This document shows, piece after piece, positions 1 to 64,000 of a DNA stretch of 64,000 nucleotides. The DNA lies in NCBI GenBank assembly GCA_051294905.1, contig CM119371.1, forward strand, positions 35,590,001 through 35,654,000, given 5' to 3'. Made by a program: the position numbers and the translations under genes. A model generated the notes under the pieces. It ran no database searches and had not been told where the DNA came from. It saw nothing but the letters and a program-made list of their open reading frames with translations. Positions within the stretch are counted from its first letter, which is position 1, and each line of letters begins with the position of its first letter. The stretch comes from Botryllus schlosseri (Eukaryota).

Positions 1-514
1 TATTTCTATCTTAGACAAGTGCTCCACTTTTAACCACGTTCAGGAGTCGAGGCTTGTCCCAAAGCATAATCGAACCGAGTTTTAGCCAATTCTACCGTCT
101 AGTTCGAGTCGAATTTCATCTCTACTTTTCAGAGAAATTGCACGAGTATCATCACCTGGCCAACGTCTTTCGCAAAATTACACGTATAGCTCTCGGATTA
201 AAGACGCCGATATTTCTATCTTAGACAAGTGCTCCACTTTTAATCACGTTCAGGAGTCGAGGCTTGTCCGAAAGCATAATCGAACCGAATTTCAGCCAAT
301 TCTACCGTCTAGTTCGAGTCGAATCTCATCTCCTCTTTTCAGAGAAATTGCACGAGTATCATCACCTGGCCAACGTCTTTCGCAAAATTACACGTATAGC
401 TATTTTCGGCTTGAGACGTCGTCGCGTGCGGACCTCTTGCTGCGCTTCCTAACTGAGTAGTCTGAGATAGACAAGCGCTCTATAATAATTAGTGATCTAC
501 AACGCCAGTATCGG

Positions 515-1882
515 ATGGAAGTCTCTTCCTCTGGCAAACGCAAACTGTCGTGTGTTTCTACGGACGTGGTCAATAGTGATAGTGATAGCGATGCTCGTGC
601 TTCTTTAGCGAAAGTCTCCGCTAAGGATTATGCTAGTCAGCCTACGAAGCAACCTCCTAGCACCCAGGAACCGGAATTGAGCGAGCGACCTCAGGATGGA
701 GCAGGTCAACAACATAGTAGCCAAATGAGAGTCGTGGTATCAGGTGAAGGCCTTTCGTTGAAGCGCCTCCATCCTACAGTAGTGCATAGGGCACTCTATT
801 CATTGATCGGCGAATATGAGGGACCTCGTCCTCTTCGGTCAGGAGACCTTCTAATCACATGCACTAGTCCGAAACAGGTTCAAGCTCTCCTCCAGTCTGA
901 CTGTTTGACAGACAAAGTTTCCGGCTCTAAAATTAACGTAAAAACCTCTCTGTACCCCGAAAAATCATTTGCTAGCAGAGCTGTCATTTCTGGCGTGCCC
1001 CTAGATATCAAGGAGTCAGAACTACTCGACAACCTTAGCGGTGTTGGAGTATCAGCCGTAAAACGCCTTAAGAGGAAAGTCGACAAAGGTTACGACTCCT
1101 GTTCCGCCGTTCTCCTCTACTTCCGCTGTGACAAGGTACCTGAGAGTGTCAATTTCTCTTACCTTCGGTTCTGGACTAGGCCTTATAATCCTCCCCCTTT
1201 GAGATGCTATCGCTGCAATAGGTACGGCCACTCCAAAGAATCGTGTAGAGGAAAAGCAACTTGTAGTAAATGTGGTAGTTCTGACCACGAACATGCCTCG
1301 TGCACGAAGGAAAAATTTTGCATCAACTGCAAAAAACCTCACAGTGCCGCATATGGCGGTTGTAGCGTATATAAAACCGAAGCTAAACTGCAAATTATCA
1401 AAGAACGTACAAAAATCAGTTATTCCGAAGCGAAGGTCGTGTTGAACTCTGCCACCGTTGCTACCTCTTTGCCTACTTCTCATATGGACAGGACTTTTAG
1501 TGAAGTCCTTGCTAACGACTCTACATATTTTCGACAACCACGACCTCGTCGCACTAAAACCAGTTCGATCCTTAGCAAACATACCATTTCCGCTCCTGCT
1601 CCCAATGACGGGGATTTGCGACATTTCAGTCAGACCAAATCGAAAGAAAATACTGTTAGCGATGCTGCTAGCCATAGGCCTACCGAATTGGAAGAGAATA
1701 CCCCTATGTCTTCGTGTCAAACATCCACCCCAGATCTTTCGCAGTTACTTTCCCTACTTGTTGGAATCGTTGAATATACGATGGAGGCTGTCAAATCAGG
1801 TCAATGCAATGCGCTTGAAATCGTTTCCAGAGCATGCCTTAAGCATGGTTTTTCGGCTCCTGCTCCTAAAGTAAATGTCTAA
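515..1882 (+). CDS. LINE ORF1, gag-like nucleic-acid-binding protein with three zinc knuckles
   Basis: 455 aa; CYRCNRYGHSKESC, CSKCGSSDHEHASC, CINCKKPHSAAYGGC; upstream LRSGDLLITC and AVISGVP motifs typical of I/Jockey-group ORF1. Confidence 0.95.
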   Translation: MEVSSSGKRKLSCVSTDVVNSDSDSDARASLAKVSAKDYASQPTKQPPSTQEPELSERPQDGAGQQHSSQMRVVVSGEGLSLKRLHPTVVHRALYSLIGEYEGPRPLRSGDLLITCTSPKQVQALLQSDCLTDKVSGSKINVKTSLYPEKSFASRAVISGVPLDIKESELLDNLSGVGVSAVKRLKRKVDKGYDSCSAVLLYFRCDKVPESVNFSYLRFWTRPYNPPPLRCYRCNRYGHSKESCRGKATCSKCGSSDHEHASCTKEKFCINCKKPHSAAYGGCSVYKTEAKLQIIKERTKISYSEAKVVLNSATVATSLPTSHMDRTFSEVLANDSTYFRQPRPRRTKTSSILSKHTISAPAPNDGDLRHFSQTKSKENTVSDAASHRPTELEENTPMSSCQTSTPDLSQLLSLLVGIVEYTMEAVKSGQCNALEIVSRACLKHGFSAPAPKVNV

Positions 1883-4800
1883 TCAAGCTCTTCGTTTCAT
1901 CCAATGGAATTGTAGAGGTATTTATCGTAAACTACCCGAGCTTAAACAATATATCAATAACCTACCAAATACCCCTGATGTGATATTGCTTCAAGAGACT
2001 CATCTCATCGATAAGTATTCCCCCAAGCTGACGGGTTTTCGAGTCTTTCGTAAAGACAACTCGCTTCATTCCGGTGGTCTGGCCATTTTCGTGCGGGAAT
2101 CTCTCCCCGCGACTGAGATCCAACTTGATAGCCCATCTTGCATTGAAGTGTTATGTATATCCATCTGTCACCTACGCATCTGCAACGTCTATATGAGCCC
2201 TACCGCAATTTCAGAAGATAGCGCGTTTGTTTTCCTTGAATCGCTGTCACGTCGTGCAATAATCTTCGGGGATTTTAATGCCCACCATCTTTCCTGGGGG
2301 CAACGAAATAACCGACGGGGCCGCCTCCTATTTGACGCTTTCGACCAAAATGGATTGGTGGTGTTGAATAGCAGCTCGCCAACCCATCTTAATATTGCCT
2401 CTAACGCCATAAACCGATACTCGCTACTAGATTTATCCATCGCGTCAGCCGACGTATCCTCGAAGTGCCGAACCGACGTCACGGATCGTTTACTGGGAAG
2501 CGACCATTTTATTGTGATAACTACTTTCAAAGAAACGTTTTCAAATGATACAAACAGGAAAAACTCGTGGAATTTTCGCAGAGCAGATTGGGCGGCCTTT
2601 GAAAGAAAAATCGATAGGAGCTTAGAATCTTCGGGCTATGAAGATGTCAACTTTTTGAACAAGACTTTCTCAGAATGCGCACTGGACGCGGCGCATTCGT
2701 CAATTCCAAAATCTCATTTCTCGAACCGAAAACCTTCTGTGCCATGGTGGAATGCGTCTTGCGATAGAGCCGTAAGACGCAAGAGAGCTGCTTTCCTCAA
2801 AATGAAACGGACCTTCTGCATGAATGATGTAACCCGATATAAACGCTTGCGGTCGGAATGCCGGAAAATGATTCTTTCTTCTAAAAGGGCAAGTTGGGAA
2901 AACTTCTGTTCTTCTCTGAATGATTCCAGTAATTACTCCAAAGTTTGGAAGGTAGTTCGCTCCTTTTCTGGTGTTCGTTCCTACAATATCATACCTCCGA
3001 TCACTATTGGTGGCGTCGTTACCGGTAGTGACGACAGGTCGAAGGCTGACGCTCTAGCCTTGCACTTTTCGTCGGTTAGCAGTGATAGCAATTACACGTC
3101 AGCATTCCGAACAAGGAAGGAAGCGGTTGAGAATCAAATATCCTCCCGAATCACCAGTCTCTCAGCGCCTAACAATGATATCATTAACGATCCTTTTTCC
3201 ATGGCCGAACTGAAATCAGCCATTTCGTCGCGAGGAAACACCAGCCCGGGCTTGGACGATATCGCTTACCCCATGTTAAAGCACTTGTCTGACAAGTCTC
3301 TAACATATATTCTCCGTTTGATCAACTCTTCTTGGAGTAATGGCCTTCTTCCCGACACCTGGAAACACTCTGTTGTTGTCCCCATATTGAAAGGTGAGAA
3401 AGACCCAGCTGCGGCTAAATCCTATCGTCCCATTTCGCTGACTAGTCACCTATGTAAAGTAATGGAGGTGATGGTAACGAGGCGCTTGAGATGGCACTTG
3501 GAATCTAACTCCCTTCTCAACGCCGCTCAGTCCGGATTTCGTCATGGGCGTAGCACCATGGATAACATCATGCAACTTCATGATACCGTGTACAAAGCGG
3601 TCAACAATCGGTATTCCGTGATTGCAGTCTTTTTGGACATCCAATCCGCGTATGATATGGTATGGCGCAACGGTCTTCTGTTCAAACTAACAGAGCTTGG
3701 AATAAAGGGCCAAACGTTGAATTGGATAAATAATTTTCTGTCACACCGATCTTTTCAAGTTCGAGTTGGTGGTTCTCTCTCCAACGTTCATTTTTTAAAA
3801 AATGGCCTGCCACAGGGCAGTGTCATCAGCCCTCTGTTCTTTGCAATCATGATGGCCGATCTTCCCCTGTTGGTAAACACCTCTCATGCCCTATTCGCCG
3901 ACGACCTCTTACTTTGGGATTGCGGTCTCTCCATCCCAGACCTACTTCTGTCCATGCAGCGCTCTCTGGACTCCATACAAGAATGGTGTGACAAGTGGGG
4001 TATGCTCTTGTCCAAATCCAAAACCGTTGCAATGTTATTTACACGAAAAAGAAAAATACCTCCTCTTGCTCTCCAACTGGATGGTTCGAATATACCGTTC
4101 GTGGAAACATTCAAATATCTCGGCGTCGTTTTTGATAAGAGGCTATCCTACAAAGCACATATCGAATACATTTCCTCTAAATGTAGTAAAAGATTGAATT
4201 TGTTGAGAGCTCTAACTGGGACAAGTTGGGGAGCCAGTAAGAAGAGTCTCCTGTGTGTCTACCGTTCCCTCGTTCGCTCCATCATGGAGTACGGAATGCC
4301 GGCGTACTTTTTTGCACCGGTCACGCATCTGAAGAAGATCCAGGTTATCCAGAGTAAAGCTTTACGGATCTGTACAAATGCCATGCGCAGCACCCCGATT
4401 TGCGTGATTCAAGCCGAATGTCGGGAAATGCCTCTGCATCTGCGGCACAAGTTTATTTCAATGAATTACCGGTGCCACCTGATGAACCAGGACCCGAGAA
4501 ACTCGTTCATCAGCCAAATTATTGAAGATTCCTGGCATGACATTTACTGTCTCACAAATCCAAGCTTTCAGACATTCAACACCTATACTAAATCACCGCT
4601 ATTCAATGGCTTCATATTGGACAGGTACCGGCTTCCCTCGTCTCCTCCTTGGTTGTTACCTCAACCACGTGTTGATTTATCTCTCCTCTCGGAGAATGCT
4701 TTACGTGGCGTTATTAAGGCCTATAACCAGACTTGTTTAAGTCACGTTGCCGATAACTACGATGCACACACGCTAATATACACGGACGGATCTAAATCGC

Positions 4801-5618
4801 TTGTTGGAGGGGGAGCGGCGTTTTGCATCCCTTCACTTGACGTTTCAGTTGCCCAGGCTTGTTCAGCCGAGCACTCTGTCTTCTCGACTGAAATGATAGC
4901 GATCGACCTAGCGCTGAGTTGGATTACACGAAATCGCAACTCGTCAACCGAATATCTGATCATGTCAGATTGTTCGAGTGCCCTGGCTTGCATTCGTAAC
5001 TTCAACATGTATCCTCGCCATAAGCTGGTTTATGATATTTTATTCTCCCTGTCTCGATTGAGGGAACTCGACGTCAACGTATCATTCCTTTGGATTCCCG
5101 GCCATGTGGGCATTCACGGCAATGAAGAAGCTGACAGATTGGCAAAGAATGTCTCCACCACTCCGTCAATGTCCGAAGATATGCCGACGCTCTCCGAACA
5201 AGAAGCCCGGCACATAATCCGTCGCCACTGCATGGCATTGTGGGATCAAGAATACCAGAGCTCCGAAAACGGCCTACGTTACAAGTCCTTCAACAGTTCT
5301 GTTCTACATCCTTCCCCTGGTTATGGTAATCGCCTTTATGATAGTATAATCCTTCGATTGCAATCAGGTCATTGTCGATTAAATGGCCATTTGTTCAAAC
5401 TTGGAATGGTAGACTCTCCTGCGTGTTGTTACTGCCGCTACCCCGAAACTGTGGATCATTTCTTAATTAGTTGCCCTAAATATGACTTTCATCGTTCATT
5501 TCTTATTGATAAATGTGTTCAATTAAAAGTGAATTTCTGTATTTATGATTTGCTCACTGATTCTCGTATAGTCCCGTATGTCGTTGAATTTGTGTTATCG
5601 TGCAACCGCTATTTATAA
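1875..5618 (+). CDS. LINE ORF2: AP endonuclease + reverse transcriptase + RNase H + C-terminal CCHC finger
   Basis: 1247 aa; APE motifs QWNCRG, LLQET, GDFNAH, SDH; RT motifs YRPISLTS, QSGFR, FLDIQSAYD, GLPQGSVISP, FADD, KYLGV; RNase H motifs YTDGS, WIPGHVGIHGNEEAD; CCYC…ETVDHFLISC; overlaps ORF1 by 8 nt. Confidence 0.97.
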   Translation: MSNQALRFIQWNCRGIYRKLPELKQYINNLPNTPDVILLQETHLIDKYSPKLTGFRVFRKDNSLHSGGLAIFVRESLPATEIQLDSPSCIEVLCISICHLRICNVYMSPTAISEDSAFVFLESLSRRAIIFGDFNAHHLSWGQRNNRRGRLLFDAFDQNGLVVLNSSSPTHLNIASNAINRYSLLDLSIASADVSSKCRTDVTDRLLGSDHFIVITTFKETFSNDTNRKNSWNFRRADWAAFERKIDRSLESSGYEDVNFLNKTFSECALDAAHSSIPKSHFSNRKPSVPWWNASCDRAVRRKRAAFLKMKRTFCMNDVTRYKRLRSECRKMILSSKRASWENFCSSLNDSSNYSKVWKVVRSFSGVRSYNIIPPITIGGVVTGSDDRSKADALALHFSSVSSDSNYTSAFRTRKEAVENQISSRITSLSAPNNDIINDPFSMAELKSAISSRGNTSPGLDDIAYPMLKHLSDKSLTYILRLINSSWSNGLLPDTWKHSVVVPILKGEKDPAAAKSYRPISLTSHLCKVMEVMVTRRLRWHLESNSLLNAAQSGFRHGRSTMDNIMQLHDTVYKAVNNRYSVIAVFLDIQSAYDMVWRNGLLFKLTELGIKGQTLNWINNFLSHRSFQVRVGGSLSNVHFLKNGLPQGSVISPLFFAIMMADLPLLVNTSHALFADDLLLWDCGLSIPDLLLSMQRSLDSIQEWCDKWGMLLSKSKTVAMLFTRKRKIPPLALQLDGSNIPFVETFKYLGVVFDKRLSYKAHIEYISSKCSKRLNLLRALTGTSWGASKKSLLCVYRSLVRSIMEYGMPAYFFAPVTHLKKIQVIQSKALRICTNAMRSTPICVIQAECREMPLHLRHKFISMNYRCHLMNQDPRNSFISQIIEDSWHDIYCLTNPSFQTFNTYTKSPLFNGFILDRYRLPSSPPWLLPQPRVDLSLLSENALRGVIKAYNQTCLSHVADNYDAHTLIYTDGSKSLVGGGAAFCIPSLDVSVAQACSAEHSVFSTEMIAIDLALSWITRNRNSSTEYLIMSDCSSALACIRNFNMYPRHKLVYDILFSLSRLRELDVNVSFLWIPGHVGIHGNEEADRLAKNVSTTPSMSEDMPTLSEQEARHIIRRHCMALWDQEYQSSENGLRYKSFNSSVLHPSPGYGNRLYDSIILRLQSGHCRLNGHLFKLGMVDSPACCYCRYPETVDHFLISCPKYDFHRSFLIDKCVQLKVNFCIYDLLTDSRIVPYVVEFVLSCNRYL

Positions 5619-5766
5619 ACGTATAGTCTATAATTTATTTCTGTAATGTTCGTGAGTGAATCAATTTTTGGAATCACCTTAGCTCTCTTGATTGATTCTA
5701 CATCATTGTGCTATTGATCATTATTTCGTGTTAACTCCCTTATCTGTGTACTATGCTCAATGACTG

Positions 5767-5827
5767 TGGTGCAAAAGGCCGTCAGGCGATAAGCGCCAGT
5801 TTTTTGTTTAATAAACAACAACAACAA
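5767..5827 (+). other. LINE 3' end: stem-loop, polyA signal and (CAA)n tail
   Basis: TGGTGC (5767-5772) can pair with GCGCCA (5793-5798) around an inner GCC-GTCA-GGC hairpin; AATAAA at 5810; CAA x4. Confidence 0.7.
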
Positions 5828-8800
5828 CACGTATAGCTCTCGGATTAAAGACGCCGATATTTCTATCTTAGACAAGTGCTCCACTTTTAATCACGTTCAC
5901 GTGTCGAGGCTTGTCCCAAAGCATAATCGAACCGAGTTTTAGCCAATACTACCGTCTAGTTCGAGTCGAATTTCATTTCTACTTTTCAGAGAAATTGCAC
6001 GAGTATCATCACCTGGCCAACGTCTTTCGCAAAATTACACGTATAGCTCTCGGATTAAAGACGCCGATATTTCTATCTTAGACAAGTGCTCCACTTTTAA
6101 TCACGTTCACGAGTCGAGGCTTGTCCCAAAGCATAATCGAACCGAGTTTTAGCCAATACTACCGTCTAGTTCGAGTCGAATTTCATTTCTACTTTTCAGA
6201 GAAATTGCACGAGTATCATCACCTGGCCAACGTCTTTCGCAAAATTACACGTATAGCTCTCGGATTAAAGACGCCGATATTTCTATCTTAGACAAGTGCT
6301 CCACTTTTAACCACGTTCAGGAGTCGAGGCTTGTCCCAAAGCATAATCGAACCGAGTTTTAGCCAATTCTACCGTCTAGTTCGAGTCGAATTTCATCTCT
6401 ACTTTTCAGAGAAATTGCACGAGTATCATCACCTTGCCAACGTCTTTCGCAAAATTACACGTATAGCTCTCGGATTAAAGACGCCGATATTTCTATCTTA
6501 GACAAGTGCTCCACTTTTAACCACGTTCAGGAGTCGAGGCTTGTCCCAAAGCATAATCGAACCTAATTTCAGCCAATTCTACCGTCTAGTTCGAGTCGAA
6601 TATCATCTCTACTTTTCAGAGAAATAGCGCGAGTATCATCACCTGGCTAACGTCTTTCGCAAAATTACACGTATAGCTCTCGGATTAAAGACGCCGATAT
6701 TTCTATTTTAGACAAGTGCTCCACTTTTAACCACGTTCAGGAGTCGAGGCTTGTCCCAAAGCATAATCGAACCGAGTTTTAGCCAATTCTACCGTCTAGT
6801 TCGAGTCGAATCTCATCTCTACTTTTCAGAGAAATTGCACGAGTATCATCACCTGGCCAACGTCTTTCGCAAAATTACACGTATAGCTCTCGGATTAAAG
6901 ACGCCGATATTTCTATCTTAGACAAGTGCTCCACTTTTAATCACGTTCACGAGTCGAGGCTTGTCCCAAAGCATAATCTAACCGAGTTTTAGCCAATTCT
7001 ACCGTCTAGTTCGAGTCGAATTTCATCTCTACTTTTCAGAGAAATTGCACGAGTATCATCACCTGGCCAACGTCTTTCGCAAAATTACACGTATAGCTCT
7101 CGGATTAAAGACGCCGATATTTCTATCTTAGACAAGTGCTCCACTTTTAATCACGTTCAGGAGTCGAGGCTTGTCCCAAAGCATAATCGAACCGAGTTTT
7201 AGCCAATTCTACCGTCTAGTTCGAGTCGAATCTCATCTCTACTTTTCAGAGAAATTGCACGATTATCATCACCTGGCCAACGTCTTTCGCAAAATTACAC
7301 GTATAGCTCTCGGATTAAAGACGCCGATATTTCTATCTTTGACAAGTGCTCCACTTTTAATCACGTTCAGGAGTCGAGGCTTGTCCTAAAGCATAATCGA
7401 ACCGAGTTTTAGCCAATTCTACCGTCTAGTTCGAGTCGAATTTCATCTCTACTTTTCAGAGAAATTGCACGAGTATCATCACCTGGCCAACGTCTTTCGC
7501 AAAATTACACGTATAGCTCTCGGAATAAAGACGCCGATATTTCTATCTTAGACAAGTGCTACACTTTTAATCACGTTCAGGAGTCGAGGCTTGTCCGAAA
7601 GCATAATCGAACCGAGTTTTAGTCAATTCTACCGTCTAGTTCGAGTCGAATTTCATCTCTACTTTTCAGAGAAATTGCACGAGTATCATCACCTGGCCAA
7701 CGTCTTTCGCAAAATTACACGTATAGCTCTCGGATTAAAGACGCCGATATTTCTATCTTAGACAAGTGCTCCACTTTTAATCACGTTCACGAGTCGAGGC
7801 TCGTCCCAAAGCATAATCGAACCGAGTTTTAGCCAATTCTACCGTCTAGTTCGAGTCGAATTTCATCTATACTTTTCAGAGAAATTGCACGAGTATCATC
7901 ACCTGGCCAACGTCTTTCGCAAAATTACACGTATAGCTCTCGGATTAAAGACGCCGATATTTCTATCTTAGACAAGTGCTCCACTTTTAATCACGTTCAG
8001 GAGTCGAGGCTTGTCCCAAAGCATAATCGAACCGAGTTTTAGCCAATTCTACCGTCTAGTTCGAGTCGAATTTCATCTCTACTTTTCAGAGAAATTGCAC
8101 GAGTATCATCACCTGGCCAACGTGTTTCGCAAAATTACACGTATAGCTCTCGGATTAAAGACGCCGATATTTCTATCTTAGACAAGTGCTCCACTTTTAA
8201 TCACGTTCACGGGTCGAGGCTTGTCCCAAAGCATAATCGAACCGAATTTCAGCCAATTCTACCGTCTAGTTCGAGTCGAATCTCATCTCTACTTTTCAGA
8301 GAAATTGCACGAGTATCATCACCTGGCCAACGTCTTTCGCAAAATTACACGTATAGCTCTCGGATTAAAGACGCCGATATTTCTATCTTAGACAAGTGCT
8401 CCACTTTTAATCACGTTCACGAGTCGAGGCTTGTCCCAAAGCATAATCGAACCGAGTTTTAGCCAATACTACCGTCTAGTTCGAGTCGAATTTCATTTCT
8501 ACTTTTCAGAGAAATTGCACGAGTATCATCACCTGGCCAACGTCTTTCGCAAAATTACACGTATAGCTCTCGGATTAAAGACGCCGATATTTCTATCTTA
8601 GACAAGTGCTCCACTTTTAATCACGTTCAGGAGTCGAGGCTTGTCCCAAAGCATAATCGAACCGAGTTTTAGCCAATTCTACCGTCTAGTTCGAGTCGAA
8701 TTTCATCTCTACTTTTCAGAGAAATTGCACGAGTATCATCACCTGGCCAACGTCTTTCGCAAAATTACACTTATAGCTCTCGGATTAAAGACGCCGATAT

Positions 8801-11800
8801 TTCTATCTTAGACAAGTGCTCCACTTTTAATCACGTTCACGGGTCGAGGCTTGTCCAAAGCATAATCGAACCGAGTTTTAGCCAATTCTACCGTCTAGTT
8901 CGAGTCGAATTTCATCTCTACTTTTCAGAGAAATTGCACGAGTATCATCACCTGGCCAACGTCTTTCGCAAAATTACACGTATAGCTCTCGGATTAAAGA
9001 CGCCGATATTTCTATCTTAGACAAGTGCTCCACTTTTAATCACGTTCAGGAGTCGAGGCTTGTCCGAAAGCATAATCGAACCGAGTTTTAGCCAATTCTA
9101 CCGTCTAGTTCGAGTCGAATTTCATCTCTACTTTTCAGAGAAATTGCACGAGTATCATCACCTGGCCAACGTCTTTCGCAAAATTACACGTATAGCTCTC
9201 GGATTAAAGACGCCGATATTTCTATCTTAGACAAGTGCTCCACTTTTAATCACGTTCAGGAGTCGAGGCTTGTCCCAAAGCATAATCGAACCGAGTTTTA
9301 GCCAATTCTACCGTCTAGTTCGAGTCGAATTTCATCTCTACTTTTCAGAGAAATTGCAAGAGTATCATCACCTGGCCAACGTGTTTCGCAAAATTACACG
9401 TATAGCTCTCGGATTAAAGACGCCGATATTTCTATCTTAGACAAGTGCTCCACTTTTAACCACGTTCAGGAGTCGAGGCTTGTCCCAAAGCATAATCGAA
9501 CCGAGTTTTAGCCAATTCTACCGTCTAGTTCGAGTCGAATTTCATCTCTACTTTTCAGAGAAATTGCACGAGTATCATCACCTGGCCAACGTCTTTCGCA
9601 AAATTACACGTATAGCTCTCGGATTAAAGACGCCGATATTTCTATCTTAGACAAGTGCTCCACTTTTAATCACGTTCAGGAGTCGAGGCTTGTCCGAAAG
9701 CATAATCGAACCGAATTTCAGCCAATTCTACCGTCTAGTTCGAGTCGAATCTCATCTCTACTTTTCAGAGAAATTGCACGAGTATCATCACCTGGCCAAC
9801 GTCTTTCGCAAAATTACACGTATAGCTCTCGGATTAAAGACGCCGATATTTCTATCTTAGACAAGTGCTCCACTTTTAATCACGTTCACGTGTCGAGGCT
9901 TGTCCCAAATCATAATCGAACCGAGTTTTAGCCAATACTACCGTCTAGTTCGAGTCGAATTTCATTTCTACTTTTCAGAGAAATTGCACGAGTATCATCA
10001 CCTGGCCAACGTCTTTCGCAAAATTACACGTATAGCTCTCGGATTAAAGACGCCGATATTTCTATCTTAGACAAGTTCTCCACTTTTAATCACGTTCAGG
10101 AGTCGAGGCTTGTCCCAAAGCATGATCGAACCGAATTTCAGCCAATTCCACCGTCTAGTTCGAGTCGAATATCATATCTACTTTTCAGAGAAATAGCGCG
10201 AGTATCATCACCTGGCTAACGTCTTTCGCAAAATTACACGTATAGCTCTCGGATTAAAGACGCCGATATTTCTATCTTAGACAAATGCTCCACTTTTAAC
10301 CATGTTCAGTAGTCGAGGCTTGTCCCAAAGCATAATCGAACCGAATTTCAGCCAATTCTACCGTCTAGTTTGAGTCGAATCTCATCTCTACTTTTCAGAG
10401 AAATTGCACGAGTATCATCACCTGGCCAACGTCTTTCGCAAAATTACACGTATAGCTCTCGGATTAAAGACGCCGATATTTCTATCTTAGACAAATGCTC
10501 CACTTTTAACCATGTTCAGTAGTCGAGGCTTGTCCCAAAGCATAATCGAACCGAATTTCAGCCAATTCTACCGTCTAGTTTGAGTCGAATCTCATCTCTA
10601 CTTTTCAGAGAAATTGCACGAGTATCATCACCTGGCCAACGTCTTTCGCAAAATTACACGTATAGCTCTCGGATTAAAGACGCCGATATTTTTATCTTAG
10701 ACAAGTGCTCCACTTTTACCCACGTTCAGGAGTCGAGGCTTGTCCCAAAGCATAATCGAACCGAATTTCAGCCAATTCTACCGTCTAGTTCGAGTCGAAT
10801 CTCATCTCTACTTTTCAGAGAAATTGCACGATTATCATCACCTGGCCAACGTCTTTCGCAAAATTACACGTATAGCTCTCGGATTAAAGACGCCGATATT
10901 TCTATCTTTGACAAGTGCTCCACTTGTAATCACGTTTTAGCCAATTCTACCGTCTAGTTCGAGTCGAATTTCATCTCTACTTTTCAGAGAAATTGCACGA
11001 GTATCATCACCTGGCCAACGTCTTTCGCAAAATTACACGTATAGCTCTCGGATTAAAGACGCCGATATTTCTATCTTAGACAAGTGCTCCACTTTTAATC
11101 ACGTTCACGAGTCGAGGCTCGTCCCAAAGCATAATCGAACCGAGTTTTAGCCAATTCTACCGTCTAGTTCGAGTCGAATTTCATCTATACTTTTCAGAGA
11201 AATTGCACGAGTATCATCACCTGGCCAACGTCTTTCGCAAAATTACACGTATAGCTCTCGGATTAAAGACGCCGATATTTCTATCTTAGACAAGTGCTCC
11301 ACTTTTAATCACGTTCAGGAGTCGAGGCTTGTCCCAAAGCATAATCGAACCGAGTTTTAGCCAATTCTACCGTCTAGTTCGAGTCGAATTTCATCTCTAC
11401 TTTTCAGAGAAATTGCACGAGTATCATCACCTGGCCAACGTCTTTCGCAAAATTACACGTATAGCTCTCGGATTAAAGACGCCGATATTTCTATCTTAGA
11501 CAAGTGCTCCACTTTTAATCACGTTCAGGAGTCGAGGCTTGTCCCAAAGCATAATCGAACCGAGTTTTAGCCAATTCTACCGTCTAGTTCGAGTCGAATT
11601 TCATCTCTACTTTTCAGAGAAATTGCACGAGTATCATCACCTGGCCAACGTGTTTCGCAAAATTACACGTATAGCTCTCGGATTAAAGACGCCGATATTT
11701 CTATCTTAGACAAGTGCTCCACTTTTAATCACGTTCACGGGTCGAGGCTTGTCCCAAAGCATAATCGAACCGAATTTCAGCCAATTCTACCGTCTAGTTC

Positions 11801-14800
11801 GAGTCGAATCTCATCTCTACTTTTCAGAGAAATTGCACGAGTATCATCACCTGGCCAACGTCTTTCGCAAAATTACACGTATAGCTCTCGGATTAAAGAC
11901 GCCGATATTTCTATCTTAGACAAGTGCTCCACTTTTAATCACGTTCACGAGTCGAGGCTTGTCCCAAAGCATAATCGAACCGAGTTTTAGCCAATACTAC
12001 CGTCTAGTTCGAGTCGGATTTCATTTCTACTTTTCAGAGAAATTGCACGAGTATCATTACCTGGCCAACGTCTTTCGCAAAATTACACGTATAGCTCTCG
12101 GATTAAAGACGCCGATATTTCTATCTTAGACAAGTGCTCAACTTTTAACCACGTTCAGGAGTCGAAGCTTGTCCTAAAGCATAATCGAACCGAGTTTTAG
12201 CCAATTCTACCGTCTAGTTCGAGTCCAATTTCATCTCTACTTTTCAGAGAAATTGCACGAGTATCATCACCTGGCCAACGTCTTTCGCAAAATTACACTT
12301 ATAGCTCTCGGATTAAAGACGCCGATATTTCTATCTTAGACAAGTGCTCCACTTTTAATCAAGTTCACGGGTCGAGGCTTGTCCCAAAGCATAATCGAAC
12401 CGAGTTTTAGCCAATTCTACCGTCCAGTTCGAGTCGAATTTCATCTCTACTTTTCAGAGAAATTGCACGAGTATCATCACCTGGCCAACGTCTTTCGCAA
12501 AATTACACGTATAGCTCTCGGATTAAAGACGCCGATATTTCTATCTTAGACAAGTGCTCCACTTTTAATCACGTTCAGGAGTCGAGGCTTGTCCGAAAGC
12601 ATAATCGAACCGAGTTTTAGCCAATTCTACCGTCTAGTTCGAGTCGAATTTCATCTCTACTTTTCAGAGAAATTGCACGAGTATCATCACCTGGCCAACG
12701 TCTTTCGCAAAATTACACGTATAGCTCTCGGATTAAAGACGCCGATATTTCTATCTTAGACAAGTGCTCCACTTTTAATCACGTTCAGGAGTCGAGGCTT
12801 GTCCCAAAGCATAATCGAACCGAGTTTTAGCCAATTCTACCGTCTAGTTCGAGTCGAATTTCATCTCTACTTTTCAGAGAAATTGCACGAGTATCATCAC
12901 CTGGCCAACGTGTTTCGCAAAATTACACGTATAGCTCTCGGAATAAAGATGCCGATATTTCTATCTTAGACAAGTGATCCACTTTTAACCACGTTCAGGA
13001 GTCGAGGCTTGTCCCAAAGCATAATCGAACCGAGTTTTAGCCAATTCTACCGTCTAGTTCGAGTCGAATTTCATCTCTACTTTTCAGAGAAATTGCACGA
13101 GTATCATCACCTGGCCAACGTCTTTCGCAAAATTACACGTATAGCTCTCGGATTAAAGACGCCGATATTTCTATCTTAGACAAGTGCTCCACTTTTAATC
13201 ACGTTCAGGAGTCGAGGCTTGTCCGAAAGCATAATCGAACCGAATTTCAGCCAATTCTACCGTCTAGTTCGAGTCGAATCTCATCTCTACTTTTCAGAGA
13301 AATTGCACGAGTATCATCACCTGGCCAACGTCTTTCGCAAAATTACACGTATAGCTCTCGGATTAAAGACGCCGATATTTCTATCTTAGACAAGTGCTCC
13401 ACTTTTAATCACGTTCACGTGTCGAGGCTTGTCCCAAAGCATAATCGAACCGAGTTTTAGCCAATACTACCGTCTAGTTCGAGTCGAATTTCATTTCTAC
13501 TTTTCAGAGAAATTGCACGAGTATCATCACCTGGCCAACGTCTTTCGCAAAATTACAGGTATAGCTCTCGGATTAAAGACGCCGATATTCCTATCTTAGA
13601 CAAGTGCTCCACTTTTAATCACGTTCAGGAGTCGAGGCTTGTCCCAAAGCATAATCGAACCGAGTTTTAGCCAATTCTACCGTCTAGTTCGAGTCGAATT
13701 TCATCTCTACTTTTCAGAGAAATTGCACGAGTGTCATCACCTGGCCAACGTCTTTCGCAAAATTACACTTATAGCTCTCGGATTAAAGACGCCGATATTT
13801 CTATCTTAGACAAGTGCTCCACTTTTAACCACGTTCAGGAGTCGAGGCTTGTCCCAAAGCATGATCGAACCGAATTTCAGCCAATTCTACCGTCTAGTTC
13901 GAGTCGAATATCATCTCTACTTTTCAGATAAAAAGCGAGTATCATCACCTGGCTAACGTCTTTCGCAAAATTACACGTATAGCTCTCGGATTAAAGACGC
14001 CGATATTTCTATCTTAGACAAGTGCTCCACTTTTAACCATGTTCAGTAGTCGAGGCTTGTCCCAAAGCATAATCGAACCGAATTTCAGCCAATTCTACCG
14101 TCTAGTTCGAGTCGAATATCATCTCTACTTTTCAGAGAAATAGCGCGAGTATCATCACCTGGCTAACGTCTTTCGCAAAATTACATGTATAGCTCTCGGA
14201 ATAAAGACGCCGATATTTCTATCTTAGACAAGTGCTCCACTTTTAATCACGTTCACGAGTCGAGGCTTGTCCCAAAGCATAATCGAACCGAGTTTTAGCC
14301 AATTCTACCGTCTAGTTCGAGTCGAATTTCATCTCTACTTTTCAGAGAAATTGCACGAGTATCATCACCTGGCCAACGTCTTTCGCAAAATCACACGTAT
14401 AGCTCTCGGATTAGAGACGCCGATATTTTTATCTTAGACAAGTGCTCCACTTTTACCCACGTTCAGGAGTCGAGGCTTGTCCCAAAGCATAATCGAACCG
14501 AATTTCAGCCAATTCTACCGTCTAGTTCGAGTCGAATCTCATCTCTACTTTTCAGAGAAATAGCGCGAGTATCATAACCTGGCCAACGTCTTTCGCAAAA
14601 TTACACGTATAGCTCTCGGATTGAAGACGCCGATATTTCTATCTTAGACAAGTGCTCCACTTTTAACCACGTTCAGGAGTCGAGGCTTGTCCCAAAGCAT
14701 AATCGAACCGAATTTCAGCCAATTCTACCGTCTAGTTCGAGTCGAATCTCATCTCTACTTTTCAGAGAAATTGCACGAGTATCATCACCTGGCCAACGTC

Positions 14801-17800
14801 TTTCGCAAAATTACACGTATAGCTCTCGGATTAAAGACGCCGATATTTCTATCTTAGACAAGTGCTCCACTTTTAATCACGTTCACGAGTCAAGGCTTGT
14901 CCCAAAGCATAATCGAACCGAGTTTTAGCCAATTCTACCGTCTAGTTCGAGTCGAATTTCATCTCTACTTTTCAGAGAAATTGCACGAGTATCATCACCT
15001 GGCCAACGTCTTTCGCAGAATTACACGTATAGCTCTCGGATTAAAGACGCCGATATTTCTATCTTAGACAAGTGCTCCACTTTTAATCACGTTCAGGAGT
15101 TGAGGCTTGTCCCAAAGCATAATCGAACCGAGTTTTAGCCAATTCTACCGTCTAGTTCGAGTCGAATTTCATCTCTACTTTTCAGAGAAATTGCACGAGT
15201 ATCATCACCTGGCAAACGTCTTTCGCAAAATTACACGTATAGCTCTCGGATTAAAGACGCCGATATTTCTATCTTAGACAAGTGCTCCACTTTTAATCAC
15301 GTTCAGGAGTCGAGGCTTGTCCCAAAGCATAATCGAACCGAGTTTTAGCCAATTCTACCGTCTAGTTCGAGTCGAATTTCATCTCTACTTTTCAGAGAAA
15401 TTGCACGAGTATCATCACCTGGCCAACGTCTTTCGCAAAATTACACTTATAGCTCTCGGATTAAAGACGCCGATATTTCTATCTTAGACAAGTGCTCCAC
15501 TTTTAACCACGTTCAGGAGTCGAGGCTTGTCCCAAAGCATGATCGAACCGAATTTCAGCCAATTCTACCGTCTAGTTCGAGTCGAATATCATCTCTACTT
15601 TTCAGAGAAATAGCGCGAGTATCATCACCTGGCTAACGTCTTTCGCAAAATTACACGTATAGCTCTCGGATTAAAGACGCCGATATTTCTATCTTAGACA
15701 AGTGCTCCACTTTTAACCATGTTCAGTAGTCGAGGCATGTCCCAAAGCATAATCGAACCGAATTTCAGCCAATTCTACCGTCTAGTTTGAGTCGAATCTC
15801 ATCTCTACTTTTCAGAGAAATTGCACGAGTATCATCACCTGGCCAACGTCTTTCGCAAAATTACACGTCTTGCTCTCGGATTAAAGACGCCGATATTTTT
15901 ATCTTAGACAAGTGCTCCACTTTTACCCACGTTCAGGAGTCGAGGCTTGTCCCAAAGCATAATCGAACCGAATTTCTGCCAATTCTACCGTCTAGTTCGA
16001 GTCGAATCTCATCTCTACTTTTCAGAGAAATAGCGCGAGTATCATAACCTGGCCAACGTCTTTCGCAAAATTACACGTATAGCTCTCGGATTAAAGACGC
16101 CGATATTTCTATCTTAGACAAGTGCTCCACTTTTAACCACGTTCAGGAGTCGAGGCTTGTCCCAAAGCATAATCGAACCGAATTTCAGCCAATTCTACCG
16201 TCTAGTTCGAGTCGAATCTCATCTCTACTTTTCAGAGAAATTGCACGAGTATCATCACCTGGCCAACGTCTTTCGCAAAATTACACGTATAGCTCTCGGA
16301 TTAAAGACGCCGATATTCCTATCTTAGACAAGTGCTCCACTTTTAATCACGTTCAGGAGTCGAGGCTTGTCCCAAAGCATAATCGAACCGAGTTTTAGCC
16401 AATTCTACCGTCTAGTTCGAGTCGAATTTCATCTCTACTTTTCAGAGAAATTGCACGAGTATCATCACCTGGCCAACGTCTTTCGCAAAATTACACTTAT
16501 AGCTCTCGGATTAAAGACGCCGATATTTCTATCTTAGACAAGTGCTCCACTTTTAACCACGTTCAGGAGTCGAGGCTTGTCCCAAAGCATGATCGAACCG
16601 AATTTCAGCCAATTCTACCGTCTAGTTCGAGTCGAATATCATCTCTACTTTTCAGAGAAATAGCGGGAGTATCATCACCTGGCTAACGTCTTTCGCAAAA
16701 TTACACGTATAGCTCTCGGATTAAAGACGCCGATATTTCTATCTTAGACAAGTGCTCCACTTTTAACCATGTTCAGTAGTCGAGGCTTGTTCCAAAGCAT
16801 AATCGAACCGAATTTCAGCCAATTCTACCGTCTAGTTTGAGTCGAATCTCATCTCTACTTTTCAGAGAAATTGCACGAGTATCATCACCTGGCCAACGTC
16901 TTTCGCAAAATTACACGTATAGCTCTCGGATTAAAGACGCCGATATTTTTATCTTAGACAAGTGCTCCACTTTTACCCACGTTCAGGAGTCGAGGCTTGT
17001 CCCAAAGCATAATCGAACCGAATTTCAGCCAATTCTACCGTCTAGTTCGAGTCGAATCTCATCTCTACTTTTCAGAGAAATAGCGCGAGTATCATAACCT
17101 GGCCAACGTCTTTCGCAAAATTACACGTATAGCTCTCGGATTAAAGACGCCGATATTTCTATCTTAGACAAGTGCTCCACTTTTAACCACGTTCAGGAGT
17201 CGAGGCTTGTCCCAAAGCATAATCGAACCGAATTTCAGCCAATTCTACCGTCTAGTTCGAGTCGAATCTCATCTCTACTTTTCAGAGAAATTGCACGAGT
17301 ATCATCACCTGGCCAACGTCTTTCGCAAAATTACACGTATAGCTCTCGGATTAAAGACGCCGATATTTCTATCTTAGACAAGTGCTCCACTTTTAATCAC
17401 GTTCACGAGTCGAGGCTTGTCCCAAAGCATAATCGAACCGAGTTTTAGCCAATTCTACCGTCTAGTTCGAGTCGAATTTCATCTCTACTTTTCAGAGAAA
17501 TTGCACGAGTATCATCACCTGGCCAACGTCTTTCGCAGAATTACACGTATAGCTCTCGGATTAAAGACGCCGATATTTCTATCTTAGACAAGTGCTCCAC
17601 TTTTAATCACGTTCAGGAGTTGAGGCTTGTCCCAAAGCATAATCGAACCGAGTTTTAGCCAATTCTACCGTCTAGTTCGAGTCGAATTTCATCTCTACTT
17701 TTCAGAGAAATTGCACGAGTATCATCACCTGGCAAACGTCTTTCGCAAAATTACACGTATAGCTCTCGGATTAAAGACGCCGATATTTCTATCTTAGACA

Positions 17801-20800
17801 AGTGCTCCACTTTTAATCACGTTCAGGAGTCGAGGCTTGTCCCAAAGCATAATCGAACCGAGTTTTAGCCAATTCTACCGTCTAGTTCGAGTCGAATTTC
17901 ATCTCTACTTTTCAGAGAAATTGCACGAGTATCATCACCTGGCCAACGTCTTTCGCAAAATTACACTTATAGCTCTCGGATTAAAGACGCCGATATTTCT
18001 ATCTTAGACAAGTGCTCCACTTTTAACCACGTTCAGGAGTCGAGGCTTGTCCCAAAGCATGATCGAACCGAATTTCAGCCAATTCTACCGTCTAGTTCGA
18101 GTCGAATATCATCTCTACTTTTCAGAGAAATAGCGCGAGTATCATCACCTGGCTAACGTCTTTCGCAAAATTACACGTATAGCTCTCGGATTAAAGACGC
18201 CGATATTTCTATCTTAGACAAGTGCTCCACTTTTAACCATGTTCAGTAGTCGAGGCTTGTCCCAAAGCATAATCGAACCGAATTTCAGCCAATTCTACCG
18301 TCTAGTTTGAGTCGAATCTCATCTCTACTTTTCAGAGAAATTGCACGAGTATCATCACCTGGCCAACGTCTTTCGCAAAATTACACGTATAGCTCTCGGA
18401 TTAAAGACGCCGATATTTTTATCTTAGACAAGTGCTCCACTTTTACTCACGTTCAGGAGTCGAGGCTTGTCCCAAAGCATAATCGAACCGAATTTCAGCC
18501 AATTCTATCGTCTAGTTCGAGTCGAATCTCATCTCTACTTTTCAGAGAAATTGCACGAGTATCATCACCTGGCCAACGTCTTTCGCAAAATTACACGTAT
18601 AGCTCTCGGATTTAAGACGCCGATATTTCTATCTTAGACAAGTGCTCCACTTTTAATCACGTTCACGAGTCGAGGCTTGTCCCAAAGCATAATCGAACCG
18701 AGTTTTAGCCAATTCTACCGTCTAGTTCGAGTCGAATTTCATCTCTACTTTTCAGAGAAATTGCACGAGTATCATCACCTGGCCAACGTCTTTCGCAAAA
18801 TTACACGTATAGCTCTCGGATTAAAGACGCCGATATTTCTATCTTAGACAAGTGCTCCACTTTTAATCACGTTCAGGAGTTGAGGCTTGTCCCAAAGCAT
18901 AATCGAACCGAGTTTTAGCCAATTCTACCGTCTAGTTCGAGTCGAATTTCATCTCTACTTTTCAGAGAAATTGCACGAGTATCATCACCTGGCAAACGTC
19001 TTTCGCAAAATTACACGTATAGCTCTCGGATTAAAGACGCCGATATTTCTATCTTAGACAAGTGCTCCACTTTTAATCACGTTCACGAGTCGAGGCTTGT
19101 CCCAAAGCATAATCGAACCGAGTTTTAGCCAATTCTACCGTCTAGTTCGAGTCGAATTTCATCTCTACTTTTCAGAGAAATTGCACGAGTATCATCACCT
19201 GGCCAACGTCTTTCACAAAATTACACGTATAGCTCTCGGATTAAAGACGCCGATATTTCTATCTTAGACAAGTGCTCCACTTTTAATCAAGTTCAGGAGT
19301 CGAGGCTTGTCCCAAAGCATAATCGAACCGAGTTTTAGCCAATTCTACCGTCTAGTTCGAGTCGAATTTCATCTCTACTTTTCAGAGAAATTGCACGAGT
19401 ATCATCACCTGGCCAACGTCTTTCGCAATTTTACACGTATAGCTCTCGGATTAAAGACGCCGATATTTCTATCTTAGACAAGTGCTCCACTTTTAATCAC
19501 GTTCAGGAGTCGAGGCTTGTCCCAAAGCATAATCGAACCGAGTTTTAGCCAATTCTACCGTCTAGTTCGAGTCGAATTTCATCTCTACTTTTCAGAGAAA
19601 TTGCACGAGTATCATCACCTGGCCAACGTCTTTGGCAAAATTACACGCATAGCTCTCGGATTAAAGACGCCGATATTTCTATCTTAGACAAGTGCTCCAC
19701 TTTTAATCACGTTCACGGGTCGAGGCTTGTCCCAAAGCATAATCGAACCGAGTTTTAGCCAATTCTACCGTCTAGTTCGAGTCGAATTTCATCTCTACTT
19801 TTCATAGAAATTGCACGAGTATCATCACCTGGCCAACGTCTTTCGCAAAATTACACGTATAGCTCTCGGATTAAAGACGCCGATATTTCTATCTTAGACA
19901 AGTGCTCCACTTTTAACCACGTTCAGGAGTCGAGGCTTGTCCCAAAGCATAATCGAACCGAGTTTCAGCCAATTCTACCGTCTAGTTCGAGTCGAATTTC
20001 ATCTCTACTTTTCAGAGAAATTGCACGAGTATCATCACCTGGCCAACGTCTTTCGCAAAATTACACGTATAGCTCTCGGATTAAAGACGCCGATATTTCT
20101 ATCTTAGACAAGTGCTCCACTTTTAATCACGTTCACGGGTCGAGGCTTGTCCCAAAGCATAATCGAACCGAGTTTTAGCCAATTCTACCGTCTAGTTCGA
20201 GTCGAATTTCATCTCTACTTTTCAGAGAAATTGCACGAGTATCATCACCTGGCAAACGTCTTTCGCAAAATTACACGTATAGCTCTCGGATTAAAGACGC
20301 CGATATTTCTATCTTAGACAAGTGCTCCACTTTTAATCACGTTCACGAGTCGAGGCTCGTCCCAAAGCATAATCGAACCGGCTTGTCCCAAAGCATAATC
20401 GAACCGAGTTTTAGCCAATTCTACCGTCTAGTTCGAGTCGAATTTCATCTCTACTTTTCAGAGAAATTGCACGAGTATCATCACCTGGCAAACGTCTTTC
20501 ACAAAATTACACGTATAGCTCTCGGATTAAAGACGCCGATATTTCTATCTTAGACAAGTGCTCCACTTTTAATCAAGTTCACGGGTCGAGGCTTGTCCCA
20601 AAGCATAATCGAACCGAGTTTTGGCCAATTCTACCGTCTAGTTCGAGTCGAATTTCATCTCTACTTTTCAGAGAAATTGCACGAGTATCATCACCTGGCC
20701 AACGTCTTTCGCAATTTTACACGTATAGCTCTCGGATTAAAGACGCCGATATTTCTATCTTAGACAAGTGCTCCACTTTTAATCACGTTCAGGAGTCGAG

Positions 20801-23800
20801 GCTTGTCCCAAAGCATAATCGAACCGAGTTTTAGCCAATTCTACCGTCTAGTTCGAGTCGAATTTCATCTCTACTTTTCAGAGAAATTGCACGAGTATCA
20901 TCACCTGGCCAACGTCTTTGGCAAAATTACACGCATAGCTCTCGGATTAAAGACGCCGATATTTCTATCTTAGACAAGTGCTCCACTTTTAATCACGTTC
21001 ACGGGTCGAGGCTTGTCCCAAAGCATAATCGAACCGAGTTTTAGCCAATTCTACCGTTTAGTTCGAGTCGAATTTCATCTCTACTTTTCATAGAAATTGC
21101 ACGAGTATCATCACCTGGCCAACGTCTTTCGCAAAATTACACGTATAGCTCTCGGATTAAAGACGCCGATATTTCTATCTTAGACAAGTGCTCCACTTTT
21201 AACCACGTTCAGGAGTCGAGGCTTGTCCCAAAGCATAATCGAACCGAGTTTCAGCCAATTCTACCGTCTAGTTCGAGTCGAATTTCATCTCTACTTTTCA
21301 GAGAAATTGCACGAGTATCATCACCTGGCCAACGTCTTTCGCAAAATTACACGTATAGCTCTCGGATTAAAGACGCCGATATTTCTATCTTAGACAAGTG
21401 CTCCACTTTTAATCACGTTCAGGAGTCGAGGCTTGTCCAAAAGCATAATCGAACCGAGTTTTAGCCAATTCTACCGTCTAGTTCGAGTCGAATTTCATCT
21501 CTACTTTTCAGTGAAATTGCACGAGTATCATCACCTGGCCAACGTCTTTCGCAAAATTACACGTATAGCTCTCGGATTAAAGACGCCGATATTTCTATCT
21601 TAGACAAGTGCTCCACTTTTAATCACGTTCACGGGTCGAGGCTTGTCCCAAAGCATAGTCGAACCGAGTTTTAGCCAATTCTACCGTCTAGTTCGAGTCG
21701 AATTTCATCTCTACTTTTCAGAGAAATTGCACGAGTATCATCACCTGGCCAACGTCTTTCGCAAAATTACACGTATAGCTCTCGGATTAAAGACGCCGAT
21801 ATTTCTATCTTAGACAAGTGCTCCACTTTTAATCACGTTCAGGAGTTGAGGCTTGTCCCAAAGCATAATCGAACCGAGTTTTAGCCAATTCTACCGTCTA
21901 GTTCGAGTCGAATTTCATCTCTACTTTTCAGAGAAATTGCACGAGTATCATCACCTGGCAAACGTCTTTCGCAAAATTACACGTATAGCTCTCGGATTAA
22001 AGACGCCGATATTTCTATCTTAGACAAGTGCTCCACTTTTAATCACGTTCACGAGTCGAGGCTTGTCCCAAAGCATAATCGAACCGAGTTTTAGCCAATT
22101 CTACCGTCTAGTTCGAGTCGAATTTCATCTCTACTTTTCAGAGAAATTGCACGAGTATCATCACCTGGCCAACGTCTTTCGCAAAATTACACGTATAGCT
22201 CTCGGATTAAAGACGCCGATATTTCTATCTTAGACAAGTGCTCCACTTTTAATCACGTTCACGAGTCGAGGCTCGTCCCAAAGCATAATCGAACCGGCTT
22301 GTCCCAAAGCATAATCGAACCGAGTTTTAGCCAATTCTACCGTCTAGTTCGAGTCGAATTTCATCTCTACTTTTCAGAGAAATTGCACGAGTATCATCAC
22401 CTGGCCAACGTCTTTCGCAAAATTACACGTATAGCTCTCGGATTAAAGACGCCGATATTTCTATCTTAGACAAGTGCTCCACTTTTAATCACGTTCAGGA
22501 GTCGAGGCTTGTCCAAAAGCATAATCGAACCGAGTTTTAGCCAATTCTACCGTCTAGTTCGAGTCGAATTTCATCTCTACTTTTCAGTGAAATTGCACGA
22601 GTATCATCACCTGGCCAACGTCTTTCGCAAAATTACACGTATAGCTCTCGGATTAAAGACGCCGATATTTCTATCTTAGACAAGTGCTCCACTTTTAATC
22701 ACGTTCACGGGTCGAGGCTTGTCCCAAAGCATAATCGAACCGAGTTTTAGCCAATTCTACCGTCTAGTTCGAGTCGAATTTCATCTCTACTTTTCAGAGA
22801 AATTGCACGAGTATCATCACCTGGCCAACGTCTTTCGCAAAATTACACGTATAGCTCTCGGATTAAAGACGCCGATATTTCTATCTTAGACAAGTGCTCC
22901 ACTTTTAATCACGTTCAGGAGTTGAGGCTTGTCCCAAAGCATAATCGAACCGAGTTTTAGCCAATTCTACCGTCTAGTTCGAGTCGAATTTCATCTCTAC
23001 TTTTCAGAGAAATTGCACGAGTATCATCACCTGGCAAACGTCTTTCGCAAAATTACACGTATAGCTCTCGGATTAAAGACGCCGATATTTCTATCTTAGA
23101 CAAGTGCTCCACTTTTAATCACGTTCAGGAGTCGAGGCTTGTCCAAAAGCATAATCGAACCGAGTTTTAGCCAATTCTACCGTCTAGTTCGAGTCGAATT
23201 TCATCTCTACTTTTCAGTGAAATTGCACGAGTATCATCACCTGGCCAACGTCTTTCGCAAAATTACACGTATAGCTCTCGGATTAAAGACGCCGATATTT
23301 CTATCTTAGACAAGTGCTCCACTTTTAATCACGTTCACGGGTCGAGGCTTGTCCCAAAGCATAATCGAACCGAGTTTTAGCCAATTCTACCGTCTAGTTC
23401 GAGTCGAATTTCATCTCTACTTTTCAGAGAAATTGCACGAGTATCATCACCTGGCCAACGTCTTTCGCAAAATTACACGTATAGCTCTCGGATTAAAGAC
23501 GCCGATATTTCTATCTTAGACAAGTGCTCCACTTTTAATCACGTTCAGGAGTTGAGGCTTGTCCCAAAGCATAATCGAACCGAGTTTTAGCCAATTCTAC
23601 CGTCTAGTTCGAGTCGAATTTCATCTCTACTTTTCAGAGAAATTGCACGAGTATCATCACCTGGCAAACGTCTTTCGCAAAATTACACGTATAGCTCTCG
23701 GATTAAAGACGCCGATATTTCTATCTTAGACAAGTGCTCCACTTTTAATCACGTTCACGAGTCGAGGCTTGTCCCAAAGCATAATCGAACCGAGTTTTAG

Positions 23801-26800
23801 CCAATTCTACCGTCTAGTTCGAGTCGAATTTCATCTCTACTTTTCAGAGAAATTGCACGAGTATCATCACCTGGCCAACGTCTTTCGCAAAATTACACGT
23901 ATAGCTCTCGGATTAAAGACGCCGATATTTCTATCTTAGACAAGTGCTCCACTTTTAATCACGTTCACGAGTCGAGGCTCGTCCCAAAGCATAATCGAAC
24001 CGGCTTGTCCCAAAGCATAATCGAACCGAGTTTTAGCCAATTCTACCGTCTAGTTCGAGTCGAATTTCATCTCTACTTTTCAGAGAAATTGCACGAGTAT
24101 CATCACCTGGCAAACGTCTTTCACAAAATTACACGTATAGCTCTCGGATTAAAGACGCCGATATTTCTATCTTAGACAAGTGCTCCACTTTTAATCAAGT
24201 TCACGGGTCGAGGCTTGTCCCAAAGCATAATCGAACCGAGTTTTGGCCAATTCTACCGTCTAGTTCGAGTCGAATTTCATCTCTACTTTTCAGAGAAATT
24301 GCACGAGTATCATCACCTGGCCAACGTCTTTCGCAATTTTACACGTATAGCTCTCGGATTAAAGACGCCGATATTTCTATCTTAGACAAGTGCTCCACTT
24401 TTAATCACGTTCAGGAGTCGAGGCTTGTCCCAAAGCATAATCGAACCGAGTTTTAGCCAATTCTACCGTCTAGTTCGAGTCGAATTTCATCTCTACTTTT
24501 CAGAGAAATTGCACGAGTATCATCACCTGGCCAACGTCTTTGGCAAAATTACACGCATAGCTCTCGGATTAAAGACGCCGATATTTCTATCTTAGACAAG
24601 TGCTCCACTTTTAATCACGTTCACGGGTCGAGGCTTGTCCCAAAGCATAATCGAACCGAGTTTTAGCCAATTCTACCGTTTAGTTCGAGTCGAATTTCAT
24701 CTCTACTTTTCATAGAAATTGCACGAGTATCATCACCTGGCCAACGTCTTTCGCAAAATTACACGTATAGCTCTCGGATTAAAGACGCCGATATTTCTAT
24801 CTTAGACAAGTGCTCCACTTTTAACCACGTTCAGGAGTCGAGGCTTGTCCCAAAGCATAATCGAACCGAGTTTCAGCCAATTCTACCGTCTAGTTCGAGT
24901 CGAATTTCATCTCTACTTTTCAGAGAAATTGCACGAGTATCATCACCTGGCCAACGTCTTTCGCAAAATTACACGTATAGCTCTCGGATTAAAGACGCCG
25001 ATATTTCTATCTTAGACAAGTGCTCCACTTTTAATCACGTTCAGGAGTCGAGGCTTGTCCAAAAGCATAATCGAACCGAGTTTTAGCCAATTCTACCGTC
25101 TAGTTCGAGTCGAATTTCATCTCTACTTTTCAGTGAAATTGCACGAGTATCATCACCTGGCCAACGTCTTTCGCAAAATTACACGTATAGCTCTCGGATT
25201 AAAGACGCCGATATTTCTATCTTAGACAAGTGCTCCACTTTTAATCACGTTCACGGGTCGAGGCTTGTCCCAAAGCATAATCGAACCGAGTTTTAGCCAA
25301 TTCTACCGTCTAGTTCGAGTCGAATTTCATCTCTACTTTTCAGAGAAATTGCACGAGTATCATCACCTGGCCAACGTCTTTCGCAAAATTACACGTATAG
25401 CTCTCGGATTAAAGACGCCGATATTTCTATCTTAGACAAGTGCTCCACTTTTAATCACGTTCAGGAGTTGAGGCTTGTCCCAAAGCATAATCGAACCGAG
25501 TTTTAGCCAATTCTACCGTCTAGTTCGAGTCGAATTTCATCTCTACTTTTCAGAGAAATTGCACGAGTATCATCACCTGGCAAACGTCTTTCGCAAAATT
25601 ACACGTATAGCTCTCGGATTAAAGACGCCGATATTTCTATCTTAGACAAGTGCTCCACTTTTAATCACGTTCACGAGTCGAGGCTTGTCCCAAAGCATAA
25701 TCGAACCGAGTTTTAGCCAATTCTACCGTCTAGTTCGAGTCGAATTTCATCTCTACTTTTCAGAGAAATTGCACGAGTATCATCACCTGGCCAACGTCAT
25801 TCACAAAATTACACGTATAGCTCTCGGATTAAAGACGCCGATATTTCTATCTTAGACAAGTGCTCCACTTTTAATCAAGTTCAGGAGTCGAGGCTTGTCC
25901 CAAAGCATAATCGAACCGAGTTTTAGCCTATTCTACCGTCTAGTTCGAGTCGAATTTCATCTCTACTTTTCAGAGAAATTGCACGAGTATCATCACCTGG
26001 CCAACGTCTTTCGCAATTTTACACGTATAGCTCTCGGATTAAAGACGCCGATATTTCTATCTTAGACAAGTGCTCCACTTTTAATCACGTTCAGGAGTCG
26101 AGGCTTGTCCCAAAGCATAATCGAACCGAGTTTTAGCCAATTCTACCGTCTAGTTCGCGTCGAATTTCATCTCTACTTTTCATAGAAATTGCACGAGTAT
26201 CATCACCTGGCCAACGTCTTTCGCAAAATTACACGTATAGCTCTCGGATTAAAGACGCCGATATTTCTATCTTAGACAAGTGCTCCACTTTTAACCACGT
26301 TCAGGAGTCGAGGCTTGTCCCAAAGCATAATCGAACCGAGTTTCAGCCAATTCTACCGTCTAGTTCGAGTCGAATTTCATCTCTACTTTTCAGAGAAATT
26401 GCACGAGTATCATCACCTGGCCAACGTCTTTCGCAAAATTACACGTATAGCTCTCGGATTAAAGACGCCGATATTTCTATCTTAGACAAGTGCTCCACTT
26501 TTAATCACGTTCACGGGTCGAGGCTTGTCCCAAAGCATAATCGAACCGAGTTTTAGCCAATTCTACCGTCTAGTTCGAGTCGAATTTCATCTCTACTTTT
26601 CAGAGAAATTGCACGAGTATCATCACCTGGCCAACGTCTTTCGCAAAATTACACGTATAGCTCTCGGATTAAAGACGCCGATATTTCTATCTTAGACAAG
26701 TGCTCCACTTTTAACCACGTTCAGGAGTCGAGGCTTGTCCCAAAGCATAATCGAATCGAATTTCAGCCAATTCTACCGTCTAGTTCGAGTCGAATCTCAT

Positions 26801-29800
26801 CTCTACTTTTTAGAGAAATTGCACGAGTATCATCACCTGGCCAACGTCTTTCGCAAAATTACATGTATAGCTCTCGGATTAAAGACGCCGATATTTCTAT
26901 CTTAGACAAGTGCTCCACTTTTAATCACGTTCACGAGTCGAGGCTTGTCCCAAAGCATAATCGAACCGAGTTTTAGCCAATTCTACCGTCTAGTTCGAGT
27001 CGAATTTCATCTCTACTTTTCAGAGAAATTGCACGAGTATCATCACCTGGCCAACGTCTTCCGCAAAATTACACGTATAGCTCTCGGATTAAAGACGCCG
27101 ATATTTCTATCTTAGACGAGTGCTCCACTTTTAATCACGTTCAGGAGTCGAGGCTTGTCCCAAAGCATAATCGAACCGAGTTTTAGCCAATTCTACCGTC
27201 TAGATCGAGTCGAATATCATCTCTACTTTTCAGAGAAATAGCGCGAGTATCATCACCTGGCTAACGTCTTTCGCAAAATTACACGTATAGCTCTCGGATT
27301 AAAGACGCCGATATTTCTATCTTAGACAAGTGCTCCACTTTTAACCACGTTCAGGAGTCGAGGCTTGTCCCAAAGCATAATCGAACCGAATTTCAGCCAA
27401 TTCTACCGTCTAGTTCGAGTCGAATCTCATCTCTACTTTTCAGAGAAATTGCACGAGTATCATCCCCTGGCCAACGTCTTTCGCAAAATTACACGTATAG
27501 CTCTCGGATTAAAGACGCCGATATTTTTATCTTAGACAAGTGCTCCACTTTTACCCACGTTCAGGAGTCGAGGCTTGTCTCAAAGCATAATCGAACCGAA
27601 TTTCAGCCAATTCTACCGTCTAGTTCGAGTCGAATCTCATCTCTACTTTTCAGAGAAATAGTGCGAGTATCATAACCTGGCCAACGTCTTTCGCGAAATT
27701 ACACGTATAGCTCTCGGATTAAAGATGCCGATATTTCTATCTTAGACAAGTGCTCCACTTTTAACCACGTTCAGGAGTCGAGGCTTGTCCCAAAGCATAA
27801 TCGAACCGAATTTCAGCCAATTCTACCGTCTAGTTCGAGCCAAATTTCATCTCTACTTTTCAGAGAAATTGCACGAGTATCATCACCTGGCCAACGTCTT
27901 TCGCAAAATAACACGTATAGCTCTCGGATTAAAGACGCCGATATTTCTATCTTAGACAAGTGCTCCACTTTTAATCACGTTCAGGAGTCGAGGCTTGTCC
28001 CAAAGCATAATCGAACCGAGTTTTAGCCAATTCTACCGTCTAGTTCGAGTCGAATTTCATCTCTACTTTTCAGAGAAATTGCACGAGTATCATCACCTGG
28101 CAAACGTCTTTCGCAAAATTACACGTATAGCTCTCGGATTAAAGACGCCGATATTTCTATCTTAGACAAGTGCTCCACTTTTAATCACGTTCACGAGTCG
28201 AGGCTTGTCCCTAAGCATAATCGAACCGAGTTTTAGCCAATTCTACCCTCTAGTTCGAGTCGAATTTCATCTCTACTTTTCTGAGAAATTGCACGAGTAT
28301 CATCACCTGGCCAACGTCTTTCGCAAAATTACACGTATAGCTCTCGGATTAAAGACGCCGATATTTCTATCTTAGACAAGTGCTCCACTTTTAATCACGT
28401 TCAGGAGTCGAGGCTTGTCCCAAAGCATAATCGAACCAAGTTTTAGCCAATTCTACCGTCTAGTTCGAGTCGAATTTCATCTCTACTTTTCAGAGAAATT
28501 GCACGAGTATCATCACCTGGCCAACGTCTTCCGCAAAATTACACGTATAGCTCTCGGATTAAAGACGCCGATATTTCTATCTTAGACATGTACTCCACTT
28601 TTAATAACGTTCACGAGTCGAGGCTTGTCCCAAAGCATAATCGAACCGAGTTTTAGCCAATTCTACCGTCTAGTTCGAGTCGAATTTCATCTCTACTTTT
28701 CAGAGAAATTGCACGAGTATCATCACCTGGCCGACGTCTTTCGCAAAATTACACGTATAGCTCTCGGATTAAAGACGCCGATATTTCTATCTTAGACAAG
28801 TGCTCCACTTTTAATCACGTTCAGGAGTCGAGGCTTATCCCAAAGCATAATCGAACCGAGTTTTAGCCAATTCTACCGTCTAGTTAGAGTCGAATTTCAT
28901 CTCTACTTTTCAGAGAAATTGCACGAGTATCATCACCTGGCCAACGTCTTTCGCGAAATTACACGTATAGCTCTCGGATTAAAGACGCCGATATTTCTAT
29001 CTTAGACAAGTGCTCCACTTTTAATCACGTTCAGGAGTCGAGGCTTGTCTCAAAGCATATTCGAACCGAGTTTTAGCCAATTCTACCGTCTAGTTCGAGT
29101 CGAATTTCATCTCTACTTTTCAGAGAAATTGCACGAGTATCATCACCTGGCCAACGTCTTTCGCAAAATTACACGTATAGCTCTCGGATTAAAGACGCCG
29201 ATATTTCTATGTTAGACAAGTGCTCCACTTTTAACCACGTTCAGGAGTCGAGGCTTGTCCCAAAGCATAATCGAACCGAATTTCAGCCAATTCTACCGTC
29301 TAGTTCGAGTCGAATATCATCTCTACTTTTCAGAAATATAGCGCGAGTATCATCACCTGGCTAACGTCTTTCGCAAAATTATACGTATAGCTCTCGGATT
29401 AAAGACGCCGATATTTCTATCTTAGACAAGTGCTCCACTTTTAACCACGTTCAGGAGTCGAGGCTTGTCCCAAAGCATAATGGAACCGAATTTCAGCCAA
29501 TTCTACCGTCTAGTTCGAGACGAATCTCATCTCTACTTTTCAGAGAATTTGCACGAGTATCATCACCTGGCCAACGTCTTCCGCAAAATTACACGTATAG
29601 CTCTCGGATTAAAGACGCCGATATTTCTATCTTAGACAAGTGCTCCACTTTTAATCACGTTCACGAGTCGAGGCTTGTCTCAAAGCATATTCGAACCGAG
29701 TTTTAGCCAATTCTACCGTCTAGTTCGAGTCGAATTTCATCTCTACTTTTCAGAGAAATTGCACGAGTATCATCACCTGGCCAACGTCTTTCGCAAAATT

Positions 29801-32007
29801 ACACGTATAGCTCTCGGATTAAAGACGCCGATATTTCTATCTTAGACAAGTGCTCCACTTTTAATCACGTTCAGGAGTCGAGGCTTGTCCCAAAGCATAA
29901 TCGAACCGAGTTTTAGCCAATTCTACCGTCTAGTTCGAGTCGAATTTCATCTCGACTTTTCAGAGAAATTGCACGAGTATCATCACCTGGCCAACGTCTT
30001 TCGCAAAATTACACGTATAGCTCTCGGATTAGAGACGCCGATATTTCTATCTTAGACAAGTGCTCCACTTTTAATCACGTTCAGGAGTCGAGGCTTGTCC
30101 CAAAGCATAATCGAACCGAGTTTTAGCCAATTCTACAGTCTAGTTCGAGTCGAATTTCATCTCTACTTTTCAGAGAAATTGCACGAGTATCATCACCTGG
30201 CCGACGTCTTTCGCAAAATTACACGTATAGCTCTCGGATTAAAGACGCCGATATTTCTATCTTAGACAAGTGCTCCACTTTTAACCACGTTCAGGAGTCG
30301 AGGCTTGTCCCAAAGCATAATCGAACCGAATTTCAGCCAATTCTACCGTCTAGTTCGAGTCGAATATCATCTCTACTTTTCAGAGAAATAGCGCGAGTAT
30401 CATCACCTGGCTAACGTCTTTCGCAAAATTACACGTATAGCTCTCGGATTAAAGACGCCGATATTTCTATCTTAGACAAGTGCTCCACTTTTAATCACGT
30501 TCAGGAGTCGAGGCTTGTCCCAAAGCATAATCGAACCGAGTTTTAGCCAATTCTACCGTCTAGTTCGAGTCGAATTTCATCTCTACTTTTCAGAGAAATT
30601 GCACGAGTATCATCACCTGGCCAACGTCTTTCGCAAAATTACACGTATAGCTCTCGGATTAAAGACGCCGATATTTTTATCTTAGACAAGTGCTCAACTT
30701 TTAATCACGTTCAGGAGTCGAGGCTTGTCCCAAAGCATAATCGAACCGAGTTTTAGCCAATTCTACCGTCTAGTTCGAGTCGAATTTCATCTCTACTTTT
30801 CAGAGAAATTGCACGAGTATCATCACCTGGCCAACGTCTTTCGCAAAATTACACGTATAGCTCTCGGATTAAAGACGCCGATATTTCTATCTTAGACAAG
30901 TGCTCCACTTTTAATCACGTTCACGAGTCGAGGCTTGTCCCAAAGCATAATCGAACCGAGTTTTGGCCAATTCTACCGTCTAGTTCGAGTCGAATTTCAT
31001 CTCTACTTTTCAGAGAAATAGCACGAGTATCATCACCTGGCCAACGTCTTTAGCAAAATTACACGTATAGCTCTCGGATTGAAGACGCCGATATTTCTAT
31101 CTTAGACAAGTGCTCCACTTTTAACCACGTTCAGGAGTCGAGGCTTGTCCCAAAGCATAATCGAACCGAATTTCAGCCAATTCTACCGTCTAGTTCGAGT
31201 CGAATCTCATCTCTACTTTTCAGAGAAATTGCGCGAGTATCATCACCTGGCCAACGTCTTTCGCAAAATTACACGTATAGCTGTCGGATTAAAGACGCCG
31301 ATATTTCTTTTTTAGACAAGTGCTCCACTTTTAACCACGTTCACGAGTCGAGGCTTGTCCCAAAGCATAATCGAACCGAGTTTTAGCCAATTCTACCGTC
31401 TTGTTCGAGTCGAATTTCATCTCTACTTTTCAGAGAAATTGCACGAGTATCATCACCTGGCCAACATCTTTCGCAAAATTACACGTATAGCTCTTGGATT
31501 AGAGACGCCGATATTTCTATCTTAGACGAGTGCTCCACTTTTAATCACGTTCAGGAGTCGAGGCTTGTCCCAAAGCATAATCGAACCGAGTTTTAGCCAA
31601 TTCTACCGTCTAGTTCGAGTCGAATTTCATCTCTACTTTTCAGAGAAATTGCACGAGTATCATCACCTGGCCGACGTCTTTCGCAAAATTACACGTATAG
31701 CTCTCGGATTAAAGACGCCGATATTTCTATCTTAGACAAGTGCTCCACTTTTAACCACGTTCAGGAGTCGAGGCTTGTCCCAAAGCATAATCGAACCGAA
31801 TTTCAGCCAATTCTACCGTCTAGTTCGAGTCGAATCTCATCTCTACTTTTCAGAGAAATAGCGCGAGTATCATCACCTCGCCAATGTTTGTCGAAAAAAG
31901 CAAAGCATAATGCACACGACGATTGAAAATTGTATTTTTATTGCACAGAAAATGAAAGGATTGCTTTCCGAATATGAATAGCAGTCAACAATACCGAAAC
32001 ATTATAT

Positions 32008-33159
32008 TCAGGAAGTACTGGATTTTTCACATTCAGAACAAAACCATAGAAAAGATGGTTCACTCCAAACACCATTCGGAATCGGTTGAGGATGGCATTC
32101 ACCATGATACCATGTGTCACATGCATCGCATTTTACCATTTCAGGTTGGGAATGGGCATAAGGCAACTTGCATATACAAAATACTGGCAGGTTTATAGCG
32201 GAGAAGGGGATTGGTGCTGGATCCACGACAAAGAAATCCAGTAAATCGACATGATCTCTTTCAATCATTGTGAGGCACTTCTGCCGAAGTTGCTGCTCAT
32301 ACACCACCGTTTCTGGATTGAACCCAAAACACAGGCTTATGGCATTGGCTATAGCGAAGACACCGCAATCACTACTATTACTTTGCTGTTGGACCCTTGG
32401 AAATAGTATGCTGAGAGTGCTCGAACGCGGTCTACACAGCATTCCGATCGAACATATAGTTTCATCGTTATATGCCGAAGAATTGTAGGCGGAATCATAC
32501 ACGCATATCTGGCCATCTTCACAAAACATATTCGAAACGGTGACCCAATGATTGTTATTTATATTAACTATTTGGATAAATTTTGATTCCTGTGCTGGCG
32601 CGTAGACCAGTCCCGCACGGTCCCGACTATAATACCCGCAAGACGTCAATCCATCTACTTCAGGAAATTGTGTATTCATCATTGACATGAAATGATCCAT
32701 GGTGTCGCTATTTAGCCACTCAGTTGGAGAAAGCAGAATATTACGGCATTGATCAATTCGGCATAATCTAGGCGCACGGGTCCGGATCATTTCAAAACGG
32801 CTTGCAAGGGGTGGAGCAGGCTCGTCACCAATCACCTCAATTTCGGCCGTCCTTTCGAAGCCGCGAAGTTTCGTTTTCGGCGACTGTAAATATCGTCCAA
32901 ACATGTTTTTCGGTTTTTCAGCTCTACCTCTCTTTTTCCAAATTTCAATTTCTGGCTCGGCACATGCGGTAACTCGTTTTTTTCTTCGTTCCGCCTTCCT
33001 TTTTTTGTCGCGGAATGCAGAAATGTTATCATAATACTGGCGAATTAAGGCCGTATTCAGCTCGTCATACACTTTTGCAATTTCAGCCAAGTTAGAAAAT
33101 TTTCGTCCTGGCATTCTCGTGGTTTTCAATTCCTGATTTGACTTTTCACATACAATCAC
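32008..33159 (-). CDS. Ulp1/peptidase C48-like (SUMO/ubiquitin-like) cysteine protease with C-terminal PHD finger; probably the 3' part of a transposon-encoded protein
   Basis: WLNSDTMD, QIVNINNNHWVTVSN (His), VYDS (Asp), QQQSNSSDCGVFAIANA (Gln/Cys); C-terminal CIC…CDAC…YHGEC…WFCSEC is a C4HC3 PHD pattern; AATAAA on the minus strand at 31937-31942; ORF opens at GTG straight after a stop, so the true start is uncertain. Confidence 0.85.
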   Translation of the reverse strand: MIVCEKSNQELKTTRMPGRKFSNLAEIAKVYDELNTALIRQYYDNISAFRDKKRKAERRKKRVTACAEPEIEIWKKRGRAEKPKNMFGRYLQSPKTKLRGFERTAEIEVIGDEPAPPLASRFEMIRTRAPRLCRIDQCRNILLSPTEWLNSDTMDHFMSMMNTQFPEVDGLTSCGYYSRDRAGLVYAPAQESKFIQIVNINNNHWVTVSNMFCEDGQICVYDSAYNSSAYNDETICSIGMLCRPRSSTLSILFPRVQQQSNSSDCGVFAIANAISLCFGFNPETVVYEQQLRQKCLTMIERDHVDLLDFFVVDPAPIPFSAINLPVFCICKLPYAHSQPEMVKCDACDTWYHGECHPQPIPNGVWSEPSFLWFCSECEKSSTS

Positions 33160-34501
33160 TCAGCCCACCACTATCCAAGGTTTCTGGTCCGTTTCGCCGC
33201 CGTATTTCGGAAAAAGCCAGACGCGGACGCCAAATAAACACAGAAAAACCCATACCCTATATTTCACTCATATTTTGTTAAAGTGATATATATACATTTC
33301 GGTCTAGCACTGTCTACGTGCAGATTATGAGAGCATCATAACCGAGGAAGTGAAAGTGCTGATTTCGAGAATGTCCCGATGTATTCAGTTGAAACACCTT
33401 GCTTTGCAACAATGCATACCAAACGTAGTCAAAAACATGATATATTTTGTTCGTGAGCATTTTCAACGTAGCCTAAAGCTAACCACGTACTAGATGTCCA
33501 CATTCAAGTCGAAATACAAGCAATTACTACTAAATAAATACAGTCCATCCTCAAGATTACCGGATCACGACTGACCTATCGATCTCGCTTCCCATGACAT
33601 GCCGCCCTATTTCTTGTCGCTTTCTTTTTCTATACTGTATTCTTTACTTTCATTCAGTGTGCATGCCTCCTCTTTACTACGCCTAGGCCAAGGTGGGTGT
33701 CCGATTCCATTGACAAATCCAAGTCGCTTCGACATCTTCCTGTCTATTCAGTGTATCGCATTTTTTGTGGTGTATTGAAGTGATAAAATTGCTAATAAAC
33801 CAATGATGATGATGATGATGTCGATAATAAATCTGGCGGCCCGTAGCGACTATCACGTTCGGAAAGTGGAGCGGTGGTTGGTAAGGCCAGTCATTCAAGT
33901 CATAAATCGTTTCATTTGCAACACAACGTTGCCATTGACTTTCCCTAAAGCTCTGATAAAAACCCAGGAGTGCCATGTCTGTTCTGGACCCCAATTGTGG
34001 AACAGCATCTCGACAGTCGTCGAGCATGTCCGCATTCAAGTTAAATCACAGGCACTGTTCCCTGTAAGCTGAGTACGTGCAGACTGCACAGTGCTGAGAC
34101 GGTATCTGCGCACAAAAATCGGAACTGATGATTTTAGAACTATTGCCCAGGGTTTGTGCAGTGAGTTGGTGAGTGTGCGCAGGCTGATTTCAGGCAATTT
34201 CTTCTAAACGAATACTAGTTGGCCTTCAGGATTACCGGAGCCATGTCACCTTCATTTTGTCGCTTACGTCTCATACTCGCTGCAGTACCTAAATGTAATT
34301 TAAACTGACATCACAGCCTACGTCCATCAATGCTAAATAATGCTCTAATCTTCCTTCATACATTTTATTTGAAAAGAATTTGAACGAAATTTTGATGAAC
34401 AATATTCTTGGTGTACATCCATCGTACCATGTCTTTGACAACTTTCGCTCCCCATGATTTGTACCCTGCAAACAAGACGAAGAGTTTAGGCGCCTTCATC
34501 C

Positions 34502-34711
34502 TAGGGTTGTATTGGCTCGAGTCAATCTGACTCAGGAGTCACCAAGCCAAGACCGACATTTCACTGTAACCACACTATCGGGATTTCGTCCATTGCTACT
34601 ATGTACTTGAAAATGCGCTCAGAAACTGATGAAAGTGAGGATAATTTGTATATTGTAAATCAAAACCATTCAATATCAACAAACAGGGTTATCGTCTTAT
34701 CAAAAGTGGCT
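34502..34711. mobile_element. Truncated copy of the GACTCGAGTC-rich MITE family, cut off by the inverted satellite copies
   Basis: Starts TAGGGTTG; GCCAAGACCGACATTTCA…GTACTTGAAAATGCG…AAATCAAAA matches 49390-49560 and the reverse complement of the 38422-38859 copy. Confidence 0.75.
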
Positions 34712-35308
34712 TATCGGCGTCTTTAATCCGAGAGCTATACGTGTAATTTTGCGAAAGACGTTGGCCAGGTGATGATACTCGTGCAATTTCTCTGAAAAGT
34801 AGAGATGAAATTCGACTCGAACTAGACGGTAGAATTGGCTAAAACTCGGTTCGATTATGCTTTGGGACAAGCCTCGACTCCTGAACGTGATTAAAAGTGG
34901 AGCACTTGTCTAAGGTAGAAATATCGGCGTCTTTAATCCGAGAGCTATACGTGTAATTTTGCGAAAGACGTTGGCCAGGTGATGATAATCGTGCAATTTC
35001 TCTGAAAAGTATAGATGAAATTCGACTCGAACTAGACGGTAGAATTGGTTAAAACTCGGTTCGATTATGCTTTGGGACAAGCCTCGACTCCTGAACGTGA
35101 TTAAAAGTGGAGCACTTGTCTAAGATAGAAATATCGGCGTCTTTAATCCGAGAGCTATACGTGTAATTTTGCGAAAGACGTTGGCCAGGTGATGATACTC
35201 GTGCAATTTCTCTGAAAAGTAGAGATGAAATTCGACTCGAACTAGACGGTAGAATTGGCAGAAATTCGCTTCGATCATGCTTTGGGACAAGCCTCGACTC
35301 CTGAACGT
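34712..35308 (-). repeat. ~2.8 copies of the 210-bp satellite monomer in inverted orientation
   Basis: TATCGGCGTCTTTAATCCGAGAGCTATACGTGT… is the reverse complement of the array monomer, with 210-bp period. Confidence 0.98.
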
Positions 35309-35920
35309 CTTCTTGCGTACTGTACTTGGTTGAAATAATACTTGCAATAAATCATAGTTGTCTGTTTTGGACATGTTTTACGCGACAGATCTGCATAAAA
35401 TTTGGTATGGACAGAGTTGTATATACGTTTTATCTTGTGTCAACTGTCAGTGTCCAAATCCGGATACAATATCCGGATACGCCATTGTTCGATCATTTTG
35501 GTGATACAACCGTTCATGTTGTTTCATGTCACATTTGGTGGGTACCCTTCGATTTGTGTGATAGAATTTTGTGTGATAACTTCACTCTGGTGTCCTATTG
35601 GGTGTTCCTTTCTTGACAGTTGATTCGGCCATATTTTAAGAGACCGGTTTTGTTTTATAATTGGTCTACGCCTACGGTGCAATTCTTTCATCAGAGTTCG
35701 TGCTTGACTGAGTACATGAAATGCTATCAACACTTCGTTGAATTGAATCAGAATAGCCTATATTGTGTTATACCGTCCAACCGTGCATCCTGGGGTCATG
35801 ACCTCAGAAATCTTGTAACCATGTAGGCTACTGTGTAACAGGGAGAGATTTGTAACCTTGAAACTGGAATCACCGGGATAGTGGCATTTGAGTGACCAAA
35901 TCAAGGTTTAAGCCCTAGTT

Positions 35921-36777
35921 CAGTGGTTGTCAACCGGGGGTCCGCGGAGCATTTTCAGTAGGTCCGCAAGGCCTCTAAATTTACAAAATAGCTTGTAACC
36001 GAATTTGTATTTTTTGAATTAGGAAAATCACGAGTCAGTTTCACTTCATTACTAGTAAAACTCCAGAACTCACATCAACAAAATGGCCGTCTGAGATGAA
36101 ACATACTACTGCATATAGACTCATTTTAATTGGCAAATTGCCAGTTGCCAATACTGATACAAACCTTTTGCTCTTTAGAGATGTTGTGTTAGGTATTGTG
36201 GAATATATAGAAGTTGGATTAGTAAGATTAATTACGGTAACTTCGAAATGTTTACAAAAATCCATTTCTCCTATGATATAGCCTACATAACCATTTTCCA
36301 TAATAATTTCAAGATAAACTGCTATATCTAATGATCGGGCTTGACGTTATATGCTTATTACAAAAACTTGTTTGTGAATTGTGGTGCCATATATTTTTTG
36401 CGATCATACCCAAATGTGTCGTCGAAGGGTGGCGTTATTATTACATTCACCACCACCTATCTTTGTGGAAATGGATTTTCGGCACTCGTTCATAATAAAT
36501 CAACGGCGCAGATTTTCAAGACACGACCCGGTATTTCAAGAAATGCATTTGCAGAATTCGCTTTGAAATAATAAAAGTCAACTCAATTTCTACATAAATA
36601 GTAGCCTACAGTGTTACTTTCAAGAAAAGTCATTTTGTTACTGTTTATCACTAGCGTACAGTTATTATTTGCACACGACAGATGACGATTGCATGATAAT
36701 TGAGGTAAATTTGAACTAACGGGGGTCCGTGACAGTCCAAAAGGGGTCCACGAATCCAGAAAGGTTGAGAACCACTG
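35921..36777. mobile_element. Non-autonomous hAT-type element (MITE)
   Basis: TIRs CAGTGGTTGTCAACC / GGTTGAGAACCACTG; 8-bp TSD CCCTAGTT / CTCTAGTT; GGGGTCC subterminal motifs. Confidence 0.8.
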
Positions 36778-37170
36778 CTCTAGTTGCTAGTCATAAAGTT
36801 TCTATACTGAAATATTGGGTCTGAAGTTCTTCCTTATCCACAACATGACTATCACCAATCAGTGTTCCCCATAAACATGTTGTGAGAAAATGATATTTTC
36901 AAGGTTTTGTTCTTCCCACGGAGTGCCTATACGCAGTTCAATTTATGCGCCAGTTATTTATAGTGATGTATTAGATGTGTAGTTTGATGTGTGATGTGGT
37001 AGGATTTTGTGACTGAGCATAAATTTTGGGTTCCCGGAAGGCACACAGATTAGTGTAAAGGTCGGCTACCCCTGTTTATTGAAGTTTATAAACTACTGTA
37101 TCAGACGAATACATTCTTGGTCAAAAATTTTATTAAATGTGTTATGTTTCAGAACTAGTCTATTCGTGCC

Positions 37171-38220
37171 ATGGCCAAAGCTAGTCTCCTGTCTCGTTTC
37201 CAAGGCTGCCTGCTGGGAGCGGTATTCGGAGACTGCCTCGGAGCTAAATTCGAAAGAGAATGGACCGAGATACCTTACGACAAAGTGATCGCGTACATGA
37301 ACAAAATCATCAAAAAAGTCGGACAGGAAAAGTTGGAAAAGGGATCCGTGTTTTACACCGACGACTCGTGTATGACTTTTGACCTTGCAAAGTCGCTAGT
37401 AGGGAACAGAAAATACGATGCTGCTGACGTAGCCAAGAATTTTAGCGAGACATATTTCAGTCAACCCACACATCGCTCGTATGGTGGAAATGTCGCCTTT
37501 GTGTTTTTTTCTTTGAAACAAATGAATTATGCTGGCGATGTATACCGGCCCGCGCGAGAGCAATTTGACGGTTCCGGTTCCTACGGTAATGGATCGGCAA
37601 TGAGAGTATCACCAGTTCCGTTGTTTCATCACAATAACATACCGAGTATTGTCGAGTTATCTTGCGAACAGTCGAAATTAACGCACACGCATCCACTCGG
37701 GATAAACGGAGCTATATTACAAAGTCTAGCCATTGAAAAAGCGCTGTTATGTGAAGAAAGCGTTGGTGGACTTGATCCTATCAAATTTTGCTCCGATTTG
37801 ATACAGCAATACAAAGATGTCACCACAGTCGAGGATGACAAGCATGTTTACGAGGGTCAGCTCGGTCATATTATAAGATACCTCAAATCTACGGAACTAG
37901 TGAAAGCCAAAGAGATCAACGAACGTATCGGATCTGATGTAACAGCTCAAAAAGCAGTTCCAGCTGCTATATTCGCTTTTCTGTACACTCTGGACGCAAA
38001 GCGCATTCCGCAGCTTACAAAATTCAATGGATTTCTACGTGCTGTCATATTCGCCGTGGGCTTCAGTGAAGATTGCGACACGGTGGGGTCTATGGCCGCT
38101 GCTATTGCTGGAGCCTATTACGGTGTTGATATGATCCCGAAGGAATGGACGTTTGCTTGTGAAGGCGGCACGGAAGCATTGGAGCTTGCCGAGCAATTGT
38201 ACGATTTGCATTTAAAGTAG
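37171..38220 (+). CDS. ADPRS: ADP-ribosylglycohydrolase, ARH3/ADPRHL2-like
   Basis: 349 aa uninterrupted ORF; RFQGCLLGAVFGDCLGAKFE, YTDD, QFDGSGSYGNGSAMR, THTHPLG, DCDTVGSMAAAIAGAYYG; ARH3 subfamily assigned from the QFxGxGSYGNG motif; possible splice acceptor TTTCAG ending at 37152 in the 5' UTR. Confidence 0.88.
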   Translation: MAKASLLSRFQGCLLGAVFGDCLGAKFEREWTEIPYDKVIAYMNKIIKKVGQEKLEKGSVFYTDDSCMTFDLAKSLVGNRKYDAADVAKNFSETYFSQPTHRSYGGNVAFVFFSLKQMNYAGDVYRPAREQFDGSGSYGNGSAMRVSPVPLFHHNNIPSIVELSCEQSKLTHTHPLGINGAILQSLAIEKALLCEESVGGLDPIKFCSDLIQQYKDVTTVEDDKHVYEGQLGHIIRYLKSTELVKAKEINERIGSDVTAQKAVPAAIFAFLYTLDAKRIPQLTKFNGFLRAVIFAVGFSEDCDTVGSMAAAIAGAYYGVDMIPKEWTFACEGGTEALELAEQLYDLHLK

Positions 38221-38421
38221 CTGAATCGTGAGATCGTCAATGACGAAATTCTGCTGCTTTTTTTCAAGTATTCAAATAGGTTTTGCTGACTGACGTACTC
38301 AGAGGTTATTATGTTTTTTGACTACTCGCACTTTCACCTAAACAATTTTATGGCAAAACAGCTCGCGTTGTACAATTTGTATTTTTTTTTAGTTCGAAGT
38401 AGTTTTGGGATAAATTTGTAT

Positions 38422-38859
38422 CAGGGTGATAGCCAATTTACAAGCTTTCGAGTGACAAGTCGATCTTGCTTTTATAGTTTTGACTCAAGTCAAGTCGAGT
38501 CACTTTCTATTCACCAGTGAGTCAAGTCCGAGTCCAAGCCATTATGTTGACTGTTCAGTTTTGATTTAAAATCTTCTTAAAGCCACTTTTGACAACTCTG
38601 CTTGGTGATATTGAATGCTTGCCCTCATAATATACTAATTTTCCTCACTTTTCAGTTTTGGGACACATTTTTCAGTACCAATACTAATAGACGAAATACC
38701 AATAATGTGGTAACTTCGAGCGACAAGGAAATGTCTGTCTTGGCCGTCCTAGTCTCGAGTCATATGACTCGAGTTCAAGTCGAGTCACTACTCGTGGTCA
38801 CTAGTCGAGTCATTTTACGCATTTATCAAAAAATCGTGGATCAAGTCATTATAACCCTG
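38422..38859. mobile_element. GACTCGAGTC-rich MITE family copy
   Basis: Ends CAGGGTGATA / TATAACCCTG; repeated GAGTC/GACTC motifs; reverse-complement homolog of 49208-49779. Confidence 0.75.
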
Positions 38860-39971
38860 GTCTTGAGATACCGGTAACTTTGTGTTTCTTTTATGAGTGA
38901 AATTGTAGTAAAAACTGGTCAAAATAGCCCGTGCTTGACTATGACTGAATATATTTTTAGAAATTGCACCTATTTGTCGCATCAATAGTCATTTTGCGTT
39001 AGTGGCAAAAATACACCCGCAATTTGAAAAGTAACCACCTTACATTAACTGCTAATACTGTGCGACCCGCAAACTGAATTTACATTTTCAAGCTACTTAC
39101 CAGAGTCTTTTTAACACTTTCATTTTCAACCTCCCCTTGATGTAGTTTTTACGCGCCTTAAAAATCGCTACTTGTAGGATACTTGTTACTGAGTAGAAAT
39201 TTATGGAGTTAAATCTACTTCTTGAGTGCCAATACTGACCGTTATGACCACATCTTATTGTTTACTACGCGACGGATGTCACTAGCGATGTACATTTTTA
39301 TCGTCGTTTCAATTGTTTTCTTGTTACTTTGATCTTTAATTTGATCGTACGGCTGATTTGAAGTGAAATTGAATATCCCCGCGTCCTAATCGAAGAAATA
39401 TTTTAAAGTCTTTTTCATGTCTGGTAAATACCCAATTGAATACCGTAATATATTCATATTGAAATCAACCTGAATGTTTTCAGTTGACACTCGTCAGAGG
39501 TAATCGTCACCAACTAGTAGAGAATTGGAAGAAACATTTTATACCAACAAGCGTATCACTATCGACTAGTAAATACCAGGCCAGCAGTTAGTATTGAGGT
39601 AGGTATACTTTGAAATACCTATGTCTTGAATGAGCGCTTTCAATGCGCATGTAATTGCATTGTAGGCTATATCATTGGCTTCGAGTCTCGTGGGATCTTT
39701 AGAGTAAGATCGACTAGCGCAAGTTATCATTAACATGGTTATTGGAAGCTGTCAATCAAAACCGATTCATGATATAATAAATGCAATGCAGGCCTGCAAT
39801 ATTTATTTGTTTTAAATTTTCTGATTTGACTTTCGAAGTGAGGTGTTCATTTGGGTTTTGGAATAGGGAAAGGAGGAGACTTGTACCAGATCAGAAAGGT
39901 TAGTTGATGAAGAATGAAAGCAGTCGATTCTGCTCTTTTTGCTGGAAAATTTGTGGAGTCAGGGTCATGAC

Positions 39972-40452
39972 TAGGGCAAGTTTTTGCAGCTTCCTAAATA
40001 CTCGGAAGATTTGTTGAATGCTGTTTTAAGCTGTTTGAAGGAATCTAATAGTGCAAATTTTTGCAACTTTTGTCTATTTTTTTCATGCGACTTTTTGCAA
40101 CCTTTTGCAACTTTTTTGATTTTTCATGAAGGTATTTTCTATTTCGGTGAAAATACACAGCCACATTCGACTGAAATACCGTAAATCAGCACTGAAGTAA
40201 CGCTCTTACGGGTATTTCGGGAGCTGAGCCGGAAAGTTGACCTTTTTTTTAGTCAATCAATAGTGCATGCGGATGGAAAACTGTATTTCGGGAGTGAAAC
40301 TGGGAAGTTGTCCTTTTATTTTAGTCATTCGAGAAGAAGGTGGTCTTTTAGTGCAACTTTTGTGAAAAAATAAATGCAGATTTTTTTCTGCAACTTTTGT
40401 CAAAAATAAATGCAACTTTTCACGGATTTAACTGCAACAAAAACTAGCCCTA
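39972..40452. mobile_element. hAT-type MITE (TAGGGCAAG family)
   Basis: TIRs TAGGGCAAGTTTTTG / CAAAAACTAGCCCTA; TSD GTCATGAC / GTCATCAC; TGCAACTTTT repeats; inverted copy at 54392-54789. Confidence 0.85.
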
Positions 40453-40594
40453 GTCATCACTTTCATTGGACTCCCGTTTTACTGACTTTTTACTTTAATT
40501 TATTGGAGTTGACTATAAAAAAAGGTCGTTTATTTCTATTTCCAGTTCAATCTGTGCATTGCCCTAGCTGTAAAGGAGGACGAATTGTATAAAC

Positions 40595-43116
40595 CAGTGT
40601 TTCTTAACCTTGCCTCCAGCGCCCCCCAAGGGGCGATTTTGATTTTGAAGGGGGCGGAAACGCTCAGGGGGTGATATGGGGGGGGGGGGGCGCTGAAGCA
40701 AAATGGCTTCGCAGGAGATGGTGTAGTATAGTAAAACATATCATTAACGAGTTTTCAGAGCAAATTAAGATTCGACAAAACGTGTCAAATCTCGAAATTT
40801 TTCGACTATGTTTGCTACATACAGGGCTGTAATAGCACTTCGTCAGGCCCCCCAAAAAACTTTGGTCTTGGCCCCCCCCCCATAGGGTTATAGACCGAAC
40901 TTATGGGGGGCTTCGCCCCCAGACCCCCCTCCGGCGATACACTATTTACCGCTGTTTATCATATTCATTGGGAGTTTGTTTAGTGAATCAGCTTTATAGT
41001 CGCCGAAGCGCGCAAAATTTCTACAATTCATGATTAAATCGGTCAGTATGATCGGGAATTGCATATATATTGTTATCAATTTTTGTCTTCTTTGTGCTCA
41101 CGTAATCAGATTTGCCGGTAGAGCTGAGTGAGGTGTATTTGAAAAGGTGGGACCACTCAATAATAATTAAACAGCTTCGGGCGTATACCCGTTGGCAGGA
41201 ACGAAACAGCACCTCGTCAGGCCCCCAAAACGTAGGTCTTGGGCTCCCATAGGATGATAAAACGACGGCCCCCCATCACGTTGTTCGCGTTTGTCACGAA
41301 ATCAGCTGTACTGCACTGTGAGCCAGCGCCAAGCGCGAAAATTTTCGATAATTGATGATGAAATCGGTCAATCAGATCGGCTATTGCATATATATTATGC
41401 TATCAATTTATTGTCCTTTCTACTCACGTAATTCGATTTACCGGTAGAGCTGAGTGAAGTGTCTTGAAAACGCGAGGGCACGTATAAAATATAATTAAAC
41501 ATCTTCGGGCGGGCGGACCCGTTTATTTGACTTCGTTACATGATGTTATTTCGTGACTTCCAGTCTGCCATATCAAAAAATATAGAATCGCCCAAACGTA
41601 GGCTTCTAAACTAAGAGACGCACACGATTTCAAATTGGTATTTCGTCACTGGCATAAAATTTTTCCCAGCGGGATGGTATTTATCTTATGAGGTTCAGAT
41701 TGCAAAGACAGGAACATTCGGCGCCAGTCATTTAGGCGCCTATGGACAATTAAAACTATATGTATTTTGTATATATAACGAAGTCTTCGGTCAGCGTAAG
41801 GGCATAGACCTTATCGGCCAAGGTTTTCTCGCTGCCGATCGTTCTGGCACACTTCTTGGAGTCGCATGTTATATGGCCTAAAACTTGATTGTATGTCTTG
41901 GTGGGTCGTGGCGCGGTAATGGGCCAATACCCAATAATAAAGATAAATGGCTACTTGAATTCGCGCCGTGCGCGAAAAAATTTTGAAAAAATTGCATAAA
42001 TTTTCAAAAAATACTGTATGATTTATGCTAATTCACGAAATAATTTTAGGCCCCCTTCGAGCTCGGGGCCCCCCAATTGGGGGGTTTGGGGTGTGGCAGT
42101 TACGGTGCTGGCTACATATATGTCCCTCTCAAAATTACACATCAATTTCTGACGATTTATCAAGTTTTTCACTTTTTTTTCGCGCTGCGCTCGAATTACC
42201 GTTGCCAAAGTTTTAATTATTGGGTAGGCTACCCTTCCCCACCAAAAAATACGCATTGTTTATAGAAAATACTAATAGGCATTTCGGCGTCGGCCATTAC
42301 CACACCACGAGGCACGAAGACATATGAAGTTTCAGCCAATATGGGACTCCGAGAAATGTGCCAAAACATCGTCAGCGAAAAAACATTTGCTGAAAAGACT
42401 TGCCCTCATGTTGACCGTAAATTTCGATATAGATATGTCTGATTGTCCAGTTTGAATGACCCGTGCCGAATTGTCATGTCGTGGCAATCTGAACCCCACA
42501 GGACAAATAACATCCAACAAAGAAAAATTATTTGCCATTGAAGAAATATCAATTTTGAATCGTGTGCTTATCTTGGTTTAATACGTTTATGTGATTTCAA
42601 TATCTTTTGACTAGCCAGCGGATAATAGCTCACAAAATAACAACATGCTACGAAGTAATTTTACCAACGGGCCCGCCCGAATATATTTAATTATTAATTA
42701 TGTGCATGCATTGTCCAAGACAACAGCTCATTCAAAGATATCGGTGAATCTTATGGCGTGGGCTGACAGGATAGGAAATGATAGCGAATATATATGCAAT
42801 TACCAATATTCTTGTCCGATTCATTCATCCGTGATAAAGAGAACACTTTCGCGCCTAGGCGACCAGGCCTCATAAAACTTTGCTCAACATCAAAATCACG
42901 CGACGCTGGGTCTTGGGGAAAGCTCCACAGAAGTTAGGTTTATCACCCTATAGGGGCCCAAGACCAGCGTTTTTTGAGGGGGCAAGCGAATTGCTGCTAC
43001 GGCCTGTCCTTTTACCAATTGAATTTATCAAAGCCTTTAAAATATGGTCTGGGGGGCGCTAGAGCACGGAAAGTTTTGATAGGGGGCGCTGGAGGAAAAA
43101 AGGTTAAGAACCACTG
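40595..43116. mobile_element. Composite non-autonomous hAT-type element with nested repeats
   Basis: TIRs CAGTGTTTCTTAACCTT..CCTCCAGCGCCCCC / GGGGGCGCTGGAGG..AAGGTTAAGAACCACTG; degenerate TSD GTATAAAC / TTGTAAAC; internal direct duplication ~41000-41190 / ~41325-41520. Confidence 0.7.
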
Positions 43117-43189
43117 TTGTAAACAATCGCAACCATGCCAGGGCCATTGTTATGGTCATGCTGCGTCGCTGCCCTTGTTAGCAACAATG

Positions 43190-43930
43190 CCGATCTTCAG
43201 ACTTTGAAGGCTATTTCGAGCTGGTTCCATTCCCTTAATGAACTTTTGATGTATATTTTCAGAATCAACGCGACAGTAGCTGTCAAATAAGTTCAACTCT
43301 ATTTAATGTGAGCGCTCACGTCGTCATGTATGGGATTAGAAATTACGCCGCGGTCAGATTGCTGAGCAGTAATTTCCTCCGGGCAAGAGAGCGTGACGAC
43401 CGTCGTTGCCTATCTATCCGTAGGTTAGTTATCTATACTTAAACCGCCATGTAAATGGGCCTAATGTTGGCGCAATGCCGGTTTTCAGACTTTGAGGAGA
43501 GTTTCGGGGTGCATGGTTCCATTCTCCGGACGAGATTTTAATTTGTATTTTCGAAATCACTGCGACACTAGCTTTCGATCAAGGCCAATCATATTCAATT
43601 TCATCGCTCAGGTCGCCAGATATAACACTGCCACTTATGCTACTTTTAGATTACTCAGCAAGAAGAGAAGAGATACTGATTGCCCATGCGTAACCGCCGG
43701 GAGTTGCGTATCCAACCTACCGATACATGCGCAACATGTGATTCACGGTCGAGAGATGCGACAACGGCAGATTTGTTGCTGCTCTTTAATGAATTTAAGC
43801 GTGCGGGTCGACAGCTATGGGATTAGCAATTTATGTTGCGTTCAGATTGCTGAGCAGTAATTTCCTCCGGGCAAGCAAGCGTGACGTCAGGTGTTGCGTA
43901 TCTACTATCTATCCGTAGGTTAGTTATCGA
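43190..43930. repeat. Degenerate local tandem duplication
   Basis: TTCAGACTTTGA…TGGTTCCATTC at ~43197 and ~43484; TATGGGATTAG…CAGATTGCTGAGCAGTAATTT…TATCCGTAGGTTAGTTATC at ~43330-43433 and ~43817-43928. Confidence 0.75.
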
Positions 43931-44781
43931 TAATTTGATATGATTATTCATTGTTGTTGTGGTTGTTGCAGTTGTTGTTGCAAGGACCACCAAGTGTCTG
44001 GTTCCGACTAGGTAGAATGGACACTTGGTGGACACATGAATGCATGCTTCTTGAAGAGGTACAATGAAGCTCTCAGGAAAGAATTGTTGAATCTCTTTAC
44101 ATCTACGATATCAGGAGCTCTTCCACACTCATCTCGTGCGTATGTCATATCACGAGTCGGTGTATTCTGCCGCACAAAACATCAAGGACAGATTGAACTG
44201 TGTTCTATTCCTCATATTCCTATTCCATTTTGCTCGTGAAATTGTCATAACAGCTGAGCAAAATAGCACCTGTATCACGAAAACTGAGTATATTTTTAAA
44301 TATGACACCCGTTTGTTGTGTGTTGTGCTTTTACACTCTGCCATTTCTAAAGCAGGCACTCCCTAATGACTGATAAAAGTAGCCTATATGTGCCCTCTCG
44401 ACCAAATTGTCTTTTTGAATCTACTTACTCGAGAAGGATACTTTTCAGACCTCAGTTCTACTTTCACTTGAAGTAGTTTTGATGTCTTCGAAGCCACTGC
44501 TTTTACTCGTATTTGTGTGGAAATTTATGGCGTTAAATTCAACTTGCACTTAAGTGTTGAGATCAAGTACAGGGATATCTAGATGTCCCTTATCAAGTCA
44601 CTATACCTTCGAGTCACAAGTCATCTCGAATCATTGCTATTGCATGTATCGACTCGAGTCAAGTCAAGTTACTCGATTTTTGGAGGTGAATTCAGTCAAG
44701 TCAGGTCACGAGACAAGTAACGATGACTTTGCAAAGTTGAAGTTGTAAGGAGAGAGAGAGAGAGAGAGTCTTTATTTAAGG

Positions 44782-45783
44782 CAGTGGTTCCCGACCGGGG
44801 GGGGGGATTTTGATATTCTTAGGGGGAAATCTGGCTTAACTTTTTTAGGGGGAATCTGGCTTTTGCATTGTATCGGAAGATACACTGGGTTCACAAGTTT
44901 TTTAGATTTTTATGGTATAGAACTGTTAAGTATAGAAATTAGTTCTTAACATTTGTATGTTTCTTTGGCGTATTTCAAGCTAGGTGTATGTTCAAATGCC
45001 TTCCGTATATATTACACCCCCTGATAAAGTGAGACTCAATAGACGATTTCGTTGGGTCCACGACAGCCTCTCGACCAAATTGCTACTAAGCAGGAAAACG
45101 TCAAGCCGACTTCAGCACAAGGCCGCTAGTGAAATTGTTTAACTTTTTAAGCCAACATATGAGCTAACGTGAAAAACATACCGTACCAATTCATCGAGTC
45201 AACTCAAGTCCATAGCGAGCGGACTTGGTGATTTATTTTTCGTCAGCCGCTACCCAACCGGTGAAAAACAGGTCGAATTTGACTGTACTTTACCAAAGTT
45301 TAGTGCGGTCTGCATTCGCCATACTTCGGACATATCTGAATTGGCCATTAGTTGCTCAAGATAGCGTAATGGTGAAGCGTCCGGCTTCTTGATCGGTAGG
45401 TCGTGGGTATGGTACCAGTAACACTGGTATCCATGACTTCCCTGCTTGGCGCTCATGCATTACTGGGATAGCATGGATAGGTGGTGCATGACTTAAAAAG
45501 CCGTAAAGGCTATATCTGCACTTCCTTGTCCAGCGGCATATGCACACCATACGCTAATGGTATGTATATGCACAGATCGTATGTATATGTGTATCATGAG
45601 TCGGTGTATATGCCGGAAAAACATCAAGGACAAAAATAAACTACGTCCTTTCCTTTTCTTTCAACAAGTGGTTGCGCGATAAAAAGCACATTTTTTAGTC
45701 ACAGGCAACTTTTTTATAGGGGGGAATTTTAGCTCAAATATCGGCCAAGGGGGGCACGAGACGAAAAAGTTTGGGAACCACTG
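44782..45783. mobile_element. hAT-type MITE
   Basis: TIRs CAGTGGTTCCC / GGGAACCACTG; perfect 8-bp TSD ATTTAAGG; related to 48842-50360 in the opposite orientation. Confidence 0.88.
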
Positions 45784-46848
45784 ATTTAAGGCTTCGCATT
45801 GTCAGTATATACAAGACGGCCATCATGAGTTCAGGCTATAGTATCCGCGGAAAGGAGCGATTTACGGCTACCTTGGGAAAGATGATCGCTCTGATGAAAC
45901 AATAAGTCAACCGTCCCCATTATCATCATGTCAAAATCACTGTAACAGGATTCCTCGACTTCCAACGCGTTTCCGCGGAGTAACATATTTAGTGCTACGT
46001 TTGACCTACTCGCTTGTTCGACATGTCTTGATAAATCAATCTTTCACTGCGATGTTACAATGACAGATGATACTCAATTCCAAAATGCGAGGTCGCGTAG
46101 GTGCGCGACGCCATAATCTCCGGCCGATGCGAATTATCGGAGGATGTGCATTAATAGAAATGTGCTTACGGTTCAAATGAGATTGGCATTGCCGATACGG
46201 TAAACATATGGTAGTTATGGAAGTTCTTAGCACCAGAATATTCAGCGGGATATGCTGTTTATATAGTTACCCCTGTGCGCTGCCCAAGTGAAATGAGCCT
46301 TGTTACCCTAGTATAGTAATTGCTGAATAACCGTGTCGATTAGAACGTCAGCGCCTCGCACAGAGAGTAGGCTAATGAAATTTCATAGTTTATATAGGAG
46401 GAGAGAGAGAATATTTTATTTCTTTACCGTGCAAATCATTAGTATGCATTGTACAAATGCTGTTGAATGAACCATACCAAAATAAACACGGTATTAGCGG
46501 GTTACTCAATATAACAGTGTCATCGAAGTCCGAGTCACCCAGGCAAGGAGTGTCGTACTAGCAGAAGTAAAAGAAGATATACACTCAAAACTAATAATTG
46601 AATAAACCAATAATTCACCCAACAAAGAATGAACTGACGAATATGCAAATGTCGAAAAAGACACATTATTGAAGTTGAAGAGATTTGAATAAAAAAGGGT
46701 CTATGGTCATTGGTCATTTATTCACTGCACATAGGCTATAAATTAGCGATAGTTGAAAAGTAGAGAGTCAATGCATTGTTTTATAGACCCAGACGAAAGT
46801 AAATAATTAGGTTCAAACGGTGGGTTATTCTGACTCCAGTATACGTGG

Positions 46849-47310
46849 TAGGATCGTAAGTTTTCGGTGACTCGACTTGAGTGACTTTGTGCATTGACTC
46901 AACTGACGTGACTTGACTGAAAACTGTGAAGTAAAAGCAGTCTTAAACCATATCCACTGAAGGGGGTAATGCAAGTTGGCAAAACCTGTTGGAGCACTTC
47001 GAAATAGTCGAAGTACTCATTTAGTGACAACATCTGGTTAAGAGTGAGACGAATGAGTATGAATGCGAGGGATTCGTTACACTCAAGAGGAGTTGTAAAA
47101 TGAGTTGAACATAACTTGAACTCGAGATAGAACAGTAATAAACAGTATGACTTGTACTCGGGCTTGAGTCACATACACTGCGACTCGGAATTTACCCTGA
47201 GCAGCCTGACTCAAACTTGGACTTGACTCGATGGCGAACAAAAAAGCACTCGACTGGAGTCAAGTCAAAACTGTAGAAGTGCGATTGGCCTGGTCGTGGT
47301 TATAAGCCTG
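46849..47310. mobile_element. GACTC-rich MITE family copy
   Basis: Ends TAGGATCGTAA / TTATAAGCCTG; TSD ATACGTGG / GTACGTGG; multiple GACTCGACTTGAGT motifs. Confidence 0.7.
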
Positions 47311-47378
47311 GTACGTGGGTGAATTTTGCAGCTCGATTGCTTCCGCGTCCGCGTTTCTGAGTAAGCTAAGAAATCGTC

Positions 47379-47418
47379 ATGTCCGATTGCGATGTCGCGG
47401 ACATTCCATTTTGGAGAA
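47379..47418 (+). CDS. Predicted exon 1 of an uncharacterised helical (TPR-like) protein gene, paralog A
   Basis: ATG at 47379; 40 nt (MSDCDVADIPFWR + 1 nt) then donor GTAAGC; the phase-1 63-bp intron 47419-47481 joins in frame to the next exon. Confidence 0.6.
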
Positions 47419-47481
47419 GTAAGCAAAATTCGTAGCTCACCAAAACCTATTGTCCATCCATTCAATGAATACTCTACACAG

Positions 47482-48350
47482 GTGTCGCTTTCGGAAACTT
47501 TTTAAAAGGGAAGCATGCTGAATGTCAAGATGCTCTGCGGAAGTTCGAATCCCACAAAGAATCTCACGATCTGGACTGTCTGCTTCTCAATGCCGAATGC
47601 GATGTCTACCGGAAAAGTAACGGGGCAAATATGGAAAAATTTATCGACGAAATCGTGACTAGTCAGGCGCTGGATATCGACATGATTGTAGAATGGAGTA
47701 ACGAGCTAGACACGGAGGAGCGACACGTAGCGTCGATCATACTTATCAGAGCCGCGTTGGAGAAGTTCAGAATCGAGATTGGAGATGTCGAATCGTACAA
47801 GCCGTGGATTTATAGCTGTATCACTAAGATACGTTTACGGGGATTTGATCGCTTTGATAACACCACCAGGCATAGCGAGGAACTGGGGACATTCGTATGT
47901 ACGGTTTTGGAAGATGTGGCGAAGGGATTTCGCGGTGTTGAAGAAATAAAAGCTGTGGCCGTAGCGATACGCTTGCATTTTGAAGGCATGCGACCTCGGA
48001 AGGAAGCGAAAGTGTTTACTGACAGCACCTCATTCGACTTAGGCCTGGAGGCTGATTTAGAGAGGGAACATCGATTAAGATCTTCAACAATGATGACTCG
48101 TGCTATCGATATTTGGGAAGACAAAGTGACAGGCCCCGAACAGTACTCGGAATACGCCTGTTTGCTTCGCGATATGGCGAACATTTACCTGGGCTGCAAC
48201 AGACACGAGGAAGCGTGGGTGGAAATTGTAAAGGCCGTGAAGGCATACGGTCGCGTCACGGATTTGGATCACGAGATCAAGCAAGGCGAGTTGAAGGAGG
48301 CGAAGAAGCTGCAGAAGACCGTGAAGACGCAAATGCAATTTTTAAAATGA
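47482..48350 (+). CDS. Exon 2 of uncharacterised helical (TPR-like) protein, paralog A (~302 aa spliced)
   Basis: Acceptor CTACACAG; frame stays open upstream of the tracked 47631 ATG (VAFGNFLKGKHAECQDALRKFESHKESHDLDCLLLNAEC…); C-terminal YACLLRDMANIYLGCNRHEEAW…AVKAY resembles one TPR-like helix pair; similar to paralog B. Confidence 0.75.
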
Positions 48351-48841
48351 GCGAACGGTTCCACTTGCGATTGACATTATCCAGAGAGCCGCTTGTAGTC
48401 TGATTGAAATTGCTAAATAGTAAATACCCACCAAAAGTCTCATTTCCCCTGTGACGTCAAAGAACTCAAATCTCACAGTATTGTGGTTGTTCACAAAGTA
48501 CGGTGATCTATAAGATTAGAAGTGTTTCCTTACATCCATTCTGTCCAATTGAATCAATCACAATCAATATAGTTCCATTTGGATCCCAGGTTTAATTACG
48601 TGATCATTGTGTGTTTCATATTATTATCGGTGGTGAACATTGTAAGAAAATATAATTTAGGTGTTATGAAGCAAGTCCTTTAAAACGTAGTTTTGTGGTC
48701 ATTGGTCGATATCATCGTTATAACGGAATCAATGCCTGAAAATCAATTACAGGCATTTATCATCACAGCTAATGACTTTCCAATCTGTCTCACTAAATTA
48801 GCAGAGGTATTATGACAGACTTTTCCGACGATGGGCTAGGC

Positions 48842-50360
48842 CAGTGGTTCCCAACCTTTTTCATCTCGTGCCTCCCTTGGCCGAAATTTGAGTCAAAATT
48901 CCCCCCTTAGGAGAAATCTGCCCGATGATTAAGAAAGGTCATTTTTAACCGCGCAATCACCGAAGAATAAGACGGGTAGTAACAACACTTTGTAGACCTC
49001 CAAAAACAAATGGTCTTGGTCCCAATCAAATAAATTCTGGAAGACTTGACTCAACAGACCCTCCTATTTCCCTTTGTGTTTTTGCCTTATCATGCACCAA
49101 TCGCTAATATAACTGCTGCGAAAAATCAGTATGCATAGATTTACTGGTCTCGCGATTTTTTTCTCAAGTTTGCGTATGCATTTGGCCAATGGTACTTTCA
49201 TATATAGCAGGATTGACCACACTCGAGTCGAACTCGAGTCAGCATTTTCTGATGTCTCGACTTGACTCGAGTCATTTTCACAAAATAGGGAAACGACTAG
49301 ACTCGACTAGAGACAATCTGTGTACTGACTCGACTTGGAGTCATTGTACATGACTCGAACCAAGCCATATGACTCGTGACTATAAGACGGCCAAGACCGA
49401 CATTTCATTGTAATTTCGAAGAACAGTAAAGTGGCCTTCCTATTGGAATTTCGTCTATTGGTCCTGGTACTTGAAAATGCGACAATAAACTGCTCAAAGT
49501 GAAGAAAATTAGTATATTATAAATCAAAATCATTCAATATTACCAAACAAAGTTATAAAAAGTGAGTCTAACAAGACTTCAGCTGGAAATTGAGCGGTCA
49601 ACACAATGACTTGGACTCGGAGTCGAGTCATAGTATCATGAATCTGACTCGACCCTATGCTCGGTGACTTGGACCGTCGGACTTGACTCAATAGTGAATT
49701 GAAAATGACTCGACTTGATTCGAGTCAAAACTATTAAAGTGAGATTGACTCGGAGCCTCGTGACGTGGTTACAGCCCTGATATATAACATACACGTGATC
49801 AGATTTCCTGCTTGAGCTCATTGAAATTTAGGACACTCATTCTGTTTCGGCAACATTGCACCAAGTTTTTCATGCATTTTTTCGATCGAGTAGCTGTTCA
49901 CTAAAAATAAAGGCAGGCTAGCGATCACTTTGACTTGAACCGATGGCGTTGGAATATTTTGTCAGTTTATGAAAATGTTGACTTGAAAATATAAGATAAA
50001 TACTTTCGTTAGAGGCCTTGTTGTGATAGATTCGGCAGGACATTTGCTCGCTTAGAATATATTTGATTGAGAGGCCGTCTCTGGCCTACAAAATTGTCTT
50101 GCGAACTGCAGCACATCTGAACTAGTTTAAAAAAAACAAGGGGGAACTGGTATGTGAGAAAGAGATTTCAAATAGCATTTGACCATACTATCAGCAAAAA
50201 ACAGCTATAAGGAGCATACGTTCTGATATAACTGGTTGACTACATGACAGTTCGGACATGAACAATTTGGGAAATCCGTTACAATTCTAAAGTGGAATTC
50301 CTCCCTAAAACTTGCAAAATTCCCCCCAAGGGGGAATTCCTCCCCGGTTGGGAAACACTG
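48842..50360. mobile_element. hAT-type MITE carrying a nested MITE
   Basis: TIRs CAGTGGTTCCCAACC / GGTTGGGAAACACTG; perfect TSD GGCTAGGC. Confidence 0.88.
49208..49779. mobile_element. Nested GACTCGAGTC-rich MITE
   Basis: Ends CAGGATTG / CAGCCCTG; TSD ATATATAG / ATATATAA; dense GACTCGAGTC motifs. Confidence 0.8.
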
Positions 50361-51091
50361 GGCTAGGCAAATCGTGTAGGCTACCTGAGTGATTTGATTC
50401 GGAGCCAAGCATTACTCTCCAATCAAGGATTACAGTATCCTGTATTTCAGTATAATAAATGTTTCGAGGATATCGAAGGTGCAAATGCTAGTGCGGACCG
50501 GCATTTCGGCTCATAAATAGTCTTGACAGTGTGACATGATCACGACATAGCGATGTACAATTACGTTCCCTGCATCTTCAAAGTCACCATCTCCACCAGC
50601 TCTACCGCTAACTTTTAATTACGTGGGATGAGAGGATAAAACTTTCATAGTGATATATGGAAGAACAAATATTATTGACAAAATTTATTCACATAATTCC
50701 CAACTACAACACACAACCACATATCTGCACCAACCTAACAGTATAGCAGAGCTGTCAAACACACGTCCAGCAGGCCGGACAATTTCATCAGGCCCGTGAA
50801 GACGTTTGTGGCAAACCAAATGAGAATACCGACCCTAGCGATGACCAGATCTCAAATTGGAGATGGCCAAATAGTATAAAACAGTACTCTTCGACCTTTT
50901 TCGTCGTGGTACACCCGTTTAACGTTTACTCGAAACTCGTACACTCCTAACCACATAACTCACTGATTCCGTATGGTAAGCCTAATCTAGGGGTGTTCTC
51001 AACCTCCTTGCTCTTCACGGCAGTGCTTCGGTTGCACAATACACATATATCATACGGCCGCATTCCGTTGGAGAGTCGTCATGTTCTAGGT

Positions 51092-52363
51092 CATGGGTGG
51101 GCAATTATTTTCCTCCGCGGGCCAAATGACAAAAATATATATGTTGGCGGGCCGAGTGAAAAAAATTAGCTATATTTTCCAGCGTATTTTAGTTTTATTT
51201 CTAAATTACATTGTTAATAAATGGTGCTCAGTGAATGTGTTGATGCTTGGTAATGACAAATAAGTGGCGCTTGATGAAAAAAATTATACATTACCTGTCC
51301 ATGATTCGAAACAATATTAAACATGATACATTTTAGCTCTCTTTAAACCCCTATCCACGTTCTTCTATTAAGACTCCAAAACAGTTGTTCTCAAACATTT
51401 TTAGGCACGCCTCCCTTTATGATAGTGACCAATTTCGCTCCCACTTATCATGACATCACAAAATATTAAAAAGTGCAACTAGAATGCTAACAATCCCAAC
51501 GGATAGTGTGATGGCATGGAAGATTACGGCTGTTGATGAGAAAACTGTGAAATATCCAAGTCGGACAATACACAGAGCAACAACTATAAGCTGGGGGTAT
51601 ATCGCGCGGAGCGCTAAAATTTTTTTCAATAAACTTCGGCTTCGCGCCTCCATTCTGATGCTTTCACGTCTCCCAGTTCGAGAACCACTGCACTGAAATG
51701 TATTCCTATATGCAATAGTACAAAGCTTATGTTCTTGGTCGCTGCCTTCCGAGCAGTATGCAGGTTAAATAACCTTTATGTTGATGCAAAAACTGAAAGA
51801 TGGGTTTACCCCTGACTCCAATATGCGAATATTTAGTGCTCTAAATTCTAAACAGAAACCTTCTTTGAATTTCAGTTTTCGGCTTTCTTTTTTTGGCATG
51901 CCAGTTAATATTTCATTGCTGATAGATATGATGAGCCATATAGTAATCGCAATAATCGACTGATTGACTTGTTTTATGAATTAGGGATTTGGAAACATCT
52001 AGTCACAAATTGAAACGCATACTGTATAATGCGTAATGTGACTATATGAACAAGGAAGGTGTGAACTAAACTATATGGAAAGAGTGTTTTCTTGTGACTT
52101 CAATTGCTACTGATACTTTGCCACATTGCCTTTATTAGGAATCTCGATTACGCATGCCAGGTACGTAGGCAGCATAATCGTTTCATATTAATAAACAAGC
52201 TTCGAAGTAAACGAATTTCCTGTACATTTGACACAGCCTATGGTTTTAGTATTTAAAAAAATCAACTTTTATATGTTTTGAATTCCAAGCAACCTTTCGC
52301 GGGCCGCACAGAAGAGCTTTGCGGGCCGCATGTGGCCCGCGGGCCGCACTTTGCCCAGGTCTG
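51092..52363. mobile_element. hAT-type MITE (GCGGGCC subterminal family), with a probable nested MITE at 51382-51690
   Basis: Ends CATGGGTGGGCAA / TTGCCCAGGTCTG; perfect TSD TTCTAGGT; GCGGGCCG repeats; inner element ends CAGTTGTTCTCAAAC / GTTCGAGAACCACTG. Confidence 0.8.
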
Positions 52364-52690
52364 TTCTAGGTGGACGTCATATACTCATATTAAATTGACC
52401 CTGGGAACTTCGCACCGCGGAGGGTCCTTGTGATGTTCTGTTTCATCACTGATTTCTTAAGATATACCTTGTTAATAAAAGTTCATAAATGGTAGCAGTA
52501 GAACACCAACGCAGGCTTACTATCTATGTACCCAAATCGCGAGTATAAATGTTAGCGAAAGTTATCTGGAATGCCTGTCAAGTCAGACGTTTCAAGTCCA
52601 TCTGGAAAGTTAATTGTGGTTGTTTTATATGTTAGTTACTGTCAAATATTTATCCATTTTTAGCTAGCCCATCACGTGATCAGTTTAACC

Positions 52691-54027
52691 CAGTGATTCC
52701 CAACCGCTGCTCTCAGAGCAGCATGCGGCTCCGAGGTAGCCTTCCTGCGGCTCTGATTGACCTCTAAATATGCCACAAAATATAATAGGCGACAGTTGTT
52801 ATTTGTTTCTATAAATAGTTATAGTCAATTTCTGTATATCAATGGTAAAATAAGAGATATTAGTAAGGCCGCTTCTGAATATAGAGAGAGTTCTTGCAGA
52901 GTAGTGTCAAACCCTTGGATGAATACCCGTCAGACTTGGATATATCTTGAGTTCTGCTGGTCATCGACCTTTATATATCGTCTCTATGAAGAGTAAATTT
53001 CGACATAATTATACTAACATCAAGATAACACCTTATAGGCAAGGATAAATTGCAAAAAGTCCTATATTAATCAGCGCATAATCTCTCTCATACTTGTGCA
53101 TTAAGTGCTGGAATGTATGAAGTAGGGCTGTTCAAAAAAAACTTTTTTTCCCGAATCTTGCGGTCTCCGTGATTAAATCGTTAGGTTGCCTTGAAAAACG
53201 ACGCACACCAAATTTGGATTCATTCCAACCAATAATCGCTGATTTCGTAGAGTTTGAAATTTTTGAGTTTACCCATAAATGCAAAAAAATTTATTTTTCC
53301 AAATTTTACTGTCAACCCCATGAAATTGTTGCGCTGTCTTCAAAGACGATGCAAAACAAATCTGACTCAATTCCAACCACAAGAAGCTGATTTATTTCAG
53401 TTTTTTTATGATAATTCTTGGATTATCCACCGATCAAGGATAATCCCCGAATTATCAAAGAAAAACTCAAATAAATCAGCTTCTACATGTTGGAATTGAG
53501 TCAGATTTGTTTTGCATCGTCTTTGAAGACAGCGCAACAATTTCATGGGGTTGACAGAAAAATTTCTAAAAAAAATTTTTTGCATTTAGGGGTAAACTCA
53601 AAAATTTCAAACTCTACGAAATCAGCGATTATTGGTTGGAATGAATCCAAATTTGGTGTGCGTCGTTTTTCAAGGCAACCTAACGATTTAATCACGGAGC
53701 TCGCAAGATTCGGGAAAAAAGTTTTTTTTGAACAGCCCTGAAGAGCTATCATATAACGACATCATAATATGTCGTAATATTGATAGGCAATTTTATTTTA
53801 TTTAAATGTATAACACTCGTCAATCTGTGTCCACCAATGCTAAAATATCCGATAAAGAATCTATGTGCATGCTTTTGAATTAGCTGGATGGTGAAAGCCA
53901 GAGGTAGTCTGGATACCTTTAAATTTCTTTAGTAGCCTACTCGACTGTTTTCATGCGTCTCCACTCTCCATACGTACTGTGAAGTTTTAAATGCAGCTCC
54001 GACATCCAAAAAGGTTGGGAGCCACTG
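52691..54027. mobile_element. hAT-type MITE containing a nested palindromic element
   Basis: TIRs CAGTGATTCCCAACC / GGTTGGGAGCCACTG; TSD GTTTAACC / ATTTAACC; GCGGCTC subterminal motifs. Confidence 0.8.
53124..53739. mobile_element. ~615-bp near-perfect palindromic (foldback) MITE
   Basis: AGGGCTGTTCAAAAAAAACTTTTTT… is the reverse complement of …AAAAAAGTTTTTTTTGAACAGCCCT; the arms pair almost to the centre (~53433). Confidence 0.92.
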
Positions 54028-54391
54028 ATTTAACCGAGAGAACTGATGGTCACAATATTAAGGATGATGCATTTTCCGATTCTTATCAACCACTTTGTTG
54101 CATGTTGTTACTTTTTGACCGCGAATCAGGATTGCAGACATAGTTGAAGAAATATATATTCATTCTTGAGACGCACCCGATTCCGACTTGATATTTCCTT
54201 ATGGGCTGCATCATTATCCTCCGCGTTTCGCATTTGTACGGCGTAACTCATACAACACTATTATATTAAAAATGAAAAATCCAAGTCAACCTGAGTCGTG
54301 CCAAGCGTGAATAAAATTTTCAAGTTTAACAGCTCTCATTTCGTTAATTCAAATTGCATATATTGACGATCGCCAACACACGCGTAATAAC

Positions 54392-54789
54392 TAGGGCAAG
54401 TTTTTGTTGCAGTTAAATCCGTGGAAAGTTGCATTTATTTTTGAAAAAAGTTGAAAAGTTGCAGAAGTTGCATTTTGACCACATTTTGCTCGGTTGACTA
54501 AAAACAAGGTCAATTTTCCGGCTCAGCTCCCGAAATACCCGTAAAAGGGTTACTTCGGTACTGATTTACGGTGTTTCAGTCGAATTTGGCCGTGTATTTC
54601 ACCAAAATCGAAAATACTTTCATGAAAAATCGAAAAAGTTGCAAAAAGTTGCCTGGAAAAAATGGACAAAAGTTGCGAAAAGTTGCACTATAAGATTCCT
54701 TCAAACAGCATTCTACATATCTTACGAGTATTTGGGAAGCTGCCGGAAGCTGTAAAAAAAAGTTGCAAAAGTTGCAAAAACTTGCCCTA
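54392..54789. mobile_element. hAT-type MITE (TAGGGCAAG family), inverted relative to 39972-40452
   Basis: TIRs TAGGGCAAGTTTTTG / CAAAAACTTGCCCTA; TSD GTAATAAC / CTAATAAC. Confidence 0.85.
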
Positions 54790-55457
54790 CTAATAACTGT
54801 TTAACGGCTGCATGCGATCGTGTTTGCAGGTTGGCCATCTCTGGCCTGTTGAAATAAGGATGGACAAGCCAGTGACGTATTTGAAATGCAAATTACTAAC
54901 CAGAGCTCGAGGTTACCGGGCCACTATATCTATCTCAGCCCAATGGCTACACGACGCCCCTACAATTGTGTATAGGCTACACCGCGCTATTCATTAAGGA
55001 TCTCGCAGAAAGTACCAATTCAACATCTCTGAGCTCTCGCAACGGTTTCCTCAAGAATCATTATAGACATATATCGCAATCGGAACAAAATCCGACTTCA
55101 CCCTGTTCTACCCCAAAAGGAACCAACAGATGTCCATTACCAACGTTGAAATCATAAGAACAAAAAAAAAGGAATATGACTTACAAGCTACGTACAGCTG
55201 ATATGAACATTTTACGGTATTGCACATCCGGTAAACATGTCCCGAAGACCCATAAACTTGCCTGTATACTGTGATTGCTAGTCATTAGTCCATTTAAATA
55301 CGGTTCTGGTACACCCCAGTACACCCTATCTGAGTGGTACACCCTTTTAAAATTTTGATATAAGCTGGGGTGTACGATACACCCCGTTAAAGAGCCCTGG
55401 TCTAGAGCTAGTTAATACACGAACTTTGTTAAAAAAATACCACTCCTGTATACAATC

Positions 55458-55860
55458 AGGGGTCGAGGTAGATAGCGTAGTTGCGCGCATCGGTGCCATC
55501 CAATAAGGCGGCGCTGGTTCAATACCCGCCGTCGGAGGTTAATCTCGGCTCCTCGTTCCCCGTGTCGCTGTTCCTACGGCGAGGAAAAAAGCCCAGGAAA
55601 AAAAAAAACTCAATAAAGAAAGAAAAAGAGCAAGAAATAGCTTCTGAAAAAAGACCGACGAAGAAAGAATGACATCGAAGAAGACTGTGACATCAGGCAC
55701 TAGGTCGAGGTGGATGCCAGTTCAAGAGACCCCAACTGGTTGCTCGTTCGGCATCCCCCTATCTGTTCATTTCATTGAATTGTGTGTCCTGTATATCGCC
55801 TTGTACATTGTGTGTGTGTGTCTTGAGCAGATGGAAATATAATCTGACGATTGATTGAAT
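55458..55860 (+). mobile_element. Possible tRNA-derived SINE
   Basis: GC-rich head with B-box-like GGTTCAATACC (55516-55526), A-rich middle, tail ending …GAAATATAATCTGACGATTGATTGA; no second copy or TSD in the window. Confidence 0.35.
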
Positions 55861-55969
55861 CGATAGGCAAAGCATTGCCAGTGTGACGTCATACCCCATT
55901 TTAAATCCCTCTATGGGGTGCTAAAGAGTGCCCGTAATCTGGGCCTTAGTACTTAGATGAAATATAATA

Positions 55970-56410
55970 TAGGGTTACCATACGTCCTCTTTTAAGAGGA
56001 TTAGTCCTCTTTTTTGACTTTTTTGAAAGTGTCCTCGGAGGACGCCCTTTTGTCCTCTTTTTTGAAAATTTAGGTCAGAAATAGAGCAAATTGCGAGTGA
56101 TATGCCGTAAATTAGCACAGAAATGACGCTCCGGCGGGTATTTCGGAGTGAAAAACGGTGACTTTAGCTCTGGGCGGAAAAATGACTTTTTTTTTTTAGT
56201 CATCCACCTAGCAATGCGGAAAGAAAAACGGTATTTTGAGCTCTGAGCGTAAAAGATGACTTTTATTTTTTATTTTTTTATTTTTTTTATTCAACCGATC
56301 ACAAAGTGGGAAAAATTCACCGATTTTTGAGAATTCTTCTCCGGTTTTGCAAGTCTCAAAATTTCTGAAAAAGTGTCCTCTTTTTAGATTTCCAAAATAT
56401 GGTAAGCCTA
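55970..56410. mobile_element. MITE (TAGGGTTACCATA family), copy 1
   Basis: TIRs TAGGGTTACCATA / TATGGTAAGCCTA; flanking ATATAATA duplicated; GTCCTC repeats. Confidence 0.85.
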
Positions 56411-56416
56411 ATATAA

Positions 56417-56825
56417 TAGGGTTACCATACGTCCTCTTTTAAGAGGATTTGTCCTCTTGACTTTTTTGAAAGCGTCCTCGGAGGACGCCCTTTTCTCCTC
56501 TTTTTTCAGATTTTGTCCTCTTTGAGAATTTTGGTCAAATTGACGGCCAAAATCGACTGAGATGCCGTAAATCAGCACTGAAGTCACGCTCAGGCGGGTG
56601 TTTCAGGAGCTGAACCGTAGGTGACCTTTTTTCCAGTCAACCACCGCATAATGTGAAGGAAAACACTGTATTTTGGGCCCCGAGCGTTAAAGTTGACTTT
56701 TTTTCAGTCAACCGACCACGAGTGTGAAAAATATACCACCATTTCAGGATTTTCCACCGGCTTCGCATGTCTGAAAATTCTGAAAAAGTGTCCTCTTTTC
56801 AGATTTCCAAAATATGGTAACCCTA
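56417..56825. mobile_element. MITE (TAGGGTTACCATA family), copy 2, head-to-tail with copy 1
   Basis: TIRs TAGGGTTACCATA / TATGGTAACCCTA; colinear with but diverged from copy 1. Confidence 0.85.
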
Positions 56826-57032
56826 AATTAAAAGTAGTACTTATAGATACTGACCTCTACAATCTACATGCTACAAATCTTATATGCGGCCGAAACTGAC
56901 TAAAAGATCGATGTCCGATGATTTATTGCCGTATAAGATACGTCATTCATTAACGATTACATGTGTAGATATGTCGTATATATATATTAACAATATACAT
57001 CGATGTTTGCATTTCTGTGATACTGACGAGGT

Positions 57033-57534
57033 TTAGGTGTTGCTTGCTTGCGCTGTTCTTTTCTTCCATTCGTTTTTGTCCCGTTTCTTCTCTGACTCAT
57101 CCGGAACTACTATTTTCAGTTTAGCCACGGCCGTCCTCTCGTAGACCACGAGTCGCTGCAGCGTCTCCATCCTCTCCAATTCATCGGGAAAATCCAGCGC
57201 CCTGCGACAAGCGTACTGCCCGTTACGCGACCAGTCCAAAGCCTCTATAGTGTTCCCGCAGTCTATCAGGTACTCCACGTACAGCGCCAGCGTCAAGGCG
57301 TACGAGCGTTGCTTTACTTTCTGCAGGTTGAGCCTCGTCATGCGCTTCATCAGCGACTTGAAGAAGGCGTCCGTTTCGGGACTCTTGTCCGACGCTAGCT
57401 CGCAGATTCCGTGACTGCAGTCGCAAATGATTTTGACAGCTGTGGCCTTTTTCGCATGTTTAATCTTCGACGTGGCGAACTTCAACGTGGCGAAAAGGCG
57501 GCGGAGAAACTTCAAGGGTTGATTGTGGCATGAC
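57033..57534 (-). CDS. Terminal exon of uncharacterised helical (TPR-like) protein, paralog B
   Basis: Acceptor TTTTAAG on the minus strand; phase 2 matches the upstream exon (…FGSR|SCHNQPLKFLRR…); YALTLALYVEYLIDCGNTIEAL…ACRRALD aligns to the paralog A C-terminus. Confidence 0.7.
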
Positions 57535-58002
57535 CTTAAAATTCAAATGGAGAGTGTCTTCTAGATAAGTGCTGTTGTTGAATACTACCTTGAATGTCTA
57601 CCTTCGTCTGTGCATGCAAAATATATGTGTTATGTTGTATTATATCATGTTATATATGATGGTATGTACAATGTACATACCCACCGTATAAAATTATGTA
57701 TTGTTATCGACGTAGTGTATAGGCCTACTCAATGTGAACTGCTTCTTTCATACGTAGGCCCACATAACAATGTTGAAAACATGAGAATAGTTAAGATCTG
57801 ACTGAAAAAATGAAAATTTTATTAAATTTTTTTTTCTATCAATCTGAAAAATACAGTTCGAAATTTGAAAATTGGACAAAAGCTGTATACTTTGATTCGA
57901 CCGTGACGATGTATGTCGATTCCCTCGTCGTCTCCTAGTCGACCTTGCCATATTTTCATATTTATTGGTGTGATAAACAAAAGCCTATCTATCTATAGAT
58001 AC

Positions 58003-58387
58003 CTGCTGCCAAACTTGAGCATGTGGTAACCCTTCCAACCAACGGAATTGATCATACTCATGACCATGTCGGAGTACTCATCACTGCTGGCAAATTTCTC
58101 CACGTTTTGAGCCATGGCGGCATGCACTACCATCCACCCGACGCGATGACTCGGCGTGTCTAGCAACCTGCCCCAGAAGAACAGTTGCGTGGTGCTAAAT
58201 GACTTTAAACACCGCAGGATAGCTTCGATGGTGGCCATCACAGCCTTCATTTTCGTCGAATGCAGCTGACACTCCGCTAAAAGAACCAGGCAGTCCAATT
58301 CCAGCGGAGATTGATAACGCTCGATGTCTCGAAGCTTCGCGACAGCCCCGTCGTAGTCTTGTTTCACGTATCTTACGAAGGCGATGT
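58003..58387 (-). CDS. Internal exon of paralog B
   Basis: Acceptor TTTTTCTATACGTCAAG, donor CAG|GTATCT; IAFVRYVKQDYDGAVAKLRDIERYQSPLELDCLVLLAEC matches paralog A VAF…LDCLLLNAEC at the same phase-1 splice position; first exon not securely located. Confidence 0.7.
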
Positions 58388-58583
58388 CTTGACGTATAGA
58401 AAAAATGGATTTGTGATCGAGAGTTACAATTTCCTAATGAGTTGCGCCGCTGTAGGATATGTAGAGCGGAATTGGGAAGGAATATAATAATGCGAAACGA
58501 AAATTTGATGGAATTATTCATACAGAATATACTCAGATCAGGTCCGTAACAAAGATCACGTAGGTTTCGTCTTACTTACCAGC

Positions 58584-58732
58584 CGAGTCATGATTCGATT
58601 TCTTATTGACTCGACTTAACTCGAGTCATTTTCTTGAAAATGGAAAATAACTCCACACGACTTGAGTCAATTTGGGTATTGACTCGACTTGTACTAAAGT
58701 CATTTCGCACGATTCGACCTAGTCATACGACT
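58584..58732. mobile_element. Fragment of the GACTCGAGTC-rich MITE family
   Basis: GACTCGACTTAACTCGAGTCATTTT…CGACTTGAGTC resembles 49255-49340; boundaries approximate. Confidence 0.6.
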
Positions 58733-59354
58733 GGAGACATAGGCGCCGAGTTACGGAGTGGCACATTTATGGGGTGGCGGCCACCCCATACAATAAGATT
58801 AATCGCCCGCCGTCTGCGATTTTAAATCATTAGCGCTGTCAATTATCGAGTCCGTGATAGCGCGTAGATGCCAACTATTTACCATTCACTGATACGCGCG
58901 CGAATAATTGAATACGCAGCTTCGTCGGCGAAGTGCTTAAAACGCCTCAATAAATTGTAATCCGTGATTAGTAATCAGACAATCGAAGCAACTTCGTTTA
59001 CGACGTCGATTTCGACACGCTTGCGCTGCGAAACACCATATTGTCTCTCGAGCAGACCAGCGAATTCACGTTCTCCTTCTCTTAATTAAATTGCATTTGT
59101 GCCCATATTCGTTTACAAAATAATTCTTGAGTTAGATCGGTGATAGTCTCTTTAATTAGAGGCTTGGAGCGCGAAATAGGACAATGTGTCTGTGTATGCC
59201 TGCGAATCGAAAGTCATTCACGCGCAAAGTTGGCATAATCATCATTCTAACAAGGCTGTGCCAACTTTTATCGGGAAACGCAACAATGCAGCTCCAACGT
59301 CGTTATAATGAGCAAACAATTGTCGCCGCGATGTCAACTCGGAACCCCATTATG

Positions 59355-59729
59355 TAGGGTTACCATATTTTGGAATCGGGAAAGGAGGACACTTTTTCAA
59401 AATTTTCAAACCCAGAATTCCGGAGAACAATCAAAAATCTTTCTCGCCAGCGCCCAAAATACAAATTTTTCTTTCACGTGTGCAGGTGGTTGACTAAAAA
59501 ATAAAAATAAGGTCATCTTTCCGGCTCGGCTTCCGAAATACCCGCCGGAGCTCTACATCGGTGCTAATTTACGGTATATTACTCCAATTTGTCTGTTAAT
59601 TTGACCAAAATTCTCAAAAAAGAGGACAAAATCTCAAAAAGAAGGACATTTGGGCGTCCTCGGAGGATATTTTAAAATACCTGAAAAAGGAAGACAAATC
59701 CTCCTAAAGGAGGACGTATGGTAACCCTA
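59355..59729. mobile_element. MITE (TAGGGTTACCATA family), copy 3, inverted
   Basis: TIRs TAGGGTTACCATA / TATGGTAACCCTA; CATTATG occurs on both flanks. Confidence 0.85.
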
Positions 59730-61266
59730 CAACATTATGCTGTACGAATCACTAATTAGATGCACGCTTTCACGTTTGCTATCATCTGTAGGCTACTAAT
59801 TCTTGTCTGCTTTATACATTCGTATTCCCTCGGTATCTCTTGTCAGTGTTTGATTTGGTATTAATACTGCGCTTTGTGCAGTACACGGCGTTGAATTACG
59901 TTGTCGAATATTGATGCAACACGAGATTCTAGGTGGCGCAAATTCTGAATTTATTCGATTAGTTCGAACGCGAGTCTTTTATGTTCCAATAAACTTCATT
60001 GTTGGACGCACTCTATCGAGCGCAACCATATCGCAACCATTTCTATTGATAAGGTCGCGGCATGCGCCCATATTGCTCATGCTGCAATAACATGTGGGTA
60101 ATTAAAAGCGCACCATTTTACGGTCAAATTCGACTGCTTGATCGGGGCCTACGTAGGCCGTAGGCTCCGGGCTGACATTAAACAGCTCGTTGTCGGCATT
60201 AAAATTCCAGGTGCGTAGCCAAGGAGTTTCTCATTTTAAACTAGAAATTCCGTCCTTTTGAAATGCCAATTCACTAATTCGTATTATCGATGCTGCGTCC
60301 GGCAAATTATCGAGAATCATTTGTATGTGAAATGGGTCACCGATATTTCATGTGCACTATCGTCGGTGGTTTGATTTAGTGCGTCCACATGCAGGCCTGC
60401 TACCGTCTGCACAAACACTTTCGCCAAGCAGTAACAATCTCTGAGTGTAATATTGTTTGTGTTTATGTATCTTTTTGATTAAAACTTATGCCCGTGTCTG
60501 AACAATCTGGGCTCGTTGCCATTGCCGAGTCTGGGTATGTAGATTGTAGGTGTGACAAGTGCACCCTGTAATTGTAATTATTGCAGGTTTGCGGCGTGTC
60601 TGCAATTTCGTTATCAGCGCAACCTTGCCGGCCGATTCTACAGTCCGATGAAATTGACCTCTACTATGTATTCCGCACAGCGTACTGATGCTCATTTTAG
60701 CAAACTATCGATCCTTATTAGATGTACTAATTTGACCTCATCGTTAGAAACGTATATTTCATCTCGCGCTCCGAGAAACATCATCTTCTATCGCGATTTC
60801 ACGACCAAATAGACGTTCACCTTTTACAAATTAAAGTGCAATATTTGCATCGATGAGGGCCGCAATACGCGTTTAAAATATTTTGTGAACCATTTTTGTG
60901 ATAAATATTCTCGGAGCGCAAGGTTTAACAGTGTTTTATTGTGTGTGCCAGCTAGTTGGAATTTATTCCAGTGCCAATAATATTAATCCAATTTTTCTTT
61001 GCGAACGTAAATCGGGAAATGCAGCAATGCAGTCAAAATCGATGTTTTAATCAGCAACCAATGTGGCGATGCGAGCTTATACACACTACCAAGTAAAAAG
61101 CTATTGTGTTGGCGATAAGGGATAATTACTGATTGGCCGCGCGCGTTTGTAATCATAATTCTTGTCTGTCTTTCGTGTTCCAGAATTGTCTCGCTGTGTT
61201 ACTGCTCAGTCCAGCGACGAATGCCGAGTGCGCGGCAAGTAATGACCTAATTTTGAAATCGTCTAA

Positions 61267-63054
61267 AGGCCTCTGCACACTGACCTCGCGACGCAACATC
61301 GCGAGTTGCGCGTTGCGAGTTGCGAGTCGTAAGCCGCGAAGCTATGCACACTGGTCCCGGCAGTGCCCACAAGCGGCAACTACAGCTCTTGCGCGTTCTG
61401 TCCGAAGTCTCGCAATGGATACACATTGCACAGCTCCCGATAGATCGCTAAATGAATATTTCGATGGGTATACATGGGTTTGTCAATGAATAAGATGACG
61501 TCTTATATGCACAGTTGCACGCACTTTTCCATTAACGAACCAATATCATATTTCAATGCTGAAAACGCATAATCTGGGTGACCCAGTTAAAGGCGCTCTT
61601 TCCGGTTGCCGATCCAAATTTCTGGAGTTCTAGCTGTAGCCTATTATGCTACAGACACCAAGCCTTTCTGTATTCCACTGCCTCAGTGACTGCATCAACT
61701 GTCAAGCACTCATACATTAATTTCTCGATATGATAGAGGAAAACATTCAAATGCATTATAATTTTATTGTAAATGAATTAAGTCTTAACAATATTCAAAT
61801 ATAACTCTGGGATTCTTTCCTTTTCAATCTTCGATTCGCCCTCAGTTATCAAGCATGGAAACTGATCCGTAGGCCTGGTTGATTCATTCTCCATAACGAT
61901 GCATAGTCCATTTCTGACTTATAATATTAGCCACTACAATTCGTACCGAAGTCTGATAAAGAGGAGAATAGACGAAATCTAACATCAAGAGTTACACTGC
62001 TGCTACCTAGTCAACAAAAAGATTTTCAGACGTCGTGTACTGAGATGTACCGGTATCTGAAATATACATCAGTGAACCCATGACATACCACGATTATATG
62101 TACCTGCTTAACCCAGTTTCCAACCAATGTACTCTGTACAGGTTAAAATGAATCAGACAAGGTATATTTTTAATAAATCCACCTGTAGACATACAATGAC
62201 TGAGAGTTTCGCGGTATCGGTACTGCCGGAGCTGGTTGGCCTTTGGTAATTACCAAGTACCGGTACTGCTTACAGTAGAATGCGCTCTTGCAGTTAAGCT
62301 TCAAGTTTTAAAATGGCCTCAAATCAGTCTAAGTTCAATGAGGAAACAATTATAGATGCCAAAACACGCAATACCCGGACAAACTATTGCGGTGACATAG
62401 AGCTAACGATCAGTAACTGCTGACCACGTGACCAGTCGCTCGCAACTCGCGACAAAGTTGAAAATTTTCAACTTTGTCGCGGAGTTGCGCAACCCTGTCG
62501 CAGACGGCATGTTGCGAGTTGCCGGCGACTGGTTCTATACCAATACCGAGAAAACCATTACCGAGAATGGACGTTACCGAGAATGCCATTACCGAGAATG
62601 GACATTACCGAGAACGGACATTACCGAGAATGGTCATTCCGAGAATGGACACCACCGAGAATGGACATTACCGAGAATGGCCAATGTCAAGAATATAGCT
62701 TACTGGGACTGACGTTGCCGAGAAATGTATACCTGAGCATCGATACCCAATGTGGCAACGCCGTGATGCACTCACACGACCTGTGCATATGCATAACATG
62801 CCTGCATTGCATATATTGCATTCTCGGTAATGTCCATTCTCTGTGGTGTCCATTCTCGGTAATGTCCATTCTCTGTGGTGTCCATTCTCGGTAATGTCCA
62901 TTCTCGGTGGTGTCCATTCTCGGTAATGGCATTCTCGGTAATGGTTTTCTCGGTATTGTCCGGACACCCCGGCGACTCCGGTCTGCATGGTCCAGTCGCA
63001 GACAGGCGCGATTCTCTCGTTTTATCGGGTCGCGAGCTCAGTGTGCAGAGGCCT
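61267..63054. mobile_element. Non-autonomous PIF/Harbinger-like element
   Basis: TIRs AGGCCTCTGCACACTGACCTCGCGAC / GTCGCGAGCTCAGTGTGCAGAGGCCT; flanked by TAA and TTA (TWA-type target); GTTGCGAG/TCGCAAC subterminal motifs. Confidence 0.78.
62531..62968. mobile_element. Nested Mutator-like foldback MITE with tandem-repeat arms
   Basis: Perfect 9-bp TSD CCGGCGACT (62522-62530 and 62969-62977); GG…CC ends; 15-16-bp repeats ATTACCGAGAATGGAC on the left with inverted copies on the right. Confidence 0.85.
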
Positions 63055-63186
63055 TTAGCGGGAGATCGCGTCGCGTTACATTGTGCGATATGCGTTCACA
63101 CTGCACACTGCACAGAAGAACCTCGCTAATTGGTCGCGGTCGCGCGTAGCACTGATAATACGACTTGTTGAATTACAACTGAATAT

Positions 63187-63409
63187 TAGGATCAGAATGG
63201 TCATTCCAAAAGGACGGGGTTTTGCGTTTCAAAAGGAAAATAAATAACATACTATATGACTTGAACTAGGACTCGAGTCTTAACACGATGACTCAAGTCT
63301 TCACACGATGACTCGGACACGGTCCGTTGCTCCTTGACTTAAGCACGTACCAGACTCGGTGGTGAATACAAAATGATTCGACTTGAGTCGAGTCAAAACT
63401 ACAACACTG
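63187..63409. mobile_element. Degenerate copy of the GACTCGAGTC-rich MITE family
   Basis: GGACTCGAGTC and CGACTTGAGTCGAGTC motifs; ends TAGGATC / TACAACACTG; boundaries approximate. Confidence 0.5.
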
Positions 63410-64000
63410 GTCAACACATATTCTTAGCAGACAAAGTAAGAGTGGTTTTAGGGGTTCTGAGGGGCACTGATTCCGAATATGACCTAAGTTTTTTCAAATT
63501 GGCTCTTGTTTTGGAGGTAACCCACGGGGCTATTTTGACAAAAATATCCCATTTTCACTGTAATGGCTTGATAGAAAAACGACTCAGTCGTACTATAAAG
63601 TTTAGAAATTCAATCTACTTGTTATTTTTACACAGAGAAGACTCTCTTTTAAATCAAAATACAGCAACAGCACTATATTTAGGGGTGTTAGATTGATCTT
63701 AGTTATAGACTTTCACGGATATCTTGTACGTAAATAAACTCCAGTCATGTATATAAGTATTTACCTAGATATTCAAATAAAGTGGCATTAATTCAATCAG
63801 TTTTACGTCAACCACCTATTGTAAATTTGAAATAATCAATTGAAATATAATATTATTCATTTATTTTGAAGCACAATTGTTTTTTTTACGATTTTCGCCT
63901 GTAAGCAATTTAGTGCGGTTTCTCGAAAGTTTCCAGCAATGGTCTGCCCTAATCAACGAATTACTTCTACTTTTTGGAAGTACTCAAGTAGTTTTCCTCT

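What the first reader, a model, noticed from the sequence alone, without database searches (positions are those of the whole stretch)
1..35700. Candidate giant foldback transposon: a Ulp1-protease/PHD gene bracketed by inverted 210-bp arrays, one arm expanded into a >26-kb satellite
Seen: the plus-strand array stops ~120 bp from the stop codon of the Ulp1-PHD ORF (polyA signal ~50 bp from the array), and near-identical monomers reappear inverted at 34712-35308. Established: Ulp1-family proteases and PHD fingers are recurrent passengers of eukaryotic DNA transposons (Mutator/MULE including Rehavkus-type, Ginger, KDZ/Zisupton), and foldback elements have inverted arms built of tandem repeats. 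Inference: the satellite is the hypertrophied subterminal arm of such an element, a transposon-to-satellite transition caught with the cargo gene still attached; 35309-~35700 would be the outer TIR. An alternative is a Helentron/HINE-type element with central tandem repeats.
Basis: partly seen in the sequence, partly recalled or inferred. Interest (0 to 1): 0.85.

Follow-up and report, generated by a model that had tools for sequence, protein, structure and literature searches.

The report
Transposon arm grown into satellite DNA
A broken cut-and-paste jumping gene has three 210-base repeats at its visible end and the same repeat, mirror-wise, running for more than 26 kb on its other side, which is likely its second end overgrown into satellite DNA, a route already described in beetles and flies.

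Summary
The layout is real. About 126 units of 210 bp (1-31898, split by an intact LINE at 402-5826 that the finding omitted) abut the ORF's 3' end; 2.8 inverted units lie at 34712-35308. Two corrections. (1) The ORF is not cargo: it is the C-terminal part of a Mutator-type DDE transposase, cut at the catalytic glutamate and followed by Ulp1-like and PHD domains. (2) The element ends at 35591, not ~35700: 35309-35591 is multi-copy in 4 of 4 runs and runs into varied flanks there. Relatives from another animal share the anatomy (ACC termini, ~240-bp outer TIR, ~200-bp inverted units); one complete 6.6-kb copy has a 9-bp TSD. This matches the Rehavkus group. Best reading: an internally deleted Rehavkus-like foldback element whose 3' subterminal array expanded. 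The left end and TSD lie outside the window and are untested, so fusion with a separate array remains open. The same transition is published (Tetris TIR-220; Tribolium TCsat12, 80.5 kb), and this scan already noted many Rehavkus-like and satellite-armed elements elsewhere in this genome. New member of a known kind.

The parts
1..401 (+). 210-bp units (1.9 copies); the array runs off the window's left edge
   Evidence: TRF; sequence
402..5826 (+). Guest insertion: intact I-group LINE (ORF1 461-1882; ORF2 1875-5618 with endonuclease, RT, RNase H), (AAC)n tail, 12-bp TSD at 390-401 and 5827-5838
5827..31898 (+). Long 210-bp array, about 124 units; inferred 3' subterminal arm; multi-unit duplication blocks, three repeated 236-bp variant units
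31879..32007 (-). Degenerate inner end of the array and 3' UTR of the transposase gene, AATAAA at 31937-31942
   Evidence: junction bridged by a contig of an independent run (X5, 31833-32107)
32008..33159 (-). C-terminal part of a MULE/Rehavkus-type transposase: starts at the catalytic E motif (E codon 33145-33147; first ATG 33112-33114), then basic segment, Ulp1-like CE-clan protease (H204, D222, Q259, C265) and PHD finger
33160..34506 (.). Interior without any trace of the transposase N-terminus; holds a moderately repeated piece near 33090-33290, a very high-copy repeat at 33494-33880 and pieces of it at 34011-34276
   Evidence: tblastn negative; read depth and loose ends
34507..34712 (+). 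First part of a dispersed MITE, cut and joined to the inverted array (1-base overlap): likely deletion breakpoint
34712..35308 (-). 5' arm: 2.8 units of the 210-bp repeat, inverted relative to the long array; outermost unit the most diverged at its start
35309..35591 (-). Outer TIR, 283 bp, terminus ACCAGAGTGAAG at 35591; multi-copy
   Evidence: depth step and varied loose ends at 35591-35593
35592..35600 (+). Predicted 9-bp target-site duplication GTCCTATTG (its partner would precede the unseen left end)
   Evidence: inferred from the 9-bp TSD of relative L012 and PMC6446971; occurs once in the window

Best explanation
This is an internally deleted Mutator-type (Rehavkus-like) foldback DNA transposon whose visible end at 35591 carries a 283-bp outer repeat and 2.8 units of 210 bp, and the >26-kb array beside the transposase remnant is likely its opposite (3') subterminal arm, likely expanded in place by unequal exchange. 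Shown: terminus, inverted geometry, transposase identity, native-looking array-to-gene junction, multi-unit duplication blocks. Inferred sequence of events: (1) an autonomous element with short arrays in both arms, as in relatives with 2-9 units, inserted with a 9-bp TSD; (2) guest repeats landed in its interior and deletions removed the first two catalytic aspartates and part of the 5' arm, so it could move only with a helper transposase; (3) the 3' array grew outward by repeated block duplication, most recently in its middle; (4) an intact LINE inserted in the grown array. The arm is now probably too long for the copy to move. In intact relatives the units would be extra transposase-binding sites (shown for Muta1, PMC5499845), the PHD is predicted to read H3K4me3-type marks, and the protease is predicted to remove SUMO or a related tag; none of these functions was tested.
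For: Terminus: 35309-35591 has contig depth 1126-6138 in run X1 against 6.5-11 in most bins beyond 35614, the same step in 4 of 4 runs, and loose ends at 35591-35593 disagree among themselves (agreement 0.57-0.68) (depth is a hint, not a copy number). Transposase: of 157 proteins held, only P0010, P0009, P0050 (and weakly P0081, P0006) match residues 1-100 of the ORF; P0009 aligns 40% over 312 columns, E=2e-63; P0050, P0158, P0009 and P0163 all carry D, D, CxxH 44-46 residues after D2, W/F and E, the MULE/hAT signature given in PMC5499845; P0050 has a weak Pfam MULE hit, E=0.0014, below cut-off. Family anatomy: among 68 loci with this transposase (51 after merging duplicates), 21 have 177-205-bp tandem arrays and 16 have an ACC-type terminus facing the gene; 11 of 12 measured ends have 227-258 bp between terminus and array; L012 is complete, 6.6 kb, with inverted 204-bp units, more in the 3' arm, and TSD CTTTTTGCA on both sides. 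The array-to-gene junction is bridged in an independent run (X5 contig 31833-32107) and has about the depth of the ORF (77.6 vs 83-107 in X1; 16 vs 13.3 in X5). Gene-proximal units carry more private mutations (1.22 per unit) than middle units (0.24), as expected if growth was outward from an older short arm. Exact duplicated blocks of 619-1403 bp at offsets of 3-17 units.
Against: The left TIR and TSD were not seen, and no genome is held. No listed contig bridges 34712 or 35308, and the contigs across 35591 have only 25 and 28 letters on the inner side, under the tool's 31-letter rule. The window's own letters in the outermost unit (for example at 35276) were carried by contigs in X1 only, not in X5, X7 or X13. 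Other copies of the same TIR continue inward into a different sequence (loose ends before 35311 and 35321), and a diverged paralogue of the gene runs on for 512 bp that do not fit the unit (X1 record 2), so this unit belongs to one subfamily only. The 210-bp unit has no similarity to any of 27 relatives' arrays or to its own outer TIR. The unit is abundant in all runs, including a second organism label, so other long arrays may exist to recombine with. Only 1 of 68 loci gave both ends and a TSD, and the loci seem to come from few host genomes. Edge divergence occurs in any satellite and does not prove growth in place.
Confidence: 0.68

Rival explanations
1. Same element and same element-born unit, but the long array is a composite: the short 3' arm recombined with a separately expanded array of the unit (or the left end was deleted), so no matching left TIR and TSD exist.
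For: The unit is far more abundant than the TIR in all four runs (depth about 35-100 times higher; rough, since short contigs overcount). Several copies appear to share the array-to-gene junction, giving substrates for ectopic exchange. The element already shows two deletion joins.
Against: No change of unit type or orientation across 126 units; right-arm units are within 0-4 differences of left-array units; in-place growth of arms is documented for Tetris (PMC4079207).
Confidence: 0.2
2. The 210-bp unit was a host satellite first; this subfamily captured it into its arms, and this copy sits at the edge of a host array.
For: Sister TIR copies have another inner sequence and the join at 35308 is discrete; the unit shares nothing with the TIR or with relatives' units; it is also present in a second organism label.
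Against: Units of about 200 bp at the same distance from the terminus are a family trait in another animal, and those units also differ from one another between subfamilies (183, 204, 205 bp), so turnover of units is normal; the inner junction fades gradually into the 3' UTR.
Confidence: 0.06
3. The inverted block (34712-35591) is an independent short insertion or an assembly error unrelated to the gene and long array.
For: Its inner edge cuts a MITE whose other half is not found to the right; joins at 34712 and 35308 are not bridged by listed contigs.
Against: An independent insertion would need a second terminus at 34712, and the terminal 19-mer occurs once in the window. Interior contigs next to the block are deeper (24.6-32.2) than the outside flank (6.8) in X1, which suggests that interior and end were copied together. 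The block faces the transposase exactly as 5' arms do in relatives. Exact contigs cross 35591 in two runs of two studies.
Confidence: 0.05
4. A Helentron/HINE or Ginger-type element with central tandem repeats and a Ulp1-PHD passenger.
For: Ulp1-PHD modules are shared by several superfamilies: among 30 homologues scanned were one with an integrase zinc finger and two with SWIM; Ginger1 carries Ulp1 and PHD (PMC2836005).
Against: The ORF's first 100 residues match only the MULE-type family; no Rep/helicase or integrase ORF in 26000-36000; relatives have long TIRs and a 9-bp TSD.
Confidence: 0.01

Closest known systems
Rehavkus DNA transposons (Repbase group in or beside MULE; PMC6446971, passages and supplementary table rows read)
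   Same: 9-bp TSD (in relative L012), TIR of 26-412 bp (283 bp here), one transposase ORF with a PHD finger, tandem repeats before the 3' TIR, foldback arms.
   Different: This copy has lost the D-D part of the transposase; its 3' array is at least 126 units rather than a few; the paper's table names no Ulp1 domain for Rehavkus; sequence placement against Repbase Rehavkus proteins could not be tested.
Tribolium TCsat12/TfSat25, TfSat23, TCsat23 (bioRxiv 10.1101/2024.12.02.626372, passages read; PMC10218199, passages)
   Same: Subterminal units of Rehavkus-like elements expanded from 2-12 copies to long arrays (up to 50 inside elements; 522 units, 80.5 kb for TCsat12).
   Different: Here the long array is visibly joined to the transposase remnant with the short arm and terminus on the other side. 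The passages read do not say whether the 80.5-kb array keeps such joins; Suppl. Fig. 15, which I could not see, may.
Tetris foldback element and TIR-220 satellite of Drosophila virilis (PMC4079207, abstract and part 1 of 2 of the Discussion read)
   Same: Outer TIR domain, ~220-bp internal tandem units, amplification inside the element to arrays of up to 66 copies.
   Different: Tetris has no transposase and its superfamily was inferred from the TSD; its unit shares 37 bp with the outer TIR, whereas this unit shares nothing detectable.
Ulp1/PHD-bearing Ginger1 and Mutator transposases (PMC2836005, passages read)
   Same: C-terminal Ulp1 protease plus PHD fused to a DDE transposase.
   Different: Ginger1 has an integrase-type core; the core here is MULE-type.

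Membership tests
MULE/Mutator superfamily | DDE triad with (C/D)xxH after the second D and W before E | tested here: met
   Met in 4 of 4 long family members checked (one has F for W; CxxH at 44-46 residues, at or just over the 15-45 quoted in PMC5499845). The window's ORF keeps only E and what follows.
MULE/Mutator superfamily | Pfam MULE domain or structural match to a Mutator-family transposase | tested here: inconclusive
   P0050 MULE E=0.0014, below cut-off; P0009 none. Low-confidence model of P0158 (mean pLDDT 44) gives tied RNase H-fold matches, Z 5.3-6.3: integrases, ISCth4 (Z 5.5, rmsd 3.4, 100 aligned), Hermes (Z 5.3, rmsd 3.4, 96 aligned).
Rehavkus | 9-bp target-site duplication | not testable with these tools
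   For this copy the left end is outside the window. Met in relative L012, 1 of 68 loci with both ends.
Rehavkus | TIR of about 26-400 bp | tested here: met
   283-bp multi-copy outer segment ending at 35591; only one end seen, so its inverted partner is inferred; relatives 227-258 bp at 11 of 12 ends.
Rehavkus | PHD finger in the single transposase ORF | tested here: met
   Pfam PHD E=6e-7 in the same frame as the catalytic E motif.
Rehavkus | Tandem repeats inside the arms, notably before the 3' TIR | tested here: met
   Array follows the gene's 3' end; inverted units follow the 5' TIR. The 3' TIR itself is unseen.
Rehavkus | Transposase groups with Repbase Rehavkus proteins in a tree | not testable with these tools
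Helentron/HINE | Rep/helicase-driven element without long TIRs or a long TSD (features recalled, not from a call) | tested here: not met
   DDE transposase remnant, long TIR, 9-bp TSD in a relative.
Ginger1 | Gypsy-integrase-like core before Ulp1/PHD | tested here: not met
   Residues 1-100 align with the MULE-type E region, not with the integrase-bearing homologue P0096.
Ulp1/SENP (peptidase C48) proteases | CE-clan fold with His-Asp-Cys triad and oxyanion Gln | tested here: met
   H204, D222, Q259, C265 conserved in 90% or more of 86 aligned homologues; model pLDDT 81, Foldseek best hits yeast Ulp1 E=2e-6.
Ulp1/SENP (peptidase C48) proteases | SUMO as substrate | tested here: inconclusive
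   Fold hits include SUMO proteases, the NEDD8 protease Den1/SENP8 (highest TM-score, 0.60 by target) and deubiquitinases; by profile SENP8 E=0.002, Ulp1-like E=0.004. Needs an assay.

The most novel reading that the evidence does not exclude
One transposon copy of more than 100 kb: the 210-bp array is continuous through the LINE-bearing satellite that earlier notes place up to about 72 kb left of the window and ends in the matching TIR with TSD GTCCTATTG. That would be a satellite block longer than the 80.5-kb Tribolium case with both birth junctions, the parent gene and datable nested LINEs all preserved, so growth rate and direction of a satellite could be read from one locus. The still-open protease-PHD frame might then act as a stand-alone anti-silencing protein beside its own satellite.
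Probability: 0.25. Interest if true: 0.6.

Novelty: new member of a known kind. Interest (0 to 1): 0.35.

Why it matters
Transposon arms as seeds of satellite DNA are an accepted route, so the idea is not new. The locus is a clean specimen: parent gene, short arm, exact terminus and long arm lie together, and it yields one sharp prediction (the 9-bp word that must precede the far end). It also defines a little-studied transposase family with conserved ACC termini and ~200-bp subterminal units in at least two animals.

Tried and rejected
No whole genome is held, so no genome-wide count or left end. Search for longer fused forms by shared words found none; the exhaustive search did. tblastn of 157 proteins found no transposase N-terminus anywhere in the window. 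The exact 16-base match of the window's terminus in L064 (8339) and L066 (426) was rejected as a terminus: both share the same upstream flank, so it is internal; these two hits were dropped from the 18 motif hits. The terminal motif pattern was tuned on the loci themselves, so its excess over shuffles (18 against a mean of 0.6) is overstated. L027/L029/L030 have inverted arrays but no terminus within the contig. No homology between the 210-bp unit and 27 relatives' arrays or the outer TIR. The right half of the cut MITE was not found beyond 35309. No Rfam match in 31800-37000. No RNA holder listed; one bulk RNA run, about 6 in 100 read, gave only scattered reads on the ORF (depth 0-1.6 per strand) and no listed splice into it: expression is neither shown nor excluded. 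Of 9 listed substitutions in the ORF, 6 were synonymous, but only 40 of 200 rows were shown and other contigs have frameshifts, so selection is not established. The flank beyond 35593 had no cover in X7 and X13 apart from a small repeat: a hole, not evidence of absence. Local clustering of similar units is only modest (median 12 units against 17 shuffled; 8 of 500 shuffles as low). Literature searches: all five of Ulp1, PHD, DNA transposon, terminal inverted repeats, tandem repeats gave 0 papers; Rehavkus gave 17; further searches. No claim of absence from print is made beyond these.

Full report
Observation. Tandem Repeats Finder gives a 210-bp array at 1-401 and 5827-31898 and an inverted block of 2.8 units at 34712-35308. 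The gap 402-5826 is an intact I-group LINE with two open frames, an (AAC)n tail and a 12-bp target duplication; the finding did not mention it. Of 122 unit intervals cut from the long array, 116 are exactly 210 bp and 96.8% identical pairwise. The right-arm units differ from their nearest left-array unit by 4, 4 and 0 bases. The array fades at 31878-31898, 110-130 bp beyond the stop codon of the minus-strand ORF 32008-33159, with AATAAA at 31937-31942.

The ORF is a transposase remnant, not cargo. Pfam finds Peptidase_C48 and PHD. An exhaustive protein search returned 3846 hits, best 150 listed; nearly all match only the protease-PHD part and belong to various element types (30 scanned). Only a few match the first 100 residues. 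Two of these, P0009 and P0050, and their relatives P0158 and P0163, are long proteins with D, D, CxxH, W/F and E in the order given for MULE and hAT transposases in PMC5499845. The window's frame begins at that E (EKSNQELK against EKNQQELK and EKSMQELK). No trace of the upstream part is in the window. The Pfam MULE hit of P0050 is below cut-off and the fold check is weak, so the superfamily call rests on motifs and anatomy. The protease has an intact H-D-C triad and a Ulp1/SENP fold; its substrate is open, since SUMO, NEDD8 and ubiquitin proteases all match. The PHD is closest to PHF2, PHF8, DIDO and Spp1 fingers, which I recall as H3K4me3 readers.

The terminus. Contigs of four runs laid on 35230-35930 show 35309-35591 as multi-copy, with depth falling sharply after about 35591 in all four, and loose ends at 35591-35593 that disagree with each other, the mark of one end in many sites. 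The end reads ACCAGAGTGAAG and occurs once in the window. The outer TIR is therefore 283 bp. Some copies of this TIR continue inward into another sequence, so the 210-bp unit marks one subfamily. The tool warns that contig depth is not copy number; I use it only as a hint. On 31800-34760, the array-to-gene junction is bridged by a contig of an independent run and has about the ORF's depth, several times the outside flank's, which suggests several near-identical copies with this junction. The interior holds guest repeats, and the right arm's inner edge joins a cut MITE with one base of overlap, so the 5' arm was probably shortened by deletion. The joins at 34712 and 35308 rest on the assembly alone.

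Relatives. Twenty-one loci hold 177-205-bp arrays; 16 hold an ACC-type terminus facing the transposase; 11 of 12 measured ends have 227-258 bp between terminus and array. L012 is complete: 3440-10039, inverted 204-bp units with about 1 copy in the 5' arm and 3.5 in the 3' arm, a spliced transposase with protease-like and PHD-like exons, and the same 9 bases on both sides. The window repeats this plan with a short 5' arm and a very long 3' arm. The units themselves are unrelated in sequence (0 of 27 above shuffles).

Mechanism. Shown: ends, geometry, gene identity, duplication blocks of 619-1403 bp and repeated 236-bp variant units in the array, and more private mutations next to the gene than in the middle (1.22 against 0.24 per unit). 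Inferred: an element with short arms lost its catalytic core, its 3' array grew by unequal exchange, and a LINE landed in the grown array. Subterminal repeats strengthen transposase binding and excision for Muta1 (PMC5499845), which would explain why arms carry them; very long arrays are thought to block transposition (PMC4079207). The open point is whether the long array ends in this copy's own left TIR. No genome is held. Two unchecked earlier notes place a 210-bp satellite with LINE insertions up to about 72 kb further left; if continuous, the arm exceeds 100 kb, but a composite array is then also easier to imagine.

Comparison. Rehavkus is defined in PMC6446971 by a 9-bp TSD, TIRs of 26-400 bp, one ORF with a PHD finger and a minisatellite before the 3' TIR. 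Each feature testable here is met, in the window or in L012; tree placement could not be tested, so 'Rehavkus-like'. Growth of such arms into satellites is published: up to 50 units inside Rehavkus-3_TC and a 522-unit, 80.5-kb array of TCsat12 in Tribolium, and TIR-220 arrays grown inside Tetris. Ulp1 plus PHD on transposases is also known (PMC2836005). Papers seen: passages of 10.1101/2024.12.02.626372, PMC10218199, PMC6446971 (plus six rows of one supplement and names in another), PMC13359780, PMC6431247, PMC2836005, PMC5499845, PMC12628747; abstract and part of the Discussion of PMC4079207. The Tribolium supplementary figures were not seen and may show a case with attached ends. Earlier notes of this scan describe many Rehavkus-like and satellite-armed foldback elements elsewhere in this genome and guess a tunicate host; I did not test these.

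Verdict. Real, correctly guessed in kind, wrong on cargo and on the end coordinate. A new member of a known kind and an unusually complete specimen of a known transition. Interest 0.35.

Noticed in passing
window 402-5826 (+): Intact I-group LINE inside the satellite, both frames open, 12-bp TSD, (AAC)n tail; likely a young insertion that could date the array.
   Followed up: partly
window 37159-38220 (+): Intronless ADP-ribosylglycohydrolase gene (Pfam E=1e-51), 1.6 kb from the element's end; the array thus borders ordinary genes.
   Followed up: partly
window 35921-36777: hAT-like MITE with CAGTGGTT ends and an 8-bp duplication matching at 7 of 8 bases.
   Followed up: partly
window 53124-53739: 616-bp near-perfect hairpin element (93% self-complementary).
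   Followed up: no
window 62441-62961: Small foldback-like element with inverted arms of 15-16-bp minisatellite units.
   Followed up: no
window 33494-33880 and 34011-34276: Extremely high-copy repeat (deepest sequence in all runs laid, also in RNA reads); no Rfam match.
   Followed up: partly
window 34507-34713, 38458-38811, 47091-47287, 49246-49750, 58599-58738, 63308-63404: Dispersed MITE family with GACTCGAGTC-rich ends, six pieces in the window.
   Followed up: partly
window 47469-48350 (+), 57033-57542 (-), 57993-58433 (-): Long helical-looking open frames with no Pfam hit above cut-off; probably exons of host genes.
   Followed up: no
L027 2805-13702 (also L029, L030): Relative with two kinds of unit in its 3' arm (9 x 205 bp then 6.6 x 124 bp) and 3 x 204 bp inverted in the 5' arm: an intermediate stage of arm growth.
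   Followed up: partly
L064 8339 and L066 426: Exact 16-base copy of the window's terminal sequence at an internal position upstream of the transposase; unexplained, perhaps a binding site or an old end.
   Followed up: partly

What the first reader, a model, noticed from the sequence alone, without database searches (positions are those of the whole stretch)
32008..33270. Ulp1-PHD ORF may be the frameshifted tail of a DDE transposase
Seen: the ORF opens after a TGA with VIVCEKSNQELK, and an adjacent minus-strand frame just upstream reads FIWRPRLAFSEIRRRNGPETLDSGGLSD. Inference: joining them across a small indel gives W…LSDxVCEKSNQELK, resembling the W…(T/S)NNxxExxNxxLK segment around the catalytic Glu of MULE-type transposases. 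It is followed by a basic NLS-like tract (RDKKRKAERRKKR), the protease and the PHD finger. The His/Asp/Cys triad and all PHD ligands appear intact, so a chromatin-reading de-SUMOylase-like protein could still be made from the MPGRKF start.
Basis: partly seen in the sequence, partly recalled or inferred. Interest (0 to 1): 0.7.

Follow-up and report, generated by a model that had tools for sequence, protein, structure and literature searches.

The report
Deleted foldback transposon, protease-PHD tail
This reading frame is the surviving back end of a jumping-gene enzyme (a Mutator-like transposase carrying a predicted SUMO-type protease and a likely histone-reading finger), cut off from its front by a likely large deletion and not by a frameshift, so it is a broken copy of an already described kind of transposon.

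Summary
Longer relatives carry a MULE-like core (D..D..CxxH..E; model of one matches the IS256-family transposase ISCth4, Z 12.3) followed by the same Ulp1-type protease. The frameshift is wrong. Homology stops at the Glu codon. In 4 of 4 sequencing runs, other copies leave the window's sequence at 33144-33147 and continue with letters that read TENCRTSGIM, the family's motif. No 5' transposase lies in the window. The ORF sits between inverted arrays of a 210-bp repeat (3 units on one side, at least 128 on the other), the layout of Rehavkus-type foldback elements. Protease triad and PHD ligands are intact, but two RNA runs show almost no reads, so a stand-alone protein is unsupported. Ulp1+PHD on Mutator transposases and satellite growth from Rehavkus arms are published. 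The scan already noted similar deleted foldback elements elsewhere in this genome. New member of a known kind.

The parts
32008..33147 (-). Transposase-derived coding remnant, from the catalytic Glu codon to the stop (379 aa)
   Evidence: tblastn of P0008, P0049 and P0009 stops at 33147-33153; contigs of other copies depart at 33144/33147
33145..33147 (-). Third catalytic residue (Glu) of the DDE triad; first transposase codon kept
   Evidence: aligns with the invariant Glu of TQG..E in 6 of 6 relatives; its catalytic role is inferred from position in the RNase H fold
32866..33147 (-). End of the DDE domain and following helical and basic linker
   Evidence: profile match to transposase alignment A2, 97.6%, E 2.9e-12; HMM iE 3e-11
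33112..33114 (-). Met16 (MPGRKF), first ATG of the remnant; an internal Met in the intact protein
   Evidence: the same Met is internal in paralog P0009
32974..33012 (-). Basic tract RDKKRKAERRKKR (NLS-like; function untested)
   Evidence: sequence; similar in P0009
32287..32571 (-). Ulp1/SENP-type (C48) protease core: His 32548-32550, Asp 32494-32496, Gln 32383-32385, Cys 32365-32367
   Evidence: Pfam PF02902 E 3.3e-4; model pLDDT mostly 93-98 over the domain, one block at 69; top Foldseek hits yeast Ulp1, E 6e-7
32029..32178 (-). PHD finger (C4HC3) with F327, Y334, M341, W350 at the positions of the PHF2-type aromatic cage
   Evidence: Pfam PF00628 E 5.5e-7; best PDB sequence hits PHF2, PHF8, BPTF; the cage role of these positions is recalled
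31937..31942 (-). AATAAA, candidate polyadenylation signal, inside the decayed innermost satellite unit
33146..33147 (.). Breakpoint with 2 shared bases, between the transposase remnant and unrelated repeat DNA
   Evidence: loose ends behind 33144/33147 and before 33146 in 4 of 4 runs
33146..33276 (.).
   Evidence: contig depth in the thousands to tens of thousands against hundreds on the ORF in X1, X2, X6, with own flanks in other copies; no profile match
33277..34710 (.). Non-coding patchwork of dispersed repeats between the breakpoint and the inverted array; likely the 5' interior of the element
   Evidence: no transposase match by tblastn or HMM; several high-depth segments; that it belongs to the element is inferred
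34711..35307 (-). Inverted short array of the 210-bp repeat (2.8 units); likely the 5' foldback arm
   Evidence: 597 nt, 97-98% complementary to the long array
5827..31952 (+). Long array of the 210-bp repeat, decaying after 31898 into the ORF's 3' flank; likely the expanded 3' arm
   Evidence: 128 plus-strand unit matches, 26,395 bases, mean 98.1% to one unit, including those at 1-401; decayed inner unit
1..401 (+). Continuation of the same array beyond a LINE insertion; runs off the window

Best explanation
The ORF is the 3' remnant of a Mutator-like transposase gene, cut at its catalytic Glu codon and joined to unrelated repeat DNA, likely by an internal deletion in a Rehavkus-type foldback element whose inverted arms are likely the 210-bp repeat arrays on either side. 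Shown: the remnant's identity, the breakpoint, the different upstream sequence in other copies, the inverted arrays, and the intact protease and PHD residues. Inferred mechanism: intact copies elsewhere in the genome make a transposase of roughly 1,000 residues (DDE core with CxxH and a helical insertion, basic linker, Ulp1-type protease, PHD). It would bind the repeat-filled arms and cut and paste. The protease would remove SUMO-type tags that otherwise inhibit the enzyme or silence the element, and the PHD would tether the complex to H3K4-methylated chromatin. This copy lost both catalytic Asp residues and the DNA-binding front, probably by microhomology-assisted repair (2 shared bases, ATG-TGA versus ATG-GA look-alike), so it cannot move itself. 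One arm's repeat then grew to a satellite of at least 26 kb that took a LINE insertion. The remnant is probably not expressed and is still open because the break is recent.
For: Relatives: P0008 (672 aa) matches query 4-301 at 43%, P0049 (988 aa) matches 3-378, P0009 matches 5-97 at 75%. Their N-termini carry Y(I/L)DATG, CDG, CxSH and TQG..EK motifs. Pfam MULE E 0.0014 on P0049. The model of P0008 matches ISCth4 best, Z 12.3, rmsd 4.4, 223 aligned, next Z 8.4; ISCth4 is IS256 family, akin to MULEs, with DDE, CxxH and a helical insertion (PMC7780238, passages). Atlas top clusters include 'MULE transposase domain' at 0.93 and 0.90. Breakpoint: all matches stop at 33147-33153. In 4 of 4 runs (at most 3 samples), contigs including 99-100% identical ones depart at 33144/33147. 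The X2/X6 loose end reads TENCRTSGIM, score 23.0, above all 23,493 random window 10-mers (max 16.3), and shares 3 of 30 bases with the window. Two further loose ends read by hand as DNCRTSGVME and EICRTSGIME. Arms: inverted arrays 97-98% complementary; the long array's inner unit decays into the 3' flank. RNA: 7 of 12 ORF bins empty in X24 and 6 of 12 in X22, summed depth at most about 3, against about 100 per direction at 34344-34437 in X24. Two of the six private in-frame changes (L184, Q41) replace residues that other copies and relatives share.
Against: Neither outer end nor a target-site duplication was seen; the long array runs off the window and no genome is held, so the arrays as arms rest on layout. 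Pfam MULE is below its curated cutoff (19.4 of 27.6 bits), and Foldseek gave no hit at E 0.001 or better for the P0008 model (best 1.8e-3; mean pLDDT 55). No listed contig bridges the window's own junction (0 of 32 listed pieces, 224 not shown), so an assembly error is not excluded. One X1 loose end behind 33147 reads PISYRISGIM by hand and fits the motif only in part. The ORF has no stop or frameshift over 379 codons. No Repbase Rehavkus protein could be compared. Protease and PHD functions are untested.
Confidence: 0.75

Rival explanations
1. The remnant is a transposase tail that was moved or captured next to a pre-existing satellite. The 210-bp arrays are not this family's arms, and the inverted 2.8 units are a separate rearrangement.
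For: Ends and target-site duplication not seen. The interior 33148-34710 is a patchwork of other repeats. In X1 an identical copy of 33146-33258 continues into other DNA. The inner non-repeat flanks of the two arrays are not alike (score 24, shuffle mean 23.9).
Against: The arrays face each other around the gene. The innermost unit has decayed gradually and overlaps the gene's AATAAA, unlike a fresh insertion. An X5 contig covers 31900-32107 with one difference. The same layout is described for Rehavkus (bioRxiv 10.1101/2024.12.02.626372, passages).
Confidence: 0.12
2. The junction at 33146/33147 is an assembly chimera between two repeats, and the genome holds no such deleted copy.
For: No listed contig bridges it (0 of 32 listed, 0 of 16 rows). 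Both sides are multi-copy.
Against: The runs hold only up to 0.71 of the window's words and differ from it at fixed sites, so they are likely other individuals. Contig lists are cut and drop rare variants. Private deletions are usual in such elements (established knowledge).
Confidence: 0.06
3. The deletion made a working stand-alone gene: a 368-residue NLS-protease-PHD protein from Met16 that removes SUMO at marked chromatin, as an anti-silencing helper or a domesticated host gene.
For: Open frame, intact triad and PHD ligands, confident fold (mean pLDDT 82.5), purine at -3 of the ATG, AATAAA downstream.
Against: Almost no RNA reads in two runs, of which 6% and 3% were read. The three X22 reads at 32009 carry the letter of the other copies or alleles. 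Near-identical copies keep the transposase front, so intactness is explained by recent origin. An ATG-TGA sits right at the junction. No promoter evidence.
Confidence: 0.05
4. One reading: one transposase frame broken by a small indel, with FIWRPRL...GLSD as the true upstream peptide.
For: With one gap residue the join loosely resembles the generic MULE Glu motif and reaches the 95th percentile of random peptides (best of three tries).
Against: No profile match. The peptide alone is at null level (28-57% of random peptides score as well). Other copies show another upstream sequence that fits the family motif. No transposase match further upstream in any frame.
Confidence: 0.02

Closest known systems
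Rehavkus DNA transposons (Repbase group in or beside the MULE superfamily; PMC6446971 passages, Table 1 row and six supplement rows; bioRxiv 10.1101/2024.12.02.626372 and PMC10218199 passages)
   Same: MULE-like DDE core in relatives, PHD finger on the transposase, inverted ends filled with subterminal tandem repeats, one arm's repeat able to grow to tens of kb (80.5 kb, 522 units reported in Tribolium castaneum).
   Different: This copy has lost the transposase front. The passages read do not mention a Ulp1 domain for Rehavkus (0 hits for 'Ulp1' or 'protease' in PMC6446971 main text). Listed hosts are insects and an annelid; the host here was not established. TSD and termini unseen, and no sequence comparison was possible.
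Animal Mutator (MuDR) and Ginger1 transposases with C-terminal Ulp1 and PHD domains (Bao et al. 2010, PMC2836005, passages)
   Same: Same C-terminal Ulp1 + PHD module in the same order; that paper aligns it in Ginger1 and Mutator transposases and proposes a role in transposition.
   Different: Ginger1 has a Gypsy-like integrase core; this family has a CxxH/helical-insertion core. The hydra and lancelet MuDR sequences were not compared.
ISCth4 / IS256-family transposase (PDB 6xg8; PMC7780238, passages)
   Same: Best structural match for the core of relative P0008 (Z 12.3): RNase H DDE fold with CxxH and a helical insertion.
   Different: Bacterial, 12% identity, short ends, no protease or PHD, a larger insertion domain here.
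Tetris foldback transposon of Drosophila virilis (PMC4079207, passages)
   Same: A foldback element whose arm repeats supplied a satellite DNA; assigned to Mutator.
   Different: No transposase-coding copy of Tetris was found; here a transposase remnant remains.
Ulp1/SENP proteases (Pfam Peptidase_C48) and PHF2/PHF8/BPTF-type PHD fingers
   Same: His-Asp-Cys triad with oxyanion Gln, same fold; C4HC3 finger closest to PHF2.
   Different: 14-19% identity to solved SENPs; substrate and histone mark untested; fused to a transposase.

Membership tests
MULE superfamily (family of this element) | DDE triad in an RNase H fold with an alpha-helical insertion | tested here: met
   In relatives: DATG, CDG and TQG..E motifs; P0008 model matches ISCth4, Hermes and P element. 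The window copy itself keeps only the Glu.
MULE superfamily (family of this element) | C/DxxH motif after the second Asp | tested here: met
   CxSH in all 8 rows of alignment A3 that cover the region; deleted in the window copy
MULE superfamily (family of this element) | Pfam MULE (PF10551) at the curated cutoff | tested here: inconclusive
   P0049 19.4 bits and P0158 18.8 bits against cutoff 27.6; none for P0008 or P0161
MULE superfamily (family of this element) | Long terminal inverted repeats | tested here: inconclusive
   597-nt inverted arrays at 97-98%, but neither terminus was located
MULE superfamily (family of this element) | 8-11 bp target-site duplication | not testable with these tools
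   the far end lies outside the window; no genome held
Autonomous MULE copy | Complete transposase in this copy | tested here: not met
   no 5' transposase match in six frames of the window
Rehavkus | PHD finger on the transposase | tested here: met
   feature from PMC6446971
Rehavkus | Subterminal tandem repeats in inverted ends | tested here: inconclusive
   inverted 210-bp arrays flank the gene; linkage in other copies not shown
Rehavkus | Clusters with Repbase Rehavkus transposases in a tree | not testable with these tools
   no Repbase; the FASTA supplements of PMC6446971 cannot be read
Ginger1 | Gypsy-like integrase core (YPYY, H2C2, GPY/F) | tested here: not met
   relatives sharing the Glu segment have no integrase Pfam hit and show a CxxH/insertion core; integrase hits occur only in proteins sharing the protease alone (P0095)
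Peptidase C48 (Ulp1/SENP) | His-Asp-Cys triad, oxyanion Gln and SENP fold | tested here: met
Peptidase C48 (Ulp1/SENP) | Cleaves SUMO conjugates | not testable with these tools
   needs an assay; NEDD8- and ubiquitin-specific clan members also appear among the fold hits
PHD finger | C4HC3 zinc ligands | tested here: met
   C328, C330, C344, C347, H352, C355, C374, C377

The most novel reading that the evidence does not exclude
The deletion freed a transposase-less SUMO protease-PHD gene that is expressed in the germline from Met16 and acts in trans as an anti-silencing factor. It would strip SUMO from heterochromatin proteins at the 210-bp satellite that grew out of its own element's arm, so a dead transposon would both seed a satellite and encode its chromatin regulator.
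Probability: 0.05. Interest if true: 0.6.

Novelty: new member of a known kind. Interest (0 to 1): 0.2.

Why it matters
As found it is ordinary: a broken copy of a known type of animal transposon. Two modest uses remain. It is a likely snapshot of a satellite of at least 26 kb growing from one arm of a foldback element, with the transposase remnant still attached, as reported in Tribolium. And the intact Ulp1-type protease and PHD give a compact construct to test what these recurring transposase add-ons do. Bao et al. 2010 only proposed a role, and I found no test of it in the listings of my searches, which cover open-access text only.

Tried and rejected
Whole-genome search: no genome held. 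Word-indexed search for longer homologs: none of 1,721 candidates passed; the full phmmer scan found them, so one search was a false negative. Frameshift join: rejected. Other upstream frames (a 119-aa frame at 33683-34045 and shorter ones) as decayed transposase: no Pfam, tblastn or HMM support; of 2,814 six-frame peptides only the ORF scored, next best E 0.21. Three loose-end sequences searched in the window: 0 matches each. Stand-alone host SENP: rejected, because the homologs that match the N-terminal part are transposases. Of the 150 best phmmer hits, four (P0008, P0009, P0049, P0080) match the Glu segment. The rest share the protease, with or without the PHD, and 112 of 150 are under 400 aa. 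My filter missed P0049 and P0080, so its count of 2 is too low. Ginger: rejected (membership table). Zisupton (recalled as carrying a SUMO protease): the paper search gave 0 and it was not tested further. FB-NOF relationship: recalled, no named NOF hit among the 4 proteins; not tested. Foldseek on the P0008 model: no hit at E 0.001 or better. Rfam on 31900-36500 and tRNA scan of the window: nothing. No run holding the stretch is on record as RNA; not used as evidence. dN/dS: only 17 listed differences of one 85% paralog (7 silent, 10 replacement, mostly in the basic linker), too few and too selected to use. Outer end of the inverted arm: not found. Earlier-finding look-ups by sequence or relatives returned nothing. 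No complex was predicted.

Full report
Observation. The minus strand holds a stop-to-stop frame of 383 codons at 32008-33159 that opens VIVCEKSNQELK after a TGA. Pfam finds Peptidase_C48 at aa 197-291 and PHD at aa 328-377, both at or above their curated cutoffs. His204, Asp222, Gln259, Cys265 and the eight PHD ligands are present and are at least 90% conserved in an alignment of 68 sequences, the ORF plus 67 chosen from the hits. A model of the remnant has mean pLDDT 82.5, and its best Foldseek matches are yeast Ulp1 and human SENPs (E 6e-7 and up). The finger's closest solved relatives by sequence are PHF2, PHF8 and BPTF. F327, Y334, M341 and W350 sit where those fingers build their H3K4me3 cage (recalled).

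What the N-terminus is. A word-indexed search for longer homologs found nothing. The exhaustive phmmer scan gave 3,846 hits at E 0.001 or better. Most of the best 150 share only the protease and PHD, and some of these sit on other element types (integrase hits on P0095, SWIM on P0040 and P0147). P0008, P0009, P0049 and P0080 also match the ORF's first 100 residues. Their longer forms, with P0158, P0161, P0168 and P0169, carry Y(I/L)DATG, CDG (IDG in P0169), CxSH and then N.(R/K)TQG..E before the segment shared with the window. Pfam MULE hits P0049 and P0158 below cutoff. The Atlas returns MULE clusters. The model of P0008 (mean pLDDT 55, core mostly 70-93) matches ISCth4 best in both structure searches: Foldseek E 1.8e-3, not significant, and VIA-align Z 12.3, rmsd 4.4 over 223 residues, next Z 8.4. 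ISCth4 is an IS256-family enzyme described as similar to MULE transposases, with DDE, CxxH and a helical insertion (PMC7780238, passages). The ORF's first 122 residues from the Glu match the transposase alignment at 97.6%.

The join is wrong. Every tblastn match of the relatives ends at 33147-33153, and nothing transposase-like lies upstream or elsewhere in the window. A profile built from six relatives scored only the ORF among 2,814 six-frame peptides. Sequencing runs settle it. In 4 of 4 runs laid on 32880-33470 (at most 3 samples), contigs on the ORF, some 99-100% identical, leave the window's sequence at 33144 or 33147. The loose end shared by X2 and X6 reads TENCRTSGIM on the minus strand, scores above all 23,493 random peptides, and shares 3 of 30 bases with the window. 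Read by hand, two more give DNCRTSGVME and EICRTSGIME, with silent differences between them; a fourth gives PISYRISGIM and fits only in part. This also explains why paralog P0009 starts MEKSNQELK. From the other side, contigs of 33146-33201 and 33146-33258 run on into different DNA below 33146, and these stretches have far higher contig depth than the ORF in X1, X2 and X6 (depth is no copy number, only a hint of repeat abundance). The junction is therefore a breakpoint with two shared bases. None of the 32 listed pieces bridges it (224 were not shown), so it is either private to this genome or, less likely, an assembly error.

Surroundings. Downstream of the gene lies a 210-bp tandem array: 128 plus-strand unit matches over 26,395 bases, mean 98.1% to one unit. 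A LINE interrupts it at 402-5826 and it runs off the window. Upstream, at 34711-35307, 2.8 units lie in the opposite orientation. They differ from the long array's units by about 7.6 bases, against 6.55 within it. The long array's innermost unit decays gradually over 31899-31952 and contains the gene's AATAAA, which fits an old link between gene and repeat. Between the breakpoint and the inverted array lies a patchwork of dispersed repeats, one of them extremely abundant (33494-33820). I could not find the outer ends or a target-site duplication.

Expression. In one bulk and one single-cell RNA run (6% and 3% read), 7 and 6 of 12 ORF bins were empty and summed depth never exceeded about 3, while 34344-34437 had about 100 per direction in the bulk run. 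Counting 32217, which is fixed in X1 only, the window differs from the other samples at six coding sites (three silent, three replacement) plus the stop codon. L184 and Q41 replace residues that P0008 (both) and P0009 (the second) share with the other copies. The numbers are small, but they fit a recent break followed by drift. A stand-alone protein from Met16 is possible on sequence and unsupported by data; tissues were not known to me.

Mechanism. Shown: identity of the remnant, breakpoint, inverted arrays, intact protease and finger residues. Inferred: intact relatives cut and paste through repeat-filled arms; the protease removes SUMO-type tags that restrain the transposase or silence the element; the PHD ties it to active chromatin; this copy is non-autonomous; one arm grew into a satellite.

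Comparison with what is known. Bao et al. 2010 align Ulp1 and PHD domains of Ginger1 and Mutator transposases and propose a role in transposition (PMC2836005, passages). Dupeyron et al. 2019 define Rehavkus by a PHD finger, a minisatellite before the 3' TIR and 9-bp duplications, in insects and an annelid (PMC6446971, passages and six supplement rows; the FASTA supplements that would allow a sequence test cannot be read). Tribolium papers describe satellite repeats in Rehavkus inverted ends, one expanded to 80.5 kb (bioRxiv 10.1101/2024.12.02.626372 and PMC10218199, passages). Tetris is a parallel case (PMC4079207, passages). Rice ULP-MULE fusions are also reported (PMC12903978, passages). PMC13359780 and bioRxiv 10.1101/2021.09.26.461848 (passages) group Rehavkus with MULE. 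A search for Ulp1 + foldback + transposase gave 0 papers, so the exact triple may be in Repbase only. It works like Rehavkus; membership is likely but not proven. Earlier notes of this scan describe several deleted foldback MULEs with Ulp1 or PHD in this genome. I reached my reading before seeing them and did not check them.

Verdict. Observation partly confirmed, interpretation partly supported, new member of a known kind, interest 0.2.

Noticed in passing
window 402-5826 (+): Apparently intact LINE (473-codon ORF1; 1,247-codon endonuclease-RT-RNase H ORF2) inserted in the 210-bp array with a 12-bp target duplication and an (AAC)n tail.
   Followed up: partly
window 34344-34466: Bulk RNA reads pile up here (about 100 per direction), and 225 loose ends leave at 34466, at a minus-strand AG acceptor-like site. 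The partner sequence is not in the window. Likely an exon of a gene transcribed elsewhere, possibly a captured host fragment inside the element.
   Followed up: partly
window 33494-33820: Extremely abundant short repeat, SINE-like by size and read depth, ending at a (ATG)n run on the plus strand; no Rfam or tRNA match.
   Followed up: partly
window 37159-38220 (+): Uninterrupted 353-codon ADP-ribosylglycohydrolase ORF (Pfam E 1e-51), an ARH3-like host gene (name recalled) about 2 kb from the inverted arm.
   Followed up: no
window 47469-48350 (+), 57033-57542 (-), 57993-58433 (-): Three unexplained ORFs of 146-293 codons with no significant Pfam match; they look helical and may be a small gene family.
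   Followed up: no
window 34516-34712, 38580-38773, 49390-49556: A dispersed repeat present three times in the window at 69-81% identity.
   Followed up: no
proteins P0073, P0079, P0033, P0082, P0040, P0147, P0095, P0059: The same Ulp1-PHD module is fused to several different transposase or integrase N-termini among the top hits, which suggests that the module moves between element families.
   Followed up: no
window 35450-35590: Short direct repeats (ATCCGGATAC twice; TTTGTGTGATA twice) outside the inverted array, possible terminal motifs of the arm.
   Followed up: no
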